In this document: piece after piece, positions 1-64,000 of the stretch
Position numbering within the stretch: position 1 is the stretch's first letter
How the letters are laid out: each line of letters begins with the position of its first letter
DNA from: Patescibacteria group bacterium
Lineage (GTDB): Bacteria; Patescibacteriota; Saccharimonadia; Saccharimonadales; JANWIN01
NCBI GenBank assembly: GCA_035480855.1
Contig: DATIHJ010000019.1
Span: 80,096-144,095 of the forward strand
Direction of reading: 5' to 3'
Length of the DNA stretch: 64,000 nt
Made by a program: the position numbers and the translations under genes
The notes under the pieces: generated by a model
What the model saw: the letters and a program-made list of their open reading frames with translations, nothing else
What the model was told of the DNA's origin: nothing
Database searches by the model: none

Positions 1-1437
1 AAGGGAGCAGTCTTTGGCCGCGATTCACTTGAGGTCGCAGATGATCTATTGTTAATTAAACCGAGGCTTGTGCAGCATATACTCCTAACTCTAGCTAGCC
101 TACAGGGTCTACATAGCCATGACATTAGTGAGGAAGAGCATGGCAAGATTGTGCATGAGTACCGTACGGCCATTGTAGATGGCAGGCGCCTAGATGATAT
201 GTCAAAGCACATTTTTCATGAACTCTCGTCACGTTGGGGTGGCAATGAGCACGAGATGGCCTACTATGGCTCAATAGATGCTACACCTAAGTTTATTCAG
301 GTGACAGGTCACTATATGCATGCTCACGGCCACCAGCTTATGAACCGTGCTATTCGTCGCCGCGACGGCTCCATTGCACCGTTTCGTCAATCTATAGTAC
401 TCGCCACAGATTGGCTGGTAGAAAAGCTTTCAGACTCAAGCTCAGGACTACTGGAGTATCGTGCCAGGAATCCTCACGGCATAGAAAACCAAGCTTGGAA
501 GGATAGCAGAGAGTTTTATGTACATACCAACGGCAAACTTGCCAACCACAAGCAGCCGATTGGGTCCATTGAGGTACAGGGGCTAGCATATGACGCACTT
601 GAGGCAGCGGCAACTCTTCTTCCGGATAGGTCAGCTGAGCTAAAATCCCACGCCCAGAAACTTCGTGATAGAACTATTGAGCTGCTTTGGCGACCCAAAA
701 TCCATTATTTTGCACTAGGTATTGATCATCGTGATGACGGCAGTATACGTCCAATTGAAACAATTACGGCAAACCCGGCAACTCTTTTACACTCGCATTT
801 TTTTGACTACTTACCAGAGGCAGCAAAGCGAACTTACCTGAGCGGATTAATACGCAATATTATGGGTTCCGACTTTCTTACAGATGCAGGTGTACGAAGC
901 CGCTCGCTGAGCGAAAGCAAGTTAATTAAATTTTGGGACTATCACGGATCGTTTACTTCTTGGCCCAAGGAAACCTTTGATGTAGCTCAGGGACTACGGC
1001 AGCAAGGTTTTCCGCAACTGGCTGATCAGCTAGAAAACCGCATTTTAAATGTAGTACGTAAAAGCCGCAATTACCCAGAGTTTGTCTATGTGGATAGCCG
1101 TGGACGTGTGATGGCAGGACCCCCCGACCCACGTACGCACGGTGAATTATCTCTAGTCGTTGACAGTACAAACAGACCTGAGAGTATCCAGGCCTGGACC
1201 GTATCAGCGGTCTTAGCCATAACAACCGGTCGCAATCCTGGCAAAAGACGCAAAAAACTGCACCAAAAAGAGTGGCAAATAGCACTTGAGAAAGAAGTGC
1301 TTGCCCATATACCCCATGTATCTCCCTTACGTGGTAACAAAGAGCTTAGTGCTCGCTACCCAGATTATTCATATAAGCTTGCCCAAAATAAGGCAAAAAG
1401 CTCTGGTAATTTTCTGCACGAAACATCAGATAGCTAA
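1..1437 (+). CDS. Amylo-alpha-1,6-glucosidase / glycogen-debranching-enzyme-like protein (GDE C-terminal type), 5' end outside the window
   Basis: Frame is open from nt 1 (KGAVFGRDSLEV... precedes the TTG at 49 used by the ORF track). FGRDS motif and general resemblance to GDE_C glucosidases. Stop at 1435-1437. Confidence 0.6.
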   Translation, partial: KGAVFGRDSLEVADDLLLIKPRLVQHILLTLASLQGLHSHDISEEEHGKIVHEYRTAIVDGRRLDDMSKHIFHELSSRWGGNEHEMAYYGSIDATPKFIQVTGHYMHAHGHQLMNRAIRRRDGSIAPFRQSIVLATDWLVEKLSDSSSGLLEYRARNPHGIENQAWKDSREFYVHTNGKLANHKQPIGSIEVQGLAYDALEAAATLLPDRSAELKSHAQKLRDRTIELLWRPKIHYFALGIDHRDDGSIRPIETITANPATLLHSHFFDYLPEAAKRTYLSGLIRNIMGSDFLTDAGVRSRSLSESKLIKFWDYHGSFTSWPKETFDVAQGLRQQGFPQLADQLENRILNVVRKSRNYPEFVYVDSRGRVMAGPPDPRTHGELSLVVDSTNRPESIQAWTVSAVLAITTGRNPGKRRKKLHQKEWQIALEKEVLAHIPHVSPLRGNKELSARYPDYSYKLAQNKAKSSGNFLHETSDS

Positions 1438-1464
1438 ACTCTTCATCCCGAATCTGTTAAGGGG

Positions 1465-1493
1465 TTTACAAAATGCTTGTTTTCAGATAAGAT
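1465..1493 (+). promoter_or_regulatory. Candidate promoter for tuf (TTTACA-17 nt-TAAGAT)
   Basis: Hexamers at 1465-70 and 1488-93 with a 17-nt spacer, about 110 nt upstream of tuf. Confidence 0.35.
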
Positions 1494-1603
1494 TATTCGG
1501 TAACTCGCTTTGGGTAGTGATGCTCGCATTGCTATGTATAGGCGAAACTAATTAATATTCAGAATAACCCTTCGACTTCGCTCAGGGTAAAGGAGAATCA
1601 CAA

Positions 1604-2785
1604 ATGGCAGATTTTGACCGCAGTAAACCTCATGTAAACGTTGGTACTATGGGTCACGTTGACCACGGTAAAACCACACTTACGTCGGCTATTAAGACGG
1701 TTTTGGCAAAGAAGCTTCCTAGCGACACAAACAAAGCTGTAAGCTATGCCGAGATCGATAACGCACCAGAAGAAAAAGCTCGTGGTATTACTATTGCAAC
1801 CTCACACCAAGAGTATGAGAGTGAAAAGCGCCACTATGCCCACGTAGACATGCCTGGTCACGCCGACTATGTAAAGAATATGATTACAGGTGCTGCCCAG
1901 ATTGACGGTGCTATTTTGGTTGTATCTGCTGCTGATGGTCCTATGCCTCAAACCCGCGAGCATGTTCTTCTTGCCAAGCAAGTTGGTGTGCCTTCTATCT
2001 TGGTTTACATGAACAAGATGGACCTAGCTGATCCTGAACTAGTTGAGTTAGTAGAAATGGATATCCGCGAACTACTCAAGAAGTATGATTTTGACGAGAA
2101 CGCGCCCATCATCAAGGGTAGTGCCACTAAGGCGCTTGAGGGCAGCAAAGAAGATGAAGATTCCATTATGGAGCTTGTATCAAAAATGGATGAGTACATT
2201 CCAGAGCCCAAGCGTGATCTAGACAAGCCGTTCCTTATGCCTATTGAAGATGTTTTCTCAATTAAAGGTCGTGGCACAGTTGCTACTGGCCGTGTAGAGA
2301 CAGGTGTTGTTAAGGTAAACGAAGAGATTGAAATCGTCGGCATCCGTCCTACTAAGAAATCCGTCGTTACCGGTGTTGAGATGTTCAAGAAGAACCTAGA
2401 CCAGGGCCAAGCTGGCGATAATGTCGGTATTCTCCTGCGCGGTATTGAGCGTGAAGACATAGAACGAGGTCAGGTGCTTGCTAAGCCAGGTACTATTACT
2501 CCTCACACAGAGTTTGATAGTGAAGTTTACATACTTACCAAAGAAGAAGGCGGACGTCACACTCCATTCTTCAAGGGCTACAAGCCACAGTTTTACTTCC
2601 GTACTACCGATGTAACTGGTGAAGTTGAACTACCAGCCGATAAAGAAATGGTTATGCCTGGTGACACTATCACCTTTAAGGTCAAATTACTAGCACCTAT
2701 TGCTATGGAGCAAGGTCTGCGCTTTGCTATCCGCGAAGGTGGCCGCACTGTCGGCGCCGGCGTTGTGACTAAAATTGTTAAGTAA
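1604..2785 (+). CDS. tuf: Elongation factor Tu
   Basis: 393 aa. [11 protein letters not shown]-loop, DMPGHADY and NKMD GTPase motifs. SD AAGGAGA upstream. Confidence 0.97.
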
Positions 2786-2787
2786 AC

Positions 2788-3186
2788 ATGGCAGAAGATA
2801 AAGAAAAAACAGTGGTTGAAAAATCAGCTGCAAAGAAAGCAGCACCTGTTAAGGAAGTCAAAGAAAAGCCTACTGCCAGTACTGCTCAGCGCATTCGGAT
2901 CCGGCTAAAGGCATATGACCACAAGGTCATTGATCAGTCAGCCAAGCAGATTGTAGATACTGCTCTTCGTACTGGTGCTACAATCGCTGGTCCTATCCCA
3001 CTTCCGACACGTCGCAGTACATTTACTGTGGTAAAAAGTCCGCATGTTTACAAAAAAGGTCGTGAACAGTTTGAAATGCGGGTGCACAAACGTTTGATTG
3101 ACGTATTAGACCCTACCCCCAAGACCATAGATTCACTGATGAATTTATCGTTGCCCGCTGGCTGTGATGCTGAAATCAAAATGTAG
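2788..3186 (+). CDS. rpsJ: 30S ribosomal protein S10 with a K/A/E-rich N-terminal extension of about 30 aa
   Basis: Core [18 protein letters not shown]...GPIPLPT is S10-like. Starts 2 nt after the tuf stop. Confidence 0.95.
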
Positions 3187-3207
3187 GTAATCCCTACCGA
3201 GAAGCCG

Positions 3208-3241
3208 AAAAAGATCATCCATTGTGATGATCTTTTTGATT
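3208..3241 (+). terminator. Intrinsic-terminator-like hairpin directly after rpsJ
   Basis: AAAAAGATCATC (3208-19), loop CATTGT, GATGATCTTTTT (3226-37): a perfect 12-bp stem running into a T tract. Confidence 0.55.
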
Positions 3242-3305
3242 GATAGGTATTGCTATGGGATTAATCTATTTGTAAATTGATGGCAAGTAACTACAGAAGC
3301 ATTCT

Positions 3306-3335
3306 TTGTTAAAAAAATATCCTTTGTGACATAAT
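3306..3335 (+). promoter_or_regulatory. Promoter TTGTTA-18 nt-TGaCATAAT, 7 nt upstream of ATG 3343 (leaderless geometry)
   Basis: -35 at 3306-11, TG at 3327-28, -10 at 3330-35. Confidence 0.45.
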
Positions 3336-3342
3336 GTTGCTT

Positions 3343-3627
3343 ATGGCTAAAGCAAAACAAACAGTTAAGAAACGACGTAACTTAGTAAATGAAGCAGATA
3401 GTGAGTATTTTCTTAAGATACTATTTTATCTTGTGATCGGGTCATTTTGGCTGCGTATTACCAATAGCTCTGGCACTCAGATACCTATTCCAATTGGTTT
3501 TATAGCCGGTGTGGCGCTTGCCATGCATGAGCGTCTTAGGATTGACCGTAAGCTAGAGTATGCAGTACTACTAATGGCAATGTTTATCGGTTTTTGGCTG
3601 CCAATAGGCATAACCATTACCCATTAA
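3343..3627 (+). CDS. Small hypothetical membrane protein (94 aa, 2-3 predicted TM helices) inserted between rpsJ and rplC
   Basis: ORF track starts at 3334. ATG 3343 fits the -10 + 7 nt geometry. Hydrophobic stretches FLKILFYLVIGSFWL, IPIGFIAGVALAM and AVLLMAMFIGFWLPIGI. No homolog recognised. Confidence 0.5.
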   Translation: MAKAKQTVKKRRNLVNEADSEYFLKILFYLVIGSFWLRITNSSGTQIPIPIGFIAGVALAMHERLRIDRKLEYAVLLMAMFIGFWLPIGITITH

Positions 3628-3651
3628 TCGATTTGTAGAATACACAACGAG

Positions 3652-3681
3652 TTGACAGAGGTAGCAATGGTCTGTTAATCT
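3652..3681 (+). promoter_or_regulatory. Candidate promoter for rplC and downstream genes (TTGACA-18 nt-TGtTAATCT)
   Basis: -35 at 3652-57, TG at 3673-74, -10 at 3676-81. Leaves a leader of about 130 nt before rplC. Confidence 0.4.
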
Positions 3682-3820
3682 GTAACGGTACAACAAGACT
3701 CTGAGCACTTGGCATATTGGCAAGTCCACCACGTAACAGGGGTAGATACTGCTAGTAGCCAAGCATTTTTGTGTCTTATCCAGATTCAAAAGCAAGGGTT
3801 ATTAATCTGTACGAGGATTC

Positions 3821-4429
3821 ATGAAAGCATTGATCGCCAAAAAAGTCGGTATGACAAGCACCATCGCAGAAGACGGTGCAGCTGTTGCTGTGACTTTGCT
3901 TTTAGTTGAACCCAATGTAATAAGTCAAATCAAGACAGATGAAACTGATGGTTATACAGCCGTACAAGTAGGCGCAGGAACCGCCAAGCTAGGTAAGGCA
4001 CAGAAAGGTCATTTCAAAGCCGCCAAGATTATGCCTACCATTACCCGTGAATTCCGTGTAGACGAAATCACAGAAGACCTCAAGGTTGGAGAAACACTCA
4101 GCCCCGAGGTCTTTTCAGTTGGAGACATAGTGGCCGTAACCGGAACCAGCAAGGGTAAAGGCTGGGCAGGCACCATAAAGCGACACAACTTTCACCGTGG
4201 ACGCAAGACACATGGTGGTCGCAGCTACCGTCGCCCTGGTTCAATTGGCTCCATGTATCCACAGCACATATTTAAGGGTAAAAAGATGGCTGGACATATG
4301 GGTCATGAACGTGTGACCGTAAAAGGACTCAAGGTAGCAATTGTGGATACAGAGCTTGGTGTAATTGGTGTCACCGGTGCAGTCCCCGGCCCACGTAAAG
4401 CAACGGTCTTGATACGAGGAGCTAACTAA
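3821..4429 (+). CDS. rplC: 50S ribosomal protein L3
   Basis: GTSKGKGWAGTIKRHNFHRG... L3 signature. SD GAGGA upstream. Confidence 0.95.
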   Translation: MKALIAKKVGMTSTIAEDGAAVAVTLLLVEPNVISQIKTDETDGYTAVQVGAGTAKLGKAQKGHFKAAKIMPTITREFRVDEITEDLKVGETLSPEVFSVGDIVAVTGTSKGKGWAGTIKRHNFHRGRKTHGGRSYRRPGSIGSMYPQHIFKGKKMAGHMGHERVTVKGLKVAIVDTELGVIGVTGAVPGPRKATVLIRGAN

Positions 4430-5097
4430 TGCCAGTAGCTACTTATACCAAGACCGGCAACAAAGCCTCTACAGTCGCGAAGCTAGACAAGGCAGTATTT
4501 GGTGTTGAAGTCAAAAACCATGACTTATTGAAGCAAGCCTACCTAGCTTACCTAGCAAATGGACGCGAGAACCTAGCCGTTGTTAAAACCCGAGGCTTAG
4601 TACGTGGCGGTGGTAAAAAACCCTGGAAACAAAAGGGAACGGGTCGGGCACGCTTTGGCTCGTCTCGTAACCCCATTTGGCGTGGTGGTGGTATTGTATT
4701 TGGTCCAACTGGGTTAGAAAACTATTCTCACAACCTCAGTACTCAGTCTAAACGACTTGCCTTGCGTCAAGCCCTATCACTTGCAGCCGATGGCGGACTT
4801 GTAAAAGTTATAGAAACGTTTGAGTGTAAAGAAGGAAAAGTCGCGCCAACAGCTAAGTTACTAAAGAAACTAGAGGCAGACAAAAATGTTCTTCTAGTAG
4901 TTAGCGTTAAAGATAACTTGGTAGAGCAAGCAACTCGTAACATCCCTGGTGTTAAAGCAGTACAAGCTACTTACTTGAACGTTTTTGACATCTTAAATGC
5001 TGACCATATTATCATTAGCCAAGAAGCACTAGTTACTATTAAAGGTTGGTTAGGTGTGACACCTAATGCTGTGGCAGCTAAAGAGGTAAAGGCATGA
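4429..5097 (+). CDS. rplD: 50S ribosomal protein L4
   Basis: GGGKKPWKQKGTGRARFGS motif. TAATG overlap with rplC. Confidence 0.95.
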   Translation: MPVATYTKTGNKASTVAKLDKAVFGVEVKNHDLLKQAYLAYLANGRENLAVVKTRGLVRGGGKKPWKQKGTGRARFGSSRNPIWRGGGIVFGPTGLENYSHNLSTQSKRLALRQALSLAADGGLVKVIETFECKEGKVAPTAKLLKKLEADKNVLLVVSVKDNLVEQATRNIPGVKAVQATYLNVFDILNADHIIISQEALVTIKGWLGVTPNAVAAKEVKA

Positions 5098-5465
5098 GTG
5101 AGCTACTTATACTCAAACCACGCCTAAGTGAAAAAGCTTACGGGCTTAGCCAGACGAACCGTACCTACGTTTTTGATGTCTTATCTAGTGCTAGCAAACA
5201 AAGTATAGGTGTGGCTGTAAGCGAGCAGTTTGCTGTCAGCGTAACCAATGTAAACGTGGCAAACATTAAGGGCAAAGCCAAGCGCACATACGTAAGCCGC
5301 CGTGGCAAGTTTGTCCGTGGTACACGTTCTGATACCAAGAAGGCTTATGTGACGCTTAAAGAAGGTGATAGCATACCAATTTTTGCGGCAGAAGAAGAGG
5401 CAGAGGCTAAGGCTCAAAAAGCCGAAGAAAAAGCTGTTAAAAAAGCTGCTAAGGAGAAGAAATAA
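5094..5465 (+). CDS. rplW: 50S ribosomal protein L23 (E/A/K-rich C-terminal tail)
   Basis: Position and sequence (LKPRLSEKA...) match L23. ATGA overlap with rplD. Confidence 0.93.
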   Translation: MSELLILKPRLSEKAYGLSQTNRTYVFDVLSSASKQSIGVAVSEQFAVSVTNVNVANIKGKAKRTYVSRRGKFVRGTRSDTKKAYVTLKEGDSIPIFAAEEEAEAKAQKAEEKAVKKAAKEKK

Positions 5466-6319
5466 TGGCTATAAAAGCATATAAGCCGACTACTCCTGGC
5501 CAGCGAGGCATGACTACTCAAGATTTGAGTGAGATAACTACTAAGAAGCCACTTAAGTCACTACTAGTATCCCAAAAGGTTGGTAGCGGCCGCAACAACC
5601 AAGGACGCATTACCACCCGTCACCGTGGTGGTGGCGTGCACCACTTTTACCGGTTGGTTAACTTCCAACTTGCAAGCGGTACTAAGGCTACCGTAGAACA
5701 GATAGAGTATGACCCTAACCGTAGTGCCCGTATTGCCAGAATTAAGGATGGCGAAGGCACCTATCACTACATTATTGCGGCTAAGGGAATGAGGGTTGGC
5801 CAAAAACTAGTAAGTGACCAAGAAGCTCCTATAGAAAACGGAAATCGTTTGCCGCTCAAGAACATACCTGTGGGTAGTGTTATATATGCAGTTGAACTAC
5901 AGCCGGGTAAAGGCGCACAACTAGCCCGCAGCGCCGGTGTGCAAGCCCAGCTAGTGGCTAAAGAAGGCACCTATGCCCAGGTACGCTTGCCTAGTGGCGA
6001 AGTCCGGATGGTTCTGCTAGAATGCATGGCCAGTATGGGCGGCGTCGGAAACGACCAACACCAGAATGTTAAGATCGGCAAAGCAGGACGAAACCGTAAA
6101 AAGGGCAAACGCCCTGGAGTACGTGGTGTAGTTATGAATGCAGTAGACCACCCACATGGTGGTGGTGATGGTGGTAGGCACGGAATTGGCGGTGGTAAAG
6201 ACCATGGATCTGCACCTAAGACGCCTTGGGGCCAGAAGACTTTGGGATATAAAACCCGTCGCCGTAAGAGTACGACCAAGTTTATAGTGAAGAGCCGTCA
6301 TGCGGCTAAGAGGAGATAA
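5465..6319 (+). CDS. rplB: 50S ribosomal protein L2
   Basis: GRNNQGRITTRHRGGG and MNAVDHPHGGG motifs. Confidence 0.97.
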   Translation: MAIKAYKPTTPGQRGMTTQDLSEITTKKPLKSLLVSQKVGSGRNNQGRITTRHRGGGVHHFYRLVNFQLASGTKATVEQIEYDPNRSARIARIKDGEGTYHYIIAAKGMRVGQKLVSDQEAPIENGNRLPLKNIPVGSVIYAVELQPGKGAQLARSAGVQAQLVAKEGTYAQVRLPSGEVRMVLLECMASMGGVGNDQHQNVKIGKAGRNRKKGKRPGVRGVVMNAVDHPHGGGDGGRHGIGGGKDHGSAPKTPWGQKTLGYKTRRRKSTTKFIVKSRHAAKRR

Positions 6320-6324
6320 TTAGA

Positions 6325-6651
6325 ATGCCTAAAATAGATAGCGCAAATTTAGTAAAGCCACAAAGAATATGGATGCAGGGATTTAACGATGCTGTTTTTG
6401 AAGATGTATTTGGTCAAGCATATGTAACTATTGAAGAACTGCATAAGAAACATTACCTCGGTGACGAATTTAAATCTGTAGAAACACCTCCTCTTTGTAA
6501 TTTGAGCAATTCGTACATGAGCGACTATTTTGAACAAAGAAGTTTTGGACTTCATAGTTACACAAGTGGCTATAAAGCTGCTTCTTATATCTTATTAAAA
6601 GACCAGGGAGTAATTTCTCAAGTTGCCGAAACAGGGGGCAGTCGTGTCTAG
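6325..6651 (+). CDS. Orphan 108-aa ORF inserted between rplB and rpsS
   Basis: ATG 9 nt after SD AGGAG (6311-15, inside the rplB 3' end). AT-rich. Its stop overlaps the rpsS start. No recognisable family. Confidence 0.4.
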
Positions 6652-6919
6652 ATCTCTCAAAAAAGGACCATTCGTTGATCCGAAACTGGCCAAAAAGGTA
6701 GCTGCATTGGGCGGTGAGGATCGTACCATTATCAAAACATGGGCCCGCGCATCTACCATAAGTCCGGATTTTGTAGGTCGTACAATAGCAGTACACAACG
6801 GCAAAGTCCACGTTCCAGTATTTATTACAGAAAATATGGTTGGGCACAAACTGGGTGAATTTTCTCCAACTCGTAAGTTCCGTAGCCATGGCGGCAAATT
6901 AGCAAAGGCAGGTAACTAA
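6644..6919 (+). CDS. rpsS: 30S ribosomal protein S19
   Basis: GTG 6644 gives the canonical N-terminus (M)[10 protein letters not shown] and follows GGGGG (6634-38). The ORF track TTG 6623 would add 7 residues. [23 protein letters not shown] motif. Confidence 0.93.
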
Positions 6920-6921
6920 TA

Positions 6922-7311
6922 ATGAGTGTTCAAGCAGTAGCCAAAGGCGTTAGTATGAGCCCCCGCAAAGTAGCGGTAGTGGCTGATCTAGTACGCGGTC
7001 ACTCAGTAGCAGATGCACTGACTATCTTAGAACACACGCCCCGCCGCTCAGCCCTTCCCGTTAAAAAAGTTATCGAGAGCGCCCAATCAAATGCAGACCA
7101 TAACCACAATCTACGTCCTGAAAGTTTGAAGATAGTAACTATTAGCGTTACTCCTGGCCCACGAACTAAGCGTTACCGACCAGCAGCCCACGGCCGTGCC
7201 TTGCCCTACCAAAAGAAGAGCTCACATATAACCGTTATTGTTGAAGGTGAAAAACGCGAAGTTAAAAAGGTAGCAGACAAGAAACCTGCAACTAAGAAGG
7301 AGACCAAGTAA
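6922..7311 (+). CDS. rplV: 50S ribosomal protein L22 (K-rich C-terminal tail)
   Basis: Order and sequence (SPRKVAVVADLVRG...). Confidence 0.95.
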   Translation: MSVQAVAKGVSMSPRKVAVVADLVRGHSVADALTILEHTPRRSALPVKKVIESAQSNADHNHNLRPESLKIVTISVTPGPRTKRYRPAAHGRALPYQKKSSHITVIVEGEKREVKKVADKKPATKKETK

Positions 7312-7940
7312 TGGGCCAAAAAGTTAACCCTACCAGCATGCGTCTCCAAGTAAATAAGGATTGGCGTAGTAAATGGTTTGCTAACAAAAAAGAGTATGCA
7401 ATCTATCTTGGACAAGATTTGGCTGTCCGCCGGATGATCCAGGACAAACTTGGCTCCCGCGCCGCCATTAACAAGGTTGACATTGAACGTTCACCTAACC
7501 TAGTTACTGTAACCATCAATACCGCTAAAGCCGGTGTAGTTATTGGTCGTGGTGGTACAGGTGCCCAGGAGCTTAAGACTGCTATTGAAAAAATCTACGG
7601 TGTACCTTCTCGTGTAAATATTGAAGAAGTCAAGAAACCTGAACTGCACGCCAAGCTAGTTGCAGAAAACATTGCCCACCAGCTAGAGCGTCGTATTTCT
7701 TTCCGCCGAGCTATCAAGCAGACAGCTGCCGCTACAATGCGGGCTGGTGCCAAAGGTGTCCGCATACAGGTGTCTGGCCGACTAAATGGCAATGATATGT
7801 CACGACGCGAGAAAGAAGTTGCTGGAAGCGTGCCTTTGCACACAATACGGGCAGATATTGACTATGCCCAAGTACACGCCAAAACTGTTTCTGGAATCAT
7901 TGGCGTTAAAGTTTGGATTTATAAGGGAGAGGTAGTCTAG
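7311..7940 (+). CDS. rpsC: 30S ribosomal protein S3
   Basis: [13 protein letters not shown]-terminus and KH-domain GRGG motif. Confidence 0.96.
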
Positions 7941-7941
7941 C

Positions 7942-8355
7942 ATGTTGATGCCGAGCCGCACTAAACACCGCAAGGTCCGAAAAGGCCGTATTCGTGGCGT
8001 AGCAACGGCTGGCAACTATATTGCCTTTGGTGAGTATGCCTTGCAGGCCCAAAGCTCAGAGCGCATTACTGCCCGCCAGATTGAAGCTGCCCGCCAAGCT
8101 ATGACCCGCTATATCAAGCGTGGTGGCAAAATCTGGATCCGAATATTCCCCCACACACCAGTCACTCGTAAACCCCAAGACGTAAAAATGGGTAGCGGTA
8201 AGGGTAACCCTGAGTTTTTTGTAGCCAAGGTCCGTCCGGGCACCATTCTGTTTGAAATGCAGGGCGTTAGCGAAGAAGTTGCGCGTGAAGCAATGCGCCT
8301 GGCTGCACACAAACTTCCCATTAAAACCAAGTTCTTGATTAAGGAAGGGGTATAG
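7942..8355 (+). CDS. rplP: 50S ribosomal protein L16
   Basis: [11 protein letters not shown]... L16 N-terminus. Confidence 0.96.
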
Positions 8356-8357
8356 CT

Positions 8358-8558
8358 ATGAAAATTGCTGATATCCGTAAACTTTCTACTAAAGAACTAG
8401 CTAGCGAAAGTACCAAACTACGTGATGAGATTATGCAGCTTAGGCGCGGTCTATATATGGGTGAAACCCAAAACGTCCGTTTAGTCCGCCACAAGCGCAA
8501 AGATTTAGCCCGTTTGTTAACTGTACTGGGCGAGCAATTAAGCAAGGAGGCTCTATAA
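8358..8558 (+). CDS. rpmC: 50S ribosomal protein L29
   Basis: Size, position and sequence (IRKLSTKELASE...LR). Confidence 0.93.
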   Translation: MKIADIRKLSTKELASESTKLRDEIMQLRRGLYMGETQNVRLVRHKRKDLARLLTVLGEQLSKEAL

Positions 8559-8914
8559 TGGCCAAAACACTGATTGGCGTTGTATCGTCTGATAAACCAG
8601 ATAAGACAATTATTGTTACCGTACGCTCACGTAAAACACATCCCCTATATAAGAAGCAGTACTCCGTCTCTCGTCGTTTTATGGCCCATGATGCCAAAAA
8701 CGAGGCTCAAGAAGGTGACAAAGTATCTATTATAGAAACTCGACCACTTAGCGCTCGTAAGCGCTACAAACTGGACAAGATTATTGAGAAACCCGCTATA
8801 CGCCAGGAATTATCTGTAGAGGCCGTAACAGCAGAACCAGCACCTGAGGAAAAGCCTGAGGAAAAAACGCCAGCAAAACCTGCTAGCAAAGCAAAGAAAC
8901 CGGAGTCCAAATAA
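8558..8914 (+). CDS. rpsQ: 30S ribosomal protein S17 (P/E/K-rich C-terminal tail of about 35 aa)
   Basis: [16 protein letters not shown]...[13 protein letters not shown] core. Confidence 0.94.
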
Positions 8915-9282
8915 TGATTCAACAAGAATCACGATTACTAGTAACAGACAACAGCGGTGCCAAAGAAATTTTGTGCATCCGTGTACTTGGTGGTACCCGA
9001 CGCCGCTACGCACATGTTGGCGATACTATTGTGGCCACCGTTAAACAAGCTAACCCGAGCGGCAACGTCAAGAAGAAGTCTGTAGTACGAGCGGTAGTGG
9101 TACGAACTAAAGCACCTATTAAGCGCCGTGATGGTTCTACAATCCGTTTTGATGACAACGCAGCCGTAATAATTGGCGACGACAAGTTGCCACGGGGCAC
9201 TCGTATTTTTGGTCCTGTACCGCGTGAGCTTCGCGACATGGGCTACGCCCGAATCATTTCACTAGCGCCGGAGGTACTATAA
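8914..9282 (+). CDS. rplN: 50S ribosomal protein L14
   Basis: [18 protein letters not shown]-terminus. Confidence 0.97.
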
Positions 9283-9632
9283 TGAGCCGCGCTCCAGAAC
9301 TAAATAAGACTGTCTACAAAATACGTCTCAAGGTAGGCGACACTATTGTGGTCCGTGCTGGCAAATACAAAGGCAAAACTGGAAAAATCATTGCCACGCA
9401 CCCCACCCTTAACCAGGTTACTGTTGAAGGTATTAATGTAGTCAAAAAGCATATTAAGCCTACCCGTCAGCAGCCTAAGGGCACAATCGTGGAGCTGACT
9501 AAGCCTATGTGGGTATCTAAAGTTGGTATTGTTGAACCTGCTAGCAAAAAGCCAGCCAGGATTGCTTATAAAGTTGCCAAAGACGGCACCAAGACCCGTG
9601 TATTTGCCAAAACACTCAAGGAGATTAAGTAA
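9282..9632 (+). CDS. rplX: 50S ribosomal protein L24
   Basis: KOW motif VGDTIVVRAGKYKGKTGKI. Confidence 0.95.
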   Translation: MSRAPELNKTVYKIRLKVGDTIVVRAGKYKGKTGKIIATHPTLNQVTVEGINVVKKHIKPTRQQPKGTIVELTKPMWVSKVGIVEPASKKPARIAYKVAKDGTKTRVFAKTLKEIK

Positions 9633-10207
9633 TGGCTACTAAAACTATTAGCCAAGCTAGGCTAAAACACCAATTTGACAGTGAATTTGCTGCTGCCCTG
9701 CGTAGTGAACTCAAGCTAAAGAATATTCATGAGGTGCCTCGTCTTGAGAAGATTGTCATTAATACCGGACTTGGAAAAGCCAACGATGATAAGAAAATCA
9801 TGGAAGTTGCTACCAACACACTACGCAAAATTACAGGGCAACAACCCGTCCAGACAACTGCTCGTAAATCTATTGCGGCCTTTAAGCTTCGTGAGGGAAA
9901 CAAAATTGGGCTTAAAGTAACACTGCGTGACGAGCGTATGTATGAGTTTATGGACCGTCTAATTAACATCGTTCTTCCTCGCTTACGAGATTTTCACGGC
10001 GTTAGCTTAAAGTCTTTTGATGGCGGTGGTAACTACGCACTAGGCATATCCGACCAATCTGTTTTTCCGGAGCTTAGTTTTGAAGAAACTACATCCTCCC
10101 ACGGTCTACAAGTTATATTTGTTATAAAATCAAAGTCCTCTAAAGAATCTCAGGCACTACTAGAAAAGTTTGGAATGCCATTTGAGAAGGAAGGTAAGGA
10201 GAATTAA
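9632..10207 (+). CDS. rplE: 50S ribosomal protein L5
   Basis: Order and sequence ([12 protein letters not shown]...). Confidence 0.96.
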
Positions 10208-10209
10208 TC

Positions 10210-10479
10210 ATGGCAAAGAAATCTATTGTTATGCGTGATCTAAAGCGCCAGAAAATGATCAAGCAATATGCTGCTAAGCGTGCAGAACTCAAAGAACTTG
10301 GTGACCAGGAGGGATTACACAAACTTCCTCGCAACTCTTCGCCAACCCGTTGGAAGAATCGTTGCCAAGAAACAGGACGTGGCCGTGCATATATGCGTAC
10401 ATTTGGACTAAGTCGCATTTCCTTCCGAGAACATGCCAGTAAGGGTGAGATTCCTGGTGTAACAAAGGCGAGCTGGTAG
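10210..10479 (+). CDS. rpsN: 30S ribosomal protein S14, long zinc-independent (C-) type
   Basis: 89 aa. [25 protein letters not shown] retains only 1 of the 4 Cys of the Zn-ribbon form. Confidence 0.94.
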
Positions 10480-10484
10480 CAAAT

Positions 10485-10886
10485 ATGAGTAGTGTATCAA
10501 CCGATCCCATTGCCGACATGCTATCGCGTATTCGTAACGCCATAGCTGTGCATAAGCACGAAATAAACTTGCCACATTCTAAGGTTAAGGAAGCTGTTGC
10601 ACGCCTGCTTATGGACAATAACTTTATAGACAAAGTTGAAGTTAGCGATGCAGTCGTTGGCAAGACTCTTAATCTCATCTTGAATTCTCCTGAGCGCAAT
10701 GCTCGAATTACTGAAATCGTTCGTTTGAGCACTCCAGGACGCCGACATTATGCTAGCGTGGATGCTATTCCTACTGTCAAGCAGGGTCGTGGACTAGTAA
10801 TATTGTCTACCTCTAGAGGTGTTATGACTGGTAAGCAAGCCAAAGACCAGAATGTTGGTGGCGAATTAATTTGTAAGGTGTATTAA
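10485..10886 (+). CDS. rpsH: 30S ribosomal protein S8
   Basis: DPIADMLSRIRNA motif. Confidence 0.96.
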   Translation: MSSVSTDPIADMLSRIRNAIAVHKHEINLPHSKVKEAVARLLMDNNFIDKVEVSDAVVGKTLNLILNSPERNARITEIVRLSTPGRRHYASVDAIPTVKQGRGLVILSTSRGVMTGKQAKDQNVGGELICKVY

Positions 10887-10894
10887 GGAAGTAT

Positions 10895-11437
10895 ATGAGC
10901 AGGACAGGCAAAATGCCCATTACAATACCGAGCGGTGTCACAGTAGCAATCGATAAAGATGCTGTTACTGTAAATGGCTCAAAAGGTAGTTTGAGCCAGT
11001 TCACAATGCCAGGAATTACTGTTGCCCAGTCTGATGGGATCGTAAATGTCACTCGTGCCAATGATGAGCCTAAGATCAGGTCTAAGCATGGGCTGATGCG
11101 TACACTTATAGACAACATGGTTGTAGGCGTTAGCCAGGGCTTTTCTAAACAGCTAGAGATAAACGGCGTGGGCTATAGAGTTAATCTGTCCGGTAATGAT
11201 CTTACCTTTAACCTCGGTTTTTCTCACGATGTACACTACAAGCTGCCCGAGGGTATAGCCGCTACGGTTGAGCAGAACATTATAACTATTAGCGGCATCA
11301 GCAAACAGCAAGTTGGCCAAGTGTCTGCAGAGATTAGGGCTCTTAAGAAGCCTGAACCATATAAAGGCAAGGGCATATCATATGTTGGCGAGCGCATTAT
11401 CCGTAAGTCTGGCAAATCTGGTAAGGAGAAAGCATGA
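10895..11437 (+). CDS. rplF: 50S ribosomal protein L6
   Basis: [16 protein letters not shown]-terminus. Confidence 0.96.
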
Positions 11438-11790
11438 GTCGTTTAGCCCAAAAATCACAGCACCTTCGTCTCCGTAAGCAGCGTGTGCGCGGCATTGTAT
11501 CTGGTACAACTGCACGACCGCGTCTAAGCGTTTCTATTAGCAACCACCACATAAGTGCACAAATTATTGACGATACTAAGCAAAGCACATTGGCAGCCGT
11601 TACTACTGTTGGCAGCAAAGAAGCATCAGGAAATATGACAGAGCGTGCAGCATGGGTTGGAACCTTGGTCGCAGGGCGCGCCAAGAAAGCTAAAGTTAAA
11701 ACTGTAGTATTTGACCGTAATGGCCGACTATACCACGGTCGCATAAAAGCCTTAGCAGAGGCAGCCCGCAAGGCAGGATTGGAGTTTTAG
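11434..11790 (+). CDS. rplR: 50S ribosomal protein L18
   Basis: ATGA overlap with rpl[20 protein letters not shown] motif. Confidence 0.95.
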
Positions 11791-12423
11791 ATGGTAGGAA
11801 CAATGCAGCAAAAACCGCGCAGAGAAGCGAACACCGAGGAAAAGCAATTCGATGAACGCGTAGTGCACATAGACCGAGTTGCTAGGGTAGTTCGTGGCGG
11901 CCGACGTTTCCGTTTTAGAGCACTTGTAGTTATTGGTGATCACAAAAGCCGGGTTGGCATTGGCTCAGCAAAAGGTGCGGATGTAACTGCTGCTGTTACC
12001 AAGGCTGTAGAAGTTGCAAAAAAGCATCTTATTACTATCCCACTATATAAAGACACACTACCTCATGAAGTCGAGGCAAAAGTTGGTGGAGCGGTTATCT
12101 TAATTAAACCAGCCAGCCCTGGTACAGGGCTAATAGCTGGTGGTGTTGTACGGGTTATATTAGAAGTTGGCGGCATAAGCAATGCACTTAGCAAATCGTT
12201 AGGCTCAAGCAACAAAACCAATACAGCTTACGCCACTATTAAAGCCTTGCAGCAAATAGTGCCCGCCAAACAGTGGATTACCCGTCCAGAATCCAAGCCA
12301 AAGACTGCTGAATCTGCTCCTAAGATAGAGGAACAAGCTCCAGCTAAGACGGAACCTGCAAAGAAGACAGTTAAACCGGCAGTCAAGAAAGCAGCTACTA
12401 AGAAAACGAAAGATAAGTCATGA
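11791..12423 (+). CDS. rpsE: 30S ribosomal protein S5 (K/P/A-rich C-terminal tail)
   Basis: RVVRGGRRFRFRALVVIGD motif. Confidence 0.95.
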   Translation: MVGTMQQKPRREANTEEKQFDERVVHIDRVARVVRGGRRFRFRALVVIGDHKSRVGIGSAKGADVTAAVTKAVEVAKKHLITIPLYKDTLPHEVEAKVGGAVILIKPASPGTGLIAGGVVRVILEVGGISNALSKSLGSSNKTNTAYATIKALQQIVPAKQWITRPESKPKTAESAPKIEEQAPAKTEPAKKTVKPAVKKAATKKTKDKS

Positions 12424-12878
12424 AGTATAACGAACTTACACTCAGCACACACCACTCTACTAAACGCGTTGGACGTGGTATTTCCGCAGGCCAGGGTAAA
12501 ACAGCTGGTAGGGGAACCAAGGGCCAAAAATCACGAACTGGTAGTAGCCGGCGCCCTGGGTTTGAAGGCGGCCAGAACCCGCTTATTCAACGTATACCTA
12601 AGCTACGTGGGTTTACTTCACACCGCCAATCTACAGATGCTGTCTATACTGGACAAATCAATGCGTTGACGGGTACTATTGATAACTTCAAGCTTGCAGA
12701 GGCAGGCTTAGTTACCAGCCCACATACGCAGGTAAAGCTTATACTCAAGGGTGAAATTAACAAAAAACTAACCGTTAAGCTTCAATCTGCTAGTAAGTCT
12801 GCTATTGACGCTGTTAAAAAAGCTGGTGGTGAATTCCAGCCAACACCGCGCATAGGCCGCGTTAAAAAAGAAAAGTAA
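12420..12878 (+). CDS. rplO: 50S ribosomal protein L15 (directly follows rpsE, with no L30 gene between them)
   Basis: ATGA overlap with rpsE. GRGISAGQGKTAGRGTKGQKSR motif. Confidence 0.95.
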   Translation: MKYNELTLSTHHSTKRVGRGISAGQGKTAGRGTKGQKSRTGSSRRPGFEGGQNPLIQRIPKLRGFTSHRQSTDAVYTGQINALTGTIDNFKLAEAGLVTSPHTQVKLILKGEINKKLTVKLQSASKSAIDAVKKAGGEFQPTPRIGRVKKEK

Positions 12879-12993
12879 AGTCTTTCTTTATTTAGCGCCC
12901 AGGTCTTGATCAAAGTTTTATTATAGAGCTACAACGCTGGTAGGATGTCCTGTATACTAGAGTACAGATTTTCGAATAAATACGGGGAACAAT

Positions 12994-14493
12994 GTGAACT
13001 GGAAGGTAATTGGGCAGTCAGTCAAAAACAGCGATATGCGCAAGCGCATACTGGCTGTCTTAGGCATGATCTTAGTTTTTCGTATCTTTGCGCACATTCC
13101 CGTACCGCTTAGTGACCCACAAACGCTCCAGCAAGTACTCAAAAATGTCTTTTCTTCTGCGCAAACCCCTCAACTTCTAAGCTTTATTAACGTATTGTCC
13201 GGCGGTGCGCTGGCCAATTTCTCCATTATGTTAGTTGGACTAGGGCCATACATTAACGCATCAATTATCATGCAGCTACTTACCCGGGCAATTCCTAAGC
13301 TTGAAGCACTAAATAATGAAGGTGAGTATGGCCGTAAGAAAATTAACCAGTACACCCGGCTGCTTACATTTCCCTTAGCTATAGTCCAATCTATAGGTGC
13401 CATTTACCTTGTACGCCAAACAGCCTCCAGTATTGGAGGACTAGGTGATATTACAGCCCATACCTCTCTAATGCAGTGGGTGCTGATGGTTGCAGCCTTA
13501 ACCGGTGGAGCGATGATTTTGATGTGGTTAGGAGAACTTATAACCGAACAGGGTATTGGAAACGGAATATCGCTAGTTATTACAGTTGGTATTGTCAGTA
13601 GTCTTCCAAAGACAATTGGGGCTGTGTTTAGTTCTATAACTGCTGGTGGACACAAGATGAAATTATTAGGTCAATCACTACCTTTTAGCTTAAGTGGGTT
13701 TCTCTACATTGTGCTGATCTTATCGATAGTAGTACTGGTAACTGTATTTATTGTGAAACTTAATGAAGCATCCAGGAATGTAACTGTTAACTACGCTAAA
13801 CGTGTGCAAGGCAACCGTACCTATGGTGGCGTAACTACAGTGTTGCCCGTTAAGCTCATCACAGCTGGTGTAATACCTATTATCTTTGCCGTAGCCTTCC
13901 TAAGCGTTCCAAGCTTTGCCGGGCAACTTATGTCAGGTGCCTCTAGTTTGCGGCTGCAAAACATTGGATCGCATTTGTTACGGCTGTTCCAAACGCCAAG
14001 CGCCACTACATTCCAACAGGGGGGCTGGCAGCCCTACCTGTATCCTCTGGTGTACTTCTTGCTCGTCGTGGTATTTACTTACTTTTATACGAGTGTAGCC
14101 TTTAACGCCAAAGAGATAGCAGAGAACCTACAAAAACAGGGAGGATTTATTGCAGATATCCGATCCGGTAAGCAGACAGAAAAGTATCTCAGCAGACTAG
14201 TAAATCGGCTGACTCTTTTTGGAGCTTTGGCTCTAGGATTCTTGGCGCTACTACCAATGGCAGCGCAGATATTTCTAAAGACTAACATTGCTATTGGCGG
14301 CACAAGTATTCTTATTTTGGTATCCGTTGCACTTGAAACACTGCGTCAAATTGAGTCACGTGCACTCATGGTCACATATGACCAATATAGCGAGCCAGAC
14401 TTCTTCTACGACTCGAGTGAGCCTGCCCAAGCCGGCACGGGAGCGCGCCGTTTAAGGTTCTTACCTGGCCGTGGCAAAAAATCTGATAGCTAA
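12994..14493 (+). CDS. secY: Preprotein translocase subunit SecY
   Basis: 499 aa, 10-TM-type profile, RKRILAVLGMILVFRIFAHIPVP N-terminus. GTG start after GGGGA. Confidence 0.95.
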   Translation: MNWKVIGQSVKNSDMRKRILAVLGMILVFRIFAHIPVPLSDPQTLQQVLKNVFSSAQTPQLLSFINVLSGGALANFSIMLVGLGPYINASIIMQLLTRAIPKLEALNNEGEYGRKKINQYTRLLTFPLAIVQSIGAIYLVRQTASSIGGLGDITAHTSLMQWVLMVAALTGGAMILMWLGELITEQGIGNGISLVITVGIVSSLPKTIGAVFSSITAGGHKMKLLGQSLPFSLSGFLYIVLILSIVVLVTVFIVKLNEASRNVTVNYAKRVQGNRTYGGVTTVLPVKLITAGVIPIIFAVAFLSVPSFAGQLMSGASSLRLQNIGSHLLRLFQTPSATTFQQGGWQPYLYPLVYFLLVVVFTYFYTSVAFNAKEIAENLQKQGGFIADIRSGKQTEKYLSRLVNRLTLFGALALGFLALLPMAAQIFLKTNIAIGGTSILILVSVALETLRQIESRALMVTYDQYSEPDFFYDSSEPAQAGTGARRLRFLPGRGKKSDS

Positions 14494-14504
14494 TAAAACT
14501 GTCG

Positions 14505-14513
14505 TGGTATAAT
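14505..14513 (+). promoter_or_regulatory. Consensus extended -10 element TGgTATAAT downstream of secY
   Basis: TG at 14505-06, TATAAT at 14508-13. Weak -35. Confidence 0.4.
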
Positions 14514-14555
14514 AGGCCTAGTATTTACCACGTTCTGCTAAAGTGATAAAACACT

Positions 14556-14584
14556 TTACAAACGGTGGTGGTGTTTGTTATACT
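14556..14584 (+). promoter_or_regulatory. Candidate promoter for infA-rpmJ-rpsM... (TTACAA-17 nt-TGtTATACT)
   Basis: -35 at 14556-61, -10 at 14579-84. A short SD-less leader precedes infA. Confidence 0.45.
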
Positions 14585-14603
14585 TAATTCTTGTTAATAT
14601 TTT

Positions 14604-14825
14604 ATGACTGCCAGTAAAGAGGTTATCGAACTTACAGGGACGGTAGTGGAAACACTACCTGGTACTCAGTTTCGGGTAGAGCTCGAAAACGGGCATAAAA
14701 TAATAGCTCACGTTGCCGGTAAAATGCGAAAGCACTACATCCGCATTGTGCCAGGTGACAGCGTTACGGTCGAGTTGACCCCTTACGATCTTTCGAAGGG
14801 CAGAATCACCTATCGCAAGTCCTAA
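14604..14825 (+). CDS. infA: Translation initiation factor IF-1
   Basis: 73 aa, S1-like fold sequence [32 protein letters not shown]. Confidence 0.96.
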
Positions 14826-14869
14826 CCATATTAAGCAGTGAGTCATCACTTATAAGGGAGATGATCCGC

Positions 14870-14986
14870 ATGAAAGTGCGTGCAAGTGTCAAAAAAATTA
14901 GTCCAGACGATAAAATAGTCCGCCGCAAAGGTCGTGTCTATGTAATTAACAAACTTAAACCTAAGCACAAGCAAAGGCAAGGTTAA
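14870..14986 (+). CDS. rpmJ: 50S ribosomal protein L36, cysteine-free variant (not in the ORF track because it is under 60 aa)
   Basis: Hand translation gives [45 protein letters not shown] upstream. Canonical position between infA and rpsM. Confidence 0.9.
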
Positions 14987-14989
14987 AAC

Positions 14990-15376
14990 GTGGCAAGAAT
15001 TTCTGGAGTAACTATCCCCTCTGACAAGCAAGTACAGATTGCTTTGACTTATGTATATGGTATCGGCCCCAAAACTAGCCAAGATATTTTAGCTGTGGCC
15101 AAAGTACAACCTACTGTACGCGTAAAAGACCTAACAGACGCCGAGATTGGACACATCCAAGAAGTTATTAATGATAAATACATTGTTGAGGGCGAACTAC
15201 AGCGTATAGTTACCGGAAACATTAAACGTCTTAAAGATATAAACGCCTACCGCGGACTGAGACATAAGGCAAGTTTACCTTCTCGTGGACAGCGCACCCG
15301 CACAAACGCTCGTACTCGCCGCGGCAAGAAGATTACTGTTGGTGGAACAGCAAAGAAAGCAGTATCTAAAACCTAG
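14990..15376 (+). CDS. rpsM: 30S ribosomal protein S13
   Basis: (M)ARISGVTIP N-terminus, GTG start. Confidence 0.95.
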   Translation: MARISGVTIPSDKQVQIALTYVYGIGPKTSQDILAVAKVQPTVRVKDLTDAEIGHIQEVINDKYIVEGELQRIVTGNIKRLKDINAYRGLRHKASLPSRGQRTRTNARTRRGKKITVGGTAKKAVSKT

Positions 15377-15384
15377 GAAATAAT

Positions 15385-15855
15385 ATGGCAGAAGAAACCC
15401 CAAAAACTACCGATACAACCGTACCAGCCACCGCTTCTACTGCGGTAGATGATACTGCCGTTGCCGAAAAGCCAGCTACTCCTAAAAAACGTAAAGTTAA
15501 AAGGGCTGTAGCCTCCGGCCAAGTACACGTTTTGGCATCGTTTAACAACACTATCATCACATTTACAGATCCTAAGGGCGGGGTTCTTAGTTGGTCTAGC
15601 GCTGGTAGTTGCGGTTTCCGTGGTTCTAAAAAAGGTACTGCCTATGCCGCCCAAGTGGCTTCAGAAAAAGCCGGCCAAACAGCAAAGCAATTTTATGGAT
15701 TTTCTAAAGCAGATGTTTTTGTCAAAGGTATTGGTCTTGGACGTGATGCAGCCATACGTTCGCTTCAGAATCTAGATATACAAGTAGAGAGCATACACGA
15801 CGTAACTGGCGTACCACATGGTGGCGTACGGCCACGTAAGGCAAGGAGAGTCTAG
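15385..15855 (+). CDS. rpsK: 30S ribosomal protein S11 (T/A/P-rich N-terminal extension)
   Basis: HVLASFNNTIITFTDPKG core. Confidence 0.95.
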   Translation: MAEETPKTTDTTVPATASTAVDDTAVAEKPATPKKRKVKRAVASGQVHVLASFNNTIITFTDPKGGVLSWSSAGSCGFRGSKKGTAYAAQVASEKAGQTAKQFYGFSKADVFVKGIGLGRDAAIRSLQNLDIQVESIHDVTGVPHGGVRPRKARRV

Positions 15856-15856
15856 A

Positions 15857-16477
15857 ATGGCCAGAGACAGATCATCAATAGTTAAAATGAGTCGCCGTGA
15901 AGGCTATGCTCTGCACCCTAAGGCTCATAAAGCGCTTGTAAAGCGCACAACTATGCCAGGCCAGCAGCCAGGTCGTATGTCACGTAATAAGCCCAGCCAG
16001 TATTCGCTGCAGCTTCGTGAAAAGCAAAAGGTTAAGCGATTATATGGCCTATTGGAGCGCCAGTTTAGTAATCTTATGAAAGAAGCTTCTCGTACGAAGG
16101 GCCAATCCGGCCAAGCTCTATTAGTTTTCTTAGAGCAGCGAATGGACAACACTGTTTATCGTAGTGGTTTAGCCATTAGTCGCCGAGCTGCCAGACAACT
16201 AGTAACACATGGACACTTTATGCTGAACGGACGCCGCGTAGACATCCCTTCAATTCGTATCAAACCCGGCGATGTCATAGTTGCGCGCGACCACAGTAAA
16301 CAAACAGAGTATTTCAAACATATTGATGATGTAAGCCCAGCCAGCCCAAATGACATACCAAGCTGGCTCAAGGTCAATCGCAAGAAGTTAGAAATCACGG
16401 TCAGCAGCTTACCCACAAGGGACGATGCTGAACCGGATATAAATGAGCAACTAATTGTGGAATATTATTCACGCTAA
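15857..16477 (+). CDS. rpsD: 30S ribosomal protein S4
   Basis: ATG 15857 follows SD AAGGAGAG (15843-50) and the rpsK stop. The ORF track start at 15818 overlaps rpsK and has no SD. Confidence 0.93.
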   Translation: MARDRSSIVKMSRREGYALHPKAHKALVKRTTMPGQQPGRMSRNKPSQYSLQLREKQKVKRLYGLLERQFSNLMKEASRTKGQSGQALLVFLEQRMDNTVYRSGLAISRRAARQLVTHGHFMLNGRRVDIPSIRIKPGDVIVARDHSKQTEYFKHIDDVSPASPNDIPSWLKVNRKKLEITVSSLPTRDDAEPDINEQLIVEYYSR

Positions 16478-16490
16478 AGGAGGCAGATAC

Positions 16491-17435
16491 ATGTCAAAGA
16501 TTATTCACACCCCGGGACTCGTAGCCATAGACGATCACAGCAAAAGTTCGGCTACATTTACTATAGAGCCACTTCATACTGGTTATGGCATGACGCTAGG
16601 CAACTCACTACGGCGCGTACTGCTGTCTAGTATTGCAGGTGCAGCCATCACCGCCTTTCGCATAGAAGGTGCCTCGCACGAATTTACTACTATCCCTCAC
16701 ATCAAAGAGGATGTGGTAGACATAATGCTAAACCTAAAAGGCATCCGCTTCCGCGTATTTAGCGATGAACCCCAGACACTACGAATTACCAAACAAGGCA
16801 AAGGTGCTATCACAGCTCGTGATATCACTACCAACGCAGATGTTGAAGTAGTAAACAAAGATCACGTTATTGCTACCTTGGACGACGCCAAGGGCAAACT
16901 AGTCATGGACATTGTCGTAGAGACTGGCCGCGGTTACCGGGCCACCGATGAGAACGCTACCCGCAAAAACGCAGATATGATTACACTAGATGCCGTCTTT
17001 AGTCCCGTCACTCGGGTCCGCTACAAGGTTGAGAACACCCGTGTAGGACAAATGACTGACCTTGACCGCCTGCTCATCACAATTGACACCGATGGCTCAC
17101 TAACTCCTCGTGACGCCTTTGAAGAGGCAGCTGCTATCTTAGTCAACCAGTACACTGCTCTAGCTGGCCAAACAAAAGTAGAGGTAAGTGCACCACCAGC
17201 CTCAATAGACAGCATGGGCGGCGAAATTGGCGACAGCGATGAACCACCAGAACTAATGACGCCAATTGAGGATCTAAATCTTTCCGCACGGACAACTAAC
17301 GCGCTTGTAAATAATGAGATCCACACGCTCAAAGACCTATTTAGCCTAAACGATAGTGAATTACGTGAGCTAAAAGGCTTTGGCAACAAAGCGCTTGACG
17401 AAGTTAAAGAGAAAATGGCGGAGCTGGAGCTTTAA
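16491..17435 (+). CDS. rpoA: DNA-directed RNA polymerase subunit alpha
   Basis: ATG 16491 follows SD AAGGAGG (16477-83). N-terminal domain and C-terminal helix-hairpin-helix region (LNLSARTTNAL). Confidence 0.95.
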   Translation: MSKIIHTPGLVAIDDHSKSSATFTIEPLHTGYGMTLGNSLRRVLLSSIAGAAITAFRIEGASHEFTTIPHIKEDVVDIMLNLKGIRFRVFSDEPQTLRITKQGKGAITARDITTNADVEVVNKDHVIATLDDAKGKLVMDIVVETGRGYRATDENATRKNADMITLDAVFSPVTRVRYKVENTRVGQMTDLDRLLITIDTDGSLTPRDAFEEAAAILVNQYTALAGQTKVEVSAPPASIDSMGGEIGDSDEPPELMTPIEDLNLSARTTNALVNNEIHTLKDLFSLNDSELRELKGFGNKALDEVKEKMAELEL

Positions 17436-17438
17436 ACA

Positions 17439-17912
17439 ATGCATAGGCACGGATACCAAGGAAGAAAGTTTCACCGAGAGCAAGGTGAGAGGCTGGCGCT
17501 CATTAAGGGCCTAGCCGATTCTTTGGTTATCTATGAATCTATAGAGACTACTCTGCCTAAGGCCAAAGAACTCCGCCCATATATGGAGCGACTTATTAGT
17601 AAAGCTAAAAACGGAGACTTGCACAGTCGCCGGCTTATTATAGGCAGTCTTCAAACCAAAGCTGCAGCTCACAAGCTAGTAGACGAGATTGCACCAAAGC
17701 TTGGAGCACGAACCAGTGGTTATTTACGTATCGAGCGCACGGGTTTTCGCCGTGGTGACCACGCTGAAACAGCCAGAGTTAGCTTTGTCGATGATCTAAA
17801 GGCAAGCACCAGCAAGCCAATTACTAAGACTGCTGATGTGCCTGCTAAAACTAGCGCCAAACCCGCAACTAAGCGCCCAGCAGCAAAACCTAAGGCAAAG
17901 GCGGCAGCATGA
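17439..17912 (+). CDS. rplQ: 50S ribosomal protein L17 (K/A/P-rich C-terminal tail)
   Basis: MHRHGYQGRKFHRE... L17 N-terminus. Confidence 0.94.
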   Translation: MHRHGYQGRKFHREQGERLALIKGLADSLVIYESIETTLPKAKELRPYMERLISKAKNGDLHSRRLIIGSLQTKAAAHKLVDEIAPKLGARTSGYLRIERTGFRRGDHAETARVSFVDDLKASTSKPITKTADVPAKTSAKPATKRPAAKPKAKAAA

Positions 17913-18352
17913 TGAAGACTTTTAGCATGAAAGGCAGCGATGTCGAACGTGCATGGTACATTTTAGACGCCAGTGAGCTACCGCTTGGCCGACTTGCTAC
18001 AGAGATTGCGAGCCTTCTTATTGGTAAAAGAAAACCAACAGTTACAGCCCACGTAGATGGCGGGGATTATGTTATTGTCATAAATGCCCAAAACTTGGTA
18101 GTAACTGGCGACAAGATGCTTGATAAAAAATATTACAGCCACAGCAGCTATCCTGGTGGACTCAAAACAGCTAGCCTTAGTGAAAAGATTGCTAAAGATC
18201 CAACCCAAGTTATTGTAAAAGCCGTGCGTGGCATGCTACCTGTCAACAAACTTCGTGATGGTCGGTTACTACGACTCAAGGTCTACACAGGAGCAGAACA
18301 TCAGCATGAGGCACAAAAACCGCAATTAATTTCTTTGAAACGGGGCAAATAA
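17909..18352 (+). CDS. rplM: 50S ribosomal protein L13
   Basis: ERAWYILDASELPLGRLAT motif. Confidence 0.95.
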   Translation: MMKTFSMKGSDVERAWYILDASELPLGRLATEIASLLIGKRKPTVTAHVDGGDYVIVINAQNLVVTGDKMLDKKYYSHSSYPGGLKTASLSEKIAKDPTQVIVKAVRGMLPVNKLRDGRLLRLKVYTGAEHQHEAQKPQLISLKRGK

Positions 18353-18750
18353 TGGCAGAGAAGCACTATCATTACGGACTTGGTCGACGCAAAAGCGCAA
18401 CGGCTCGTGTACGTTTACAGAGTGGTAAGGGTGTTATAGTTATCAACGGTAAGCCAGCAGATGAGTATTGGGCCAGCAGTAAAAACCTACTAAACAAGCT
18501 AGAGCAACCTTTTACAGTACTAGAACAAAATAACAAATATGATGTTAGTGCAGTTGTTTCTGGTGGTGGTCCTAATGGCCAGGTAGAGGCTGTACAACTT
18601 GGAATTGCCAAGGCATTGGCTGTTATGAACGAAGACCTTCGTGCCACCCTAAAGCGGGCAGACTTGCTGGGACGTGACCCGCGCGAAAAAGAACGTAAGA
18701 AGTTTGGCCTCAAGGGCGCTCGCAAACAACGCCAGTTTACCAAGCGCTAA
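18352..18750 (+). CDS. rpsI: 30S ribosomal protein S9
   Basis: C-terminal GLKGARKQRQFTKR. Confidence 0.95.
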   Translation: MAEKHYHYGLGRRKSATARVRLQSGKGVIVINGKPADEYWASSKNLLNKLEQPFTVLEQNNKYDVSAVVSGGGPNGQVEAVQLGIAKALAVMNEDLRATLKRADLLGRDPREKERKKFGLKGARKQRQFTKR

Positions 18751-18754
18751 CCCC

Positions 18755-18782
18755 TTGACTTTTCAGCTCCTACTGATAACAT
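18755..18782 (+). promoter_or_regulatory. Promoter TTGACT-16 nt-TGaTAACAT, 6 nt upstream of mini-ORF ATG 18789
   Basis: -35 at 18755-60, TG at 18774-75, -10 at 18777-82. Confidence 0.4.
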
Positions 18783-18788
18783 TTTAGT

Positions 18789-18842
18789 ATGTCCTGTGAC
18801 AAACAAGTATACGCAAAGAACGCCTTTGCCATCCGCAACTAG
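18789..18842 (+). CDS. Candidate leaderless leader peptide, 17 aa (MSCDKQVYAKNAFAIRN)
   Basis: Hand translation. The ATG lies 6 nt after the -10. The stop TAG (18840-42) abuts the antiterminator strand GCGGTT (18842-47). Confidence 0.35.
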   Translation: MSCDKQVYAKNAFAIRN

Positions 18843-18890
18843 CGGTTGACTTACTTGTTACGCCCCACAAGACACCATAGCAAGAAAAGT

Positions 18891-18914
18891 AAACCGCCCG
18901 GAAGGCGGTTTTTT
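18891..18914 (+). terminator. Intrinsic terminator AAACCGCC-CGGAA-GGCGGTTTTTT (end of the ribosomal operon and/or attenuator of the pheA-like gene)
   Basis: 8-bp GC-rich stem (18891-98 / 18904-11) plus a T6 tract. SD GAGGAG and ATG 18932 follow. Confidence 0.75.
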
Positions 18915-18931
18915 AACCCCGAGGAGTATTA

Positions 18932-19852
18932 ATGGAACCAAAAAAAGTTGCGTTCCAGGGTGAAGTAGGTTCGCACCATGAGGGTGTTACCAAACAGAAG
19001 TTCGCAGATGAGGATATTGAGATGGTTTATATGGCGAGCTTTAGTGATGTATATACTGCTGTCGCAAACGGTACCGTCGATCAAGCTATTGTTGCCGTAG
19101 GCAATACTAACATCACGTCAATCAGCGATTCAACTGACGCACTATTGACTGGTAGATTTTACGTACGGGATGACATTTTTTATGAAGTAAAGCATAGTCT
19201 GGGCGGTGTAGAAGGCGCTACCATTGAAGGAGCACGCGAAATTCATTCCAATGTGCACGCCCTAAGACAATGTACGGCATTATTCAAAAGACTGCCGGGA
19301 GTTCTGGCTGTGCCGGAAACAGACACAGCCAAAAGTGCTCGCCAAGTAAAGGCAGCAGGAGATGTAGGCATATTAGCGATTGCCAGCGCCGAGGCCCTTG
19401 AAGTAAACGGGCTTGTCACGGTTGAAGCAGATGTGCAAGATCCGCATAACTATACTCGCTTTATGGTTGTAGAAAAACTAAATGGCCAGAGACCCAGAGT
19501 TGGCCATACCAGAACTACTATGCTAATCACAATTAATAACACTCCTAAATCATTAGCGGATGCGCTGGCTGTATTCGGCGAAGACAACATAGATCTTTCA
19601 TTGATAGAAACTCCAGGTGTTACGGCAGGACACCCAAGGACAAGAGTCTTAGTTGAAGTAAAGGCGGGTCTATATAATCGCGCTATGCAATCCGCCATGG
19701 GTCGTTTAGTCGCAGATGGAACTGTTAAAGTCAGGTTTATTGGTAGCTACAACGGAGATGAATTGCCAGCAGGCGAATATAGTAGCGAAGAATGGGAAGA
19801 GCCCGAAACAAATATTAATATCGAAGAATTTGTCGCTTCCCTCGAAATGTAG
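18932..19852 (+). CDS. pheA: Prephenate dehydratase-like protein (PDT domain plus a divergent ACT domain)
   Basis: N-terminal KVAFQGEVGSHHE, the PDT signature ...NYTRFMVV, and a C-terminal ACT-like region with IETPG in place of the usual IESRP. Confidence 0.6.
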   Translation: MEPKKVAFQGEVGSHHEGVTKQKFADEDIEMVYMASFSDVYTAVANGTVDQAIVAVGNTNITSISDSTDALLTGRFYVRDDIFYEVKHSLGGVEGATIEGAREIHSNVHALRQCTALFKRLPGVLAVPETDTAKSARQVKAAGDVGILAIASAEALEVNGLVTVEADVQDPHNYTRFMVVEKLNGQRPRVGHTRTTMLITINNTPKSLADALAVFGEDNIDLSLIETPGVTAGHPRTRVLVEVKAGLYNRAMQSAMGRLVADGTVKVRFIGSYNGDELPAGEYSSEEWEEPETNINIEEFVASLEM

Positions 19853-19857
19853 CAAAG

Positions 19858-19886
19858 TTGCTAGAGAGCAATATCCGTGATAAAGT
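19858..19886 (+). promoter_or_regulatory. Promoter TTGCTA-17 nt-TGaTAAAGT, 7 nt upstream of mini-ORF ATG 19894
   Basis: -35 at 19858-63, TG at 19878-79, -10 at 19881-86. Confidence 0.45.
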
Positions 19887-19893
19887 ATCCTTC

Positions 19894-19971
19894 ATGTCAA
19901 ATACGACAATCCAAAATTCAAACTATTGGTTTACAGACACTGCTCGTGGCGGTTTGCTCCATATGTTTTAA
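19894..19971 (+). CDS. Candidate leaderless leader peptide, 25 aa (MSNTTIQNSNYWFTDTARGGLLHMF) with consecutive Tyr-Trp-Phe codons
   Basis: Hand translation. TAT-TGG-TTT at 19924-32. Contains the antiterminator strand GGCGGTTT (19948-55). Confidence 0.45.
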   Translation: MSNTTIQNSNYWFTDTARGGLLHMF

Positions 19972-19992
19972 AAAATTTAGAACCTACCGAAT

Positions 19993-20016
19993 AAACCGCC
20001 ACTCAGGCGGTTTTTT
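19993..20016 (+). terminator. Intrinsic terminator AAACCGCC-ACTCA-GGCGGTTTTTT (stem identical to the one at 18891)
   Basis: 8-bp stem (19993-20000 / 20006-13) plus a T tract. SD AGGAGG and ATG 20038 follow. Confidence 0.75.
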
Positions 20017-20037
20017 AATACAATATAGGAGGAATTA

Positions 20038-20235
20038 ATGTCAGATAGAATAAAAACTGACGGACCTTCGGAGGAAGAGGCAGCTGCCTTTTTAAGGAAA
20101 AGTGGCGTAGAGAGAGGTCCAGACGAATTTCGTACTGCACTACATATCGCTAGTTTGTTAAGGAGTACAGGCAGTCCAGCAGAGCCGAGGACAGAGCAAA
20201 CTGATGTAGCTGAATCTATAGATGAACCTAGTTAA
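20038..20235 (+). CDS. Hypothetical acidic 65-aa protein
   Basis: Strong SD AGGAGG 7 nt upstream. No recognisable family. Confidence 0.45.
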   Translation: MSDRIKTDGPSEEEAAAFLRKSGVERGPDEFRTALHIASLLRSTGSPAEPRTEQTDVAESIDEPS

Positions 20236-20252
20236 CAACAGGGTTTATAGGA

Positions 20253-20258
20253 TATAAT
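20253..20258 (+). promoter_or_regulatory. -10 box TATAAT 8 nt upstream of the trpS ATG (leaderless geometry)
   Basis: No SD between the box and ATG 20267. Confidence 0.4.
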
Positions 20259-20266
20259 TACATTCA

Positions 20267-21298
20267 ATGAGTAAGCAGGTAATTTTGACAGGGCTTAGAG
20301 CCAATAGTGAGTTTCACTTAGGTAACTATCTTGGTGCCATTTTGCCTATGGTAGATGTGCAAAAGAAACATGCCGGGGATTACCAGCTGAATATGTTTGT
20401 CCCAGACCTTCACAGCTTCACTACACCAATCGACCATGGCAAGCTTTATCAGAACACTTTAGATAATTTAAAGGTTTTTGACGCAGCAGGCCTAGATATA
20501 GAAAATTCTGATACATTCATTTACAGGCAGAGTTACATACCAGCGCACAGTGAACTTGCATGGATACTTGACTGCTTTACTTATTTTGGTGAGGCAAGCA
20601 GAATGATTGAGTTTAAAGACAAGTCACAAAAGTTTGGTAATGATACCGTTAGTGTCGGCCAGTTCAACTATCCAGTACTAATGGCAGCAGACATTTTGTT
20701 ATATGGTGCGGAATGGGTTCCACTGGGTGACGATCAGCAACAGCATCTTGAGCTTGCCCGCGATCTGGGTATGCGTATGAACAATAAGTTTGGTGATTTG
20801 TTTGTTGTGCCGCGTGAATGGAAAAAGCAACTGGAGTTTACGGATAGGACTAGCGTACGCATCCGCTCGCTGCGAAACCCAGAAAAAAAGATGAGCAAAA
20901 GTGTGGAAGACCCCGCCGGCACAATTATGCTCAATGACAAACCAGACGAAGCCGTAAAGAAGATTATGAGTGCCACAACTGATTCTGTGGGATCAATTCA
21001 CCTGGACTGGGATAAACAACCCGGCATTAGCAATTTACTTCAAATAAGCGCTCTCTTACAAGGTCAAAACATGCAGGACACAGCTAAGGAGTGGGAAGGC
21101 AAGACAAGCTACGGAGAACTAAAGGAGCATACTGCTGAGCTTGTTAAAAAGTTTTTGTCGGAGCTGCAGCCAAAAGTAATGAGTATTAGCGAAGAAACTG
21201 TACTCAAAAAGCTGGAGCAAGACGAGGCAGCCATGACTAAAGTAGCCAATGCCACCTTACTAAAAGTTCAAAAGGCGGTGGGACTAAGGTCAGAGTGA
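20267..21298 (+). CDS. trpS: Tryptophanyl-tRNA synthetase
   Basis: Class I HIGH-type motif (FHLGNYLGA) and KMSKS. Confidence 0.93.
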   Translation: MSKQVILTGLRANSEFHLGNYLGAILPMVDVQKKHAGDYQLNMFVPDLHSFTTPIDHGKLYQNTLDNLKVFDAAGLDIENSDTFIYRQSYIPAHSELAWILDCFTYFGEASRMIEFKDKSQKFGNDTVSVGQFNYPVLMAADILLYGAEWVPLGDDQQQHLELARDLGMRMNNKFGDLFVVPREWKKQLEFTDRTSVRIRSLRNPEKKMSKSVEDPAGTIMLNDKPDEAVKKIMSATTDSVGSIHLDWDKQPGISNLLQISALLQGQNMQDTAKEWEGKTSYGELKEHTAELVKKFLSELQPKVMSISEETVLKKLEQDEAAMTKVANATLLKVQKAVGLRSE

Positions 21299-22188
21299 AG
21301 CGGTTTAAAGTAAGCAGCCATGATATAGGCAAGCGGCTAGATGTGTTTGTTGTTGAGCAAATGCCAACCCTCAGTCGCGCATTTGTGCACAAACTTTGTG
21401 ACCAAGGCAAAATGCTAGTAAACGACCAGCAGGAAAAGCATGGATATAGGCTTCGCCAAGATGACAAAATTGCCGTTAATTATGATTTGGCGCAACTGGG
21501 GCAAATTCCAAGCATAGACATACCAGTACTTTACGAAGACAAGGAATGCGTAGTTATCAATAAACCAGTTGGACTACTAACCCACAGTAAAGGAGTCTTT
21601 AATCCCGAGCCCACAGTAGCCACCTGGCTAAGTCAAAGACTGAATTCAAGTTTTACAGGATCAGACTCTGTAGAAAGTAATCAAAGAGATGGGATTGTGC
21701 ATAGGTTGGATAGGGCAACGTCTGGGGTGATGATTTGCGCCAAGACTCGACAGGCACAGTCATGGCTACAAAAACAGTTTTCTAGCCGTAAGGTTCATAA
21801 AACCTACATTGCAATCATAGAGGGTGCTTTGGAGCCAACAGCAGCAATTATTGATATGCCTATAGAGCGCAACCCCAAAAAACCACAGACATTCAGAGTG
21901 GGAGCAAATGGCAAGCCATCTATAACCGAATATGAAACTCTTAGCTCAAACGAACACTACAGTTTAGTAAAACTATCGCCCCAAACAGGACGAACACACC
22001 AACTGCGGGTACACTTGAAGCAGCAAGGTCACCCAATTGTCGGCGACACCCTATACGATGGCCAACCTGCAGAACGCTTATTCTTGCATGCTTTATCCCT
22101 TGAGCTGACACTGCTGAATAAGTCGCGCCAAACTTTTGAGGCACCCTTACCTCCAGATTTTGAAAATTTTATGAAAGATGAAGTATGA
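21295..22188 (+). CDS. rluD: RluA/RluD-family pseudouridine synthase with N-terminal S4 domain
   Basis: HRLDRATSGVM catalytic motif. ATGA-type overlap with trpS. Confidence 0.88.
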   Translation: MKRFKVSSHDIGKRLDVFVVEQMPTLSRAFVHKLCDQGKMLVNDQQEKHGYRLRQDDKIAVNYDLAQLGQIPSIDIPVLYEDKECVVINKPVGLLTHSKGVFNPEPTVATWLSQRLNSSFTGSDSVESNQRDGIVHRLDRATSGVMICAKTRQAQSWLQKQFSSRKVHKTYIAIIEGALEPTAAIIDMPIERNPKKPQTFRVGANGKPSITEYETLSSNEHYSLVKLSPQTGRTHQLRVHLKQQGHPIVGDTLYDGQPAERLFLHALSLELTLLNKSRQTFEAPLPPDFENFMKDEV

Positions 22189-23051
22189 AGTTACTGCTTC
22201 ACAAAAACACCAGCGCTGACATCAAACGTTTTTTAGAGCACCCTAAGCACGCTATGCTAATTGAGGGTTTAGAAGGTGTGGGCAAAGGAGCAGTTGCTGA
22301 ATATATTGCTGCTGAAGTATTAAAAGATTCTACAGAAAAACTTGGTATTTATCCATATTACTTACACGTCGAGCCGGATGGCACATCTATATCTATAGAC
22401 ACAGTACGGAATATCCAGCGCTTTATGCACCTCAAAACACTAGGTACTCAGGACCTACGCCGAGTATTAATTATTGAACGAGCACAGACAATGACTATAG
22501 AAGCGCAGAATGCCTTTCTAAAACTACTAGAAGAACCACCAGCAGATACTCTAATTATCCTAACTGCTATTAGCGCAACCAAGTTGCTACCCACTCTACG
22601 TTCACGTGTACAGACTATTCACATAAATGTGCCTGCTGAATCTGATATTCGGGAGTATTTTAACGAGTTAGGATTTGCAAAAGCAGATATAACTCGAGCT
22701 TACCACATAAGCCAGGGTCGTCCTGGCTTGATGCAAGCAGTTCTTCAGAAAGATAATACTCATGAGTTAGTTGCCCAGATTGAGAAAGCCAAAAAGCTGC
22801 TAGCAGAACCAGTAGCTAATCGTTTAGGAGAAATAGATGAACTAGCTAAGCAGAAAGAGTCGCTGGGCGAGCTTATGCATGCCCTAGAGCTTGTGTGTCA
22901 TGCAGCACTCGTCCAGGCTAGTGAGCGCCATCAAACTCCGCAGATTAAGCGCTGGCATAAGGCAATGGCCAGGTTAAGTAACGCCCAACAAGACTATGCT
23001 CATAACGCCAACCCTAAGCTTTTGCTCAGCGATCTGATGCTGAATTTGTAG
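22185..23051 (+). CDS. holB: DNA polymerase III subunit delta'
   Basis: AAA+ clamp-loader N-terminus (HAMLIEGLEGVGKG), SRVQ motif (LRSRVQTIHI). Confidence 0.8.
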   Translation: MKLLLHKNTSADIKRFLEHPKHAMLIEGLEGVGKGAVAEYIAAEVLKDSTEKLGIYPYYLHVEPDGTSISIDTVRNIQRFMHLKTLGTQDLRRVLIIERAQTMTIEAQNAFLKLLEEPPADTLIILTAISATKLLPTLRSRVQTIHINVPAESDIREYFNELGFAKADITRAYHISQGRPGLMQAVLQKDNTHELVAQIEKAKKLLAEPVANRLGEIDELAKQKESLGELMHALELVCHAALVQASERHQTPQIKRWHKAMARLSNAQQDYAHNANPKLLLSDLMLNL

Positions 23052-23055
23052 GCTT

Positions 23056-23064
23056 TGCTATAAT
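23056..23064 (+). promoter_or_regulatory. Extended -10 TGcTATAAT 7 nt upstream of ATG 23072 (leaderless geometry)
   Basis: TATAAT at 23059-64. No SD. Confidence 0.45.
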
Positions 23065-23071
23065 AGGCACT

Positions 23072-23725
23072 ATGTTTGAACTAGGTTTAGTACTGGGCTT
23101 TGGGCTTCTGGCAGTTCGTAGCGCCCAGGTTCGTGACGAGGAACTATCCGCCATTCCGCGCCGTATTAGCGACAAGCTAGGTAAGCTTTGGGACATAGCT
23201 CATCAGGGTATGCGCGAAAACCGTTTCCTGAGGGCTGAAAAGGCCTTACTAACCATCCTAAAGATAGACGAGCGTAATGCGGCGGCCTATAACCGTCTTG
23301 GCATACTCTATGCCAAACAAAAGGAATATAAAGACGCTATAGACTGCTTTGAGATAGCCAGCAGCATAGAATCCACACCTTCTAGCTTGCATAACCTGGG
23401 ACTAATTTATTACGAGACCGAAAACTATCAAAAGGCAGCCATAGCATTTGAACAGTCCCTTAAACTAGAAGACACCTATGCCGCCCGGCATATTGCCTAC
23501 GCCAAGGTACAAGAGAAGTTGGGAAACCAAAAGTTAATGCTTCAGGAATTAGAACGTGCTGCAGAGCTCGAGCCTAATAAAGAGACCTACAACTTGCTTA
23601 TCAAAGCCTACGACGATTTAGGTATGGCGGTGGAAGCTGACCAACTCAAAGACCGTTTAGCCAAGCTTGTAGTGCCAGCAGGACGCTCCAAACGCGTCCT
23701 CCGCCCTCGCAAGGTTGTTATTTGA
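23072..23725 (+). CDS. TPR-repeat protein with N-terminal membrane anchor
   Basis: Repeated AxYNLGxxY-type TPR units (AAAYNRLGILYAKQKEYKDAIDCFE...). Confidence 0.75.
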   Translation: MFELGLVLGFGLLAVRSAQVRDEELSAIPRRISDKLGKLWDIAHQGMRENRFLRAEKALLTILKIDERNAAAYNRLGILYAKQKEYKDAIDCFEIASSIESTPSSLHNLGLIYYETENYQKAAIAFEQSLKLEDTYAARHIAYAKVQEKLGNQKLMLQELERAAELEPNKETYNLLIKAYDDLGMAVEADQLKDRLAKLVVPAGRSKRVLRPRKVVI

Positions 23726-23743
23726 CCTCTGTTTTGCTACACT
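23715..23743 (+). promoter_or_regulatory. Candidate promoter for tRNA-Thr/tRNA-Tyr (TTGTTA-17 nt-TGcTACACT)
   Basis: -35 at 23715-20, -10 at 23738-43, 20 nt before the tRNA 5' end. Confidence 0.4.
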
Positions 23744-23763
23744 ACGGCAGTTAATTCAGGCGC

Positions 23764-23840
23764 GCCGACGTAGCTCAGTTGGTCAGAGCGGCTGTTTTGT
23801 AAACAGCGGGTCGTGGGTTCGAATCCCTCCGTCGGCTCCA
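23764..23840 (+). tRNA. tRNA-Thr (anticodon UGU), CCA encoded
   Basis: Cloverleaf folded by hand: acceptor GCCGACG/CGTCGGC, anticodon stem GCTGT/ACAGC with loop TTTGTAA, T-loop GGTTCGAATCC. One U-U mismatch in the T stem. Confidence 0.9.
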
Positions 23841-23852
23841 TGACATTAACGT

Positions 23853-23938
23853 GCAGGGTTAGTGAAGCGGTCAAACACAACAGACTGTAAATCTGTCGGC
23901 TTATGCCTTCGTAGGTTCGAATCCTACACCCTGCACCA
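23853..23938 (+). tRNA. tRNA-Tyr (anticodon GUA), long variable arm, CCA encoded
   Basis: Acceptor GCAGGGT/ACCCTGC, anticodon loop CTGTAAA, variable arm CGGCTTATGCCTTC. Aligns to E. coli tRNA-Tyr. Confidence 0.9.
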
Positions 23939-23952
23939 ATTTCTGGATATAA

Positions 23953-24501
23953 ATGCAAACTATAACTATCGTAACAGGCAATCCTGGCAAGGTCAGAGAA
24001 CTTCAGGCCATGGCAATGGGTAAACTTGACTTTAGAATGCATGATTTAGATATTGAAGAGATCCAAAGTTTAGACTTAGAAAAGATAGTAAAAAATAAAG
24101 CTAGTCAGGCATACGAACAAATAAAAGGACCTGTGATTGTTGATGACGTTTCCGCCGGACTGTCAAAACTTAAGGGGCTTCCGGGACCATTTATCAAATT
24201 TTTTAACAAAGAGATGGGTAGCGACGCGCTGTATCTATTGGCTGGGTCGGAAGATCAAGAAGTTGTGATTAACTGTATTGCAGCATATTTTGACGGCACT
24301 GACTTTGTTCAGGGTAAGGGCACAATATCAGGTAAAGTAGTCAGCCCTAGGGGAACAAACGGTTTTGGTTTTGATGCTGTAGTTATTCCGGAGGGACAAA
24401 ACAGAACTATGGCAGAAATGTCCGAGGAAGAAAAAATGAAAGTTAGCCATAGAGGTTTAGCATTTAAGGATTTATTAAAGCAGCTAGAGACTTTAAAATA
24501 G
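23953..24501 (+). CDS. rdgB: Non-canonical purine NTP pyrophosphatase (RdgB/HAM1 family)
   Basis: ITIVTGNPGKVRE N-terminus and SHRG motif near the C-terminus. Confidence 0.88.
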   Translation: MQTITIVTGNPGKVRELQAMAMGKLDFRMHDLDIEEIQSLDLEKIVKNKASQAYEQIKGPVIVDDVSAGLSKLKGLPGPFIKFFNKEMGSDALYLLAGSEDQEVVINCIAAYFDGTDFVQGKGTISGKVVSPRGTNGFGFDAVVIPEGQNRTMAEMSEEEKMKVSHRGLAFKDLLKQLETLK

Positions 24502-24568
24502 TTACTACAGTATAGATTACCCTGTACAATTAGCATTGTACTTATACTTTTGTTAGAGGAATAATATT

Positions 24569-25009
24569 ATGCCAATAAATGCAAATAGGGAAATACAAAA
24601 ATTTAAAACGGCCGAAGATAGAGCAGCGGATAAAATTACTAGATTTGCCGGTACGATGCATTTTGTTTACATACACTCCGTTTGGTTTGCTGTTTGGATT
24701 ATTATCAATCTAGGATTACTCGGCGCAGGGATAGTTTTCGATAAATTCCCGTTTGGGTTACTTACTTTGATTGTGTCCCTTGAGGCAATATTTCTTTCAA
24801 CTTTTGTTATGATTTCACAGAACAGACAAGCATTAGCAGCAGATATACGCTCAGAACTGGACTATCAAGTTAACGTCAAAGCCGAGAAAGAGATAGACCT
24901 TATCTTAAAAGCACTGCAGAGAATTGCCGAAAAGCAAGGCATCGGGGTAGGTGACTTACTTGGTGAGTTAAAAGAGATTCGTAAACTTGAGGGCGTGAAG
25001 AAGCGATAA
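24569..25009 (+). CDS. DUF1003-family membrane protein
   Basis: DRAADKITRFAGTMHFVYIHSVWFAVWI plus a second TM helix and a C-terminal coiled region, typical of DUF1003. Confidence 0.7.
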   Translation: MPINANREIQKFKTAEDRAADKITRFAGTMHFVYIHSVWFAVWIIINLGLLGAGIVFDKFPFGLLTLIVSLEAIFLSTFVMISQNRQALAADIRSELDYQVNVKAEKEIDLILKALQRIAEKQGIGVGDLLGELKEIRKLEGVKKR

Positions 25010-25121
25010 ATAGAGTACTACTATCATTTATAACCATACATTCATTTGTACTATTGAGGGGGTTTCTTTATTAAAAAAGGCGCATATAATCTAAAGTATA
25101 AACGCTACGAATGGAGGAAAT

Positions 25122-25538
25122 ATGCGCGGACCAATAGATTATATAATTGTTGGGTTTGAGGGTAACAAATTTGATGGTAGCGTTTTAAAGGCACTGGCGG
25201 AAGCGATAGACAAAGGTATAATTGCACTCGTTGCACTGAGCTTGCTTGTCAAAAACGAAAAAGGCGATACAGCGATCATAGACGTTGCTCAGTCAGGTGA
25301 TGAATTTATTGTCAACTTTGTAGAGAAATATAAAACAGAAAAAGATTTAATCACCCAGGATGATATTGATGAAGTTTCTGACTTACTAGAAAACAATACT
25401 TCTGCAGGATTGTTAATAATTGAGCAGTTGTGGGCAAAACCTCTGAAACAAGCACTTTTGGATGCTAAAGGTGTGTTGGTGGCCGAAGGCCGTATACATC
25501 CCGACGCAGCCGCAGAACTAACAAGTAAGGAGAAGTAA
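25122..25538 (+). CDS. DUF6325-like protein (uncharacterised family usually paired with SHOCT proteins)
   Basis: N-terminal GPIDYIIVGFEGNKFDGSVLKAL pattern. The family assignment is from memory. Confidence 0.5.
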   Translation: MRGPIDYIIVGFEGNKFDGSVLKALAEAIDKGIIALVALSLLVKNEKGDTAIIDVAQSGDEFIVNFVEKYKTEKDLITQDDIDEVSDLLENNTSAGLLIIEQLWAKPLKQALLDAKGVLVAEGRIHPDAAAELTSKEK

Positions 25539-25539
25539 C

Positions 25540-25788
25540 ATGGGTTTATTAAGAGGAATGGCTAGAACAGCAGTAATTGCCGGTACGGCAACCGCAGTAT
25601 CAAATAACGTATCACGCAGACAAGCCAGTCGTTGGGGGGCCACAGAGGAACAACAAGCTGCTCCAGCAACAACCTCTGGCAGTGATCCTATGGAAGACTT
25701 ACAGCAACTAGGACAACTACACGACAGTGGAGTCCTGACAGACGAAGAATTTGCAGCCAAAAAAGCTGAAATATTGCAACGAATGTAG
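25540..25788 (+). CDS. SHOCT-domain protein
   Basis: N-terminal GLLRGMARTAVIAGTATAVSNNVSRRQ and C-terminal SHOCT motif LHDSGVLTDEEFAAKKAEIL. Starts 1 nt after the previous stop. Confidence 0.75.
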   Translation: MGLLRGMARTAVIAGTATAVSNNVSRRQASRWGATEEQQAAPATTSGSDPMEDLQQLGQLHDSGVLTDEEFAAKKAEILQRM

Positions 25789-25834
25789 ACAGTTGTCATT
25801 TTATCGTTCTGTGTACGCTACCAATTCAGTTAGC

Positions 25835-25863
25835 TTGGTAGAAAGCTCTTAAACTGTTAAAAT
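25835..25863 (+). promoter_or_regulatory. Candidate promoter for tRNA-Thr(GGU) (TTGGTA-17 nt-TGtTAAAAT)
   Basis: -35 at 25835-40, -10 at 25858-63, 13 nt before the tRNA 5' end. Confidence 0.45.
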
Positions 25864-25876
25864 CACATCTGTTAAT

Positions 25877-25951
25877 GCCGACATAGCTCAGTGGTAGAGC
25901 ACCTCCATGGTAAGGAGGGGGTCCCGAGTTCAAGTCTCGGTGTCGGCTCCA
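25877..25951 (+). tRNA. tRNA-Thr (anticodon GGU), CCA encoded
   Basis: Acceptor GCCGACA/TGTCGGC, anticodon stem CCTCC/GGAGG with loop ATGGTAA, T arm CCGAG-TTCAAGT-CTCGG. Confidence 0.92.
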
Positions 25952-25972
25952 GTTGTAAAACTAATCCTTATC

Positions 25973-25981
25973 TGTTAGAAT
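25973..25981 (+). promoter_or_regulatory. Extended -10 TGtTAGAAT 9 nt upstream of the rpmG ATG
   Basis: TAGAAT at 25976-81. No SD before ATG 25991. Confidence 0.4.
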
Positions 25982-25990
25982 GGTCTGAAT

Positions 25991-26191
25991 ATGACTAAAA
26001 AAGGTGACAAGCGCAAAATTATTGGTATGGTGAGCGAAGACAGCGGTCATCGCCATTACTACACGACCAAAAATACTATGAATACCCCCGACAAGCTCCG
26101 CTTAAAGAAATATGACCCGGTAGTACGCAAACACGTTTGGTACAGCGAGACCAAGAAAAGCCTTGGCCGTAACGAAGTTAAACCTCGTTAG
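25991..26191 (+). CDS. rpmG: 50S ribosomal protein L33, cysteine-free (C-) type
   Basis: [34 protein letters not shown] aligns to L33. All four Zn-ribbon Cys positions are substituted. Confidence 0.88.
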
Positions 26192-27384
26192 ATTAATCTT
26201 TTTATAGCAATGGCTACAGCAGCCTCTTTTAGGCTGACTTTTTGTTTTTGGGAATAATTATAAATCTGTGTCGTAGCCCTAGCCAAGTACCGTTCCAGTT
26301 CTTTGTTTACTTCTATTTCATTCATACGCCTATTCTCTTTGTTCTGAACCCACTCTAAATAGCTCACAATAACACCACCAGCATTGGCCAGGATATCTGG
26401 TACCACAATCACTCCGCGGTTCGTTAGGTACTCATAGGCTTCGTCATTGACTGGCCCGTTAGCAAGCTCCACCACTATATCTGCTTGCACCTGCGCCATA
26501 TTGTTGTTCGTAACAGCTCCGTCCAAGGCAGCGAGCACTAAAACATCTGCTTTTATACCAATAAGTTCATCGTTTGTAATCATTTTCCCATGCCCGTAGT
26601 CCTTTAGAGCTCCGCCAGCTGACTTAAACTTATTCACTTCTTCGGCGTCTAAACCATCGAAATCTTTTATGCCACCTCTGGAGTCCGTGGCAGCTATCAT
26701 TGTCCACTGAGGTCTAAGCTGCGAAGCTGAGAGCGAAAAGAAAGAGCCAACATTACCAAACCCTTGCAACGCGTAAGTAAGGGGTTTGTCAGATCTACCT
26801 AATTTTTCTAGAAGTTCACGCAGTACAATCACACCACCGCGCCCAGTGGCGGTATCACGACCGAGACTCCCGCCTCGTCCCACTGATTTGCCAGTAAAGG
26901 CAGCATGGCTAGAATCACTAGTAATAGACTCAAACTCGTCTAGCATCCAGTCGATAACTTGGCTATTGGTATTTACATCTGGGGCGGGTACGTCTTTGTC
27001 TGGACCTATGTGCGGAGCAAGATACTTAGCATATTTACGGCTCAGTTCTTCTAGTTCTTCCTTGTCCAATTCCTTGGGATTAACCACAATACCGCCCTTG
27101 CCGCCACCCATTGGCAAGCCCACCGCTGCTGTTTTAAGGCTCATGAGTGTCGCCAAAGCACGGACCTCGTCCAAATCCACCTCGGGGTGAAAACGTATTC
27201 CGCCTTTATATGGTCCGCGCTTGTTATTGTGCTGTATGCGGTAGGCTGGGAATTTTTTACCGTTATCCAGTTCAATTTCAAAGCGGTGCTCAGCATTAAT
27301 TTTGAGCACATCGGCAATCTGTTTGTCAGACAAGCCTAGTTGTTTGCCAACCTTCTTAATCAAGGAATGTGTAGTTTCTAGCAT
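26188..27384 (-). CDS. Glu/Leu/Phe/Val dehydrogenase family enzyme, most likely glutamate dehydrogenase
   Basis: KGGIRFHP...[19 protein letters not shown] active-site region and GFGNVG Rossmann motif. Confidence 0.88.
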
Positions 27385-27398
27385 AATAATTAAGCTAC

Positions 27399-27473
27399 TG
27401 GCAGGGGCACGTGGAATCGAACCACGATCTAGGGTTTTGGAGACCCTTATACTAACCGTTGTACTATGCCCCT
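27399..27473 (-). tRNA. tRNA-Trp (anticodon CCA), CCA end encoded
   Basis: Reverse complement folds as AGGGGCA...TGCCCCT, anticodon stem AGGGT/ACCCT with loop CTCCAAA, T arm CGTGG-TTCGATT-CCACG. Confidence 0.92.
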
Positions 27474-27571
27474 ATAACCTACAGCAGTAATAATAATCTA
27501 TCTGCACCGTCCTGTCACCAGGGTACGCCTCTTTTCATCTAGGGAGAAATCTGCTATACCATAGGTTAGTT

Positions 27572-28231
27572 ATGAACAAACTTGTGCTGAGTAAACCAAC
27601 GCTAATTATGCTCTACGGCTTCCCTGGGGCAGGTAAAACACATTTTTCTCGTCAATTATCCGATGCAGTCAGCATTGCACATGTTAGTGGTGATCGCATA
27701 CGTTTTGAATTATTTGAAAAACCACATTACGACAAACAAGAAAACGATGTGGTCAACCATCTTATGGAATACATGACAGAGGAATTCTTGCAGGCAGGTG
27801 TAAGCGTTATTTATGATGACAATGCCATGCGCCTAAGCCAACGTCGGGCACTACGCGATATGGCCCGCAAAGCACACGCCCAGCCCGTTCTTATTTGGAT
27901 ACAAATTGACCCAGACAGCGCCCAGGTCCGGCTTAGTGGCCGAGATAAGCGCAAAGCAGACGACAAATACGCTGCAGATTACGATAAACACGGTTTTGAA
28001 ACATATAGTGGCCACATGCAAAACCCACGTAACGAAGATTATATTGTCATCAGCGGCAAACATACCTTTAATACCCAAAAAAGCGCTGTGGTCAAAAAGC
28101 TTTATGACCTGGGTTTGCTCAGCGCAGATAATGCGACCACAAAGGTAGTCAAGCCAGGGCTTGTAAACCTCGTGCCAAACATGGCAGCTGGACGGGTAGA
28201 CATGACCCGCCGCAACATCGTAATTCGTTAA
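27572..28231 (+). CDS. P-loop kinase-like ATP-binding protein (AAA_33 / zeta-toxin-like fold)
   Basis: Walker A in LIMLYGFPGAGKTHFS. No further specificity recognisable. Confidence 0.6.
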   Translation: MNKLVLSKPTLIMLYGFPGAGKTHFSRQLSDAVSIAHVSGDRIRFELFEKPHYDKQENDVVNHLMEYMTEEFLQAGVSVIYDDNAMRLSQRRALRDMARKAHAQPVLIWIQIDPDSAQVRLSGRDKRKADDKYAADYDKHGFETYSGHMQNPRNEDYIVISGKHTFNTQKSAVVKKLYDLGLLSADNATTKVVKPGLVNLVPNMAAGRVDMTRRNIVIR

Positions 28232-28927
28232 ATGGCTTATAAGCAACTAGAAGTGCCAGGTGTTGGCACCGTAAAACTTTATAAAAGGCGTGACGCTAGG
28301 GCTCTTAAGATTACTATTGCTCACGACAACCATATACGAGTTACTCTACCCATGTGGCTGCCATATAGGGCAGGTCTGGAGTTTGTCAAAATAAAGCAAG
28401 ACTGGATTGCTACGCACCGCCGTACACAAAACGTTCTTTTAGAGGGCCAACTAATTGGTAAATCACACCGTCTCCGTTTTGTAGCAGCAGAGTACGCCCC
28501 TACCCAGAGCACCAGAGTTACCACGCAAGAAATACGTATTATGCTGGCACCAAATACTCAATCTAGCAGCCCAGGCGCACAGCAACTGGCAAAACAAGCC
28601 AGTATAAAAGCCCTGAGACAAGAGGCAGAGGCCCTGCTCCCAATACGCCTTAAACAGCTAGCCACACAATATGGATTTGAGTATAAATCTGTGAGTATCA
28701 AGCAACTAAAAGCACGCTGGGGGAGCTGCAGTCACCAGCAGCATATTTCACTCAGCCTGTTTCTTATGTTATTGCCCTGGCCCCTAATAGACTACGTGCT
28801 ATTACATGAACTAACTCACACCAAAGCTCTCAACCACGGAAAAGATTTTTGGGATATTTTATTACGTTGCCAGCCTAAAGCTAAAGAACTACGGCGAGAG
28901 CTGCGTGCTCACCAGCCAAGTTTGTAA
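28232..28927 (+). CDS. YgjP-like metal-dependent hydrolase (DUF45 / M48-like, COG1451)
   Basis: HELTHTKALNHGKDFW zinc-binding motif near the C-terminus. The ATG directly abuts the previous stop. Confidence 0.75.
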   Translation: MAYKQLEVPGVGTVKLYKRRDARALKITIAHDNHIRVTLPMWLPYRAGLEFVKIKQDWIATHRRTQNVLLEGQLIGKSHRLRFVAAEYAPTQSTRVTTQEIRIMLAPNTQSSSPGAQQLAKQASIKALRQEAEALLPIRLKQLATQYGFEYKSVSIKQLKARWGSCSHQQHISLSLFLMLLPWPLIDYVLLHELTHTKALNHGKDFWDILLRCQPKAKELRRELRAHQPSL

Positions 28928-28945
28928 ACAACCATAAGCGGTCTA

Positions 28946-28954
28946 TGGCATAAT
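28946..28954 (+). promoter_or_regulatory. Extended -10 TGgCATAAT 6 nt upstream of ATG 28961 (leaderless geometry)
   Basis: CATAAT at 28949-54. No SD. Confidence 0.45.
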
Positions 28955-28960
28955 ACAGGT

Positions 28961-30064
28961 ATGCCCCAAGACACAGCGCCGGTACCACAGAATGATGCCC
29001 AAATTGAGCGTGAGCGTTTAATTAGTCTAATCAATAGTATGGCAGACGGAGTTATTGCCATAAATGAGGCTAAGGTAGTAGTTATCTACAATGGAGCTGC
29101 GCTTAATATTTTGGATGTAAACAGCACTATCACCGGAATGCCCATCGACAAAGCTATTAAACTAGTAGACAAAAATAACCAGCCAGTAAACGTAGTCGAG
29201 CTAATCAACCAAACTACTCGTGCCTACTCCACTCGGGATCTGCTTATACAATACACAGGCGGTGGCACCATTAACCTTTACCTTAGCATTGCACCTGTAC
29301 ATCTAGGCTTCGGCAAAAGCGGCGCTCATGGCCATGTCCTGCTACTACGTGACATTACAAGAGAAAAATCACTTGAGGAAGAGCGTGATGAGTTTATTAG
29401 TGTTGCTAGCCATGAACTTAGGACGCCCATTGCCATTGCCGAAGGCAACATCAGCAACGCCCAAATGATTACTGACAAAGGTGGTGACATAGAGCAGGTC
29501 AAGAGTGCCCTCAAACAGGCATACGACCAAATAACCTTTTTGTCCGGCCTAATTAATGATCTGGCCACGCTTTCTCGCGCCGAGAGAGGTAAGTTAACTG
29601 CAGACGTTGAAGACATAAATGCGCATCAGCTATTAGATGATTTAGCGGCTAACTATAAGCCACAGGCAGAGTCCAAACATTTGCAGCTACTTACAGAAAT
29701 AGACCCAATGCTTGAGGTATTAAAGTCTAACGGGCTTTACGTACGTGAAATGCTGCAAAATTTTATTACCAATGCCATAAAATATACAGAGACTGGCAGT
29801 ATCACCATAGGTGCGCGTACACAGGACAAAGGAATAATGTTTTGGGTGCGTGATACAGGTATAGGTATCAGCAAAAGCGACCAAGACAAAGTATTCGACA
29901 AATTCTTTCGCTCAGAGGATTTTCGCACCCGACAAAGCAAAGGCACAGGCCTTGGTTTGTACGTAACAATGAAACTAGCTAGACTGCTACATGCCGAGAT
30001 TGACTTGCATAGTGAACTCAATAAAGGATCGACCTTTCAAATCTATGTGCCAAACTTATCATAA
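28961..30064 (+). CDS. Cytoplasmic sensor histidine kinase (PAS-like domain + HisKA + HATPase_c)
   Basis: H-box SHELRTPI, N box NAIKYT, G boxes DTGIGI and GTGLGL. No TM segment. Confidence 0.88.
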   Translation: MPQDTAPVPQNDAQIERERLISLINSMADGVIAINEAKVVVIYNGAALNILDVNSTITGMPIDKAIKLVDKNNQPVNVVELINQTTRAYSTRDLLIQYTGGGTINLYLSIAPVHLGFGKSGAHGHVLLLRDITREKSLEEERDEFISVASHELRTPIAIAEGNISNAQMITDKGGDIEQVKSALKQAYDQITFLSGLINDLATLSRAERGKLTADVEDINAHQLLDDLAANYKPQAESKHLQLLTEIDPMLEVLKSNGLYVREMLQNFITNAIKYTETGSITIGARTQDKGIMFWVRDTGIGISKSDQDKVFDKFFRSEDFRTRQSKGTGLGLYVTMKLARLLHAEIDLHSELNKGSTFQIYVPNLS

Positions 30065-30107
30065 TTGTGTTGACCGGTGTGATGGGATAGAGTACTATTG
30101 ACAAGTG

Positions 30108-30134
30108 AAGACCTACAACGTGTAGGTTTTTTTT
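30108..30134 (+). terminator. Intrinsic terminator between the histidine kinase and secE
   Basis: ACCTACA (30111-17), loop ACG, TGTAGGT (30121-27) followed by a T8 tract. 13 nt before the secE ATG. Confidence 0.65.
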
Positions 30135-30147
30135 ATTAGGAGAATAC

Positions 30148-30570
30148 ATGGCAGACAGCGAAGCTAAACCGAAGCGTAAGGTCCGACCAGCGCCAACAGT
30201 CCGGGAACAAACAGAAGAAGCAGCTAAGCCCAAAACACAGGGGCGTCGTGTGCGTGCAACTGCCGCTGCCTCAAAGCCTATCCGGGCAACCGGAAGTGCT
30301 ATTGGACGTGGTTTGCGACCTTTTAGGTTTTTGCTTGCCCCATTTCATAATCGGCCAATGCGCTTTATTGGCCGCAAGCTATATATCATTACCGGTGCTC
30401 GTTATTTCCGCAACTCTTGGAAAGAGCTAAAACTGGTTACATGGCCAAACCGCAAACAAACAGCTCAGCTAACATTTGCTGTGTTCGTTTTTGCTGCAGT
30501 GTTTGGCATTTTGGTGACCATAACAGATTATGGCTTAGACAAGATATTTAAACGCATTTTATTAAAGTAG
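30148..30570 (+). CDS. secE: Preprotein translocase subunit SecE with a basic N-terminal extension of about 70 aa
   Basis: C-terminal WKELKLVTWPNRKQTAQLTFAVFVFAAVFGILV is the SecE core. SD AGGAGA upstream. Confidence 0.88.
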   Translation: MADSEAKPKRKVRPAPTVREQTEEAAKPKTQGRRVRATAAASKPIRATGSAIGRGLRPFRFLLAPFHNRPMRFIGRKLYIITGARYFRNSWKELKLVTWPNRKQTAQLTFAVFVFAAVFGILVTITDYGLDKIFKRILLK

Positions 30571-30579
30571 GAGCAGATA

Positions 30580-31122
30580 ATGACCAAACGTTATGACACA
30601 AGCAAGCAATGGTATGCCATACATACCTATAGTGGCTACGAAGAAAAAGTAGCAGAATCTATTCGCCAACGCGCAGATAGCTTGGATATGAAGGATAAGA
30701 TTTTTGAGATCTTAGTACCTAAAGAAAAGATGATAGAGATCAAAAATGGCAAACGCAAAGTGGTAGAAAAGAGAATCTTCCAAGGATACGTTCTTGTGCA
30801 GATGAAGCTGAGCGAAGATGCATGGTACATTGTACGTAATACTCCAAGCGTGACAGGATTTGTGGGCAGCGGTACCGAGCCGACACCCATTAGCTTGGAC
30901 GAAATGGAAAAGATCCAGAAACGTATGGGCTTGGAACAGCCTAAGCACAAGATTGATTACAATGTGGGTGAAGTAGTAAGTATTACAGACGGGCCATTTA
31001 AAGGCTTTGATGGCAGCATCAATGAGATTGACCCCCAAAAGGGCAAACTCAAGGTGTTAGTAAACATGTTTGGCCGTGAAACACCAGTAGAACTGGATAG
31101 TCTACAAGTTAAACGAGTTTAA
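30580..31122 (+). CDS. nusG: Transcription termination/antitermination factor NusG
   Basis: KQWYAIHTYSGYEEKV NGN start and C-terminal KOW motif (VGEVVSITDGPFKGFDG). Confidence 0.95.
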   Translation: MTKRYDTSKQWYAIHTYSGYEEKVAESIRQRADSLDMKDKIFEILVPKEKMIEIKNGKRKVVEKRIFQGYVLVQMKLSEDAWYIVRNTPSVTGFVGSGTEPTPISLDEMEKIQKRMGLEQPKHKIDYNVGEVVSITDGPFKGFDGSINEIDPQKGKLKVLVNMFGRETPVELDSLQVKRV

Positions 31123-31132
31123 AAAAGTTAAC

Positions 31133-31465
31133 ATGACTACATCAATCGAACATGATGGATTAGGACGGCAAGTATTTGATAAAGTGGTGAATCATGCGGC
31201 AGCACCCTCTGACGTTGTAGCTGATCTGAGTTTTCTTGAGATGTCAGATGCAACTGATTTATTGTATGAAGACGGAGATTACTCACCCGCGCAGCGCATA
31301 AGGTTGAGAGGGCTAGGAATCCAGATTTTTACAGAGGCGCTGGAAAGACACGCACTTGGTTTGATACCAATAGCAGAGTGTGAGCAGGCTCATACTGATT
31401 ATCTAGATGTAATGCTTGACGCTGGAAAATGGCTTGCGCGACATCAGCCTGGACAACAGGGGTGA
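31133..31465 (+). CDS. Orphan acidic 110-aa ORF between nusG and rplK
   Basis: Open frame 10 nt after the nusG stop. No SD and no recognisable family. Confidence 0.35.
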   Translation: MTTSIEHDGLGRQVFDKVVNHAAAPSDVVADLSFLEMSDATDLLYEDGDYSPAQRIRLRGLGIQIFTEALERHALGLIPIAECEQAHTDYLDVMLDAGKWLARHQPGQQG

Positions 31466-31534
31466 AGTATAGTAGACTACTCTAGTTACGCACGAGAGAC
31501 GAGGAGCTTCTATCCCCGTTATTAAGGATTAATT

Positions 31535-31963
31535 ATGGCCGAGAAAAAAGTTACAGCTAATTTAAAGATGAAGATACCTGCTGGCAAGGCTACTGCCGCG
31601 CCGCCAGTGGGCAGCACGCTTGGCCAGTACGGCGTAAATATGATGGACTTTATTACGCCTTTTAACGAGCAAACCAAGGAGCTTAAAGGCACCGTAACAG
31701 CCCACATAACTATATTTGAGGACCGCACCATGGCCTTTCGGGTTGTTAGCCAACCCACAGACGACCTTATCCGTGCCAAACTGGGCATTGACAAAGGTTC
31801 AGGCAAACCTAACAGCGAAAAGATAGAAAAGAAGTTATCTGACCAGCAACTAACAGAGATTGCCCAAGAAAAGGCTAATGATATGAACGCCGAGGACATT
31901 GAGGCCATCAAAAAGATTGTAGCCGGCACCGCACGCAGTATGGGCGTAGAGATAGGCAATTAG
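31535..31963 (+). CDS. rplK: 50S ribosomal protein L11
   Basis: IPAGKATAAPPVGSTLGQYGVNMMDF motif. Confidence 0.96.
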   Translation: MAEKKVTANLKMKIPAGKATAAPPVGSTLGQYGVNMMDFITPFNEQTKELKGTVTAHITIFEDRTMAFRVVSQPTDDLIRAKLGIDKGSGKPNSEKIEKKLSDQQLTEIAQEKANDMNAEDIEAIKKIVAGTARSMGVEIGN

Positions 31964-31964
31964 T

Positions 31965-32183
31965 ATGAAGACTGAGCATTTTGTTACTCTTGTTCCTGTA
32001 GTAACTCAAAGAGAAGGAATAGATTTGAATAGTGCGGCTAAGGTTGTGTTTGAATCTAGAGCAGACAATATGAGTGGACCCTTCATGAACAGACGTAATT
32101 TTTCGTCTGATTTTTATAGACCCCCAACTCCGGAGCAAAGTGCCGCCTATTTCGCCATCCAAAGTTGCATGATTGAATTTTAA
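31965..32183 (+). CDS. Orphan 72-aa ORF between rplK and rplA
   Basis: ATG 1 nt after the rplK stop. No SD and no recognisable family. Confidence 0.3.
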   Translation: MKTEHFVTLVPVVTQREGIDLNSAAKVVFESRADNMSGPFMNRRNFSSDFYRPPTPEQSAAYFAIQSCMIEF

Positions 32184-32238
32184 TTAATTTTGTGGGAGCA
32201 CGTTATAAGACGTGCGTTTGCACCACGAAGGAGAAAAT

Positions 32239-33261
32239 ATGGCGGAAGCCAAGAAAGCTGCCAAGGCAGCAGAAAAGAAACCATTAGTAAAGAAGAAAGT
32301 TGTTGCTGAAAAGACTCCAACTGCGAAGAAAGCTGTTGCCAAGAAAGAACCGGCAAGCAAAAAGACAGCTCCTGCTGAAAAGCCAGCCGATAAAGAGGTT
32401 ATAAAGCCTGTAGAGAAAACAGAGGAACCTGTAGTTGCTAAAGCAGGTAAGCGAAGTGCTAAAGCTCTCCAAGAGACTGAAGAAAAACTAGCCAAAGAAG
32501 AGCACAAGGCCGAGATATCTGAAGAAAAGGAATCTAAAGCTCCCAGAAAGCCAGAAAAACCTGCCCGTTCCAAGCTTGAACGACGCAGTAAGAAATACCG
32601 TGATGCTACTAAACTTATAGAAAAGGATAAAGAGTATTCCGCCAAGGATGCTTTGGAGCTTGCTATAAAAACAAGTACCGTTAAGTTTGATGCAACGGTG
32701 GAACTTCATGTAAACCTAGATGTTGACCCCAAACAGGCAGACCAAAATATTCGTGGTACTGTAACATTGCCATCTGGTAGTGGCAAAACAGTACGCGTAG
32801 CTGTGTTTGTTGAGGCAGATAAAGTAGCAGAAGCTAAAAAAGCTGGTGCAGACATTGCCGGGATAGAAGAAATTGTTAAACTCCTAGATAAAGAGTCCAT
32901 GGACTTTGATGTGCTCATCTCTCCGCCAACTCTAATGTCCCAGCTCGGGAAATACGCCCGTTTGCTAGGTCCTAGAGGCCTTATGCCTAACCCAAAGAGT
33001 GGAACTGTAACAACAGACATTAAAAAGGCGATTACAGAAGCCAAAGCTGGTCGAGTAGAATACCGCGTAGACAGTACGGGTATTGTGCACCTGGGCATTG
33101 GTAAGGTCAGTTTTGGTGCCGATAAACTTGTTCCTAACGCAGAGGCAGTGCTGGGCGCTATCCGTAGTGCAAAGCCTGCATCACTCAAGGGCAATTACGT
33201 TAAATCTGTTTACGTGACCAGCACAATGGGCCCCAGCGTCCGACTATCAACTACGATATAA
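32239..33261 (+). CDS. rplA: 50S ribosomal protein L1 with a K/A/E/P-rich N-terminal extension of about 110 aa
   Basis: ATG 32239 follows SD GAAGGAGAA (the ORF track GTG at 32212 has none). The L1 core begins near RSKKYRDATKLIEKDKEYS. Confidence 0.92.
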   Translation: MAEAKKAAKAAEKKPLVKKKVVAEKTPTAKKAVAKKEPASKKTAPAEKPADKEVIKPVEKTEEPVVAKAGKRSAKALQETEEKLAKEEHKAEISEEKESKAPRKPEKPARSKLERRSKKYRDATKLIEKDKEYSAKDALELAIKTSTVKFDATVELHVNLDVDPKQADQNIRGTVTLPSGSGKTVRVAVFVEADKVAEAKKAGADIAGIEEIVKLLDKESMDFDVLISPPTLMSQLGKYARLLGPRGLMPNPKSGTVTTDIKKAITEAKAGRVEYRVDSTGIVHLGIGKVSFGADKLVPNAEAVLGAIRSAKPASLKGNYVKSVYVTSTMGPSVRLSTTI

Positions 33262-33262
33262 T
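33257..33262 (+). promoter_or_regulatory. -10 box TATAAT spanning the rplA stop, 7 nt upstream of the tmk ATG (leaderless geometry)
   Basis: No SD before ATG 33270. Confidence 0.35.
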
Positions 33263-33269
33263 ACTTACA

Positions 33270-33896
33270 ATGAACGGCTACATAATTGCCATAGACGGGC
33301 CAGATGGCGTGGGCAAGTCAACCCAGGCTGAACTTCTTCGGAAATACCTAGTAGGTAAGGGGCACAAAGTCCATTTTACCCGAGCATCTGGTGGTACACC
33401 TATTGGCGAGGAACTACGCCGTGCCTCGCTATCACACCACCCCCGCCCAGTCGAAACAGATCTACATATATCCCTAGCAATGCAGACGGCACTCGGTTTT
33501 GACCTGCAAAAGCGAAAAAAGGCAGGCGAGGTTATAGTTGTAGATAGAAGTCCACTGGCAATTGTGGCCTATCAAGTATACGGTAATCAACTAAAGCCCG
33601 AATCTGATGGGTTCGATGCCTGTGAGAAAATGCTGCGGATATGGGGCATAGATACACTATTTGTACTTGAAGCTCCCCAGCCAGTGCTAGATGATCGGCG
33701 CAAAAAGCGACTTAAGGACAGTGATTATTTTGAAGACCAGCCGGCAGACTATCACCACCGTGTACAGGAAGGTTATAGAGACGCCCAAGCTGCTGTACGC
33801 AAGATTGATCTACCTATGAAGACAATTACAATTGACGCCAGGCCATCTGCCGAAATAATTCACCAAAATATACTAAAGCATATCCCTAAGAACTAA
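33270..33896 (+). CDS. tmk: Thymidylate kinase (stand-alone copy)
   Basis: IAIDGPDGVGKSTQ P-loop and DRSPLAIVAYQVYG motif. Confidence 0.85.
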   Translation: MNGYIIAIDGPDGVGKSTQAELLRKYLVGKGHKVHFTRASGGTPIGEELRRASLSHHPRPVETDLHISLAMQTALGFDLQKRKKAGEVIVVDRSPLAIVAYQVYGNQLKPESDGFDACEKMLRIWGIDTLFVLEAPQPVLDDRRKKRLKDSDYFEDQPADYHHRVQEGYRDAQAAVRKIDLPMKTITIDARPSAEIIHQNILKHIPKN

Positions 33897-35595
33897 TTTT
33901 TAAGCCATGATGAACACGCATGGCCTTATTTAGGGCATTTACCACTCGGCTAAAGGTTCGTATGCCGCCTTTGTATGCTATGTAGCGATTCTGCCAACGT
34001 GGCTCGTATTTTGCCTTGAACCGATACAGTCCACTGAATGAGTAAAATCGGTCGCCGTTTGCGTATACGAACTGTAAAGCGCTATCGATAATGGTCTTAT
34101 CTTCGTCGGCCTGGTATTTGAGGCCAGTAAGCGGGCAAAGTCCCAGATTAAGACTGTCAAACCCGTTTGCGTGCAGATATTTGGCAAATTCTATCAGTAA
34201 AAAGTCATTGGTATTACTTATTGCCACACTACTTTGCCGCAGCAAGTCGTAGTTAGCTTCTTTTACGTCAAAACTGGGTATTTGGTTTATAAATCCCTGT
34301 ACAATTCCATCTTTATCAATTGCGGCCAAAATATGGCTCATTTGCATATATTCCGCTGTGAAATGTCCCATCATTAACCCTCGCTCTGCTCGTCCTGGAA
34401 GTTTGAGCCATTCATTAGAAATGTTACGCAGGCGATTTATGAGTTCTGGAGAATGAGGCGGTAAAAGCATCTTAGCCTCATAACCCTCGCGTCCAAACCG
34501 GTTACTAATTTGACGGAAATATTTATTACGGCTAGTGGACTGAGTGAATTCGCCCAATTCAAGAATTGCTTCCTGACCAATTTTTTGTAGGCTATAACCA
34601 TTAGTTTTGTAGAAACTAGACCATTTTGGCTCAGTGTGTATAAATGCCGGAGTCCAATCGTTTGTGCGGCAAAGCTCATGGAATTTTGTAAGCAGTTGGG
34701 CGGTAGCAACTTTCTGCCCGACAGGATCGCCTACAACTAAAGCCACTCCGCGCTCTACGCGGAATGCCAGCCCAGCCTGGTTACCAGCCGCTAAATAATA
34801 GCCTTTATCATGCGGCCAAAGTTTAAAGAAATCTTCACTGGAGCCGCCATACCGCTCCAATAGCTCCTTTAGTATTAAACGGTTGCGGTTCTGGTCACTC
34901 AACCGCGCTTTAATCGGTTGAAATAACGAAATCGCTACATATGCCAAGGCCGTAGCGCTGACTAACGACAGTGAGTTTAAAAACAGATGTCCTCGAGCAG
35001 TAAAGGCGATTAGCGCCTTATTAGTAGTTAAGCCAAACTGGTCCACCGTATAGTGTGCGGCTTGGACTAGGCTTATTTCTTGTCTAAAATCATGCTTATC
35101 AAGCAGCTGGAATCCAATTACCCCATACAAAAAGGCTATGATGAGTACTAGACAAATAAACCGCAGGGACAGGGCAAAGTTGCGAATATCACTCCTGACT
35201 GTAAACTCATGACGGTAGTACGCTAGGCTACATAGTACGACCAGAGGTAAAACGATAGATCGCAAGAAGTGTGTAGCGCCAAAATCATCAAACGACATAG
35301 ATGACAGATAGGGTGCTGTATTTAGACCCAGCAAAAATGCATACAGGCCAATGGTAATCGCCCAGGCAATCTGTTTCCGACGTACTAGCAAGGTAGATAG
35401 ATAAATAAAACTCATACCAATAATTATTGACACACTTATTCGGGCGTCGCTGGTTGCGGTATGTCTAAAAATAGTAATGTGGCTGGCGAGCACACTGGCA
35501 ATAATCAACAGGCCGTTAGCAAATACGCCAAAGGCCACTAGCCTGAGGACAAACAGTTTGCGTACTAAATGCCGCTTTTGCTGGGTATCAGCCAT
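33886..35595 (-). CDS. mprF: Aminoacyl-phosphatidylglycerol synthase (MprF-type C-terminal DUF2156 domain with an N-terminal polytopic membrane domain)
   Basis: 6-7 N-terminal TM helices. C-terminal FVYANGDRFYSFSGLYRFKAKYEPRWQNRYIAY is typical of lysyl-PG synthase domains. Confidence 0.75.
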   Translation of the reverse strand: MADTQQKRHLVRKLFVLRLVAFGVFANGLLIIASVLASHITIFRHTATSDARISVSIIIGMSFIYLSTLLVRRKQIAWAITIGLYAFLLGLNTAPYLSSMSFDDFGATHFLRSIVLPLVVLCSLAYYRHEFTVRSDIRNFALSLRFICLVLIIAFLYGVIGFQLLDKHDFRQEISLVQAAHYTVDQFGLTTNKALIAFTARGHLFLNSLSLVSATALAYVAISLFQPIKARLSDQNRNRLILKELLERYGGSSEDFFKLWPHDKGYYLAAGNQAGLAFRVERGVALVVGDPVGQKVATAQLLTKFHELCRTNDWTPAFIHTEPKWSSFYKTNGYSLQKIGQEAILELGEFTQSTSRNKYFRQISNRFGREGYEAKMLLPPHSPELINRLRNISNEWLKLPGRAERGLMMGHFTAEYMQMSHILAAIDKDGIVQGFINQIPSFDVKEANYDLLRQSSVAISNTNDFLLIEFAKYLHANGFDSLNLGLCPLTGLKYQADEDKTIIDSALQFVYANGDRFYSFSGLYRFKAKYEPRWQNRYIAYKGGIRTFSRVVNALNKAMRVHHGLKISS

Positions 35596-35603
35596 GTATA
35601 GAT

Positions 35604-35609
35604 ATTGTA
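35604..35609 (-). promoter_or_regulatory. -10 box TACAAT 8 nt upstream of the mprF-like ATG (leaderless geometry)
   Basis: The minus strand reads TACAAT-atctatac-ATG. No SD. Confidence 0.35.
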
Positions 35610-35708
35610 TACTGTCAGCTGCATAAGCTTATTACTAAAAAGAAGTTGTAATATTTCCAGTCCTACTTGCCAGCCTGTCAAATCATTTCGTACAATGGTT
35701 ATAGTTAA

Positions 35709-36437
35709 GTGAAAGAGGGTACTGTGGGGGTATATAGCAACATACAAATACGTCAGGCAATGGAGGATGGTCATATTATTTGCACTCCTTTTGACCCTAA
35801 GCGCGTATCGCATGCCAGCCTTGATGTTACTCTGGGTTACTACTTCTACCGCATAGAGCGGATGAACGAGCGTAACATTTATAACCCGTTTGACCGTGAG
35901 GACGTGGAGCGCTATTTTGATGGCCCTTACAAGGCACAGCCTCACGCCGAGTGGTGTGACCAGAACGGTGTAAAGCCGCTGCTAGGCATTTCAGATAGTC
36001 ACCCAGTTATTGCACTTAAACCTGGAGAGCGTATTTTGGCACATACCCATGAGTTTTTTGGCATTAAGCCACCTGGTGCGTTTGATCTAAGAGCCCGCTC
36101 TAGTTGGGCACGCAACGGAGTCGCAGTGTGTTTTGATGCTGGCTGGGTTGATCCGGGCTACATTAATCGGCTTACCCTTGAAATCTATAACCTGAATCAC
36201 CGTGAAACAGTTGTATTGCCAGTGGGTGAGCGTATTGCCCAGGCAGTGTTTCACGAAACGGGTGAAGTTGAGGGTAATTACGGTTCAGGCCGGGACGAAG
36301 GTTTTAGCGGCAAGTACCAACGAGGCACAGACATAGATACAATCATCAAAACCTGGGCACCGGATATGATGCTACCTCAAGCATACAAAGACAAACGCAC
36401 ATTGCCACCTAAAATTGAAGGTATGGCGTATGAGTGA
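35709..36437 (+). CDS. dcd: dCTP deaminase family protein (long, 242 aa)
   Basis: RARSSWARNGVAV...GWVDPGYINRLTLEIYN core of the dCTP deaminase/dUTPase superfamily. GTG start after AGAGGG. Confidence 0.8.
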   Translation: MKEGTVGVYSNIQIRQAMEDGHIICTPFDPKRVSHASLDVTLGYYFYRIERMNERNIYNPFDREDVERYFDGPYKAQPHAEWCDQNGVKPLLGISDSHPVIALKPGERILAHTHEFFGIKPPGAFDLRARSSWARNGVAVCFDAGWVDPGYINRLTLEIYNLNHRETVVLPVGERIAQAVFHETGEVEGNYGSGRDEGFSGKYQRGTDIDTIIKTWAPDMMLPQAYKDKRTLPPKIEGMAYE

Positions 36438-38769
36438 GCCGCTTGGTAAATATATAGTCATCGAGGGTCCAGAGGGTGCGGGCAAGACAACCCAAATAAC
36501 ACTTCTGGCAGCCGGACTGCAAGCAGCCGGTTTGCCAGTACGTGTCCTTCGTGAGCCAGATAGCCAGAGCGATTTAACCGCCCGTAGCATACGTCAGCTG
36601 ACCCAAGACCCACGCTACCCCATGAATAGCCGCACAGAAGTGCTACTTTACAACGCTGCTCGTTCACAATCACTGGATATTATTCGTGCGTCTATTGCCC
36701 AAGGCATTATGTGCCTAGTAGATCGTAATTACCTGACCACATTGGCTATTCAGTATTACGGACGTGGAGATGTACCGGATTACGAAACTATAAACCAAAT
36801 TATAAGCTTTGCAGTCAACGGTATGGAGCCAGACCTTACGATTGTACTGGATGCACCCGTGCAAATGCTTCGCGAGCGCACCCAGACGCGGCGTACCAAG
36901 GAACGCTTTGACAATCTGGACGAAGCCTTTTTGGAACGAGTTAGGGCAGGGTACCTCTGGGAAGCCAAACAGCGAGGCTTACCGGTTGTATTTGCGACAG
37001 AGCCACCAGAAGAAGTCTTTAAGCAAGTATGGGAATTAGTCGCTCAAACACTAGCTATACGGGGCCCCAAAGCTCAGCAGGCCAGCGAGCCTGCATCGAT
37101 TAGAGACATCTTAGCGGAGCGCCAAACCACCATGCCACATTCTAAACAGATGGAAACTCAAGGAGAGGATGAAGCTTTAGTTATTAAAGACGACCAGGGT
37201 GTTTATAGCGTGACAGACGCTGGCCGCCGCGAGCTGGAACAAGCAGTCACGAATGTAGACGATGATGTTTATTCATTTACTGAGCGCCTGAGCCCAATGA
37301 CCATTGCAGCAGCCATGGCTCGACTCAGCCGTCGGGGCGATGATATGCGTATTACACTTTTGGATGAATTTATGGGCAAGGCCGGTAAGGACGAACAGCT
37401 TCTGCACCGCATTATTACCGCTTTTGGCGACGATTCTGTACAGCAGTTGGCAGGGCAGCACATAGTGGTAGAAAACGCTTCAAACTTGCTAACCAAAAAG
37501 TTGGAGTGGGGCAGGCTGGCCGCCTATTTGGAGCAGTCCACGCGTTACATCTACTTTGACCAAAAGGATAAAGACGGTAATTACAAATACTACGTGCCCA
37601 AACAGTTCAACAAAAAGACTGCTAGCTTGTACCGCAAAGCTATGGATGCAATATTTGACAGCTACTCAGATATGGTTCGAGAACTAACAACCTACATCCA
37701 GCAGCACTCAAACGTCCCCAAGAAGGAGCAAGACGGAGCCTGGCGGGCCGCCACCAGGGCCCAGGCCTGTGATGCAGTCCGCCCAGTGTTGCCGGTAGCG
37801 ACTAAGTCTACCGTAGGCATTTATGCCTCTGGACAGGCTCTAGAAAGCCTTATTATGCACTTACTAAGTGATGAGCTACCTGAAGCCCGTGAAACAGGCC
37901 AGAAAATGCTCGATGAAGCTCGCAAAACTATGGGCACATTCCTAGAGCGCGCCGACAAGCCTGACCGTGGCGGTGCAATGGTTGCCTACCGAGCCAATAC
38001 TGCAGCAGGAGTAAAAGATCTTGCGCATAAATATTTGCCAGATAATTATGGCCAACAAGATGCGCCGGTCACCCTCACAGCCGTTTGGCCCCGTAACGAG
38101 CTAGACCTAATACCAGATATGCTCTACGACCATAGCAATTTATCACTAGAAGAGTTAAAACAGCAGGTTAGCGCTTGGCCCTACAGCAGAAAAGAAAAAG
38201 TCTTTAAGGCATATGTTGGTGAGAGGCTTAACCGCCGCCATAAGCCAGGACGAGCATTAGAAAACGCCCACTATAGCTGGGATCTACTATGCGATTACGG
38301 CATTTTCCGCGACTTGCAGCGCCACCGCATAGTGGATGACCTAGAATGGCAGCTACTTACACCGCGCTATGGCTACGATGTACCGTCACTAATAGAAGAG
38401 GCTGGACTAACAGAGCAGTTCCAGGCTTGTTTTGATACAAGTCTTGAACTCTATAGCGCCCTGCAGGCTTCAGGGTACGAACTTGAGGCCCAATATGCTA
38501 CCTTGCTAGGCCACAAAATGCGTTGGAAGATTACCTATAACGCTCGTGAAGCCTTCCACTTGCACGAACTACGTACTACACCCCAGGGACACCCTGGCTA
38601 CCGCAAGCTGGTATTACAGATGCATGAAAAGCTAGCTGAGATCCACCCGATGTTGGCGGAAGCTATGAAATTTGTGAATCAAGACGAAGATCCGGCGTTA
38701 ACCCGTCTAGCAGCTGAGCGCTACACACAGTTCAAGCTAGAGCAGTTGGACAAAGCCAAATCTAAGTAG
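36430..38769 (+). CDS. thyX: Fusion protein: thymidylate kinase (N-terminal, about 210 aa) + tandem ThyX-like (FAD-dependent thymidylate synthase, Thy1) domains
   Basis: ATG 36430 overlaps the dcd stop (ATGAGTGA). Tmk motifs: IEGPEGAGKTTQ and DRNYLTTLAIQYYGRG. ThyX-like halves: EWGRLAAYLEQSTRY and FRDLQRHRIVDD...TPRY / NAREAFHLHELRTTPQGHPGYR. Confidence 0.75.
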   Translation: MSEPLGKYIVIEGPEGAGKTTQITLLAAGLQAAGLPVRVLREPDSQSDLTARSIRQLTQDPRYPMNSRTEVLLYNAARSQSLDIIRASIAQGIMCLVDRNYLTTLAIQYYGRGDVPDYETINQIISFAVNGMEPDLTIVLDAPVQMLRERTQTRRTKERFDNLDEAFLERVRAGYLWEAKQRGLPVVFATEPPEEVFKQVWELVAQTLAIRGPKAQQASEPASIRDILAERQTTMPHSKQMETQGEDEALVIKDDQGVYSVTDAGRRELEQAVTNVDDDVYSFTERLSPMTIAAAMARLSRRGDDMRITLLDEFMGKAGKDEQLLHRIITAFGDDSVQQLAGQHIVVENASNLLTKKLEWGRLAAYLEQSTRYIYFDQKDKDGNYKYYVPKQFNKKTASLYRKAMDAIFDSYSDMVRELTTYIQQHSNVPKKEQDGAWRAATRAQACDAVRPVLPVATKSTVGIYASGQALESLIMHLLSDELPEARETGQKMLDEARKTMGTFLERADKPDRGGAMVAYRANTAAGVKDLAHKYLPDNYGQQDAPVTLTAVWPRNELDLIPDMLYDHSNLSLEELKQQVSAWPYSRKEKVFKAYVGERLNRRHKPGRALENAHYSWDLLCDYGIFRDLQRHRIVDDLEWQLLTPRYGYDVPSLIEEAGLTEQFQACFDTSLELYSALQASGYELEAQYATLLGHKMRWKITYNAREAFHLHELRTTPQGHPGYRKLVLQMHEKLAEIHPMLAEAMKFVNQDEDPALTRLAAERYTQFKLEQLDKAKSK

Positions 38770-39193
38770 CCTGAGAATGTCCACCCAAAAGATATACCTT
38801 TGCATCAACCGGGGTGTGATCTTCGAGGCCAACACTACTATCATTTACCCGAAGATCAACTCTCCTGCCAAACATTTTTCCCGACCAAAGAATATTAATT
38901 CCATTTACATCTGCCGAAAGATCTGTTTGACCCCGAGAGCCAATTGATTCAACTAAGTGTTTATTCAGGAGTTGCGTATCTTCGTCAGATAACTTGACTC
39001 CCCATGCAATACAAGACCCATACTCTGTAGATTTGTCATCACGCATTTCAATTAACAATGCTTCTAGTCTGCGTTGTGCTAGGCCTATGTCTTCTGGAGT
39101 CAACGGACCTCTAAAAGCCAACGCTACAGAAATTTGAGCATCAAGCGGTAATAATCTATTTGGACCAAACTCAGGCCCTTCTGAATCTAACAT
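38762..39193 (-). CDS. Hypothetical 143-aa protein (orphan)
   Basis: SD GGAGA 6 nt upstream of the ATG. Tail-to-tail 8-nt overlap with thyX. No family recognised. Confidence 0.5.
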   Translation of the reverse strand: MLDSEGPEFGPNRLLPLDAQISVALAFRGPLTPEDIGLAQRRLEALLIEMRDDKSTEYGSCIAWGVKLSDEDTQLLNKHLVESIGSRGQTDLSADVNGINILWSGKMFGRRVDLRVNDSSVGLEDHTPVDAKVYLLGGHSQAT

Positions 39194-39223
39194 TTAATAT
39201 CTCCGAAGCAATTCAAAAATTTC

Positions 39224-39251
39224 AGATCCTTAGGATTAAGGATCTCTTTTT
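39224..39251. terminator. Perfect 9-bp palindromic hairpin with U tracts on both strands (bidirectional-terminator-like)
   Basis: AGATCCTTA-GGAT-TAAGGATCT (39224-45). The plus strand continues CTTTTTG. The minus strand continues GAAATTTTTG. Confidence 0.45.
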
Positions 39252-39308
39252 GTTTGCCTATATCTTATAGGTCTGCACGATTGAGTAATTTACTCTTCCC
39301 GAGTTATC

Positions 39309-39337
39309 TTGTCAACGTTTGACGACGGTGTTAAAAT
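39309..39337 (+). promoter_or_regulatory. Promoter TTGTCA-17 nt-TGtTAAAAT, 7 nt upstream of mini-ORF ATG 39345
   Basis: -35 at 39309-14, TG at 39329-30, -10 at 39332-37. Confidence 0.5.
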
Positions 39338-39344
39338 TACACGC

Positions 39345-39419
39345 ATGATTGGTTTGAACCGTTTGCAGCACCCCCTACTCGCTCTTACTGGGCTGTGCTT
39401 CATTACGGTTGAAGCCTGA
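39345..39419 (+). CDS. Candidate leaderless mini-ORF / leader peptide, 24 aa (MIGLNRLQHPLLALTGLCFITVEA)
   Basis: Hand translation. The last codons and the stop (39406-19) coincide with the 5' arm of the 13-bp helix. Confidence 0.4.
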   Translation: MIGLNRLQHPLLALTGLCFITVEA

Positions 39420-39485
39420 TCCGCACTACGCGGAATCGCACAGCTCAACCCAACAGGCTTCAACCGGAAGCTTGTCTTTAATTTT
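39406..39485 (+). promoter_or_regulatory. Alternative-helix switch: a 13-bp antiterminator helix versus an 8-bp terminator-like hairpin with a U-rich tail
   Basis: CGGTTGAAGCCTG (39406-18) pairs with CAGGCTTCAACCG (39454-66). Alternatively CAGGCTTC (39454-61) pairs with GAAGCTTG (39467-74), followed by TCTTTAATTTT. Confidence 0.45.
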
Positions 39486-39498
39486 AGGAGATTTAATT

Positions 39499-39717
39499 AT
39501 GAGTAAATTGCGCGGTGAATGGAGAGATATTATCTTAGATCCTTCAGATGCAGCTTATGGCCGCTGGAGGACTCACGACGGCCTTCCTCCAAACAGAAGT
39601 GAGATTGAGGGCGGACCACCTATTTTTAAGCGTTTGCCGCCTACAGAATTAGGGGCGACTTCAATACAGGCAGCTAGCATAGATGAAATAGAACAACCGC
39701 CCTATCAGCTTCCTTAG
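39499..39717 (+). CDS. Hypothetical Pro-rich 72-aa protein (orphan)
   Basis: ATG 39499 follows SD AGGAG (39486-90). The ORF track TTG 39409 lacks an SD and lies inside the leader helices. Confidence 0.5.
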   Translation: MSKLRGEWRDIILDPSDAAYGRWRTHDGLPPNRSEIEGGPPIFKRLPPTELGATSIQAASIDEIEQPPYQLP

Positions 39718-39720
39718 GGG

Positions 39721-39749
39721 TTGTATCTTACAAGTGTTTCTTGTAGAAT
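39721..39749 (+). promoter_or_regulatory. Candidate rplJL promoter (TTGTAT-17 nt-TAGAAT)
   Basis: -35 at 39721-26, -10 at 39744-49. Confidence 0.5.
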
Positions 39750-39831
39750 ATCTTTAGTTACCAAAGACAGCGACTGTGTAATAACTTAATTTGTCGCCGA
39801 GGTTTAAACAATACTTGTTTTCTCGTAATTT

Positions 39832-39857
39832 GTCTTTGGATGTCCAAAGACTTTTTT
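39832..39857 (+). terminator. Terminator-like hairpin inside the rplJ leader (L10-leader-type attenuator)
   Basis: GTCTTTGG-ATGT-CCAAAGAC followed by a T6 tract. An upstream copy of CCAAAGAC (39761-68) can pair with the 5' arm. Confidence 0.55.
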
Positions 39858-39914
39858 ATTACGGTAACTAAACCCGAGGTGGTCGATCCGGGCTAAACAA
39901 TAAGGAGACACACA

Positions 39915-40442
39915 GTGTCACTAACCAAAGATAAGAAACATGAAGTTGTTGACCAAATTGGTCAGTTACTAAGTGATGCCAAGCTAACAGTTGTTGCCAA
40001 ATACGAAGGTACAACCGTAAAAGCCATGCAGGACTTGCGTAAGCAAGCCAAAGACACCGGCACTATGGTGCATGTTGTCAAAAACCGCCTGGTTATCAAG
40101 GCAGTTGAGAGCAATGAAGCTCTAAAAAGTGTTGACACCAGCGCATTGCGCGGACAGTTACTTTACGCCTTTAACAGCGAGGATGAAGTAGCACCGGCGC
40201 AAGTTTTGGCCAACTTTGCAAAATTACAGCCACAACTACAGTTTGTAGGCGCGATTACAGCAGACGGGAAGTTCCTAGGCGCGGACGATGTTAAGGCGCT
40301 AGCTAGCTTGCCAAGCAAGGATCAGTTACGAGCCCAACTAGTCGGTACCATTGGTGCACCTCTCAGTGGCTTTGTTAATGTTCTATCGGGGAATTTGCGA
40401 GGTTTCCTGAACGTATTAAGTGCAAAAGCAGAATTAAGTTAA
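39915..40442 (+). CDS. rplJ: 50S ribosomal protein L10
   Basis: GTG start after SD AAGGAGA. Sequence and position upstream of rplL. Confidence 0.94.
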
Positions 40443-40455
40443 TAAGGAGAGAATC

Positions 40456-40920
40456 ATGGCAGATGAAGACGTAAAAGAGACTACTGAGGCTCCAGCCGAA
40501 AAGGCAGAAGCCAAATCAGAAAAATCAGAAAAGGTAAAAACTCCTAAGGAGTTTGAAAAACTAGTAGCTGAGCTCGACAAAATGAGTGCACTAGAGATTA
40601 GCAAATTTGTTAAATTTCTAGAAGAGTACTGGGGTGTTAGCGCCGCAGCACCAGCTGCAGCATCAGCCGCTGCACCAGCTGCAGATGCTGCACCAACAGA
40701 AGAGGCAAAGAGTGAGTACGATGTAATCCTTAAAGATGCAGGCGCCCAAAAGGTTGCCGTCATCAAGGCAGTAAAAGACATCACTAACCTCGGTCTTGGT
40801 GAAGCCAAAGCCCTAGTGGATGGTGCTCCTAAGCCCGTTCTTGAAAAGGCTAAAAAAGATGATGCCGAAGCCGCCAAGAAAACATTAGAAGACGCCGGCG
40901 CAACAGTTGAACTAGCTTAA
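40456..40920 (+). CDS. rplL: 50S ribosomal protein L7/L12 with an acidic/K-rich N-terminal extension of about 30 aa
   Basis: Ala-rich hinge and C-terminal [28 protein letters not shown]. Confidence 0.95.
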
Positions 40921-40936
40921 TATAAGACTAGCGTAC

Positions 40937-40966
40937 AAAAATCACCCGTTTCGGCGGGTGATTTTA
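40937..40966 (+). terminator. Intrinsic terminator after rplL
   Basis: ATCACCCG (40941-48), loop TTTCGG, CGGGTGAT (40955-62), flanked by A and T tracts. Confidence 0.7.
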
Positions 40967-40977
40967 TACAGTCTTTT

Positions 40978-41009
40978 AGATATCCTAGCGATAGGATGTC
41001 TATCTTTTT
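40978..41009 (+). terminator. Second hairpin plus T tract (tandem terminator)
   Basis: AGATATCCTA (40978-87), loop GCGA, TAGGATGTCT (40992-41001), 10 bp with one G-U pair, followed by ATCTTTTT. Confidence 0.4.
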
Positions 41010-41101
41010 AGTTCTAATCTCTATGTACCGTACTCCTATTATTATATTTACTTGTTCTGACCCGATACTCATCGTTTATCCACAGGTTTAGACTTGCATC
41101 T

Positions 41102-41130
41102 TTGACTTGTACGTGTATTCATGGTAATTT
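41102..41130 (+). promoter_or_regulatory. Candidate promoter (TTGACT-17 nt-TGgTAATTT) for the 169-aa ORF
   Basis: -35 at 41102-07, -10 at 41125-30. Confidence 0.4.
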
Positions 41131-41176
41131 TGGGTAAGAGTGTAGCAAACAAACACACTACGGAGTAAGGGACGGA

Positions 41177-41686
41177 ATGGCAGACGTACCAGATAAACAG
41201 GTAAAAAGACTAAGAAGCCTTATTCAGGAGGCTGAGACGAGTTTGGCAGCCGCCAAAGAGCTGCTACTGAGTTTAGTGGGCGAAAACCCAGAAGAAACAG
41301 CCACAACTGTGGACGATTCGCTCGGCAAAGTTATAGAGGGTGTGTTTGACGGCCAAAACATGGTAGGCAGCGACGGCAAAACTTACCCAGTGCCTGCTAA
41401 CTATGCTTCTAAGTCAAAACTTGTACAGGGAGACATTCTCAAGCTAACAATAGGTGACGATGGTGCATTTACTTACAAACAGATTGGCCCCATTCCACGT
41501 AAACAAGTTGTTGGCAGCCTAGAGCTCAAAGAAGGCCACTACTTTGTAAAGGTTGCTGATAAAGAATACCGCGTACTACTAGCTAGTGTGACATATTTCA
41601 AGGCCAAGCCAGGCGACCAAGTTAGTGTGAACATACCAGAAGACGATGCGAACGCCGAGTGGGCAGCTCTCGAAGCCGCTTTATAA
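41177..41686 (+). CDS. Hypothetical 169-aa protein (N-terminal coiled coil, C-terminal beta-rich domain)
   Basis: SD-like GGAG/AAGGGA upstream. No family recognised. Confidence 0.5.
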   Translation: MADVPDKQVKRLRSLIQEAETSLAAAKELLLSLVGENPEETATTVDDSLGKVIEGVFDGQNMVGSDGKTYPVPANYASKSKLVQGDILKLTIGDDGAFTYKQIGPIPRKQVVGSLELKEGHYFVKVADKEYRVLLASVTYFKAKPGDQVSVNIPEDDANAEWAALEAAL

Positions 41687-41743
41687 ACACCTTTTTTACT
41701 AACCATAGCTGAATAAACAACAGCATTCGTTGTATGCCTTCGC

Positions 41744-41749
41744 TATAAT
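41744..41749 (+). promoter_or_regulatory. -10 box TATAAT 9 nt upstream of the dnaX ATG
   Basis: No SD before ATG 41759. Confidence 0.35.
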
Positions 41750-41758
41750 AGATAGCAC

Positions 41759-43207
41759 ATGGGGCAAGCGTTATACCGTAAATACCGGTCTAAGACTTTG
41801 GGTGAAGTGGTGGGGCAAGAGCACATCACATCCACTCTTCAAAGCGCCTTAAAAAGTGGCAAAATCAGCCACGCTTATTTGTTCACCGGGCCACGAGGCA
41901 CAGGCAAGACAAGTGTAGCCCGAATACTGGCTCACGAGGTCAATGGTTTACCCTACACTGATGAGTCCATTCACCTAGACATTATAGAAATAGACGCGGC
42001 CAGTAACCGCCGCATAGACGAAATTCGTGATCTGCGCGATAAAGTCCACATATCTCCCACTAGCGCCAAATATAAGGTCTACATCATAGACGAAGTCCAT
42101 ATGTTGACCAAAGAGGCCTTTAACGCCTTGCTTAAGACCCTAGAAGAACCACCAGCTCACGTTATATTCATCCTTGCCACTACAGAGGCCCATAAGCTGC
42201 CAGATACCATCATCAGCCGCACCCAACGCTACAGCTTTAAGCCTATTAAGACCAAAAACATCACCTCCCACTTAAAACAAATTGCCCAAAAAGAAAAGAT
42301 TAATATAGATGTCGAAGCCCTGGAACTAATTGCACTGCACAGTGACGGCGGACTGCGTGACAGCATTAGCCTACTCGACCAAGCAGGCTCCAGGGGCAGC
42401 GAAGTAACTCTTGCTAGCGTCCAGCAGCTGCTTGGCATTGCCCCCAGCGAAGCTATAAACGAACTTCTGGCAGCTCTGGCAAGTGGCTCACCCAAGCAAC
42501 TGCTAGATATTTTAGCTAGCTTACATACCCAAGGGCTCCAAGCCGGTCAGCTGGCCAAACAGCTAGGTCAAACTTTGCGTCAGCAGCTAGTAGACAACCA
42601 ATTAACCCTACCCGTGAATGAAACAACTGAGCTACTTGGCAGGTTATTAGATGTACCGGCAAGTGGCCAAGCCGACCGCTTGCTAGAAGTCATTCTTCTA
42701 GAGGTGTTGCTTAGTTTAAGCGCTGATCAACCCCGTCCCGTTGAGCAATCCAAAGCCAATAAGCCTTCGCCTGAGCCAGAGACGCCAGCGCCAAAAACTA
42801 AACCCGAACCTGCCAAAGTAGAACAAGTAGCTATAAATACTAAATCCAATTCCAAGACATCCCAACCAGCTAACTCTAGCTTCGCACTAGACATGTGGCC
42901 AGAAATATTACAAAACGTCAAAGCCGAGCATAACACTCTTTATAGCGTGCTACGTATGGCAGAGCCATCACTTGAGAACAAGACCCTTTACCTGGGCTTC
43001 CAGTTTGCTTTTCACCAAAAGCGCATCAATGAATCTAAAAACAAGAAAATACTAGCAGATATCATTGCAGCTCACTCCAGCCAGCCCATTACAGTTGAGG
43101 CAATTGTTTTGGAAAAGCCCGTATCCCAAAAAGCAAAACCAGAGCCAGTAGTAGCTAATATAGAGACCATTAGCAGTATTTTTGGAGGTGGCGAGGTGCT
43201 AGACTAG
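41759..43207 (+). CDS. dnaX: DNA polymerase III subunit gamma/tau
   Basis: YRKYRSKTLGEVVGQEH..., Walker A GPRGTGKTS, DEVHML, SRTQ sensor. Confidence 0.93.
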   Translation: MGQALYRKYRSKTLGEVVGQEHITSTLQSALKSGKISHAYLFTGPRGTGKTSVARILAHEVNGLPYTDESIHLDIIEIDAASNRRIDEIRDLRDKVHISPTSAKYKVYIIDEVHMLTKEAFNALLKTLEEPPAHVIFILATTEAHKLPDTIISRTQRYSFKPIKTKNITSHLKQIAQKEKINIDVEALELIALHSDGGLRDSISLLDQAGSRGSEVTLASVQQLLGIAPSEAINELLAALASGSPKQLLDILASLHTQGLQAGQLAKQLGQTLRQQLVDNQLTLPVNETTELLGRLLDVPASGQADRLLEVILLEVLLSLSADQPRPVEQSKANKPSPEPETPAPKTKPEPAKVEQVAINTKSNSKTSQPANSSFALDMWPEILQNVKAEHNTLYSVLRMAEPSLENKTLYLGFQFAFHQKRINESKNKKILADIIAAHSSQPITVEAIVLEKPVSQKAKPEPVVANIETISSIFGGGEVLD

Positions 43208-43228
43208 TACCACACTACAAGAGGGATT

Positions 43229-44590
43229 ATGGACAGCGAAACAGCAGTTATACCACCACAAAATACGGATGCCGAAGCTAGTCTGTTGGGCGCTATCCTA
43301 ATAGATAGCGATGCCATAGTAAAAATAGCAGATATTATTACTATGCAGGATTTCTACGACCCTCGCCATCAGCGCATATATGAAGCCATAAACCAACTGT
43401 ACGAAAAGCATCAGCCCATAGATGTACTCACTCTATCTGACCAACTCAAAAACAGCGGTTTTTTGGACTTTGTTGGCGGTGGAGCCTACCTAACAGAACT
43501 AACTAACTATGTGCCAACAGCTTCACACGTTGAGCAATACGCCGATATTGTGGCTCAAAAAGCCATGCGCCGTCGGCTCATTAGTGCCTCTCAGGACATT
43601 ATTAAACTTGGTTATGACGAAAAGCAGGGGCTTCGCGAGCTTGTTGAGGAGGCAGAAAATCGTCTGTTCCAGGTCAGCCAGCAGCACCTTAAGCAAAACA
43701 TTGCCAGCTTAGAGACTATTTTGGGTGAGAGTTTTGACCGCCTGGATGAACTACACAAAGACAAAGGTAAAATCCGCGGACTGCCCACTGGTTTTAAAGA
43801 TTTAGACAATATCTTGGCTGGATTGCAACGTTCAGACCTAATCATACTGGCAGCCAGGCCGTCCATGGGCAAAACCGCCCTAGCCCTTAACATTGCCCAT
43901 AAAGTAGCTCTCAAGGCTAACGAGCCAGTCCTTATCTTTAGCCTAGAAATGAGCAAAGAACAGCTTGTGGACCGCTTGCTGGCCATGGAGTCTGGTGTTG
44001 ATGCTTGGGCTCTACGCACCGGGAACCTAAGTGACAACGACTTTGAAAAGATAGGACAGGCCATGGGTAGTTTGAGTGAAGCACAGATGTATATAGATGA
44101 TAGTCCGGGTATAACCGTCAGCGACCTTCGCACTAAAGCACGTCGTGAAGCCCACCAACGCCCGCTCGGCCTAATCATTGTAGATTATTTACAGCTTATG
44201 AGTGGCGGCAGCCGTTTTGGTAGTGATTTTAACCGTGTACAAGAAATTTCAGAGATTTCGCGAAGCCTCAAAGGTATTGCACGTGAGCTTAATGTGCCAG
44301 TGCTAGCCTTAAGCCAGCTAAGCCGATCAGTTGAAAGCCGTAGCCCACAGATTCCACAGCTGGCTGACCTCCGTGAATCTGGCTCTATCGAACAAGATGC
44401 AGATGTGGTGGCCTTTATTTACCGCGAGGATTACTATAACCCAGAAACCGAACGAAAAAACATGACAGATATACTTATCAAAAAGCACCGCAATGGCCCA
44501 ACTGGCAACATTGAGCTGTATTTTGATAAGGAACGCCAGCGTTTTAACAGCCTAGACACCAAGCACAGCCAACCATTCCAGGAGCAATAA
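43229..44590 (+). CDS. dnaB: Replicative DNA helicase DnaB
   Basis: PPQNTDAEASLLGAIL N-terminus, Walker A ARPSMGKTA, IVDYLQLM, and no intein. Confidence 0.95.
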   Translation: MDSETAVIPPQNTDAEASLLGAILIDSDAIVKIADIITMQDFYDPRHQRIYEAINQLYEKHQPIDVLTLSDQLKNSGFLDFVGGGAYLTELTNYVPTASHVEQYADIVAQKAMRRRLISASQDIIKLGYDEKQGLRELVEEAENRLFQVSQQHLKQNIASLETILGESFDRLDELHKDKGKIRGLPTGFKDLDNILAGLQRSDLIILAARPSMGKTALALNIAHKVALKANEPVLIFSLEMSKEQLVDRLLAMESGVDAWALRTGNLSDNDFEKIGQAMGSLSEAQMYIDDSPGITVSDLRTKARREAHQRPLGLIIVDYLQLMSGGSRFGSDFNRVQEISEISRSLKGIARELNVPVLALSQLSRSVESRSPQIPQLADLRESGSIEQDADVVAFIYREDYYNPETERKNMTDILIKKHRNGPTGNIELYFDKERQRFNSLDTKHSQPFQEQ

Positions 44591-44624
44591 GTAAAGCGAT
44601 AATGCTATACTAGACCGCGTATCT

Positions 44625-45815
44625 ATGAGTCTTAGCAAACGCCTCCATGTCTTATTTATCCGCGTGTCATCGCCGCTTGTTTGGGGCCTAGCTGCACTAG
44701 CGGGAATCGGTTTTATACTTTTTTATCGACTGGGTAGCTTAGTACCAGGCTGGAGCCAGGCAGAACTTAGCTTTTTAAATCAGAGCCGCACATTCAAGGG
44801 CATTTTGAACAACCCCCTAAATGCACCTTACAAACTTGCGCAACTAGCGCTAATTCTACTCCACCATGAAGGGCCAATAGCAATGCGCAGCCTTAGTGCC
44901 CTTATTGGACTCACAAGTATTGCACTGTTTTATTATGTTATCCGTAAATGGCACACTACACGTGTCGCCTTGATGAGCGTAGTGCTACTGGCCACGTCCA
45001 GCTGGTTTTTGGGGTATGCTCGGGTAGCTCTGCCGGCTATACTCTATACTTTTCTAATTGCCGCTCTTGCATATGGCACCTGGCTACGCTCAACTAAAAA
45101 GTCTGCTTTGGCACTGTTTGTAGGTGCTGCACTAGCAGTGTTTTTAATCTATATTCCTGGCCTAGTGTGGTTTGTCTTAGTAGCCGGTGTCTGGCAGCGC
45201 AAAGCCATATTTGCTCACTACAAAGACAGGTCTGTACTGGGATTTTTGGCTATTATTATGGGTTGTGTGCTACTACTTCCACTTATCTATGGGTTGGTCA
45301 TGCATCCTCAACTTACACGTTCGTTTGCTGGACTTCCGTTACTGCATTGGCCAAGCGTACTCACTGTTTGCAAAAACATCTTGTATGTACCTTACCATCT
45401 GGCTGTACATAGTGGCCTTAACCCCGTTTTTGGCCTGAGCAACTTACCACTGCTAGATATCTTTACGCTAGCGATGGCCGTGCTAGGCATATATGCCTAC
45501 TTTTTTCGTCGTCAGCTTGATCGTACCAAGCTACTTCTGGGTTCAATCATTCTCGGAGTAGCCCTAATAAGTTTGGGTGGAGGGGTAGAAATAGTTATAT
45601 TGCTACCTTTTATATATCTATTTGCAGCTGGTGGTATTACCCTAATGCTACAACAGTGGTTTACAGTTTTCCCACTCAACCCACTAGCCAGGATAGTGGC
45701 CACAACCCTTATGACCGTGATTGTACTAATGGCCAGCTTTTATCACATCAACCGCTATTTCGTAGCTTGGCCAAATGCCCCGATCACCAAGCAAACCTTC
45801 CATATTCACTCCTAG
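44625..45815 (+). CDS. Polytopic membrane protein (at least 9 TM helices), possibly a GT-C (ArnT/PMT-like) glycosyltransferase
   Basis: Hydrophobicity pattern and loose resemblance to family-39 glycosyltransferases. The function is uncertain. Confidence 0.4.
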   Translation: MSLSKRLHVLFIRVSSPLVWGLAALAGIGFILFYRLGSLVPGWSQAELSFLNQSRTFKGILNNPLNAPYKLAQLALILLHHEGPIAMRSLSALIGLTSIALFYYVIRKWHTTRVALMSVVLLATSSWFLGYARVALPAILYTFLIAALAYGTWLRSTKKSALALFVGAALAVFLIYIPGLVWFVLVAGVWQRKAIFAHYKDRSVLGFLAIIMGCVLLLPLIYGLVMHPQLTRSFAGLPLLHWPSVLTVCKNILYVPYHLAVHSGLNPVFGLSNLPLLDIFTLAMAVLGIYAYFFRRQLDRTKLLLGSIILGVALISLGGGVEIVILLPFIYLFAAGGITLMLQQWFTVFPLNPLARIVATTLMTVIVLMASFYHINRYFVAWPNAPITKQTFHIHS

Positions 45816-45881
45816 CCAAGCCATGCAAGGACTTACCTTGCAAAGATCCATTATGTAAGCGGTTACCATCTGTAAGAAGTT

Positions 45882-45890
45882 TGCTACAAT
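45882..45890 (+). promoter_or_regulatory. Extended -10 TGcTACAAT upstream of ybaB
   Basis: TACAAT at 45885-90. An SD-containing leader of about 18 nt follows. Confidence 0.35.
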
Positions 45891-45914
45891 AAGGGAGTAA
45901 TTAGGAGGACAGAA

Positions 45915-46208
45915 ATGAGCCGTTTTGACCAAGCTAAAATGCTTATGAAGATTAAAAAGGTCCAAAAAGAGCTGCAAAAACAGATTATAACTATTGAGAC
46001 AGGAGACGGGGCAGTTAAGGTAGAAATTACTGCTGAGCAAAAGATTAAAAAAATCCATATCGACCCTGAGTATGTTGACTTAGAAGATATTGGCCAGTTA
46101 GAGCGCTGGGTAGAAGATGCTGTAAAAGACGCCATCAACGAAAGCCAAAAAGTAGCCGCAGAAAAAATGCAGCCATTTATGGGAATGCTGGGCGATTTGG
46201 GACTATAG
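45915..46208 (+). CDS. ybaB: Nucleoid-associated protein YbaB/EbfC family
   Basis: Size and pattern (MLMKIKKVQKELQK...GDGAVKVEITAEQKIKKIHIDPE). SD TAGGAGG. Confidence 0.85.
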   Translation: MSRFDQAKMLMKIKKVQKELQKQIITIETGDGAVKVEITAEQKIKKIHIDPEYVDLEDIGQLERWVEDAVKDAINESQKVAAEKMQPFMGMLGDLGL

Positions 46209-46219
46209 CCAGGAAATTC

Positions 46220-46825
46220 GTGAATATTTTGCCGCCTGCACTGAGTGATTTGATAGAAGCCCTGGGAGCTTTGCCTGGAGTAGGGCCGCGTTCTGCGGAG
46301 CGTTATGCATATTTTATGCTTAGGAATGATCCTGGACTAGCACAGCGCCTGGCAGAATCACTTGGCGGCCTACATGGTGGCATTGGTGTCTGTCAAAAAA
46401 CGTTTGCGCTAGTAGAAAAAGGCCAGAAACTATCCAATCTTTATACTGACCCTAAACGTGATAAAAAGCTGGTGGCTGTGGTAGCCGAGCCTTTTGACAT
46501 ACTCGCTCTTGAAAAAACCAACCAGTTCAAGGGCACTTATCACGTGCTAGGGGGCTTAGTTTCGCCTATCGATAACATTAATCCAGAGCAACTGCATATC
46601 CGTGAGCTCATAAAGCGAATTGACGAGGATGGTGTAGAGGAAATCATCCTAGCCACCAATGCCAGCGTAGAGGGTGAATCCACAGCCCTATATATCCAGC
46701 AACAGCTTGGTGAGCGCAAAGTTAAGATTACTCGCCTAGCCCGTGGTCTACCAATAGGCGTAGACCTGGAATATGCCGACCAGATAACTCTAGGACGCGC
46801 CCTAGAGGGCCGCACCCAGTTATAG
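46220..46825 (+). CDS. recR: Recombination protein RecR (zinc-finger cysteines largely absent)
   Basis: LPGVGPRSAERYAYFML HhH motif and a Toprim region. Only one Cys sits where the C4 finger normally lies. Confidence 0.88.
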   Translation: MNILPPALSDLIEALGALPGVGPRSAERYAYFMLRNDPGLAQRLAESLGGLHGGIGVCQKTFALVEKGQKLSNLYTDPKRDKKLVAVVAEPFDILALEKTNQFKGTYHVLGGLVSPIDNINPEQLHIRELIKRIDEDGVEEIILATNASVEGESTALYIQQQLGERKVKITRLARGLPIGVDLEYADQITLGRALEGRTQL

Positions 46826-46851
46826 AATTAATAGATTAGGTCGTTATCGGA

Positions 46852-46857
46852 TATACT
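46852..46857 (+). promoter_or_regulatory. -10 box TATACT 7 nt upstream of ATG 46865 (leaderless geometry)
   Basis: No SD. Confidence 0.35.
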
Positions 46858-46864
46858 TAGACAG

Positions 46865-47878
46865 ATGAAGTACCCTGAAGCGCAAAAGATCAAAGACATA
46901 TTGGACGGTGCCAAAACGGTGGTTATTATCCAGGCAGATAACCCCGACGGCGATAGCTTGGCTAGTTCACTGGCACTAGAGCAAATTCTGGGCGATCTGG
47001 GCAAAGAGCCACATATGTACTGCAGTGTGGATATGCCTGACTACCTCAAACACTTGCCTGGCTGGGACAGAGTCAGCAAAGATATACCGTCCAAGCTAGA
47101 TGCCAGCATTATCGTAGACACCAGCGCCATCTTGCTACTAGAAAAGCTAGAAGCCAGTGAATACAGAGGCTGGGTGTCAACAAAACCAGTAATGGTACTA
47201 GACCATCATGCAGAGGTAGTTTGTGATATACCGTATGCCAAAGTTGTTATAAATGATGCGGATTCCGTAGCTACAGGGGAGGTTATCTATCATCTGGCGA
47301 AGCAGTTAGATTGGCCACTTAATCTGATGGCAAAAACACACATAGCCAGCAGTATTTTGGCAGACTCATTAGGACTTAACAGTGAAGGAACTACCCCAAC
47401 TACTTACAGGATCATGGCCGATCTGATTGAGGCAGGTGTAGATCGCCCTGCACTAGAGGAAGCCCGGCGCGCTCTTTCTAAAATGCCAGAGCAGATCTTC
47501 CGTTATAAGGCTGAGCTTATCAAACGGACAGAACTTCACGCTGAGGACCAGCTAGCCCTCGTCACGATACCAAATGATGAAATTATGCGCTACAGTCCGC
47601 TATATAATCCTGCACCACTAATTCAAAACGATATGCTACAAACTGATGGAGTCCGGGTTGCAATAGTGCTTAAACAGTACAAAGATGGCAAGACTACAGG
47701 GGCTATACGTTGTGGCTACAATACAAAGATTGCAGCAGATCTAGCTAAACATTTTGGTGGAGGCGGACACGTATACGCCAGTGGCTTTAAAGTAGAAAAA
47801 GGCAAAAGCTTTGACCAGATTAAATCTGAATGCATTAAAATAGCCTCTGAATTACTTAGTAAATCTAATTCCAAATAA
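46865..47878 (+). CDS. nrnA: DHH-family phosphoesterase (NrnA-like oligoribonuclease/pAp phosphatase)
   Basis: DNPDGDSLAS (DHH motifs I/II), DHH, and GGGGH in the DHHA1 domain. Confidence 0.8.
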   Translation: MKYPEAQKIKDILDGAKTVVIIQADNPDGDSLASSLALEQILGDLGKEPHMYCSVDMPDYLKHLPGWDRVSKDIPSKLDASIIVDTSAILLLEKLEASEYRGWVSTKPVMVLDHHAEVVCDIPYAKVVINDADSVATGEVIYHLAKQLDWPLNLMAKTHIASSILADSLGLNSEGTTPTTYRIMADLIEAGVDRPALEEARRALSKMPEQIFRYKAELIKRTELHAEDQLALVTIPNDEIMRYSPLYNPAPLIQNDMLQTDGVRVAIVLKQYKDGKTTGAIRCGYNTKIAADLAKHFGGGGHVYASGFKVEKGKSFDQIKSECIKIASELLSKSNSK

Positions 47879-47881
47879 AGC

Positions 47882-49303
47882 ATGAAGCTCTATAATACTT
47901 TAACTAGAAAAGTTGAGGAGGTTAATCCCATTAATCCTCCAGTGGTTACAGTTTATACCTGTGGTCCTACGGTTTATGACTATCCGCACATTGGTAACTG
48001 GTTTACCTTTATCCGCTATGACATTCTTATACGCGCTCTCAAAGCTTCAGGTCTCAAGCCCAAGTGGGTTATGAATGTTACCGATGTTGGGCATTTGGTG
48101 AGTGATGCGGATGAAGGTGAAGATAAGCTAGAAAAGGGCGCTAAACGCGAAGGTAAAAGCGCCTGGCAGGTTGCAGAATTCTACACAGATTACTTTACTA
48201 AGGGTTTAGATCGCCTTAACATCACCGAGCCAGACCAATTGCCGCGCGCAACCGAACACATCCAGGAACAGATAGATCTTATTAAAGACCTGGAGAAAAA
48301 GGGTTACACCTATACGATTTCAGATGGAGTGTATTACGATACCAGCAAATTCCCAGACTATGGCAAAATGGCCAGATTAGACATAGCAAATCTCAAGGAA
48401 GGTGCCCGTGTGCAAGTGAATGCCGACAAGCGTAACCCAACTGATTTTGCACTCTGGAAGTTTTCACCCAAAGACAAAAAACGCGATATGGAATGGGACA
48501 GCACTTGGGGCAAGGGCTTCCCTGGTTGGCACCTGGAGTGTTCTGCTATGAGCATGAAGTACCTAGGGGAAACACTAGACATTCACGCTGGTGGTATTGA
48601 GCATATACCAGTGCATCACACAAATGAGATTGCCCAAAGCGAAGGCGCAACTGGCAAAAAGTTTGCCAACATTTGGGTGCACATGAACCACATTCTGACT
48701 GGCGGAGAGAAAATTTCCAAAAGCACCGGCAACGGCATCACTCTAGAAGATATAGAAAAAAAGGGTTACAGCCTAGAGGCTTTACGACTACTTGTATTAG
48801 AATCTCATTACCGCACCCAAGCAGAATTTACCTGGGAAACTCTTGAATCAGCTCAAAACAGATTAAAAGATTACCATGCTATGGCAGCATTACGCTTTCA
48901 AACGCGCAAACATTCAGACGACGCAAGCATGTACGTACTAAAAGAGGTGGCCCCTGATCTTGTTAATACAATAAGTAACGATCTGGATACACCTTCGTTG
49001 CTAGCACGGCTTAGCGATATATCTTCACAGCTTAGCGTTCTTTTAATCGATGAAGAGAATGGCAACAGATACAATAACTTAAAAGACTTCACCGCTTTAC
49101 TAGAGACAATTGATCAGATATCCGGCTTATCACTTATGAGAGTTGAGGATATTTCAGAAGATCAAAAACGGTTCATATCCCAGCGCGAGGAATCACGTGA
49201 GGCTAAAGACTGGGCAAAGTCAGATGATATACGTGGTCAACTAGAAAAGCAGGGAATTGGGCTACGTGATACTGATCACGGTCCTATTTGGTTCCGGCTT
49301 TAG
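47882..49303 (+). CDS. cysS: Cysteinyl-tRNA synthetase
   Basis: VYTCGPTVYDYPHIGN (HIGH region), WHLEC, and KISKS (KMSKS). Confidence 0.93.
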   Translation: MKLYNTLTRKVEEVNPINPPVVTVYTCGPTVYDYPHIGNWFTFIRYDILIRALKASGLKPKWVMNVTDVGHLVSDADEGEDKLEKGAKREGKSAWQVAEFYTDYFTKGLDRLNITEPDQLPRATEHIQEQIDLIKDLEKKGYTYTISDGVYYDTSKFPDYGKMARLDIANLKEGARVQVNADKRNPTDFALWKFSPKDKKRDMEWDSTWGKGFPGWHLECSAMSMKYLGETLDIHAGGIEHIPVHHTNEIAQSEGATGKKFANIWVHMNHILTGGEKISKSTGNGITLEDIEKKGYSLEALRLLVLESHYRTQAEFTWETLESAQNRLKDYHAMAALRFQTRKHSDDASMYVLKEVAPDLVNTISNDLDTPSLLARLSDISSQLSVLLIDEENGNRYNNLKDFTALLETIDQISGLSLMRVEDISEDQKRFISQREESREAKDWAKSDDIRGQLEKQGIGLRDTDHGPIWFRL

Positions 49304-50396
49304 CTGTTTCTGGCTCAATCAAGTTATTACGATTCAAATAATCTAATACTAGTATTCGCAGACATCCGGCAATTGGTATAGCTACTAGTCCCCCTAGTAG
49401 ACCACTAAAGCTCACGCCTATGATAACGGAACTAAAGACAAGCAATGGTGACATTTCAGTAGCATTAGCCTGGATACGTGGTTGTATAAAGTAGGTTTCG
49501 AACTGCTGGTAGAGGATGTAGTAGCAAAATACAATAATTGCCGCAGGTACAGAGTGAAACAGCGCAATAGTACTTACTATCACGGCACCAATAGTATGAC
49601 CAACAAGTGGTATTAGTCCACAGACAAACACAATTACCATAAGTGCCACTGGATAACTAACATGCAGAATGAGCAGTGGAATAATTATAAGCACTCCTGC
49701 TAATACTGCCAAAAATAACTGGCCATTAACGTAACCCTTTATGACCTTGTACATATCCCCAACTATCTTTTTGGCATGAGTCTCTTTGCTCTCAGGAAGT
49801 AAGCGCTCAGCAATACGTAGCCATTGCGGACCCTCAATTAGCATCATAAATGTTAGAACTAGCACTGTAAGTACCGAAAATACGCTACTACTAATGCGCG
49901 TAACAGTAGTAAATGCGCTGCCGCTAATATTATTTAGCCGGGCGGAGAGCTGCTTTGCAAATTTATCTACCTGATTTTCTAGATGATGATTGCGTACAAA
50001 GCTGCCCACTGAAGTGTTTTGATTGTGCAAATCCTCTACAATATGGGGCGCTTGGTGCACAAAATTACTTGTCTGGCGTACCAGAGGTGGAGCGATGCTG
50101 GCAATAAAGCCAGCTAGCAGCAACACGATAGATATAAAGGCTGTGGCTGTGGCAAGCGTCCGGTTACCGCGACTACTACCAGGTAGACGTTCTGCAATCC
50201 AGTGTACTGGGGAGTTAAGTGCAAGCGCCAGGAAAAACGCCACAAAAATAAGTGTCAGCGCATGGGAGGCCCTATGCAGGGCGGCAAGCATAATAACAGA
50301 GAGAAATATAAAAAGTAGTACCCGTATTACCGTGAAGCTCGCAATGGTTATTTCTACTTGTGAAGCTTTTTTGTCTTTTCTAAGGTAGCCAAACAT
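49284..50396 (-). CDS. AI-2E family transporter (PerM/UPF0118)
   Basis: 370 aa, about 8 TM helices, typical family layout. Confidence 0.75.
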   Translation of the reverse strand: MFGYLRKDKKASQVEITIASFTVIRVLLFIFLSVIMLAALHRASHALTLIFVAFFLALALNSPVHWIAERLPGSSRGNRTLATATAFISIVLLLAGFIASIAPPLVRQTSNFVHQAPHIVEDLHNQNTSVGSFVRNHHLENQVDKFAKQLSARLNNISGSAFTTVTRISSSVFSVLTVLVLTFMMLIEGPQWLRIAERLLPESKETHAKKIVGDMYKVIKGYVNGQLFLAVLAGVLIIIPLLILHVSYPVALMVIVFVCGLIPLVGHTIGAVIVSTIALFHSVPAAIIVFCYYILYQQFETYFIQPRIQANATEMSPLLVFSSVIIGVSFSGLLGGLVAIPIAGCLRILVLDYLNRNNLIEPETAKAGTK

Positions 50397-50402
50397 AGCC
50401 CC

Positions 50403-50411
50403 ATTATCTCA
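50403..50411 (-). promoter_or_regulatory. Extended -10 TGaGATAAT 6 nt upstream of ATG 50396 (leaderless geometry)
   Basis: The minus strand reads caTGaGATAAT-ggggct-ATG. Confidence 0.4.
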
Positions 50412-50434
50412 TGCCCAGCCCTGGTTGCAACTAC

Positions 50435-51331
50435 CTATGCGTTTCTAAGTAATTCGCGTAGCTTGGTTGGCAATAATGGCGATATGTCTTTGGCGCTAGC
50501 CAGCATTGGGATAGCATGCTTAGGCTGCTTTGACTTTAAAAGCGTAAAGTCGCTAAACACAACCTTCATATGCTGCTCCACAATGTGATTATCAAAATAG
50601 TGGTCAGCACCTACGGCTACATGGTAAACGGGCAGGTCTACATGATGTTTACATAGATCAAGTGTGAGCATTTCGTTCGCAGTCTTCATATATGTTTGCG
50701 TATCATTAGAGCGCCACAACACAATTTTGAACTGCGCCTCTTCGCTAGCCGGGTCAATGCCGCGTACTCGGTAAGCTAAGCGTACTAGGCTTGGGCGAAG
50801 CAAAACATTGTGCGTCAACCAAGAAGGTGCCCTGTGTGCACTTAGCGAAGAGCCATGCTGCAAAGCAAAATACTTTGGCTTACTAAATACAAAATCATCC
50901 TTATGGACAAAGCCGGTTAGGCTAACAAGCAGATTAACCTTACCAGCTATTTGTGGATATTTTTGTAGCATTTTAGTCACTACAATAAAACCAAACGATA
51001 CTCCTACAATAGTAATGCGGCGATTTTTGTAACGAAGTTTAATAAAAGCAGCTAGGTAGTCTGCTAGATTATCGAGCGTTGGAGTCATGCCAATTTTATA
51101 AAAACTCTGCATACCGCCAAAACCAGGCAAATCCGGCATACTAACAGCACCGTAACGATTAAGTGCAGTAGCTAAGCTTACATAGCGCTCCAAACTAGCA
51201 AAATGGCCGTACACAAGTAATATCTCTTTGCTTTTGCCTTTGGGCGGCGGCAAATACAGCATGCGACCTTGCAGACCATTCATATATAGAGGCTGCAAAT
51301 GAGTTGTGGTTTTTGGTCTAAGCGTAGCCAT
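50435..51331 (-). CDS. Alpha/beta-fold hydrolase
   Basis: Nucleophile elbow GVSFG. SD GGAG upstream. Confidence 0.7.
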   Translation of the reverse strand: MATLRPKTTTHLQPLYMNGLQGRMLYLPPPKGKSKEILLVYGHFASLERYVSLATALNRYGAVSMPDLPGFGGMQSFYKIGMTPTLDNLADYLAAFIKLRYKNRRITIVGVSFGFIVVTKMLQKYPQIAGKVNLLVSLTGFVHKDDFVFSKPKYFALQHGSSLSAHRAPSWLTHNVLLRPSLVRLAYRVRGIDPASEEAQFKIVLWRSNDTQTYMKTANEMLTLDLCKHHVDLPVYHVAVGADHYFDNHIVEQHMKVVFSDFTLLKSKQPKHAIPMLASAKDISPLLPTKLRELLRNA

Positions 51332-51397
51332 AGTACTCCAAAATGTACGCTACATTAGGAAGTTAATCAACATATTTAGGCCTTTTTGCAAATAGTC

Positions 51398-51403
51398 TAT
51401 ACT
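51398..51403 (+). promoter_or_regulatory. -10 box TATACT 7 nt upstream of ATG 51411 (leaderless geometry)
   Basis: No SD. Confidence 0.35.
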
Positions 51404-51410
51404 GTCTAGT

Positions 51411-52160
51411 ATGCAGCGGCCACACGTATATACTCTTTCAGCACTGGTTATAACACTGGTTATTGGCGGAATTGTACTTGCATTTAAAAACCCTAGTCCT
51501 CTTCATTTGCCCAGCTCAACTACTAGTAAAAATCAAACTAGCTCATCACAGAAAAATAATGTACCACCGACCGGCTTTAACAAACAGCTTTACTCTATAA
51601 GTGATCCAGCCAGCATATGGGTGGTCGTGAATAAGACGAGGCCACTAAATCCAAACACCTATGCACCATCTGCTCTTACGCCAATAGGCAACGGACAGTT
51701 GATGCGGCTGCAATCAGCCCAGGCCCTTGCGACCTTATTTGCGGCTGCCAAGACGGCTGGCTTTAGCTTGTATGCAGAGAGTGGATACCGATCATATGGC
51801 ACACAGGCGGGCGTGTATGCTAGCGAAGTTAAAAATTTCGGTCAGGCCACTGCAGATAGCGAGAGCGCCCGGCCGGGCTATAGTGAGCATCAAACAGGTT
51901 GGGCCGTAGACATTGCTAGCCCTGGTTGCGTAGAAGACTGCTTTGGCAAAACGACGGCAGCGGCTTGGGTAAACTCCAACGCCTATACGTATGGGTTTAT
52001 CCAGCGTTATCCAACCGACAAAACAGCTATAACTGGGTATCGTAACGAACCGTGGCATTACCGCTATATAGGCGTATTGCTTGCCACAGAAATGCGCAAT
52101 AAAAGTATAAAAACTTTAGAAGAGTTCTTTGGCCTGCCTCCCGCCCCAGATTATAAGTAG
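51411..52160 (+). CDS. M15-family D-alanyl-D-alanine carboxypeptidase (VanY-like) with N-terminal anchor
   Basis: SGYRSY, SEHQTGWAVDI and EPWHYRY motifs. Confidence 0.85.
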   Translation: MQRPHVYTLSALVITLVIGGIVLAFKNPSPLHLPSSTTSKNQTSSSQKNNVPPTGFNKQLYSISDPASIWVVVNKTRPLNPNTYAPSALTPIGNGQLMRLQSAQALATLFAAAKTAGFSLYAESGYRSYGTQAGVYASEVKNFGQATADSESARPGYSEHQTGWAVDIASPGCVEDCFGKTTAAAWVNSNAYTYGFIQRYPTDKTAITGYRNEPWHYRYIGVLLATEMRNKSIKTLEEFFGLPPAPDYK

Positions 52161-52162
52161 GG

Positions 52163-53404
52163 TTAGTGGAAAATACGCCAATGGCCTGATGGAGTAGATG
52201 TAGTGTCACTAAGCACCACTGGAACAGTTTGACGACCAGCTGCACTATCTACACCGATTGTGCCCACCTCGTAACCAGCGCTATGAGGCTGTTGCAAAGG
52301 CAGCAAGCCAATACTGGGCTTGTAGGTAGCCCCGCGCCAACCAAATATTGTTAGGGCTTTTTGAGCAATCGCAGGTACATGTGTGCCCCAGGGTAGGGAA
52401 TAGTTTGCAATTGTCTGGCCAGATTTAACTACAGTAATTTGCCCAAAACCTTGGTAGGCAGCATCAAGCAGTGGTAAAGCATCACGCATAGCCACCCCAA
52501 GACTTGGAGCGCCCAAGATTGAACCTACGACTGTTATATGCTGGCCTGGTGCAACATCACGGATAGCAGCAAACAGATAACAGCCACCCGCATCACTAGT
52601 GTTGCCAGTCTTAATGCCAATAATTCCGTCCTGACCCAGTAGAAAGTTGGTGTTATATACAGTGCCCGCTACTGGAATATCCGCCTGTTGCTGGGCTACT
52701 ATCTCTGCCAGCACTGGGTTCTGCAACGCCGCCCCACCTAGTCTCACAAGATCCGTTGCCGTACTGATAGTCTCAGGTGAAAATCCGCTGGCATCGGCTA
52801 AGTGAGTACTAGCCATACCCAAGCTCTTTGCTAAATTATTTGAATAGGTTAGGTAGGCATCAACAGAGCCAAACGCCCATATAGCCAGCGTATCTGCCAT
52901 ATTGTTACCAGACGGTAAAATAAGCGCCTGCATCGCCTGATATTCGCTAATCTGTTCTCCTTCCTCTACAGCTACCACAGATCCGCCCTGCGCCGCTGCC
53001 TGCTGATACAGATCTACATCATGGGCACTAATAGTAATGAGCGGGCCTTGCTGCCCTGGTACAATCGGGTTTTGCCTAAGTACTGCCAACGCCACCATAA
53101 CCTTAGCAACGCTAGCAATTGGAACAGCCAGACCATCGTGAGAACTTGCCAGTACTCCATAACCCTGGGCGCCTATTGACGCCTGTCCATACGAGGGCCA
53201 GGGAAGGCTTATATTTTGGGCAGGGATAGCGCCGGCTACAAGCTCAGGTGACGTACTGGGCAGTGCTCTGTTATATGCCATAGCAGTATAAGTACCGCCC
53301 AGGACTGCCATAGCTAACACGAACATAACAAACAGGCGCACCAAATGGCGATGTTTTCGCTTAGCAGGTCGTTTGCGAAGCTCCTTTGGCTCTATCACTC
53401 TCAT
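52163..53404 (-). CDS. Serine-type D-Ala-D-Ala carboxypeptidase (S11, PBP5/6-like)
   Basis: SVAK (SxxK), SGN and KTG motifs in the correct order. N-terminal anchor. Confidence 0.85.
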   Translation of the reverse strand: MRVIEPKELRKRPAKRKHRHLVRLFVMFVLAMAVLGGTYTAMAYNRALPSTSPELVAGAIPAQNISLPWPSYGQASIGAQGYGVLASSHDGLAVPIASVAKVMVALAVLRQNPIVPGQQGPLITISAHDVDLYQQAAAQGGSVVAVEEGEQISEYQAMQALILPSGNNMADTLAIWAFGSVDAYLTYSNNLAKSLGMASTHLADASGFSPETISTATDLVRLGGAALQNPVLAEIVAQQQADIPVAGTVYNTNFLLGQDGIIGIKTGNTSDAGGCYLFAAIRDVAPGQHITVVGSILGAPSLGVAMRDALPLLDAAYQGFGQITVVKSGQTIANYSLPWGTHVPAIAQKALTIFGWRGATYKPSIGLLPLQQPHSAGYEVGTIGVDSAAGRQTVPVVLSDTTSTPSGHWRIFH

Positions 53405-53542
53405 GCATATAAGCTTACAGCTGATAGCAGACAGCTCATAGCATTTTCATACCGCTTGTGCATAAGTAGTATTGACAACAGTGCATATAGGGAGTAAACC
53501 TAGACTATAGGTTTGTAATTTTAGACAAAAAGTGAGTTAACA

Positions 53543-54091
53543 ATGGCGCAACACGTCGATACAATTTTCCCAATTACATCAGATGCTGCAGGAGGTGAGT
53601 TCCAGGCCACATTGCACTTAGTCCAACCAGGAATTATAGGCAAGATTGAACCAGGAAAAGAAAAAGAACATGCTGTACCAGAATTGTATGACGATACTAT
53701 GCGCAGCTTCTTTGCGATGGTTGAAATGCTTTATGCGCCTGTTATGGATGGAGACAATGGTAACACTCTGATTGCGGAGACAGTAGGTAGGGTAGAAGTA
53801 TACACAGATGAAGGTGAAAAATTTTTAATTACACATGGAAATGATGATCAGGGAAACTCGATCGCCGCTGTACTCACACACGACGGACGCCATGAGCATG
53901 ACCATGCGTTATCTATAATTGATGCTGGCGATAGAGGTATTTATACGGAACAGCATCGTTTTCGTTATTCCAACAGCAAACTTATAGAGAGCTTTAGCGA
54001 GCCAATTAAGGAACGCGATTATGTCCAGGTATTTGACAGAATGATTGACCTGGTAATGACGGGTAACGCGACAATTGTCGCAAACCCATAA
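53543..54091 (+). CDS. Hypothetical 182-aa acidic protein with a His/Asp cluster (HDGRHEHDH)
   Basis: ORF only. No family recognised. Confidence 0.4.
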   Translation: MAQHVDTIFPITSDAAGGEFQATLHLVQPGIIGKIEPGKEKEHAVPELYDDTMRSFFAMVEMLYAPVMDGDNGNTLIAETVGRVEVYTDEGEKFLITHGNDDQGNSIAAVLTHDGRHEHDHALSIIDAGDRGIYTEQHRFRYSNSKLIESFSEPIKERDYVQVFDRMIDLVMTGNATIVANP

Positions 54092-54117
54092 ATAGGCTAA
54101 AATTTAATCTGTTATAG

Positions 54118-54191
54118 TTCGGGATCGTCTAATGGTAGGACACCGGGTTTTGGTCCCGGCAATCTAGGTTCGAATCCTAGTCCCGAAGCCA
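54118..54191 (+). tRNA. tRNA-Gln (anticodon UUG), CCA encoded
   Basis: Acceptor TTCGGGA/TCCCGAA (U1-A72), anticodon stem CCGGG/CCCGG with loop TTTTGGT, T arm CTAGG-TTCGAAT-CCTAG. Confidence 0.9.
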
Positions 54192-54245
54192 TGTATATAT
54201 GAATTCACCCAGATATTCGTTTTATAACTATGGTCGCGGTGCACG

Positions 54246-54881
54246 ATGAATGATTTTTCATGGCTGAAGGGAAACGCAGATGAAATTGCACCGCGTCTGT
54301 TGGGGTGTGTTTTAGAGCGCATTATTGACGGCAAATCTATTAGTGGCAAGATAGTGGAAGTAGAGGCTTATGACCAGTCGGATTCAGCCAGCCACAGCTA
54401 TAGGGGCAAAACAGCCAGAACCGAGATAATGTTTGGTGCGCCTGGCCACTTGTATGTGTACTTTACCTATGGCATGCATTACTGCTGCAATATAGTTGTG
54501 GGCCCATCTGGACATGGCTCTGCAGTATTAATACGGGCAATAGAACCGATAGGGGGCTTGGAGACTATGGCGACTAAGCGCGGCGGCAAAGTTGGACAAG
54601 AGCTTACCAACGGCCCCGCCAAACTGTGCCAAGCGCTTGGAATAGACAAGGCACTCAACGGCCACGATTTACATAAAAAGCCCTTACAGCTAAAAGTTGG
54701 TAAGCAAATTCCTAAAGGTCAGATTGTCCAGACAACCCGCATTGGCATACGCCATGCAACAGATACACCCTGGAGGTTTTATATTAAGGATAACGTGTAC
54801 GTTTCAAAAGCTAAGATGTTTACCCTACAGAAAAACCCGCTCGTGGCGAATGTCGAGCGGGCTATAATGCTTGACGCCTAA
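54246..54881 (+). CDS. mpg: DNA-3-methyladenine glycosylase (Mpg/AAG family)
   Basis: VEVEAYDQSDSASHSYRGKTARTEIMFGAPGHLYVYFTYGMHYCCN motif block. Confidence 0.88.
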   Translation: MNDFSWLKGNADEIAPRLLGCVLERIIDGKSISGKIVEVEAYDQSDSASHSYRGKTARTEIMFGAPGHLYVYFTYGMHYCCNIVVGPSGHGSAVLIRAIEPIGGLETMATKRGGKVGQELTNGPAKLCQALGIDKALNGHDLHKKPLQLKVGKQIPKGQIVQTTRIGIRHATDTPWRFYIKDNVYVSKAKMFTLQKNPLVANVERAIMLDA

Positions 54882-54972
54882 TGATGGTACAGGTTACTCC
54901 ACCAAGCATAGCTATATTTAAAATCTGTTGCTATAGATTGTCTGTGAGAATACTTACAAAACCTATAGCCTA

Positions 54973-55374
54973 TCAGACCAGTGAGGAAACTAACGAGTGA
55001 ATATCGCCAATAGTTTCTCTGGTCTTATCTTCCGATAAGCCCTTGAGATCAGGTACATTCCAACGGGGAAATTCACCCAACCAATCGGGTATAACATTTA
55101 GCTCCGCCATTACAAATATATGGGCATATATATCTTTCATTTCTTGCGACACCCTTTGACGACGGCATTCTGATATATCAATGTTATAGTCGCGCTTCAT
55201 AACATCTATTGTGTATTTGGCTTCTGGTCTGTCACCAACTTTTTGTCCGGGGATATCAACATTAATACCCGCAGATTCAGCTTCTCCTTGGTGAAGCTGA
55301 TTATAAAACGCTGCTCCTACTTGGCTTCGGCCTATATTTTCGCGACATACAAATAGTACTCGATGCACATCCAT
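54973..55374 (-). CDS. Low-molecular-weight phosphatase family protein (LMW-PTP / ArsC-like)
   Basis: VLFVCRENIGRS contains the C-X5-R P-loop. Confidence 0.7.
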   Translation of the reverse strand: MDVHRVLFVCRENIGRSQVGAAFYNQLHQGEAESAGINVDIPGQKVGDRPEAKYTIDVMKRDYNIDISECRRQRVSQEMKDIYAHIFVMAELNVIPDWLGEFPRWNVPDLKGLSEDKTRETIGDIHSLVSSLV

Positions 55375-55377
55375 TAT

Positions 55378-56076
55378 CTACCTTGCTTCAAACGCCTCAA
55401 GTTTGAGTTTTTCTATACTAGGGACAGAAATATATTTGCCTGTTTTAATTAACTTTTTCTTTCTGAGTTGCGACATACATAAAGACACTGTTTCTCTAGT
55501 CGTACTAAGCACATCCGCCATATCCTGTTGGGTCAAAGGTATCTTAATTTTTGCACTGTCGCCTTTTTTTTCACTAAATTTATTAGCAAAGAACCAAAGT
55601 TGATGTGCCACCCGCGTATAGGATATTCCTAGACTAATATTCTCTAACTGATGTATGTTTGACTGAAACCTATCGGCTGCTACTAGTAATAAGTCACCAT
55701 AAAGAAGGGGGTCTGTCTTTATAGCTTCAACCAGTGCACCCCCGTCAAGGCTATATAGAGAAGTCCTAGTCATAGCTTCGTAATAATACGTTTCTGGACC
55801 ACTATAAATTGACTTATTGAACAGTAGCCTAAAAACATAAGTCAGCGGGAAAACTTCTTTTGGTCCGTAAATACTCTGTATACTTATGTTTCCCGTATTG
55901 GTTATTTGGTAGCGTTTAATATAACCCTCCTTCACCATCTGTAATGACTTATTGTCCTCGGTAGAAAGCACTATCTCACCCTTAGGTACAGTATAAGTCC
56001 TACCTTGTCTGATTAGGTCTGCCAACTGTCCCGCCACTGCAGTAGTGAACATACTTATTATTAAACCATATCCCAA
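55378..56076 (-). CDS. Crp/Fnr-family transcriptional regulator
   Basis: N-terminal cNMP-binding-like barrel and C-terminal HTH (TQQDMADVLSTTRETVSLCMSQLRKKKLI). TTG start at 56076; an ATG at 56052 is an alternative. Confidence 0.75.
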   Translation of the reverse strand: MGYGLIISMFTTAVAGQLADLIRQGRTYTVPKGEIVLSTEDNKSLQMVKEGYIKRYQITNTGNISIQSIYGPKEVFPLTYVFRLLFNKSIYSGPETYYYEAMTRTSLYSLDGGALVEAIKTDPLLYGDLLLVAADRFQSNIHQLENISLGISYTRVAHQLWFFANKFSEKKGDSAKIKIPLTQQDMADVLSTTRETVSLCMSQLRKKKLIKTGKYISVPSIEKLKLEAFEAR

Positions 56077-56145
56077 ATGTTATCTATAAGATTTCTCACC
56101 ATGATTATGAATAAATTTGGTGGTCTGTAAGGGTATAAATGTTTG

Positions 56146-56154
56146 TGCTAAACT
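56146..56154 (+). promoter_or_regulatory. Extended -10 TGcTAAACT 7 nt upstream of ATG 56162 (leaderless geometry)
   Basis: TAAACT at 56149-54. Confidence 0.4.
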
Positions 56155-56161
56155 GAAAAAT

Positions 56162-57046
56162 ATGGGCATAGAGGTACCTACTCCTAGCCACAGAGCGTAT
56201 GCGTCTGACATGCGATTTGATAGCGTTGCGCAATATGGTGGCACGGCCCTATATTTAATAAGCCGTGAGAAGGTTTACGGACATACCCGTGAGGGTGTAA
56301 CCATGCATGACCGACTGCATAAAGAGGGGCTTGCTAACCTTCGTGGAGACGAGACTGTTGTTGATCTAGGGTGTGGTTATGGTAGGACTCTGCGCAAACT
56401 ACGTGATCGTGGGCACAAGGGACATCTTGTGGGATTTGATGCAAATGATACATGGTCGGTATTACCTCCAAAAGATCTGAAAGGTCTTGATCTTATCTTA
56501 AAAGACGCTCGAAATACAGAACTACCTGATGAATCCGCAGACGTAGTCATATTGGAAAAGTCTATTTACCATTTTCCTAATATTCTGCCAGAGGTGTACA
56601 GAATAATGAAACCAGGCGCACGGGCTGAGGTAACAACCTCAGGAGAATACAATAAAACCAAACAACGCATACTCCAAGAATTAATTATCAGGGCTATAAA
56701 CAATGACAATCAAGAGGAAGAGGAAATAACTTCTCCTGTTGATCTAGCTGCGCCGTTTAAAAGCGCTAAAATGTATGATCTAATGCCGGTAATTTTTGAT
56801 ACGGTAGTAAAACACGAACCCATTCAGACTATAATGATTATCAACGGTCTTGAAGCACTTGAAGATTATGTAGGGTCGATAGATTCAATGTCCACTACTT
56901 GTAACCCACCTATACCAGGTGGTATATGGCACCCATATACCTTACGTCACGCTGTCCCTCTCATTAAAATGGAGTGGCACTTAAACGGCCGTTACTCAGA
57001 TTTTATAGATCAGCACTGGATGACTGGCTATAAAAAGGCTGCCTAA
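56162..57046 (+). CDS. Class I SAM-dependent methyltransferase
   Basis: Motif I VVDLGCGYGRT. ATG 56162 is preferred over the ORF track TTG 56117. Confidence 0.75.
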   Translation: MGIEVPTPSHRAYASDMRFDSVAQYGGTALYLISREKVYGHTREGVTMHDRLHKEGLANLRGDETVVDLGCGYGRTLRKLRDRGHKGHLVGFDANDTWSVLPPKDLKGLDLILKDARNTELPDESADVVILEKSIYHFPNILPEVYRIMKPGARAEVTTSGEYNKTKQRILQELIIRAINNDNQEEEEITSPVDLAAPFKSAKMYDLMPVIFDTVVKHEPIQTIMIINGLEALEDYVGSIDSMSTTCNPPIPGGIWHPYTLRHAVPLIKMEWHLNGRYSDFIDQHWMTGYKKAA

Positions 57047-57237
57047 TAGCTTAAGTGGCGGCCATTCAATGAATGACTCTCAGAAATTGCCATACGGCTA
57101 GCTAGTTTGCGCCAGCGCCTATCACGGAGTTTGCGTGCCCGTTTCTGCCAATTATGTGCGTCGTCAAAAACGTCCTCCATGTAGTTTACGTGTTTCTCTG
57201 ACCGTATTGGTGTTGCTATGAAACGATTGCTACGCAT
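57043..57237 (-). CDS. Small basic 64-aa hypothetical protein
   Basis: Excellent SD GGGAGG 8 nt upstream of the ATG. R/K-rich. Confidence 0.4.
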   Translation of the reverse strand: MRSNRFIATPIRSEKHVNYMEDVFDDAHNWQKRARKLRDRRWRKLASRMAISESHSLNGRHLSY

Positions 57238-57394
57238 TTGCTATTCCTCCCTTACCTTTTCTCCTAGCATCAATAGTGTATCCAAATGGTGTAAGGCAGT
57301 CTGTGTGAAAATTCACAAATACAGAGGCCAGTATAAGGGCACAAACTTTGAACTATCTTGTATACTAGAAAGAGTAAATAAGGAAGGGCTAGAT

Positions 57395-57784
57395 ATGAAG
57401 GCAGTGGCAGCATTTAGTGGATTTTCTGTAAAAGATTTAGCAGAGGCTAAAGACTTTTATAAAGGTAAACTTGGCTTAAAACTAAACGATGAGAAAATGG
57501 GACTAGACTTTAGCTTACCTGGTGGGGGCAAAATGTTTATATATCAAAAGGATAGTCATGAGCCAGCCACATTTACTATCCTAAACTTTGTGGTTGAGGA
57601 TATTGACGAAGCAGTCAAAGACTTAAAGTCAAAAGGCATAACGTTTGAGCAATATGATTTTGGCGGCGGCGCTAAAACCGATGCAAACGATATTATGCGT
57701 GGCCTAGCCGCAAAGCAGGGTCCAGACATAGCCTGGTTTAAAGACCCAGACAATAACATACTCGCTGTCTTGCAAGCTAAATAA
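57395..57784 (+). CDS. VOC (glyoxalase/bleomycin-resistance/dioxygenase) family protein
   Basis: ATG 57395 follows SD AAGGAAGGG. The ORF track start at 57218 has no SD. Confidence 0.65.
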   Translation: MKAVAAFSGFSVKDLAEAKDFYKGKLGLKLNDEKMGLDFSLPGGGKMFIYQKDSHEPATFTILNFVVEDIDEAVKDLKSKGITFEQYDFGGGAKTDANDIMRGLAAKQGPDIAWFKDPDNNILAVLQAK

Positions 57785-57785
57785 C

Positions 57786-58736
57786 ATGGCCAAACCCCTA
57801 ATCGTAATATCCGGCTCTCTGGCTATTGATCGTATAATGAATTTTGATGGGCACTATAGGGAGTTGATTGAACCTAGCAAAATTGAAGTCCTATCTGTAA
57901 GTGTACTTGTGAATTCGCTTGAGGAAGCAGAAGGTGGAACTGGAGCTAATATTGCTCACAACCTAGCGAGTATGGGTGAAAAGCCCATACTGCTTGCATC
58001 TGCAGGCAAAAGCGCCACTAGTTACGTTGAGCGTCTTGCTACCTCCGGTATAGACACTAGTAATGTACACATTAGCAAACTACCCACTGCTTCTTTCAAC
58101 GTTTTAACAGATAGTGCAAGTAATCAAGTAGGCGGATTCTATCCTGGCGCCATGGCAGACGCCAGTACACTCAGTTTTGAGCCATACAGTGGGCAAGATG
58201 TCATTGCCTGCATATCTGCCCATGATCCCGTCGCTATGCGCCGCCAGAGTGAGGAATGTGTAAAACACAAAATCCGCCTGGTCTATGACCCCGGGCAGCA
58301 AGTGAGTAATATTTCTGGTGAAGATTTGCGAGTAGGAGTAGAGGCCGCAGAAGTAGTTATCGTTAACGAGTACGAGCTGGATATGCTTACGAAAAAAACC
58401 GGTTGGACCGCGTCGCAGCTAGAATCAAAAATTCCAGTACTAATTAGTACACATGGCGAACAAGGGTCACGTATAGCAGGAAAAAGTATTCCCAGTTCCA
58501 TACAGATCAGTAGCGCCAAGCCGGTCAAGATTGCAGATCCTACAGGGGCAGGAGACGCCTACCGGGCTGGCTTTTTATATGGTTATTTGCGACAATGGGA
58601 GCCTGGAAAGTGCGGACAGTTGGGCTCGGTTGTGGCATCATTTGCACTTGAGCAGCATGGACCACAAGCCAAACTGTCTCAACCAGATATAGAAGCACGT
58701 TATCAGCAAACATTTAATGAGAAGGTAGTACTGTAG
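57786..58736 (+). CDS. PfkB-family carbohydrate/nucleoside kinase (adenosine-kinase-like)
   Basis: [16 protein letters not shown] signature. Confidence 0.8.
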
Positions 58737-60022
58737 TGGATTATAAAGTCAAAGACATCAAGCTGGCCAAATGGGGCCGCCAAGAAATAACATTAGCCGA
58801 AAGTGAAATGCCAGGGCTAATGTCACTGCGCGAGGAGTACGGAAAAGTAAAGCCACTCAAAGGTGCACGCATCGCCGGCTCCATACATATGACTATTCAA
58901 ACAGCTGTGCTAGTAGAAACACTTCAGGCGCTTGGCGCTGATGTCCGCTGGTCTTCATGCAACATCTTTTCTACACAAGACCACGCAGCTGCTGCTATTG
59001 CGGAGGCTGGAACACCGGTGTTTGCCTGGAAAGGTGAAACAGAAAAAGAATACTGGTGGTGCGTGGAGCAAACCCTGAAATTTGGCGACGACCTTGGCCC
59101 AAACATGCTGCTGGATGACGGTGGCGACCTAACAGATCTGGTACACGATAAACACCCTAAGCTGCTAGAAAAGATAAAAGGCGTTTCAGAAGAAACTACT
59201 ACGGGTGTTAAACAATTAGACAAATTCTTTAAGGACGGTTCACTTAAAATCCCAGCCATAAACGTCAACGATTCAGTTACCAAATCTAAGTTTGATAACC
59301 TCTATGGTTGTCGTGAGTCGCTGATGGACGGTATTAAACGAGCTACAGACGTCATGATTGCCGGCAAAGTAGCTGTAGTAGCCGGTTACGGCGATGTAGG
59401 TAAGGGCAGTGCACAGTCATTACGTGCATTTGGCGCTAGAGTGCTAATTACAGAAATTGATCCTATCTGTGCCTTGCAGGCGCTAATGGAGGGCTACGAG
59501 GTAGTTACTATGGATCAGGCAGCTCCGCAGGCAGATATATTTGTAACTGCTACCGGCTGCAAAGATATAATTACGCTAGAACACATGCAGAAGATGAAAG
59601 ATACTGCTATTGTTTGCAACATTGGCCACTTTGATCACGAAATCCAGGTAAAGCAGCTTAACGAGCTTAAGGGAGCTAAAAAAGAAACCATCAAACCGCT
59701 CGTAGATATGTACACAATGCCTTCCGGCCGTCGTTTAATACTATTGTCTGAAGGCCGTCTGGTGAACCTTGGCAACGCCACCGGTCACCCATCGTTCGTC
59801 ATGTCCTGCTCCTTCTCTAACCAAGTACTTGCCCAAATTGAACTCTATACCAAGCCTTACGACATTGGTGTCCACCGTCTACCCAAAGCACTGGACGAAA
59901 AGGTTGCAGCCATTCATGTTGCTGCGCTTGACGGACACGTCAGTAAGCTCAGCCAAGATCAGGCTAAATATCTTGGCTTAAAAGTAGACGGGCCGTTCAA
60001 ATCTGAGTTTTATCGCTACTAA
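58736..60022 (+). CDS. ahcY: S-adenosyl-L-homocysteine hydrolase
   Basis: [16 protein letters not shown], the [11 protein letters not shown] site and the [10 protein letters not shown] motif. The GTG overlaps the previous stop by 1 nt. Confidence 0.95.
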
Positions 60023-60837
60023 TTTAAGTTTTTTAAATAATTACTAAACTGTTTCATGAGTGTCGATAGACTTGTAGAGCTTGAGCCAAACACGTACCCA
60101 TCAATTGATTTAGCAGGCAGGATTTTAGATGATGTGCTAGTGACAAATGCAGCTTCGTATTGATCCAAATCATCAAGATGAATTGGTTTGTGCGCCACCT
60201 TAAATCCGTTTTTCTGAGCATAGTCTAAGACGGCGGCACGCATAATACCTGGTAATATTTGCTCTTCTGGTGGACTTGTAATAGTTTGTCCCTTTAGGCA
60301 CAAAAAGTTGGTACGGGTCCCCTCTGTTATATAGCCAGCTGGGTTTATCAGCAGTGCATCGTAAGCCCTTTGTTGTTTAGCCTGCCGATAAGCCAAGTAG
60401 CTAGGCAGCATATTGAGTGTTTTGGCGTGTGGATAATCACGTACATGCTCACAAGTAATAAAGTGCGCACCCTGCATATATAGCTTTCTGTCTGGGAATA
60501 ACGGCACCAGGCACAGTATATACAGCTTGGCGTCAGCTGGTGTGAGTCCTCCCACTAGTATTACCTTTATATTGCAAGTTTCTACTTTGTTCTTGGTAAT
60601 TAGCCCAATAATGCTTTCTTGAATAAACACTGGGGAAAATGAATGCTCTAGAGATATTATCTTTGCAGATGCTAGTAGTCTGTTGCAATGTTGGCTTATA
60701 AAATATGGTTTGCCACGCACTACACGAAGCGCTTCGTAAACACCAAAGCCATATTGATACTCTATGTTTGCTATGGAAATTACAGCTTGCTCTATGGGCA
60801 GCAATTTACCATTTGCCGAAAAATATCTATATTTCAT
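60019..60837 (-). CDS. Class IV (fold type IV) PLP aminotransferase: branched-chain, D-amino-acid, or ADC-lyase type
   Basis: [31 protein letters not shown] block typical of class IV enzymes. Confidence 0.78.
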
Positions 60838-60845
60838 TTGCCCCT

Positions 60846-60851
60846 ATTATA
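60846..60851 (-). promoter_or_regulatory. -10 box TATAAT 8 nt upstream of ATG 60837 (leaderless geometry)
   Basis: The minus strand reads gatTATAAT-aggggcaa-ATG. Confidence 0.35.
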
Positions 60852-60952
60852 ATCTGTAAACGCTATACCAGCTATAACGCCGAAAATGCACTAGCAATAT
60901 AGCAAAATTTGATATATTATTTTTTGGTCGATCCTCTCTTAGGGCTAATTAA

Positions 60953-60979
60953 CCTCTACCTGTTGGTAGCGGATTTTTT
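60953..60979 (+). promoter_or_regulatory. Terminator-like hairpin plus T6 tract in the leader of the ATP-grasp gene
   Basis: CCtCTACC-TGTT-GGTAGcGG (one mismatch) followed by ATTTTTT. An extended -10 TGaTATATT lies at 60910-18. Confidence 0.35.
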
Positions 60980-61028
60980 GCCTGGCAGATAGACGTAAAT
61001 TAGCTCTTAGGCGGATCTCCATTAAGCT

Positions 61029-62324
61029 ATGACAAGTACAACCATGACTAAACTATTGTTTAAGTTTGCAACGCCCAAAAAGCGTTTGTCTCTTTCAAGA
61101 TACTTTCCGGCAGGTACAAGTTACTTTTACGCCTATCCAGCAGGTGAGGACTCTGGATTTTTAAATAAAGTTAGTCCTAAGGTAGAGGAGCTAGTCGCAG
61201 CACGCACACTTAGCTGCGCAGGAGAGGACGTGTCAGTAGTCAAATTTGCAGCTACTCATAGTTCGGTTGTAGGCAAGGACCTTATTAAAACTCTAGGTAT
61301 ACCTCAGCTGCCCGCAAAGCAGGTTATTGTTCTGCCAGAGAAAATAGACGCTAACTTAGCAGGCACTTCTCGCAACAAGGCCATTAAAGAGGCCCTTTTA
61401 AAGCGGGTAAGGCCAGGTAGCCTGGTAATGGCTCAGCCCTACACAGATAATTCTATAGCTCATATGTATCAAATACCTGCCCAGCTAAGCACTTGGATTA
61501 ACGACAAAAACAATATGGATCAGTACATCGATCCCAAAAACTTACCAAAGCGTCAGGCGGTATACATAGACGGCGAGCAATTCGGTGCCTACCACAATGA
61601 AATCAAACTACCGTGCGTAGTAAAGGTAACGTCCTCAAGCTCTGGGGATGGCGTATATATCTGCCGAACCGAGCAAGACATGGAACATGCTATGGATGAG
61701 CTCCGCGACATAAAAAGTACCATATTTGTAGAGCAGTATATTGAAGCTAAGAAAAACTATGGCATACACTTTGGGATTCCGTATGACCATACAAAACCAA
61801 TTGACCTTATTGGCGTTAACGAGCAACTAACCACTAAAGATGGTGAATTTATGGGTGGAATTATTGAAACCGTGGCCTTGCCAACAGAGCTTCTACCCCT
61901 AGAAGGCTACCTATTAGATGAGGTTTTGCCTAAGATTCGAGATATGGGCTGGTATGGGGTTGGCTGTTTTGATGTTTTGTGTGATGATCAAGACCGCTTA
62001 TACCTTATTGATGCTAATTTCCGAGTTACGGGTATGTCTGCCTACCATTTTTTAATTTCTAACGGAGTTATCAAGAAGCCACTTCTGAGTTTCGGCGGCG
62101 AGTTTGTAGGCAACAGGGAGCAGTTCGAAGAAGCGCTATTCCCATATGCAAGCAAAAATAGCCGTACACGTATGGTCCAAATGATTGCACTTACTCGCTA
62201 CGGCGACACATGGAGTTTTAACGCAGCCCTGTCGTTTGAGAACCACCTGCAACTTAAGTCCCGCGCCTGGGCACTACTTCGTCAAGGCATAAAATCACCA
62301 GCCCTGGAGCATTTAATCAAATAG
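61029..62324 (+). CDS. ATP-grasp domain protein (unknown ligase), 431 aa
   Basis: VVKVTSSSSGDGVYIC (glycine-rich loop), FVEQYIE hinge, and LYLIDANFRVTG (Mg/ATP site). Confidence 0.7.
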   Translation: MTSTTMTKLLFKFATPKKRLSLSRYFPAGTSYFYAYPAGEDSGFLNKVSPKVEELVAARTLSCAGEDVSVVKFAATHSSVVGKDLIKTLGIPQLPAKQVIVLPEKIDANLAGTSRNKAIKEALLKRVRPGSLVMAQPYTDNSIAHMYQIPAQLSTWINDKNNMDQYIDPKNLPKRQAVYIDGEQFGAYHNEIKLPCVVKVTSSSSGDGVYICRTEQDMEHAMDELRDIKSTIFVEQYIEAKKNYGIHFGIPYDHTKPIDLIGVNEQLTTKDGEFMGGIIETVALPTELLPLEGYLLDEVLPKIRDMGWYGVGCFDVLCDDQDRLYLIDANFRVTGMSAYHFLISNGVIKKPLLSFGGEFVGNREQFEEALFPYASKNSRTRMVQMIALTRYGDTWSFNAALSFENHLQLKSRAWALLRQGIKSPALEHLIK

Positions 62325-62327
62325 AAA

Positions 62328-63752
62328 CTATTGATGTTCCGTAATTAAGGGCAGGGTAATGATAAAAGTGGCGCCATGGCCTATCTGGCTTTGAGCAGTT
62401 ATGTTACCGCCCATACGGTCTATGACAAGTTTTGTAGAGTAAAGGCCAATTCCTGTGCCCTCATATTGATACTCCATGGTACTAGTACCTCGGTGAAACT
62501 TCGTAAAAAGCCTAGACATTTCCTCTGCGGCTATACCAATGCCAGAGTCAGAAATAGATAGCTTCGCATTACTGCCCTCGGTCATGGCTTCTAACTTTAC
62601 CCAGCCCCCATCCGGCGTAAATTTCAGAGCGTTATCGAGCAAATTCCAAATAGCACCACGTAAATGGGCTGGGCTAATATTTGCTTTCACATCTCCAAGA
62701 CTAATGTTAGGAGTAAACGTAATATTTTTTTGGTTAGCAAGTATGACCGCATCATCGGCCATACCTTGCAAAAGCTTCGCCAGTTCTGTTGGCTCTTTTT
62801 GTATCACATCTTTACCAGACTCCACCTGAGAAATTGTTAACATATCCTCTGCAAAGGCAGTCAAACGTTTGCTACTAACAGCAATGGTATCTAGTATGTG
62901 CCGCAGCTGGGCACTAACCTCTGTTTTTTGCAGCGACTCTAGATAGCCGTTTATTATTGTCAACGGCGTACGCAAGTTATGTGAGCTTATCATCATAAAT
63001 TCCGTTTTTAGCCTATCAACCTCGCGAAGTTGGGCAATATTAGCCTTTAGCGACTCCGCCATGCTGTTTACAGCTTTAGCTAGTGCTCCTACTTCGTCAT
63101 GACTTACTATATTTATCTGCTGATCGAAATGTCCAGCGCTAATCAGTAGAGCCTGCCTACTAACAGCTTGGATAGGCTTAACGAACAGCCGAGTTGTCAC
63201 AAGATAGGTAATGAGAATGCTAACCAGTAGACCCAAAATAACAAACAAAATAGTAAGCATCTCTGTGTGGTGAATGGCTGCTTCCACCGAAGTGCTTGAA
63301 ACAAAATATACCAAATTGTAGCGGTGTGAACCGTTTTCTTCTATCAGCGGTACAACAATGCGTTGAATAATGCCGCTGGCATTGTGGTCATATATTGGCT
63401 TAAAGGTAGTAGCCGTTTGCTCATCTACTTGGACAGTTTGGTTATCGTGCTGGTTGAAAGCGACTTTTCCCACAGTGTCAACGACAGCCACATCTGCAAT
63501 CGTTTTATTTAAATCTGTAAAGTTTTGTATTTGCTGGGTGATTTTTATCTGACCTGAATCCTGATAAGTCAAAAACGTATTACCTACAGGGGTTGTGGCT
63601 AGCGCCGCAAACAGCTTTGACCGGGTGTTTAGGTCATCACGTAAACTACTTGAGTTTTGACGGATCAAGACAACTGCAATCACACCAAAAATTAGCGCCA
63701 GCAATGCAACAATAACAAATGCGAACTTTAGGCGAAGGCCTGGCCGCTTCAT
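62328..63752 (-). CDS. Membrane sensor histidine kinase (extracytoplasmic sensor domain + HAMP + HisKA + HATPase_c)
   Basis: Two TM helices flank a sensor domain of about 130 aa. H-box SSHNLRTPL; DSGIGI and GTGIGL boxes. Confidence 0.88.
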   Translation of the reverse strand: MKRPGLRLKFAFVIVALLALIFGVIAVVLIRQNSSSLRDDLNTRSKLFAALATTPVGNTFLTYQDSGQIKITQQIQNFTDLNKTIADVAVVDTVGKVAFNQHDNQTVQVDEQTATTFKPIYDHNASGIIQRIVVPLIEENGSHRYNLVYFVSSTSVEAAIHHTEMLTILFVILGLLVSILITYLVTTRLFVKPIQAVSRQALLISAGHFDQQINIVSHDEVGALAKAVNSMAESLKANIAQLREVDRLKTEFMMISSHNLRTPLTIINGYLESLQKTEVSAQLRHILDTIAVSSKRLTAFAEDMLTISQVESGKDVIQKEPTELAKLLQGMADDAVILANQKNITFTPNISLGDVKANISPAHLRGAIWNLLDNALKFTPDGGWVKLEAMTEGSNAKLSISDSGIGIAAEEMSRLFTKFHRGTSTMEYQYEGTGIGLYSTKLVIDRMGGNITAQSQIGHGATFIITLPLITEHQ

Positions 63753-63755
63753 GGC

Positions 63756-64000
63756 CTATTGCTGATAGACTTTCCAGAGGTAGACACCTAGGCCTGCACC
63801 TGGAATATCACGGTGCAGCGTGTAGCTTGTGCTGGTCTGTGCATAGAAACCTGTTCGGCTAAATAGTGGAATAGCAGGCACATTATCATTTAGTTTTTGG
63901 GCTGCTTGTTGCAAAAGTGTAATGTGCTTGGCGCCATCAAGGGTCTGGTTAGCTTTAGTTAGCAAATCATCCACCGCCTGATTATCGAACGTAGAAGGGT
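63756..64000 (-). CDS. C-terminal end of an ABC-transporter substrate-binding protein (family 5, peptide/nickel type); the 5' part is outside the window
   Basis: Frame is open to the window edge. The C-terminal pattern ...NVPAIPLFSRTGFYAQ... is typical of SBP_bac_5. The stop lies 3 nt before the kinase ATG. Confidence 0.6.
   Translation of the reverse strand, partial: PSTFDNQAVDDLLTKANQTLDGAKHITLLQQAAQKLNDNVPAIPLFSRTGFYAQTSTSYTLHRDIPGAGLGVYLWKVYQQ

Follow-up and report, generated by a model that had tools for sequence, protein, structure and literature searches.

Within the window, by which we mean the whole 64,000-nt stretch of Candidatus Saccharibacteria (TM7) DNA analysed here, 13 genes are preceded by a TATAAT-like hexamer that ends 6-9 nt before the ATG, and two further genes (27572 and 44625) carry a similar element 11-13 nt upstream. 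When rechecked in the sequence, the coordinates and spacings of all 13 hexamer/ATG pairs and of the two extra genes proved to be as originally stated, and NCBIfam profiles bear out the gene names trpS, rpmG, tmk and dnaX. The sites, with the distance from hexamer to ATG, are listed below, followed by two contrast cases.

3327..3345 (+), TGaCATAAT (hexamer 3330-3335), 7 nt, ATG 3343, hypothetical 94-aa ORF between rpsJ and rplC
20253..20269 (+), TATAAT, 8 nt, ATG 20267, trpS
23056..23074 (+), TGcTATAAT, 7 nt, ATG 23072, TPR-repeat protein
25973..25993 (+), TGtTAGAAT with TTGTAA at 17 nt, 9 nt, ATG 25991, rpmG (L33)
27552..27574 (+), TGcTATACC, 11 nt, ATG 27572, P-loop kinase, expected leader ~4 nt
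28946..28963 (+), TGgCATAAT (weak hexamer plus TGn), 6 nt, ATG 28961, histidine kinase
33257..33272 (+), TATAAT, 7 nt, ATG 33270, tmk
35593..35609 (-), TACAAT (35609-35604), 8 nt, ATG 35595, MprF-like lysyl-PG synthase
41744..41761 (+), TATAAT, 9 nt, ATG 41759, dnaX
44603..44627 (+), TGcTATACT, 13 nt, ATG 44625, hypothetical protein of 396 aa, expected leader ~6 nt
46852..46867 (+), TATACT, 7 nt, ATG 46865, NrnA-like DHH phosphoesterase
50394..50411 (-), TGaGATAAT (hexamer 50408-50403) with TTGCAA at 16 nt, 6 nt, ATG 50396, AI-2E family transporter
51398..51413 (+), TATACT, 7 nt, ATG 51411, LdcB/VanY-type carboxypeptidase, divergent from 51331
56146..56164 (+), TGcTAAACT, 7 nt, ATG 56162, methyltransferase, divergent from the gene ending 56052/56076
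60835..60851 (-), TATAAT (60851-60846), 8 nt, ATG 60837, class IV aminotransferase, divergent from 61029
45882..45917 (+), contrast case for the leadered mode: TGcTACAAT, 24-nt leader containing AGGAGG, ATG 45915, ybaB
25855..25877 (+), contrast case, RNA gene: TGtTAAAAT, 13 nt, mature tRNA-Thr 5' end

The start codons of these sites are sound. The ATG is the earliest start codon of any type in the ORF at 11 of the 13 sites, trpS among them, and no downstream alternative start with a 5-nt Shine-Dalgarno (SD) match was found at the 13, the nearest rival being codon 47 of the 56162 gene, where the match is 4 nt. Furthermore, NCBIfam profile alignments begin at residues 1-3 for trpS (residue 3), rpmG, tmk, dnaX, the nrnA-like gene and the 60837 aminotransferase (residue 2), and the gene calls of a near-identical MAG, GCA_964561555.1, share starts 27572, 28961, 33270 and 35595. 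The idea that the promoter geometry should guide start annotation turned out to be of minor consequence, given that most of the starts are the first ATG and are found by an ordinary gene caller. In the 56162 gene, the in-frame TTG/GTG codons at 56117/56120 lie upstream of the promoter. The MAG calls the first ORF (3343) from ATG 3334, which overlaps the hexamer. Site 3343 is the least certain of the 13, with a weak hexamer for which TGn compensates. A family search with its ORF gave no match, and its identification as rpsJ was rejected: rpsJ occupies 2788-3186, and the 3343 ORF is hypothetical. At the 60837 aminotransferase, a second element (TGcTATATT) lies further upstream, at ~60901 (-), and could also yield a leadered transcript.

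The spacing was evaluated with a start rule blind to the -10 box, in which each of the 81 self-trained ORF calls was taken from its first ATG. The 40 nt upstream of these starts contain 20 strong -10 PWM matches, 10 of which lie at a spacing of 7-9 nt (binomial test versus uniform placement, p=2e-5). Tabulation of the -10-to-ATG distances of the window genes against 1000 dinucleotide-preserving shuffles of their upstream regions yielded an enrichment at 7-9 nt, with 10 genes observed versus 2.1±1.5 in the shuffles (p≤0.001); with a looser -10 threshold, 13 genes were observed versus 5.7±2.3 (p≤0.004). An SD is present in none of the 10 strong-site genes as compared with 42 of the 71 other window genes (Fisher p=3e-4), and the 13 sites likewise all lack one, as had been claimed. 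We regard the observation of leaderless-type promoter geometry as confirmed.

The hexamers themselves have the character of sigma-70 -10 elements. Positions A2, A4 and T6 are invariant across all 13, and TGn precedes six of them (p=1e-4), in agreement with the original count, or eight of 15 when the two extra genes are included (p=2e-6). Each of the three hexamers with a poor first position (CATAAT twice, GATAAT once) carries TGn. Across the window, 12 of 28 strong TGn-plus-hexamer elements are located in non-genic DNA, which makes up 12% of its length (p=5e-5). Support for a -35 element at the sites is marginal (p≈0.05), and a generic -35/-10 scan of the window showed no excess over shuffles.

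An A/T-rich motif located at the position of a ribosome-binding site, and replacing the SD in a mutually exclusive manner, might instead be a non-SD translation signal on a leadered mRNA, that is, an A/U-rich ribosome or S1 site resembling the Bacteroidetes non-SD motifs (GeneMarkS-2 group B); S1 binding can also underlie an AT-rich bias in the -20 to -10 region (PMC5397173). We consider this reading very improbable. The invariant A2 and T6, the TGn extension and the loss of T1 solely in hexamers that carry this extension are features expected of sigma-70 recognition rather than of ribosome binding, and the identical element type precedes both tRNA genes and leadered genes that possess their own SD, in the latter case at 13-31 nt. 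Because tRNA-Thr is an RNA gene, no translation signal is needed there, yet this class of -10 element is present. Moreover, group-B type ribosome-binding sites precede all genes, internal ones included (PMC6028130), and the hexamer is scarce ahead of tightly coupled internal genes (6% vs 15-21%). The evidence supports the hexamers acting as sigma-70 -10 elements rather than being compositional artefacts.

The lineage comparison used related-loci sets comprising ~1 Mb of Saccharibacteria (GTDB genomes and metagenome relatives) and a ~1 Mb control from other phyla, all passed through one pipeline with crude gene calls (ORFs with a minimum length of 90-120 aa, taken from the first ATG). Hexamers at 6-9 nt are enriched 3.4-fold in the Saccharibacteria loci from GTDB genomes (p=8e-10) and 3.8-fold in the metagenome relatives (p=3e-21), with agreement among Saccharibacteria subgroups, as opposed to 1.0-fold in the non-Saccharibacteria control loci (p=0.62). 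The enrichment in Saccharibacteria depends on the start codon (ATG 3.9-fold, GTG 1.4-fold, TTG 0.9-fold), and this ATG specificity also counts against a translation signal. An SD accompanies only one of 130 leaderless-type genes in these loci, compared with 163 of 776 others (p=3e-11).

The element is also retained in individual orthologues: dnaX keeps TATAAT at 8-9 nt in L093, L084 and L002; the nrnA-like gene has TACAAT or TATAAT at 6-8 nt in L081, L093, L084, L005 and L091; and the AI-2E transporter keeps TGaGATAAT or TGaGATACT at 6 nt in L087 and L083. For these three genes, hexamer and spacing are kept at 50-57% protein identity, with unalignable flanks. The tmk orthologue in L001, at 47% protein identity, has TGcTACAAT at 7 nt.

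These comparisons bear on the concern that AT-rich intergenic DNA and in-frame stops near the first ATG mimic TAnnnT by chance or composition. The original 13 sites were selected by eye, and in-frame TAA/TAG stops slightly inflate the hexamer counts at 6 and 9 nt, in the control phyla too. Nevertheless, the window peak at 7-8 nt is out of frame, spacings 7 and 8 alone are enriched in the more distant metagenome relatives L094-L160 (p=6e-10), the dinucleotide shuffles do not reproduce the pattern, the control loci show no enrichment under the identical pipeline, and the element is conserved in orthologues. An artefact, to which we assign almost no credence, is refuted by these tests. The data support a signal that is conserved in orthologues and enriched across Saccharibacteria, with no enrichment in the loci from other phyla.

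The original prediction assigned leaderless initiation to first cistrons and SD or coupling to the rest, which is over-general. By a hand count from per-gene tables, leaderless-type geometry occurs in ~13-15 of ~44 first-gene candidates, and a leader with an SD precedes no fewer than 10 first cistrons (tuf, rplC, secE, rplK, rplA, pheA, 24569, 25122, rplJ and ybaB). Of the genes that had been called operon-internal, rplJ, which follows an Rfam L10 leader at 39743-39867, and ybaB each head their own leadered unit, and tuf probably does so too, because a 166-nt gap precedes it. The part concerning internal genes stands: 15 of 34 close-coupled genes have an SD (match of at least 5 nt), and there are 12 ATGA/TAATG overlaps.

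Four of the 13 sites are divergent from a neighbour (35595, 51411, 56162 and 60837), and 35595, divergent from 35724, certainly heads its unit. Seven sites follow at a distance of just 8-39 nt a same-strand gene (20267, 23072, 28961, 33270, 46865 and 50396) or a tRNA gene (25991, where tRNA-Thr ends 39 nt before). At tmk (33270), the gap to rplA is 8 nt, and the -10 hexamer overlaps the rplA stop codon. No recognisable terminator was detected before the six sites that follow a same-strand gene, and terminator-like sites in the window are not above shuffles. For the sites so close behind a same-strand gene, operon-first status is deduced from the promoter itself, and read-through transcripts with an internal SD-less ATG probably exist there as well.

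From the motif, its spacing and the missing SD, we infer the transcript 5' ends and the mode of translation. Quite probably, some one in three transcription units of the window have sigma-70-type promoters that start RNA on the AUG or within a few nucleotides of it. These promoters would be -10-dominated, often with TGn and a weak -35, and RNA polymerase would start at the A of the AUG; the start would lie 1-3 nt further upstream where the spacing is 9 nt, and about 4-6 nt upstream of the AUG at 27572 and 44625. The resulting mRNA would have no room for an SD, making translation by the leaderless route necessary, with the ribosome binding the 5'-terminal AUG directly. The remaining genes rely on an AAGGAG-type SD on leadered mRNAs, or on coupling through stop/start overlaps.

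The promoters could also be genuine but give very short leaders (1-6 nt), the mRNAs being near-leaderless, or the genes could be served by reinitiation or 70S scanning on read-through polycistronic mRNAs. The canonical distance from the -10 box to +1 is 6-7 nt, which is exceeded by the spacings of 9 (25991, 41759), 11 (27572) and 13 nt (44625), where purines occur 1-6 nt before the ATG. The 9-13 nt sites more likely give leaders of 1-6 nt than strictly leaderless mRNAs, and a 1-3 nt leader is probable for rpmG. Read-through, which the closely preceded sites and the lack of terminator signal would favour, cannot serve the four divergent strong sites, and the modal spacing (7 nt in the window, 6-7 nt in relatives) places +1 on the A of the ATG. 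As a whole we judge this alternative unlikely. Leaders of up to 5 nt are normally counted as leaderless, reportedly also by Cortes et al. 2013; short leaders would thus be a refinement of leaderless initiation, not a true alternative to it. The one Saccharibacteria TSS set that our search found, 188 RNA-seq-inferred sites in TM7x, is described as variable in its -10-to-TSS distance (PMC12641261).

Among known systems, the leaderless transcriptomes of Mycobacterium tuberculosis and M. smegmatis reportedly combine a -10 box, ~7 nt and a start codon at +1 in a large minority of transcripts; in these species and in Deinococcus deserti, the -35 is weak or absent and the leaderless cases reportedly have experimental support from dRNA-seq, ribosome profiling and N-terminal proteomics. 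The architecture described here is alike, with 5' ends predicted from sequence in contrast to those mapped transcriptomes. In mycobacteria, leaderless starts include GUG as well as AUG, whereas the enrichment found here is essentially restricted to ATG. The leaderless genes of D. deserti are cited in PMC6028130. A Pribnow-like box (TANNNT/TAtaaT) 6-8 nt (about -10) from the start of operon-first genes that lack an SD is the established leaderless-gene signature, and leaderless operons are estimated at 25-50% in such genomes, the remaining genes using an SD (PMC6028130, PMC3160421); in medium-GC genomes the motif is TAtaaT (PMC3160421), which is also the form found in the window. The box, the distance and the SD-less first genes are shared with the GeneMarkS-2 group C or "TA-led" genes of Actinobacteria and Deinococcus-Thermus (Zheng et al. 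2011). In contrast to these, the present case comes from Saccharibacteria (CPR/Patescibacteria), with a small genome of ~45% GC, a frequent TGn extended -10 and a strong, canonical AAGGAG SD at the other genes. Archaeal leaderless mRNAs (GeneMarkS-2 group D) are similar in their fixed promoter-start distance, SD-less first cistrons and SD on internal genes, but their element is a TATA box/BRE at ~-26 rather than a sigma-70 -10 box at -7 to -12 (PMC6028130). Our literature search found no paper describing the leaderless signature in Saccharibacteria, a lineage that is not named in PMC6028130 or PMC3160421. The leaderless-type promoters described here are of a known kind, in a lineage for which no case appears to be documented, and roughly one in three transcription units of this Saccharibacteria segment bear the known signature of leaderless mRNAs.

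The original prediction listed 13 pairs of a -10-like hexamer and an ATG in the window, with ATGs at 3343, 20267 (trpS), 23072, 25991 (rpmG), 28961, 33270 (tmk), 35595, 41759 (dnaX), 46865 (NrnA-like protein), 50396 (AI-2E transporter), 51411, 56162 and 60837 (aminotransferase), plus two genes with a longer spacing, at 27572 (TGcTATACC, 11 nt) and 44625 (TGcTATACT, 13 nt), and a check against the sequence reproduced all coordinates, motifs and spacings. At 6–9 nt from the ATG, ten of the hexamers are strong (TANNNT) and three are weaker, with a non-T first base (CATAAT at 3343 and 28961, GATAAT at 50396); the two at 11–13 nt are borderline.

The gene map was derived from self-trained coding potential, with the start of each ORF set at its first ATG, a choice made against circularity, and a sigma-70 -10 weight matrix was scored at all offsets from 0 to 34 nt upstream of 81 genes. 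Half of the strong hits (10/20) fall at offsets 7–9 (binomial p=2e-5), and enrichment over a composition-matched null, which had been proposed as the computational check, was found in the window: when the same upstream regions were shuffled 1000 times with dinucleotides preserved, 2.1±1.5 genes reached the criterion as compared with the 10 observed (p<=0.001). Lowering the threshold so that the three weak hexamers pass gives 13 observed genes vs 5.7±2.3 in shuffles (p<=0.004). The predicted absence of a Shine-Dalgarno (SD) sequence held as well, none of the ten strong-site genes having one, compared with 42 of the 71 others (Fisher p=3e-4). When TAnnnT-N(d)-ATG was counted loosely, upstream of any long ORF, the in-gene period-3 background drowned the signal and the count was uninformative; the tests were therefore anchored on ORF starts.

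All 13 hexamers share A2, A4 and T6, and ten have T1; the three exceptions all carry the TGn dinucleotide. The stated frequency of TGn, six of thirteen, was recovered (p=1e-4) and becomes 8/15 when the two longer-spaced genes are included (p=2e-6); the TG lies one base upstream of the hexamer, the position that defines extended -10 sigma-70 promoters, in which TGn compensates for weak -35 or -12 elements. Gene calls leave 12% of the window uncovered, and this fraction contains 12 of the 28 strong TGn-plus-hexamer elements (p=5e-5); the same elements are found 13–22 nt ahead of mature tRNA 5' ends and 20–31 nt ahead of SD-led genes, for example, ybaB and the genes at 24569 and 25122. The -35 hexamers are barely above background (p≈0.05), and neither a generic -35/-10 scan (39 vs 33±6 and 30 vs 34±6 promoters) nor an intrinsic-terminator scan (22 vs 20 and 23 vs 19) exceeded shuffles. 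Thus, the promoters are -10-dominated, and terminators give no guide to where operons end.

Another gene has its -10 elements farther from the ATG:
14505–14606, plus strand: upstream region of infA (ATG 14604), with two strong extended -10 elements, TGgTATAAT at 14508 and TGtTATACT at 14579.
The nearer extended -10 is 19 nt from the ATG and there is no SD, an arrangement that, judged from the sequence, would give infA an SD-less leader of ~12 nt, between the leaderless and leadered classes.

An identical crude pipeline (greedy ORFs of >=120 aa, first ATG, hexamer score >=6.4 bits) was run on all fetched loci.

Enrichment of -10-like hexamers at 6–9 nt from the ATG
Saccharibacteria dnaX loci from GTDB, 255 kb: 3.4-fold, p=8e-10
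Metagenome contigs encoding CysS relatives, 783 kb: 3.8-fold, p=3e-21
Loci of other phyla from the same dnaX query, 1.03 Mb: 1.0-fold, p=0.62

Subgroups of the Saccharibacteria loci agree on the enrichment; in the control loci, hexamers instead pile up >=13 nt upstream, with nothing significant in the Bacilli loci and 1.5-fold (p=0.42) in the Chloroflexi loci. In-frame TAA/TAG stops that bound ORFs slightly inflate the counts at offsets 6 and 9, an artefact visible in the controls, and offsets 7 and 8 alone stay highly significant, with p=6e-10 among the more distant metagenome relatives (loci L094–L160). In the Saccharibacteria set, an SD precedes 1 of 130 motif genes vs 163 of 776 others (p=3e-11), and the motif is rarer before genes with a gap of <10 nt to the upstream gene (6% vs 15–21%). 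The enrichment is 3.9-fold for ATG starts, 1.4-fold for GTG and 0.9-fold for TTG. Furthermore, the element is kept in front of individual orthologues, for which the flanks are unalignable and protein identity is 47–57%.

Elements kept upstream of orthologues of window genes in fetched related loci
NrnA-like protein: TACAAT or TATAAT at 6–8 nt (loci L081, L093, L084, L005, L091)
dnaX: TATAAT at 8–9 nt (L093, L084, L002)
AI-2E transporter: TGaGATAAT or TGaGATACT at 6 nt (L087, L083)
tmk: TGcTACAAT at 7 nt (L001)

Under canonical sigma-70 geometry, a distance of 6–7 nt from hexamer to ATG places +1 on the A of the AUG. Transcripts from the sites at 6–7 nt would therefore start on that A, those from sites at 8–9 nt would likely carry a leader of 1–3 nt, and those from sites at 11–13 nt a leader of ~4–6 nt. 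As no such leader is long enough for an SD, these genes are predicted to use the leaderless route, in which the 5'-terminal AUG is bound directly, and the confinement of the enrichment to ATG is consistent with direct binding of a 5'-terminal AUG.

How far this geometry extends was judged on ~44 first-gene candidates, that is, genes divergent from their neighbor or behind a gap, chosen from per-gene tables and by our own judgement. Ten of them have the strong geometry, three a weak hexamer plus TGn and two a spacing of 11–13 nt, or about one third, and at least ten first cistrons are leadered and SD-led (tuf, rplC, secE, rplK, rplA, pheA, 24569, 25122, rplJ and ybaB). The proposal that first cistrons are leaderless and the remaining genes use SD or coupling is thus partly supported: the leaderless-type geometry is real and the two-mode reading is right in its core, with transcript ends predicted from promoter position, but as a dichotomy it is over-general. 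Two genes that had been taken as operon-internal, rplJ and ybaB, both turned out to head leadered units, the latter behind its own TGcTACAAT and the former behind a known element:
39743–39867: Rfam L10 leader, ahead of rplJL.
Following a 166-nt gap, tuf probably also heads a leadered unit.

The first position in a unit is certain for the divergent genes at 35595, 51411, 56162 and 60837 and for the near-leaderless gene at 27572. Because the terminator scans are uninformative, genes 8–39 nt behind a same-strand gene are candidates for a first position, on the evidence of the promoter. Close behind same-strand genes are tmk (gap of 8 nt, with the hexamer over the rplA stop codon), 23072, trpS, 28961, 46865 and 50396, all of which may also be reached by read-through.

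With reservations for 3343 and 56162, the start codons are correctly placed, with no better start up- or downstream. Between the preceding in-frame stop and the ATG there is no other ATG/GTG/TTG at 11 of the 13 sites or in either of the longer-spaced genes. Within 70 codons, no site has a downstream start with a 5-nt SD match; the 56162 gene alone has a weaker candidate, a 4-nt match at codon 47. NCBIfam profiles begin at residue 1–3 of trpS, rpmG, tmk, dnaX, the NrnA-like protein and the 60837 aminotransferase, and the independent gene calls of the near-identical MAG GCA_964561555.1 give the same starts at 27572, 28961, 33270 and 35595. The starts at 3343 and 56162 rest on the leaderless rule: for the former, GCA_964561555.1 calls ATG 3334 instead, which overlaps the hexamer, and for the latter, TTG/GTG codons lie upstream. 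The ORF concerned in the first case is hypothetical, with no Pfam or NCBIfam match:
3334–3627, plus strand: ORF of 94–97 aa between rpsJ and rplC in the S10 operon, with gaps of ~150–190 nt on both sides and its own TGaCATAAT element.

Two genes start directly behind tRNAs:
23939–23955, plus strand: start of rdgB/Ham1 (ATG 23953), exactly 14 nt downstream of the CCA end encoded by the tRNA-Tyr gene
27382–27398, minus strand: start of the glutamate dehydrogenase gene gdhA (ATG 27384), exactly 14 nt downstream of the CCA end encoded by the tRNA-Trp gene
Both starts are sound because profiles align from residue 2–4. Both genes lack an SD and also a strong -10 box, with only TAGCTT at 7 nt in gdhA, and they may be co-transcribed with the tRNA and acquire a very short 5' end released by tRNA processing. 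In the related loci, tRNAs were too few to show whether a gene 14 nt behind a tRNA is a recurrent arrangement.

The window also contains a leader upstream of a small gene:
39309–39500, plus strand: conserved leader of ~140 nt behind a TTGTCA-17-TGtTAAAAT promoter
39499–39717: SD-led 72-aa ORF behind this leader, with no Pfam match; the related MAG also calls a gene there
The leader is 75% identical in nucleotide sequence to L001:7182–7331 in a fetched related locus, for which DnaX is only 52% and the downstream small ORF only ~33% identical, and its position, 2.4–2.7 kb upstream of dnaX, is syntenic. Within the leader, TTGAAGCCTG is the exact reverse complement of CAGGCTTCAA, and CAGGCTTCAA doubles as the 5' arm of a terminator hairpin (39453–39475) that is followed by TTTAATTTT, which points to alternative antiterminator and terminator structures. 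No Rfam match was found at E<=1. The leader is a candidate for a new attenuator or riboswitch.

The 64-kb window has a GC content of ~45%, five tRNAs and genes that include fusA-tuf-rpsJ, the S10/spc/alpha ribosomal operons, trpS, rpmG, secE-nusG-rplKA, rplJL, dnaX, ybaB-recR and cysS. Among GTDB contigs with one genome per species, the closest DnaX relatives come from Candidatus Saccharibacteria/Saccharimonadales MAGs (identity <=52%). The tuf and nusG proteins match exactly on contigs of GCA_964561555.1, with identical gene spacing. The window is therefore a genome segment of Saccharibacteria (TM7, Patescibacteria/CPR). In that MAG the same genes occupy two contigs or more, CAZLPX010000001.1 (108.9 kb) and CAZLPX010000013.1 (13.7 kb) among them, and in the window they are contiguous. 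No exact-protein record was found for trpS, rplL and the 57786 gene, each of which differs from GCA_964561555.1 by at least one residue, so the window stems from another, closely related assembly or strain. Two thymidylate kinase domains are encoded in the segment, one of them fused to ThyX:
33270–33896, plus strand: stand-alone tmk, 3 kb upstream of the fusion
36430–38769, plus strand: 779-aa protein with Thymidylate_kin and Thy1 (ThyX) Pfam domains, adjoining a dCTP deaminase (DCD) gene

Three ribosomal features were recorded in the window:
2788–3186: rpsJ ORF with a 32-aa extension at the N-terminus
11791–12878: region of rpsE and rplO, with no L30 gene between them
32239–33261: uL1, 340 aa, in which the L1 domain begins only at about residue 115
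These peculiarities match the pattern of CPR ribosomes, which have enlarged uS10 and uL1 and lack uL30; in the same survey, bS1 is short, with only 3–4 domains, and the anti-SD is lost only in some Parcubacteria (PMC9297842). It is slightly more likely than not that pervasive leaderless transcription and translation, involving about one third of units, is conserved class-wide in Saccharimonadia and possibly more widely in CPR/Patescibacteria, and the trait might be linked to the reduced CPR ribosomes.

The kind of architecture is already known, and it is the lineage, Saccharibacteria/CPR, that is apparently without a published description. In the collection searched, we found no paper linking leaderless mRNAs to Saccharibacteria or CPR. 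The nearest data are 188 RNA-seq-inferred TSSs of TM7x, which were reused with no comment on leaderless genes (PMC12641261), and neither TSSs nor promoters are analysed in the TM7x transcriptome preprint. No new mechanism is involved, the signature and the reasoning having been published for other phyla since 2011–2018. If correct, however, the reading would make CPR/Saccharimonadia a further major lineage relying on 5'-terminal-AUG initiation, beside Actinobacteria and Deinococcus-Thermus, would add a deep-branching, small-genome lineage with reduced ribosomes to the leaderless-initiating bacteria and would be relevant to the view of leaderless initiation as ancestral. Saccharibacteria and other CPR are mostly known from MAGs, for which a large leaderless minority would guide the trust placed in start codons and the start model of gene callers. 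It also suggests that a minimal TGnTATAAT-N7-ATG cassette should drive expression without an RBS in those few strains that can be cultivated, such as TM7x and Southlakia.

For mycobacteria and Deinococcus, mapped TSSs have confirmed the leaderless signature. Genes termed "TA-led" carry TANNNT ~10 bp from the start, in the form TAtaaT in medium-GC genomes (Zheng et al. 2011, PMC3160421), and the GeneMarkS-2 "group C" genomes, mostly of Actinobacteria and Deinococcus-Thermus, have a Pribnow box 6–8 nt from the first gene of the operon and an estimated 25–50% leaderless operons (PMC6028130). The share in the window, about one third of ~44 hand-judged candidates, resembles that of group C, and in its hexamer, spacing, lack of SD and enrichment the architecture of the window equals the in silico signature of bacterial leaderless genes of the group C or TA-led type.

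Follow-up and report, generated by a model that had tools for sequence, protein, structure and literature searches.

In the classical transcription attenuators of enterobacteria, such as pheL-pheA and trpL, a short ORF with one or more control codons is followed by competing RNA helices (1:2, 2:3 and 3:4) and by a terminator in front of an aromatic amino acid gene; untranslated RNA terminates (super-attenuation), and a ribosome that has reached the stop codon occludes strand 2. These ORFs start with a Shine-Dalgarno (SD) sequence and contain a run of ~7 Phe codons or two Trp codons. In Firmicutes, trpS and aromatic genes are usually controlled by T-box leaders of ~200-300 nt, which subject aminoacyl-tRNA synthetase and amino acid genes to terminator/antiterminator control responsive to tRNA charging and do so by direct tRNA binding. 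Leader peptides that are leaderless or lack a ribosome-binding site (RBS) have been described in Corynebacterium, including the aroF leader with Phe-Tyr-Phe and the ilvB leader (PMC4046766); the RBS-less leader-peptide attenuators of C. glutamicum include those of aroF (Phe-Tyr-Phe), trp (Trp-Trp-Trp) and ilvB (Morbach et al. 2000, cited therein). The mixed-aromatic leader in this organism precedes DAHP synthase. Leaderless 5' short ORFs also serve as amino-acid-responsive attenuators in Sinorhizobium meliloti, where the leaderless rnTrpL, once terminated, constitutes a stable small RNA (PMC6614838), and in mycobacteria, where they sense Cys (bioRxiv 10.1101/834739).

The spacer between rpsI and a prephenate-dehydratase (PDT) gene in the window (the whole 64-kb stretch of Saccharibacteria DNA that was analysed) comprises a conserved mini-gene and a switchable RNA fold of the leader-peptide attenuator type. 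We interpret it as a ribosome-mediated (leader-peptide) transcription attenuator on a leaderless mRNA and assign to this reading a probability of roughly 0.55. Like pheL-pheA and trpL, it combines a short ORF containing a proposed control codon with the 1:2, 2:3 and 3:4 helices and a terminator before an aromatic gene, and is predicted to terminate when untranslated and to have strand 2 blocked by a ribosome at the stop codon. Unlike them, it is leaderless, has one Phe codon, nests its 1:2 hairpin in a three-way junction that pairs the start codon, lies directly behind a ribosomal-protein operon, and has no sequence or covariance-model similarity to the enterobacterial leaders. In a cmscan search of Rfam (18600-20400, E <= 10), positions 18751-18931 were matched only weakly, on the terminator, by an unrelated sRNA model (P9). 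The element did not reach the gathering thresholds of Phe_leader (RF01859) and Trp_leader (RF00513); for the sibling leader in the window, the scores were 25.5 bits against a threshold of 55 and 16.4 bits against one of 41. In contrast to T-box leaders, the element spans only 126 nt, has no specifier loop, T-box motif or Rfam T-box match, and would sense through the ribosome. Like the C. glutamicum leaders, which have been studied experimentally, it would be a leader-peptide attenuator translated without an RBS, but it belongs to another phylum and has no sequence relationship to them. The S. meliloti and mycobacterial attenuators respond to other amino acids and have other structures; a trans-acting role for the RNA described here would be pure speculation. 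The element and its surroundings consist of the following features.

18748-50, + strand: stop codon of rpsI
18755..18760, + strand: -35 box TTGACT, 4 nt past the rpsI stop, read in the sequence
18774..18782, + strand: extended -10 box TGaTAACAT, 16-nt spacer from the -35 box, 6 nt before the ATG
18789..18842, + strand: leaderless mini-ORF MSCDKQVYAKNAFAIRN with stop codon TAG (18840-42), by sequence reading
18790..18874, + strand: closed three-way-junction domain, P1-P4, from independent folds of five sequences
18790-98 with 18866-74, + strand: helix P1, the 5' end including the start codon
18802-09 with 18852-59, + strand: helix P2, AACAAGTA / TACTTGTT, by sequence reading and folding
18813-18 with 18824-29, + strand: helix P3, GCAAAG / CTTTGC, by sequence reading and folding
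18825..18827, + strand: Phe13 codon UUU, proposed control codon, invariant in 5/5 copies
18830-36 with 18842-48, + strand: helix P4, by folding
18833..18845, + strand: P4 core CCGC-aacua-GCGG, anti-antiterminator (1:2) hairpin sequestering GCGGUU
18842..18897, + strand: antiterminator (2:3) helix, minimum free energy (MFE) fold under a ribosome mask with Phe13 in the A site
18842-47 with 18892-97, + strand: 2:3 segment 1, GCGGUU with AACCGC
18849-52 with 18887-90, + strand: 2:3 segment 2, ACUU with AAGU
18854-60 with 18878-84, + strand: 2:3 segment 3, CUUGUUA with UAGCAAG
18891..18914, + strand: intrinsic terminator AAACCGCC-CGGAA-GGCGGTTTTTT, then UUU (3' arm also given as GGCGGUUU, then UUU), by sequence and folding
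18921..18934, + strand: SD GAGGAG (18921-26) and PDT ATG (18932), by sequence reading
18932-19852, + strand: PDT gene (Pfam PDT match, E = 9.4e-39)
19873-20016: in-window sibling leader, Trp-type

The same element is found right behind rpsI in four relatives (L085, L086, L010 and L012). The L086 sequence ends before the terminator, and the complete copies are those of the window, L085, L010 and L012. Alignment of these orthologous leaders, proposed in the initial annotation, found the promoter, ORF, Phe13 codon, fold and (in the complete copies) terminator to be conserved. The leaders are 65-69% identical to that of the window while 4-fold synonymous sites of rpsI are saturated (33-41% identical); judged by sequence comparison, therefore, the element is under selection. 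All four complete copies share the ACCGCC/GGCGGU terminator. The covariance model R1, trained on the same five sequences that it matches, gave 65.9-86.5 bits for these five subtype members and had no other match in 736 kb. The strain variants L001-L004 have 100% identical leaders and are thus uninformative. Genes downstream of the three-way-junction subtype vary and encode PDT, DAHP synthase (in L012) or an unknown protein of 124-134 aa. RpsI-based searches for more members of the subtype added L085 and L086 only, the rest being Trp-type leaders or spacers with no leader, and the 18 loci from a metagenome scan anchored on the rpsI 3' end and TTGAC were for the most part Trp-type leaders and included no member of the subtype. 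In relatives with no leader immediately behind rpsI, a simple terminator hairpin of their own is found at that position. The PDT protein is an orphan: apart from identical copies, its next best match, at 32% identity, comes from a high-GC bacterium that is unrelated and carries a classical Phe leader of its own; no orthologous leaders were obtained by searching with this protein.

On re-reading the sequence, all features listed in the initial annotation were found at their coordinates, including the promoter consisting of TTGACT, a 16-nt spacer and TGaTAACAT. Taken alone, the promoter match is at chance level (9/12 positions, with 13 such sites against 14.7 expected), and it is credible because of its conservation in orthologues rather than its match score. 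TTGACT or TTGACA occurs 0-4 nt past the rpsI stop in 5/5 subtype members, with variable spacer sequence, and the arrangement of a TGn-extended -10 box, 6 nt and ATG is kept in the window, L085, L086 and L010. No SD sequence precedes the mini-ORF start in any of the five copies, and transcription probably begins at or next to ATG 18789. At the other end of the leader, the terminator AAACCGCC-CGGAA-GGCGGUUUUUU sits between the leader ORF and the PDT gene, its T-tract 17 nt before the PDT ATG, and the promoter-site listing contains no second promoter-like site in this gap, so PDT expression must come from terminator read-through.

The mini-ORF had been annotated with an ATG at 18789, a TAG at 18840-42, a Tyr codon at 18810-12 and a Phe codon at 18825-27, all of which are present. 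Its orthologues read MSYEKQAFAAIWFAVRD (L085), MSFVQQVFANARFAIRY (L086), MSIDTQVSAKYAFAIALKR (L010) and MFYKKQEFETYWFEIR (L012). Conservation of the mini-ORF, which had been named as a check, extends to its start codon, its length (16-19 codons across the five copies) and the Phe codon at position 13. This UUU is unchanged in five copies while its P3 partners vary or shift, and GCGG begins 17 nt downstream of it in 5/5. The stop codon overlaps the GCGG strand, abuts it or lies <=3 nt from it in each copy; in the window the two overlap by one base, GCGGUU beginning with the G of TAG. Codon 12 is UGG in L085 and L012, GCC in the window and L010, and CGU in L086; with the Trp codon lost (UGG to GCC), Tyr8 and Phe13 are the only aromatic codons left in the window copy. 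At 2/17 codons against ~1 expected from local usage (6%), the window peptide has no aromatic enrichment, which counts against an attenuator. The genome contains 50 UUU and 11 UUC Phe codons; UUU being the common codon, no rare-codon effect is expected at Phe13. The F-A-I-R codons sit in helices, so that constraint on the peptide and constraint on the RNA are inseparable. A second, neighbouring reading frame is open as well, and openness of the ORF was accordingly dropped as coding evidence. Of the two amino acids that the initial annotation had proposed to be sensed, Tyr is not supported, as codon 8 reads Y, F, F, S and F across the copies (S in L010) and a ribosome stalled there still leaves P4, the anti-antiterminator hairpin, able to form. 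For Phe, the case rests on a single codon that is invariant in 5/5 copies. We infer that the mini-ORF is translated and that Phe, with uncertain strength in the window copy, would be the sensed signal.

The RNA from 18789 to 18916 folds at -38.2 kcal/mol (z = -4.4; 0/200 shuffles as stable). Each of the five sequences, folded singly, gives the junction architecture, and RNAalifold recovers P2-P4. The pairs 18802-09/18852-59, 18813-18/18824-29 and CCGC 18833-36/GCGG 18842-45 had been described before and are present; P1 is absent from the earlier description. Junction pairs are paired in 82.9% of cells, compared with 35-47% when the partners are slid, and four pairs change on both sides. Compensatory changes, which had likewise been named as a check, are found in P1 (position 8 G-C, A-U, U-A; position 9 U-A, C-G), P2 (position 20, U-A, C-G), P4 (positions 42-43) and the 2:3 helix; this covariation comes from five sequences and exceeds shuffle controls modestly. 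The P4 core is conserved in 5/5, its outer pairs C-G and A-U becoming U-A and G-C in L085. The loops of P3 (AACGC, AUUU, GCCC) and P4 (AACUA, GAUUAA, UAAC) and the junction nucleotides are not conserved, and a riboswitch-like ligand pocket was rejected for this reason. The terminator is present as annotated at 18891-18914 and, folded alone, reaches -11.2 kcal/mol; its AACCGCC...GGCGGTT core occurs exactly twice in the window (18892-18910 and 19994-20012), with 0 expected.

The initial annotation had ascribed to the element a 6-bp antiterminator. Folding under a ribosome mask corrects this to a three-segment helix of ~17 bp and reproduces the proposed alternative pairing of terminator and antiterminator. 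The sixth pair of the 2:3 helix, U-A in the window, corresponds to C-G in L085 and L012, and all three copies keep a GCAAG motif upstream of ACCGCC; in L010 the helix has 5 bp, which counts against an attenuator. Switching was assessed on nascent transcripts cut before the terminator 3' arm and folded under a ribosome mask. With no ribosome, the ACCGCC arm is free in the window, L085 and L010; the cut L012 transcript already adopts the antiterminator, although L012 RNA of full length closes and forms the terminator. When a ribosome is placed at the stop codon, the arm is free in 4/4 complete copies, and with Phe13 in the A site it is paired to GCGGU in 4/4. In full-length RNA at equilibrium, the antiterminator has a margin over the terminator of just 2.2 kcal/mol in the window and none in L085 and L010, another point against an attenuator. 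Equilibrium MFE folding of full-length RNA under ribosome masks was dropped as a test, being inconsistent across orthologues; for this reason we relied on nascent-transcript folding, which is appropriate for a kinetic mechanism, and a real change in read-through is what these models would imply.

In the proposed mechanism, RNA polymerase would begin with the A of ATG 18789 or a base adjacent to it, and the 5' AUG would be loaded directly with a ribosome. During unhindered translation, the ribosome at the stop codon (18840-42) would cover GCGGUU (18842-47); after its release the RNA would close into P1-P4, leaving the arm AAACCGCC free, and the terminator would form and end transcription at ~18914. 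When charged tRNA-Phe is scarce, the ribosome would stall with the Phe13 codon in the A site and prevent P2, P3 and the 5' half of P4 from pairing. GCGGUU, thus exposed, and the freed 3' strand of P2 would pair with 18878-97, trapping the 5' arm of the terminator and allowing read-through into PDT. Untranslated RNA would fold closed and terminate, and so would transcripts that read through from the ribosomal-protein operon and carry the mini-ORF internally, with no SD to start it. The sequence contains no separate terminator between rpsI and the leader, and the hairpin has the properties of an intrinsic terminator, namely a GC-rich stem and a U-tract after the last gene of the operon. Given the absence of another terminator and the closed fold by default, the hairpin probably also terminates the ribosomal operon, as the initial annotation had considered. 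As for the core of that annotation, an attenuator upstream of the PDT gene composed of a promoter, a leaderless mini-ORF and alternative helices, the same arrangement recurs in the four orthologues.

The hairpin might, of course, do nothing else than terminate the rpsI operon, the hexamers, mini-ORF and extra helices having arisen by chance. Its location after rpsI with no other terminator and the chance-level promoter match are consistent with this, but the whole 160-nt arrangement has been retained in five lineages, with 65-69% identity where synonymous sites are saturated, its RNA folds with unusual stability (z = -4.4) and shows compensatory changes, and PDT would be left with no other promoter; we regard this explanation as strongly disfavoured. 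That a Trp/Phe-sensing leader has lost its sensing and decayed into a constitutive terminator and insulator of the ribosomal-protein operon, whose fixed leaky read-through feeds PDT, is unlikely too, though less so. It would account for the loss of the Trp codon in the window and L010 (GCC) and in L086 (CGU), where L085 and L012 keep UGG, for aromatic content not above chance in the window and for the marginal or absent equilibrium preference for the antiterminator, and a related leader has clearly decayed in L088-L095 (Trp is now Ser, and the T-tract is broken). However, the promoter, start, Phe13, stop position and junction are retained despite saturated neutral sites. A plain terminator would require no promoter, ORF or junction, as illustrated by the relatives that manage with a simple hairpin after rpsI, and the kinetic folding test still switches in each complete copy.

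It is rather improbable that the structured junction RNA serves some other purpose, as a ligand- or protein-binding leader or a ~126-nt trans-acting sRNA, to which the mini-ORF is incidental or secondary. The strong, conserved fold, the pairing of the start codon itself in P1, the open neighbouring frame and the precedent of attenuator-derived sRNAs (PMC6614838) would fit such a role. On the other hand, a ligand pocket would not be expected to have unconserved P3 and P4 loops and junction nucleotides, Rfam holds no match at E <= 10 save the weak one on the terminator, and invariance is confined to the bases that the 1:2 / 2:3 / 3:4 competition requires, plus the Phe codon; a trans-acting role, moreover, is compatible with an attenuator role. 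Still less probable, in our view, is that the conserved C-terminal peptide is a TnaC-like arrest peptide for a free aromatic ligand instead of passively reading out tRNA charging, or that an abundant and very stable terminated leader of 126 nt acts in trans. An arrest peptide of the form (W/A)-F-A-(I/V)-R-x-stop could halt translation on or close to the stop codon; one Phe codon would then suffice.

The proposed leader-peptide attenuator, to which we return here, forms a separate subtype within a family of leaderless aromatic leader peptides that extends across the Saccharibacteria. The ACCGCC/GGCGGU stem core recurs in about 40 leaders of other Saccharibacteria, most with 6-9 nt between the -10 box and the start and all with no SD; they precede genes for PDT, DAHP synthase or a prephenate-dehydrogenase-like protein, or trpS. 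Pairing between the antiterminator strand and the terminator arm was computed for 27 family members and is found in every one (-12 to -27 kcal/mol). The sibling leader in the window belongs to the main, Trp type: a Trp-type profile built from 27 leaders (nhmmer) matches it over its full length with 78.5 bits but matches the element with 21.7 bits at 18853-18914 only. The element has no full-length profile match with [FY]-W-F-T codons and the GUGGCGGUUU strand within the ORF, and no UGG; conversely, a covariance model of its 5' domain matches neither the sibling nor other Trp-type leaders. The two designs have in common the promoter style, the leaderless ATG, a length of ~120-130 nt and the GGCGGU/ACCGCC/GGCGGU core; they also agree in how far the aromatic codon lies from strand 2, and both occupy the slot between rpsI and trpS in the genome. 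Homology between them is bridged by L012 and L085, whose peptides read Y/I-W-F, with W-F kept at the codons aligned to the Trp type, whereas the window copy has no Trp codon. In the subtype described here, the ORF is shorter and ends at strand 2, whereas the Trp-type ORF ends ~20 nt beyond it. Because of the 1:2 anti-antiterminator and the enclosing P1 and P2 helices, the default of this subtype is predicted to be termination, the opposite of the Trp-type leaders, which in nascent folding adopt the antiterminator by default. The initial annotation had suggested that the two leaders in the window are a duplicated cassette. Their terminator stems are indeed identical, but the stem core is family-wide and the subtypes differ, which rules out a recent in-genome duplication; with the sibling in the main Trp type, the two are old paralogues.

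The Saccharibacteria (CPR/Patescibacteria) live as reduced episymbionts and are generally regarded as lacking amino acid biosynthesis, and little is known about regulation in this group. In a literature search, such attenuators were not found described for Saccharibacteria, so leader-peptide attenuation in these bacteria is apparently new to the literature; the mechanism being a textbook one, the advance lies in the phylogenetic reach and the variant architecture, not in the principle. Were the arrest peptide or the trans-acting leader real, either would mean that an ultra-small symbiont possesses a new regulatory device. The family suggests that pieces of the aromatic pathway (PDT, DAHP synthase and the prephenate-dehydrogenase-like gene) and trpS are kept in one variable slot behind rpsI, where they appear to be controlled by ribosome-coupled attenuation on leaderless mRNAs. 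It further suggests two leader designs with opposite defaults, of which the default-off one doubles as the terminator of a ribosomal-protein operon. The element and its family thereby provide concrete starting points for testing how these bacteria, which are difficult to study, couple transcription to translation and sense nutrients.

The leader studied here lies in the spacer between rpsI and the prephenate dehydratase (PDT) gene, in a region (17800–20400) ordered rplM, rpsI, spacer, PDT gene, a second leader, a 65-aa ORF, trpS, rluD and holB. Reading of the window sequence confirmed the positions of the boxes, ORF, three small helices and terminator that the initial annotation had noted in this spacer.

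Features of the locus (window coordinates, + strand)
18352–18750, +, rpsI
18751–18931, +, rpsI–PDT spacer, 181 nt
18755–60, +, −35 box TTGACT, with a 16-nt spacer to the next box
18774–82, +, TGaTAACAT box
18789 (ATG) to 18840–42 (TAG), +, mini-ORF MSCDKQVYAKNAFAIRN
18891–18914, +, terminator
18932–19852, +, prephenate-dehydratase gene (Pfam PDT, E = 9e-39)

Taken alone, the promoter match is at chance level. The stem core AACCGCC...GGCGGTT occurs in two exact copies in the window, where none is expected by chance, and the transcript 18789–18916 folds at −38.2 kcal/mol (z = −4.4). An Rfam search returned no family for this leader; the second leader (19873–20016, MSNTTIQNSNYWFTDTARGGLLHMF) matches Phe_leader and Trp_leader, both below threshold.

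A search of 5.8 billion proteins with the window PDT returned only identical copies, the next best match having 32% identity; relatives carry PDT genes at this locus with only 28–32% identity to it, although their TrpS is 68–75% identical. Three further contigs have a 100% identical spacer and were uninformative. Because the PDT is an orphan, TrpS was used as the anchor for comparison within a species-representative genome collection. Gene order here follows a pattern conserved across Saccharibacteria, rplM-rpsI-(variable slot)-trpS-rluD-holB. Among the loci of relatives (L010–L100) the slot varies in content and is sometimes empty; it may hold a small Cys-motif ORF (GTQEIC.RC) or genes for PDT, DAHP synthase, or prephenate-dehydrogenase-like or racemase-like proteins, and inserted genes often have their own aromatic-codon leader upstream. 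In the window, the 65-aa ORF between the second leader and trpS (20038–20235) has no Pfam match, and small ORFs at its place in relatives look unrelated. A TATAAT box 8 nt before the trpS ATG, without an SD (20253–20269), recurs in L011, L015 and L054, suggesting that the trpS mRNA may be near-leaderless and independent of upstream leaders.

Leaders of the same kind were confirmed in the rpsI–trpS slot at about 40 loci. Members of this family share a −35 box resembling TTGACA, a −10 box that is often TGn-extended, an ATG mostly 6–9 nt after the −10 box with no SD, an aromatic-rich ORF of 14–26 codons (most commonly ..[FY]-W-F-T..), a GGCGGU strand beginning 16–20 nt past the Trp codon in most (10–26 nt over 27 tested), and a terminator ACCGCC-loop-GGCGGUUUUUU about 120–130 nt from the ATG. 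Downstream lie trpS, small ORFs, or genes for PDT, DAHP synthase, or prephenate-dehydrogenase-like or racemase-like proteins. In 27 of 27 Trp-type leaders tested, pairing joins the GGCGGU strand with its flanks to the terminator 5' arm and loop (−12 to −27 kcal/mol), and the flanks co-vary (e.g. GUG/CAC, GAG/CUC, CUGG/CCAG). Other subtypes include L083:310–442 (MSRHFYVYSQYFILPL.., five F/Y codons and no W, before a prephenate-dehydrogenase-like gene), L025:4923–5041 and L058:5007–5124 (YW.YT.TQSWRY, two Trp codons), and L076:4161–4265 (MNRQNIGSTWWYDS, before a racemase-like gene). At L088, L090–L092, L094 and L095, about 60–190 nt past rpsI, a Trp-type leader with Trp replaced by Ser (..NFYSFNT..) and a broken terminator T-tract (GGCGGTTTAATTAAATTT) looks like a decaying attenuator.

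Clear counterparts of the studied leader were found directly after the rpsI stop codon at four loci. The five leader peptides align without gaps, and codon 13 is UUU in all of them.

Leader peptides of the subtype (locus; RpsI identity to window; peptide; residue 8; codon 12)
Window; 100%; MSCDKQVYAKNAFAIRN; Y; GCC
L085; 96%; MSYEKQAFAAIWFAVRD; F; UGG
L086 (contig incomplete); 95%; MSFVQQVFANARFAIRY; F; CGU
L010; 81%; MSIDTQVSAKYAFAIALKR; S; GCC
L012; 80%; MFYKKQEFETYWFEIR; F; UGG

From this comparison, the window element belongs to a separate subtype within the aromatic-leader family, and the window copy has lost its Trp codon. The mini-ORF, whose lack of conservation the initial annotation would have counted against an attenuator, is retained at four other loci with an invariant Phe codon. 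The next gene encodes a DAHP synthase in L012 and a protein of 124–134 aa with no assigned function in L010 and L085.

Identity to the window at 4-fold degenerate sites of rpsI is only 41% (L085) and 33% (L086), so neutral sites are saturated; despite this, the leader spacer is 65–69% identical. The hexamers, helices, terminator and 6-nt gap before the ATG are kept, and the promoter spacer and loops vary freely, a pattern that is as expected for a functional element, judged from sequence. Folded singly, the five RNAs adopt one common architecture, a closed three-way junction, in which compensatory changes are seen in P1, P2 and P4.

Helices and compensatory changes
P1, pairs a segment downstream of P2 with the 5' end, start codon included: position 6 (C-G, U-A), position 8 (G-C, A-U, U-A), position 9 (U-A, C-G)
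P2, encloses two hairpins: position 15 (A-U, G-C), position 20 (U-A, C-G)
P3, carries codons 9–14
P4, CCGC/GCGG: positions 42–43 (C-G and A-U to U-A and G-C)

In a sequence-only alignment of the five, 82.9% of cells were paired, versus 35–47% with slid partners; four pairs showed two-sided changes, and the covariation score (0.139) was reached by 4 of 500 shuffles. A structure-fitted alignment gave much the same outcome, and RNAalifold independently recovered P2–P4. Covariation support from five sequences is real but modest. Codon 13 is UUU throughout, even where its pairing partners in P3 differ or move out of register, which points to constraint on the codon itself in addition to the pairing strand.

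A recent duplication of the two leaders in the window is contradicted by the profiles. The second leader is a solid Trp-type member, scoring 78.5 bits (E = 2e-23) against a profile built without the window, whereas the studied leader matches that profile in its 3' part only (21.7 bits). A covariance model of its 5' junction domain retrieved just the five sequences from 736 kb of related loci and matched no Trp-type leader there. Paralogy of the two holds at the family level.

Switching was modelled by making nucleotides from A-site −18 to A-site +12 unpairable before folding. The full-length window RNA forms the closed junction and terminator with no ribosome, and the terminator also when a ribosome occupies the stop codon; once Phe13 is placed in the A site, the lowest-energy structure becomes an antiterminator. 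This predicted helix is much larger than the 6 bp originally described, comprising three segments (18842–47 with 18892–97, 18849–52 with 18887–90, and 18854–60 with 18878–84). At equilibrium it is only slightly favoured, at −2.2 kcal/mol for the window and, when the Trp codon occupies the A site, −4 for L012; L085 and L010 show no such preference. Since attenuation is kinetic, nascent transcripts ending just before the terminator 3' arm were folded as well. A ribosome placed so that Phe13 occupies its A site leaves the ACCGCC arm paired to GCGGU in all four complete copies, and one sitting on the stop codon leaves the arm free in all four; with no ribosome it is free in the window, L085 and L010, and the antiterminator is already formed in L012. 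Trp-type leaders (the second leader, L022, L017) form the antiterminator with or without a ribosome. These opposite nascent folds indicate two leader designs with opposite defaults: the studied subtype would terminate unless a ribosome stalls, and in the Trp type read-through would be the rule, except when a ribosome passes across the strand.

What the leader senses is less firmly indicated than its architecture. The only aromatic codons in the window mini-ORF are those for Tyr8 and Phe13, which is no enrichment because F+Y+W usage in local genes is about 6%. UUU is the major Phe codon, and the 2:3 helix of L010 has 5 bp. Given these points and the decay in L088–L095, the window copy could be a weakened or non-sensing descendant. 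Phe sensing is nevertheless a plausible prediction. Of the Phe/Tyr attenuator first proposed, the architecture is borne out by the conserved fold and masked-fold switching, and Tyr sensing is unlikely. That loss of Trp tunes this leader to the Phe-specific PDT, the second leader keeping Trp for the trpS side, is an attractive idea drawn from one genome; L010 and L086 have also lost the Trp codon, with no PDT gene visible downstream.

A full-text literature search found no description of attenuators in Saccharibacteria. Leaderless or RBS-less leader peptides are known from Corynebacterium, including the aroF leader Phe-Tyr-Phe (PMC4046766), Sinorhizobium rnTrpL (PMC6614838) and mycobacteria (bioRxiv 10.1101/834739). 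In an unrelated high-GC bacterium (L005:1270–1400), a PDT-DAHP synthase operon is preceded by a Phe leader of the classical kind (..RFSFAFAFYFSP*) with its terminator. With its predicted 1:2, 2:3 and 3:4 helices, the studied leader is functionally a candidate trpL/pheL-type attenuator, although it falls outside the Rfam Phe_leader and Trp_leader families. Its default-off subtype immediately follows rpsI in all five members, none of which has another terminator there, at a place where many relatives have a plain hairpin; this fits a leader with a second role in terminating the ribosomal-protein operon.

Follow-up and report, generated by a model that had tools for sequence, protein, structure and literature searches.

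Organization of the Locus

The window, that is, the whole stretch of 64,000 nucleotides that was analysed, carries a prephenate dehydratase-like (PDT-like) gene, a short putative regulatory element, an open reading frame (ORF) for a protein of 65 amino acids and the tryptophanyl-tRNA synthetase gene, trpS, in this order on the forward strand. The PDT-like ORF ends with its stop codon at 19850-52, and the gene has no terminator of its own ahead of the element. Directly beyond it lie a -35-like hexamer, TTGCTA (19858..19863), and, 17 nt farther on, an extended -10 sequence, TG-a-TAAAGT (19878..19886), which ends 7 nt before an ATG at 19894. This ATG opens a 25-codon leader-peptide ORF (19894..19971 with its stop codon at 19969-71; MSNTTIQNSNYWFTDTARGGLLHMF). 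Codons 11-13 of the leader, TAT-TGG-TTT (19924..19932), specify Tyr-Trp-Phe in a row and are the candidate regulatory codons. No SD-like sequence was found 5' of the ATG at 19894 by direct reading, and the position of the extended -10 sequence predicts a transcription start at or beside the A of this ATG, hence a leaderless mRNA. The same leaderless -10-to-ATG geometry is present at at least 12 other genes in the window, in agreement with the original prediction.

Within the leader ORF, the sequence GGCGGTTT (19948-55) is identical to one arm of a predicted intrinsic terminator, AAACCGCC-ACTCA-GGCGGTTTTTT (19993..20016). In this terminator, AAACCGCC forms the 5' arm, ACTCA the loop and GGCGGTTT the 3' arm (segment 4, 20006-13), so that an 8-bp GC-rich stem is followed by T6 (U-tract 20011-16). 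An automated terminator scan missed it, having run the stem into the T-run. Past the terminator, an SD sequence, AGGAGG (20027-32), precedes the 65-aa ORF (20038-20235; SD and ORF together 20027..20235). The trpS gene (20267..21298; Pfam PF00579, 2.6e-53) starts 31 nt past the 65-aa ORF with no terminator between them, and its 3' end overlaps the next gene, which is rluD-like, at 21295. A TATAAT hexamer (20253..20258), 8 nt 5' of the trpS ATG and therefore in leaderless geometry, is a putative promoter of trpS itself.

Direct reading thus bore out the promoter, mini-ORF, Tyr-Trp-Phe codons, terminator, SD and 65-aa ORF that the original prediction had placed here. Pfam likewise agreed with its identification of the two flanking genes, including the PDT domain in the upstream one, and the mini-ORF is indeed unannotated, being absent from the genes called on the contig's public record.

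Conservation of the Leader ORF in Saccharibacteria

Relatives of the element were gathered via trpS; the PDT-like protein is a near-orphan whose best non-identical match is only 32% identical. Full-length homologues were found at 18 species-representative Saccharibacteria trpS loci, three of which carry two copies, and a further 58 full-length covariance-model matches of at least 55 bits were obtained among 80 metagenome loci. The aligned set consists of 75 copies drawn from the species-representative trpS loci and the metagenome contigs. The metagenome set was chosen by a DNA pattern in which TGGTTTAC, GGCGGTT and ACCGCC are fixed; freedom from this bias is limited to the flanking pairs and the genome-derived set.

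The homologous leader ORFs are 16-28 codons long (n=75). The Trp codon TGG is invariant and lies in frame with the start codon in 75/75, and the ATG-to-TGG spacing changes by multiples of three only, which places Trp at codon 8-13. Exactly one Trp is encoded in 68 of the 75 leaders. Tyr or Phe stands directly before this Trp in 68/75 distinct leaders, and Phe directly after it in the same proportion (68/75). Aromatic residues account for 46% of the eight codons around Trp (mean 3.7/8) vs a background of 6%, and the codons of this region show synonymous changes and Tyr/Phe swaps among the homologues. The content of the leaders also follows the genes behind them: Phe and Tyr codons number 3.65 in leaders 5' of biosynthetic genes vs 2.56 (p = 8e-4).

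The promoter geometry is retained as well. A -10-like hexamer is located 6-9 nt 5' of the start codon in 51 of the 75 leaders vs 7.7% of random ATGs, an SD-like motif occurs in two of the 75 only, and many homologues carry TTGAC(A/T) 16-17 nt 5' of the -10 sequence.

Alternative RNA Helices

Two helices compete for the same RNA strand in this element. Segment 2 (GTGGCGGTTTG, 19946..19956), which lies inside the leader ORF, is complementary over 10-11 nt to segment 3 (TAAACCGCCAC, 19992..20002). Segment 3 is common to the putative antiterminator, in which it pairs with segment 2 as the 5' strand, and to the terminator, in which it pairs with segment 4. The pairing in the original prediction therefore stands, although its length of 8 bp was an underestimate. 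The minimum free energy (MFE) fold of the whole leader is a long imperfect hairpin at 19939-20011 (-34.6 kcal/mol, z = -4.9), and 0/200 shuffles are as stable. One feature of this copy counts against the proposed switch: in its antiterminator conformer, 19939-44 also pairs with 20006-11 as a lower stem right next to the U-tract, and this form might cause some termination of its own. The extension is not seen in homologue L013.

Both helices are conserved in the family, whose terminator consists of a CCGCC/GGCGG stem and a U-tract. Among the 75 sequences, 95.8% of the terminator cells are paired, with compensatory changes at three pairs, and 0/500 shuffles reach the observed value. The antiterminator is paired in 84.8% of cells, compared with 35-59% in slid controls, and has compensatory changes in 7 of 11 pairs; its covariation score of 0.162 stands against 0.112 +/- 0.009 in shuffled alignments, none of which (0/500) reaches 0.162. 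Once the terminator 3' arm (segment 4) is omitted, pairing between segments 2 and 3 appears in the MFE fold of 75/75, and the median energy is -21.4 kcal/mol for the antiterminator vs -12.7 for the terminator. The comparative alignment of the spacer that had been proposed as a check thus recovers compensatory changes in both of the mutually exclusive helices.

The distances between the parts are constrained too. The Trp codon lies 19-22 nt from the GGCGG of segment 2 in all 75 copies, and the leader stop codon falls at a median of 18 nt past segment 2 and 23-50 nt ahead of segment 3; in homologue L003 it stands immediately 5' of segment 2. The GGCGG core of segment 2 is kept whichever of the three frames it is read in (48/22/5), which places the constraint at the RNA level, and the same nucleotides are read as ..RGGLFRVL or ..LAVCSVRS in different leader peptides. 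The folds show no pairing between segment 2 and the aromatic-codon region that is both stable and conserved, and a search for a conserved 1:2 (anti-antiterminator/pause) hairpin found none, the RNAalifold consensus being the terminator only.

The frame, the aromatic codons and the complementarity, on whose conservation in relatives the original prediction had staked its case, are all kept in these sequences. That all parts are retained throughout 75 related sequences is, in our view, decisive evidence against chance.

The terminator arm also occurs elsewhere in the neighbourhood. GGCGGTTT is found seven times in the 64-kb window vs 2.0 expected, and five of the seven copies fall in the attenuator element and the neighbouring rpsI terminator. 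A second element at 18789-18918 was considered as an attenuator of the same kind and rejected, as it matches the model weakly (28 bits), encodes no Trp and has an MFE fold without an alternative terminator pairing.

Genes Downstream of the Element

An SD-led gene on the same strand always follows the element, about 12-55 nt past its end. In the relatives, this first gene encodes DAHP synthase (PF00793, 4e-70), prephenate dehydratase, an ACT-domain protein, a small protein, or TrpRS itself, and trpS lies farther 3' in most relatives whose contig extends far enough. The 65-aa ORF belongs to a fast-evolving small-protein family, as judged by BLASTP clustering and profile search. A word-based search with the 65-aa ORF returned only itself; a profile built from neighbours found 19 relatives. 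AlphaFold models the 65-aa protein with a two-helix core (residues 12-22 and 34-43) at moderate confidence (pLDDT ~80).

Of 53 related loci, 32 have a TAnnnT hexamer, mostly TATAAT, 5-10 nt 5' of trpS. Since trpS has this conserved TATAAT of its own, 7-10 nt 5' of its ATG, the attenuator would directly gate the SD-led 65-aa ORF and only add read-through into trpS. The coupling originally proposed for both genes is accordingly retained for the 65-aa ORF and reduced for trpS to an added contribution.

Proposed Mechanism of Attenuation

The leader ORF with its frame, the aromatic codons, the exclusive and covarying helices, the distances between them, the promoter geometry and the nature of the downstream genes, all established by reading and comparing sequences, point to a ribosome-mediated leader-peptide transcription attenuator. 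It would respond to charged aromatic tRNAs, always to that for Trp and in addition to those for Tyr and Phe. We consider this reading, which is the one originally advanced, to be very probable. From the same features we infer the transcription start, the translation of the ORF, the stalling of the ribosome and the direction of the response, as follows.

Transcription would start at or beside the A of the ATG at 19894, and a ribosome would load on the 5' AUG and trail the RNA polymerase. Under starvation, when charged tRNA-Tyr, tRNA-Trp or tRNA-Phe is scarce, the ribosome would stall at codons 11-13 (19924-32). Its leading edge would then reach only to about 19940, leaving segment 2 (19946-56) free to pair with segment 3 (19992-20002) once the latter exits the polymerase. 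With the terminator blocked in this way, transcription would proceed into the SD-led 65-aa ORF and then into trpS-rluD. Under sufficiency, a ribosome decoding codons ~17-25 would cover segment 2 as segment 3 emerges and would then stop at 19969-71, 21 nt ahead of segment 3. Segment 3 would be left to pair with segment 4 (20006-13), and the polymerase would terminate at the U-tract (20011-16).

The original prediction let a ribosome at the stop codon mask segment 2. In this position a ribosome would cover only the last 3-6 nt of the segment at its 3' end, so masking would depend on kinetics; full masking is expected while codons ~17-23 are being decoded. As no 1:2 hairpin is present, untranslated RNA would be expected to read through, including transcripts that arrive from the PDT-like gene. 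It also counts against the model that the window's copy has a single codon for each aromatic amino acid, compared with the tandem runs of classical leaders.

Alternative Explanations

The residue that follows Trp-Phe raises the question of what the leader senses. Residue W+2 is Thr in 17 of the 22 leaders of the unbiased genome set, and the third position of its codon varies (ACA, ACC, ACG), which indicates that the conservation acts at the amino-acid level. On this comparison, the conservation of Thr after Trp-Phe is unexplained by simple codon sensing. An alternative is arrest of the TnaC kind, in which the nascent peptide Trp-Phe-Thr(-Asp/Gly) would act in the ribosome tunnel, perhaps in concert with a free aromatic amino acid. 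What the terminator/antiterminator switch reports would in that case be this free amino acid and not tRNA charging, and the sign of the response could invert, with read-through when the amino acid is abundant. The presence of a single Trp codon and a peptide motif that is much better kept than the remaining codons of the leader are, like the Thr, in line with this reading. However, the flanking Tyr and Phe residues vary freely in number and identity and scale with the type of downstream gene, which fits codon sensing, and the C-terminal half of the leader peptide is not kept as protein, given its three frames. Inducing DAHP synthase, PDT or trpS at aromatic abundance would also make little physiological sense. 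Furthermore, TnaC acts through Rho and not via an intrinsic terminator, whereas the element here has a predicted intrinsic terminator/antiterminator. Arrest in place of codon sensing is thus an unlikely explanation.

A composite of the two is conceivable but rather doubtful: the leader may combine charged-tRNA sensing with a nascent-peptide part in stalling, because Trp-Phe-Thr(-Asp/Gly) is kept at the amino-acid level beyond the needs of codon sensing, and the small two-helix protein, whose gene always separates the attenuator from trpS, may serve TrpRS, or else the acquisition of aromatic amino acids, as a hitherto unrecognised partner or regulator.

In another reading, the unit is an independent small gene, and its short transcript acts in trans as RNA or through its peptide, like Sinorhizobium rnTrpL/peTrpL; the hairpin would mainly be its own terminator or stabiliser, and downstream control would be secondary or absent. 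Trans functions are documented for attenuator-derived RNAs and leader peptides (PMC6614838, PMC7298713). A promoter and a terminator belong to the unit itself, termination would yield a stable structured RNA of ~120 nt, trpS has a promoter of its own, and the neighbouring Trp-less element at 18789-18918 resembles a constitutive small structured transcript. Yet a plain small gene has no need for a conserved copy of the terminator 3' arm within its ORF, set at a constant spacing from the Trp codon and covarying with the 5' arm, nor does it account for the SD-led gene that invariably follows at close range on the same strand. A trans function would, moreover, supplement attenuation and not substitute for it, and as a replacement for it we find this reading quite improbable.

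The control of trpS by T-boxes is common in many Firmicutes, and the rpsI terminator (18891-18916) uses the same CCGCC/GGCGG stem; even so, a simple terminator for the upstream gene accompanied by a chance repeat 5' of it, or a translation-free T-box or riboswitch, is a most improbable reading that the comparative data effectively refute, as the in-frame ATG...TGG, the triplet-only indels, the open frame of 16-28 codons and the stop between segments 2 and 3 argue for translation, and conservation across 75 sequences rules out chance. Rfam gave nothing at gathering score in the attenuator region; no T-box match reached the gathering threshold anywhere in the window, and neither a T-box nor a riboswitch matched even at E <= 10 in 19700-20350. 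Ribosome-mediated attenuation is the reading that we carry forward.

Comparison with Known Attenuators

The element resembles E. coli trpL in that a translating ribosome would sense Trp codons and choose between alternative 2:3 and 3:4 helices, and homologue L003, with its stop codon immediately before segment 2, has the arrangement of trpL. In contrast, a tandem pair of Trp codons, an SD and a 1:2 pause/anti-antiterminator hairpin are present in trpL, whose stop codon precedes segment 2, whereas here the stop usually comes after it. The Rfam Trp_leader model (RF00513) scores 16.4 bits vs a gathering score of 41, a weak match derived from the hairpin and terminator only. A TrpRS gene under attenuation with Trp codons is also known by report: Vecchione and Sello are said to have described, in 2010, ribosome-mediated attenuation of trpRS1 in Streptomyces coelicolor, which differs in being an auxiliary, antibiotic-resistant TrpRS of an actinomycete.

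The Phe-rich leader peptides of E. coli, FFFYFST (pheM) and FFFTFP (pheL), are stylistically like the FFFWFT of this family. Both belong to ribosome-mediated attenuators with the same terminator/antiterminator logic as proposed here, pheM serving an aminoacyl-tRNA synthetase operon (pheST) and pheL a prephenate dehydratase gene (pheA) (PMC11802643). They differ in being SD-led, in their long single-codon runs and in the presence of a 1:2 hairpin. The Rfam Phe_leader model (RF01859) scores 25.5 bits vs a gathering score of 55, and the match spans the hairpin and terminator only, not the peptide region.

A closer counterpart in gene content is the Corynebacterium glutamicum aroR leader, which lies 5' of aroF (DAHP synthase) and forms an attenuator with Phe-Tyr-Phe (Neshat et al. 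2014, as summarised in PMC11802643 and PMC4046766). The two have in common a leader-peptide attenuator with mixed aromatic codons that controls a DAHP synthase operon. In those summaries, however, aroR has no Trp codon and no link to trpS, whereas a single Trp is invariant in the Saccharibacteria element, which is linked to the rpsI-trpS locus; aroR comes from a different phylum, Actinomycetota, and has no detectable sequence relation to it.

The original prediction held that no leaderless-peptide attenuator had been described. This does not stand, since such attenuators are already known in Corynebacterium, Deinococcus and Mycobacterium. They include C. glutamicum ilvB, whose leader peptide is reported to be translated with no ribosome-binding site (Morbach et al. 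2000, as summarised in PMC4046766), and aroR, the mycobacterial poly-Cys small ORFs, and 14 leaderless leader-peptide attenuators in Deinococcus deserti, among them some at tRNA-synthetase genes. As is predicted for the element described here, the leader lies at the transcript 5' end without an SD, with the -10 sequence just 5' of the start codon, and aminoacyl-tRNA synthetases are among the regulated genes. They differ in belonging to other phyla and other sequence families, and their starts were mapped experimentally, whereas here the start is predicted from geometry.

Implications for Saccharibacteria

The element would constitute a new family of a known type of switch and would reveal no new mechanism. 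Our search of the literature found no description of attenuators in Saccharibacteria or other CPR genomes, as the original prediction had stated, and this would therefore be, as far as we found, the first described family of cis-regulatory amino-acid attenuators in Saccharibacteria (CPR/Patescibacteria). Knowledge of gene regulation in these bacteria is scant, and most of them are not culturable alone. The family of 75 sequences is ready for a covariance model and is currently overlooked by genome annotation.

An attenuator of this kind would imply that transcription and translation are coupled in Saccharibacteria cells and that leaderless mRNA is translated efficiently enough to serve as a sensor. 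It would also join isolated genes for DAHP synthase and PDT-like proteins, a small-protein family and trpS in one aromatic-responsive regulon. If the nascent peptide does contribute and the small protein is a partner of TrpRS, these largely auxotrophic, host-dependent bacteria would possess a dedicated circuit for sensing external aromatic amino acids.

Architecture of the Element

In the window, which derives from a Saccharibacteria/Patescibacteria MAG, the genes rplQ-rplM-rpsI, a prephenate dehydratase (PDT)-like gene, the attenuator element, a 65-aa ORF, trpS, and rluD-like and holB-like genes follow one another on the forward strand. The PDT-like gene (18932-19852, an ORF read from the sequence with a Pfam prephenate dehydratase domain) is followed by TTGCTA (19858-63), a 17-nt spacer, and an extended -10 element, TG-a-TAAAGT (19878-86), 7 nt before ATG 19894. 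This ATG opens the leader mini-ORF, MSNTTIQNSNYWFTDTARGGLLHMF (stop 19969-71), which contains the codons TAT-TGG-TTT (19924-32) and, further on, GGCGGTTT (19948-55), and which the public record's gene calls for the contig omit. A predicted terminator, AAACCGCC-ACTCA-GGCGGTTTTTT (19993-20016), AGGAGG (20027-32), and the 65-aa ORF (ATG 20038, 20038-20235) come next; 31 nt later, with no terminator in between, lies trpS (Pfam class I Trp/Tyr tRNA synthetase). Direct reading of 19600-20400 bore out every coordinate of the original prediction, which had proposed a leaderless Tyr-Trp-Phe attenuator here. The pairing of GGCGGTTT with the terminator 5' arm is present but longer than first stated: GTGGCGGTTTG (19946-56, segment 2) pairs with TAAACCGCCAC (19992-20002, segment 3). 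At minimum free energy the leader folds into an extended, imperfect hairpin (19939-20011; -34.6 kcal/mol, z = -4.9), which excludes the terminator. In the window, the antiterminator conformer has an extra weak lower stem adjoining the U-tract, and with this stem some termination might be possible.

Conservation in Related Genomes

The PDT-like protein is close to an orphan (best non-identical match 32% identical), so trpS loci were taken for comparison, with one genome per species giving 57 loci, mostly from Saccharibacteria. A scan of the rpsI-to-trpS spacer found many loci with an aromatic-codon mini-ORF followed by a CCGCC/GGCGG terminator, including the leaders MTKHLLNAYWFTNSSRGGLFRVL (locus L013), MTNITNRCYFWFKSHNVAVRSVRS (L012), MSNVTYRFFFWFTPFAKAVCSLRS (L005), MNKINRYYQFFWFTGSELAVSYVQ (L043), and MQAYQTSRFYFWFTYLSGRFVRSMS (L030). 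A covariance model built on 18 homologues from these loci recovered further copies within them. Metagenomes were scanned with a DNA pattern, and among the 80 contigs obtained the model matched 58 over the full length at 55 bits or above. The model found no match in Saccharibacteria loci of lower trpS identity, including those of Nanosyncoccus and animal-gut MAGs.

The ORF frame, the aromatic codons, and the complementarity, on which the original prediction turned, are all kept across the 75 aligned sequences. In 75/75 the start and Trp codons share a frame even though Trp ranges in position from codon 8 to 13, so that indels occur solely in multiples of three. Leader ORFs span 16-28 codons and contain exactly one Trp in 68/75; Tyr or Phe directly precedes Trp in 68/75, Phe directly follows it in 68/75, and aromatic codons occupy a mean of 3.7 of the 8 positions around Trp against a background of 6%. 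Tyr/Phe swaps and TTT/TTC changes are seen at these positions, so what is constrained is the meaning of the codons and not their nucleotides.

Evidence points to segment 2 being constrained as an RNA element. Its GGCGG core lies in all three frames relative to the ATG (48, 22, and 5 sequences), and the GGCGGTTTGTTC... nucleotides translate as RGGLF in some leaders and AVCS in others. The antiterminator helix, formed by segments 2 and 3, has 80% of its cells paired in the 18-sequence set and 84.8% in the 75-sequence set, where slid controls reach 35-59%. In the 75 sequences compensatory changes occur at 7/11 antiterminator pairs and the covariation score is 0.162 versus 0.112 +/- 0.009 shuffled, a value reached by no shuffle; the pattern used to select the metagenome sequences fixes parts of these strands, and unbiased evidence comes from the flanking pairs and from the sequences taken from genomes. 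For the terminator the paired fraction is 95.8%, and once more none of the shuffles attains the observed value. When the RNA left free by a ribosome on the Trp codon is folded with segment 4 (the terminator 3' arm, 20006-13) not yet made, segments 2 and 3 pair with each other in 75/75, at a median of -21.4 kcal/mol versus -12.7 for the terminator alone. No conserved 1:2 hairpin, the anti-antiterminator or pause hairpin of classical leaders, was found in the aligned homologues.

Promoter Geometry

Each of the first 18 homologues lacks an SD and has a -10-like hexamer 6-9 nt upstream of its ATG; this hexamer is often TG-extended and often preceded 16-17 nt upstream by TTGAC(A/T). Among the distinct leaders the hexamer is found in 51/75, versus 7.7% of random ATGs, and an SD-like motif in 2/75. 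From this geometry the leader mRNA is predicted to be leaderless, with transcription starting at or next to the ATG. Elsewhere in the window, of 75 long ORFs at least 12 lack an SD and have TAnnnT (often TATAAT) 6-10 nt upstream of the ATG, and 34 have an SD; examples are forward-strand genes starting at 23072, 33270, 41759, 46865, and 51411 and reverse-strand genes with ends at 35595 and 60837. Leaderless genes appear to be common in this genome. A TATAAT (20253-58, forward strand) also lies about 8 nt (7-10) before the trpS ATG, without an SD, and TAnnnT, mostly TATAAT, is found 5-10 nt upstream of trpS in 32/53 related loci, whether the attenuator is present or absent; the pattern suggests that trpS has a conserved leaderless promoter. 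With this TATAAT of its own, trpS would gain read-through from the attenuator in addition to a private promoter.

Proposed Mechanism and Alternatives

Spacing is closely conserved in the 75 sequences: the Trp codon lies 19-22 nt from GGCGG, and the stop codon lies a median of 18 nt downstream of segment 2 and 23-50 nt upstream of segment 3. A ribosome stalled with a Tyr, Trp, or Phe codon in its A site would reach only to ~19940, leaving 19946-56 free, so that the antiterminator would form as segment 3 emerges. An unstalled ribosome would be decoding codons ~17-25 and covering segment 2 when segment 3 emerges ~45 nt further on; subsequently held at the stop codon, it would be too far upstream to perturb the 3:4 hairpin, and termination would follow. 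The original prediction had segment 2 masked by a ribosome at the stop. A ribosome parked there would cover no more than the final 3-6 nt of that segment, and masking at the stop is thus to be read kinetically. Since a conserved 1:2 hairpin is absent, untranslated RNA should read through; on transcripts from the PDT-like gene the mini-ORF would be internal and without an SD, and the model predicts read-through there as well.

A contribution of the nascent peptide to the switch is possible because of the residue that follows Trp and Phe (W+1): in the unbiased genome set, taken from trpS loci (alignments A2 and A4), Thr stands at W+2 in 17/22 leaders with the third codon position free. Judged from these alignments, Thr is conserved at the amino-acid level, which simple codon sensing would leave unexplained. 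The terminated RNA or the peptide may possibly also have a trans-acting role, but this would add to attenuation, not replace it. The conservation seen in relatives rules out coincidence as well as an ordinary terminator. Strong comparative evidence supports the original reading of the element as a ribosome-mediated aromatic attenuator.

Downstream Genes

In the window, the attenuator is predicted to gate the 65-aa ORF. This ORF matched nothing but itself when searched by words, and Pfam gave no match for its family; the family consists of small, rapidly evolving proteins that have EAxxLLxxxGVxxxxxDxRxxxxIAxxLG as core motif and a predicted two-helix core, encoded between the attenuator (or a PDT or racemase-like gene) and trpS. 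Other members are found at L016 3677-3949 and L049 3151-3411 and as proteins P0014-P0031. Short forms (~51-80 aa) have only the N-terminal two-helix core in common, and long forms (~86 aa) carry an extra conserved C-terminal part (..DQSRMI..GRIVEPIAYGQRVLQAV).

In relatives, the gene directly after the terminator encodes DAHP synthase (L004; PF00793, 4e-70), prephenate dehydratase (L005, L008, L009, L016, L043, L046), an ACT-domain protein (L007), an Asp/Glu-racemase-like protein behind Tyr-rich variant leaders (L016, L049), trpS itself (L014, L054), or a small protein of 51-128 aa. In most contigs of sufficient length, trpS is found further downstream, followed by rluD. Leaders before biosynthetic genes carry 3.65 Phe and Tyr codons versus 2.56 otherwise (Mann-Whitney p = 8e-4, uncorrected for phylogeny). 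Where no gene separates the attenuator from trpS (L054 3851-3974; L014 3850-3981), the leaders contain Trp alone (MANKSHIQSWQSADERDGLFRALN) or Trp-Phe only (..ANWFK..), a codon content that fits Trp-specific control of trpS. Variant leaders, Tyr-richer or with Leu after Trp, occur at L016 2923-3044 (MINFVFKYWYTYTQSWRYCFY), L049 3007-3127 (MNKLLRNSIYWLYTTQSWRYYCS), L079 6419-6532 (MKSLIKQYIWRYHLKRWRY), and L007 2934-3068 (MFTLRIIIKGYWLTISPP); those of L016, L049, and L007 are a second, tandem attenuator before Asp/Glu-racemase-like or uncharacterised genes.

Amino-acid biosynthesis is usually said to be missing from Saccharibacteria. Several of them have isolated DAHP-synthase and prephenate-dehydratase-like genes between rpsI and trpS (L004 2762-3967; L030 2687-3943; L012 3046-3996; the prephenate dehydratase genes of L005, L008, L009, L016, L043, and L046; and the PDT-like gene of the window).

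Other Structured Elements in the Window

Between rpsI and the PDT-like gene (18755-18918) lies a second unit of promoter, leaderless mini-ORF, and terminator, arranged as TTGACT-16-TGATAACAT, 6 nt, and ATG, with a mini-ORF at 18789-18842 (peptide MSCDKQVYAKNAFAIRN) and a terminator at 18891-18916. It is kept in L001 (1980-2104; MSIDTQVSAKYAFAIALKR), matches the attenuator model weakly (28-31 bits), and has Ala in place of the Trp codon. The fold of its 5' part is highly stable (z = -4.6 and -6.2), and folding found no alternative pairing with its own terminator. Possible identities for the unit are a degenerate paralogue, a terminator that acts constitutively, and a small RNA. An Rfam L10_leader (RF00557; 64.6 bits, above the gathering score) at 39743-39867, upstream of an rplJ-like gene at 39915, indicates that this genome has a classical ribosomal-protein leader too.

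Comparison with Known Attenuators

Membership in the Rfam families Phe_leader (25.5 bits against a gathering score of 55) and Trp_leader (16.4 against 41) was rejected, as was a T-box identity, for which Rfam gave no match. As read from the sequence, the element works on the principle of classical multivalent ribosome-mediated attenuation. Its closest functional parallels are the Corynebacterium glutamicum aroR leader (Phe-Tyr-Phe), before the DAHP synthase gene aroF, and the Escherichia coli pheST and pheA leaders. The absence of a conserved 1:2 hairpin truly sets it apart from trpL, pheL, and hisL. The original prediction also stated that no description of a leaderless-peptide attenuator was known. 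This was wrong, because leader peptides of the leaderless type have been documented for C. glutamicum ilvB (Morbach 2000, as cited in PMC4046766), Deinococcus deserti, with 14 leaderless leaders including ones for tRNA-synthetase genes (PMC4007540), and the mycobacterial poly-Cys sORFs (bioRxiv 10.1101/834739). For Saccharibacteria and CPR bacteria, a literature search for leader peptides or attenuation found no paper and no earlier report of such regulation; the mechanism is not new, and the attenuator represents a new family, so far unannotated, within a well-known class of switches.
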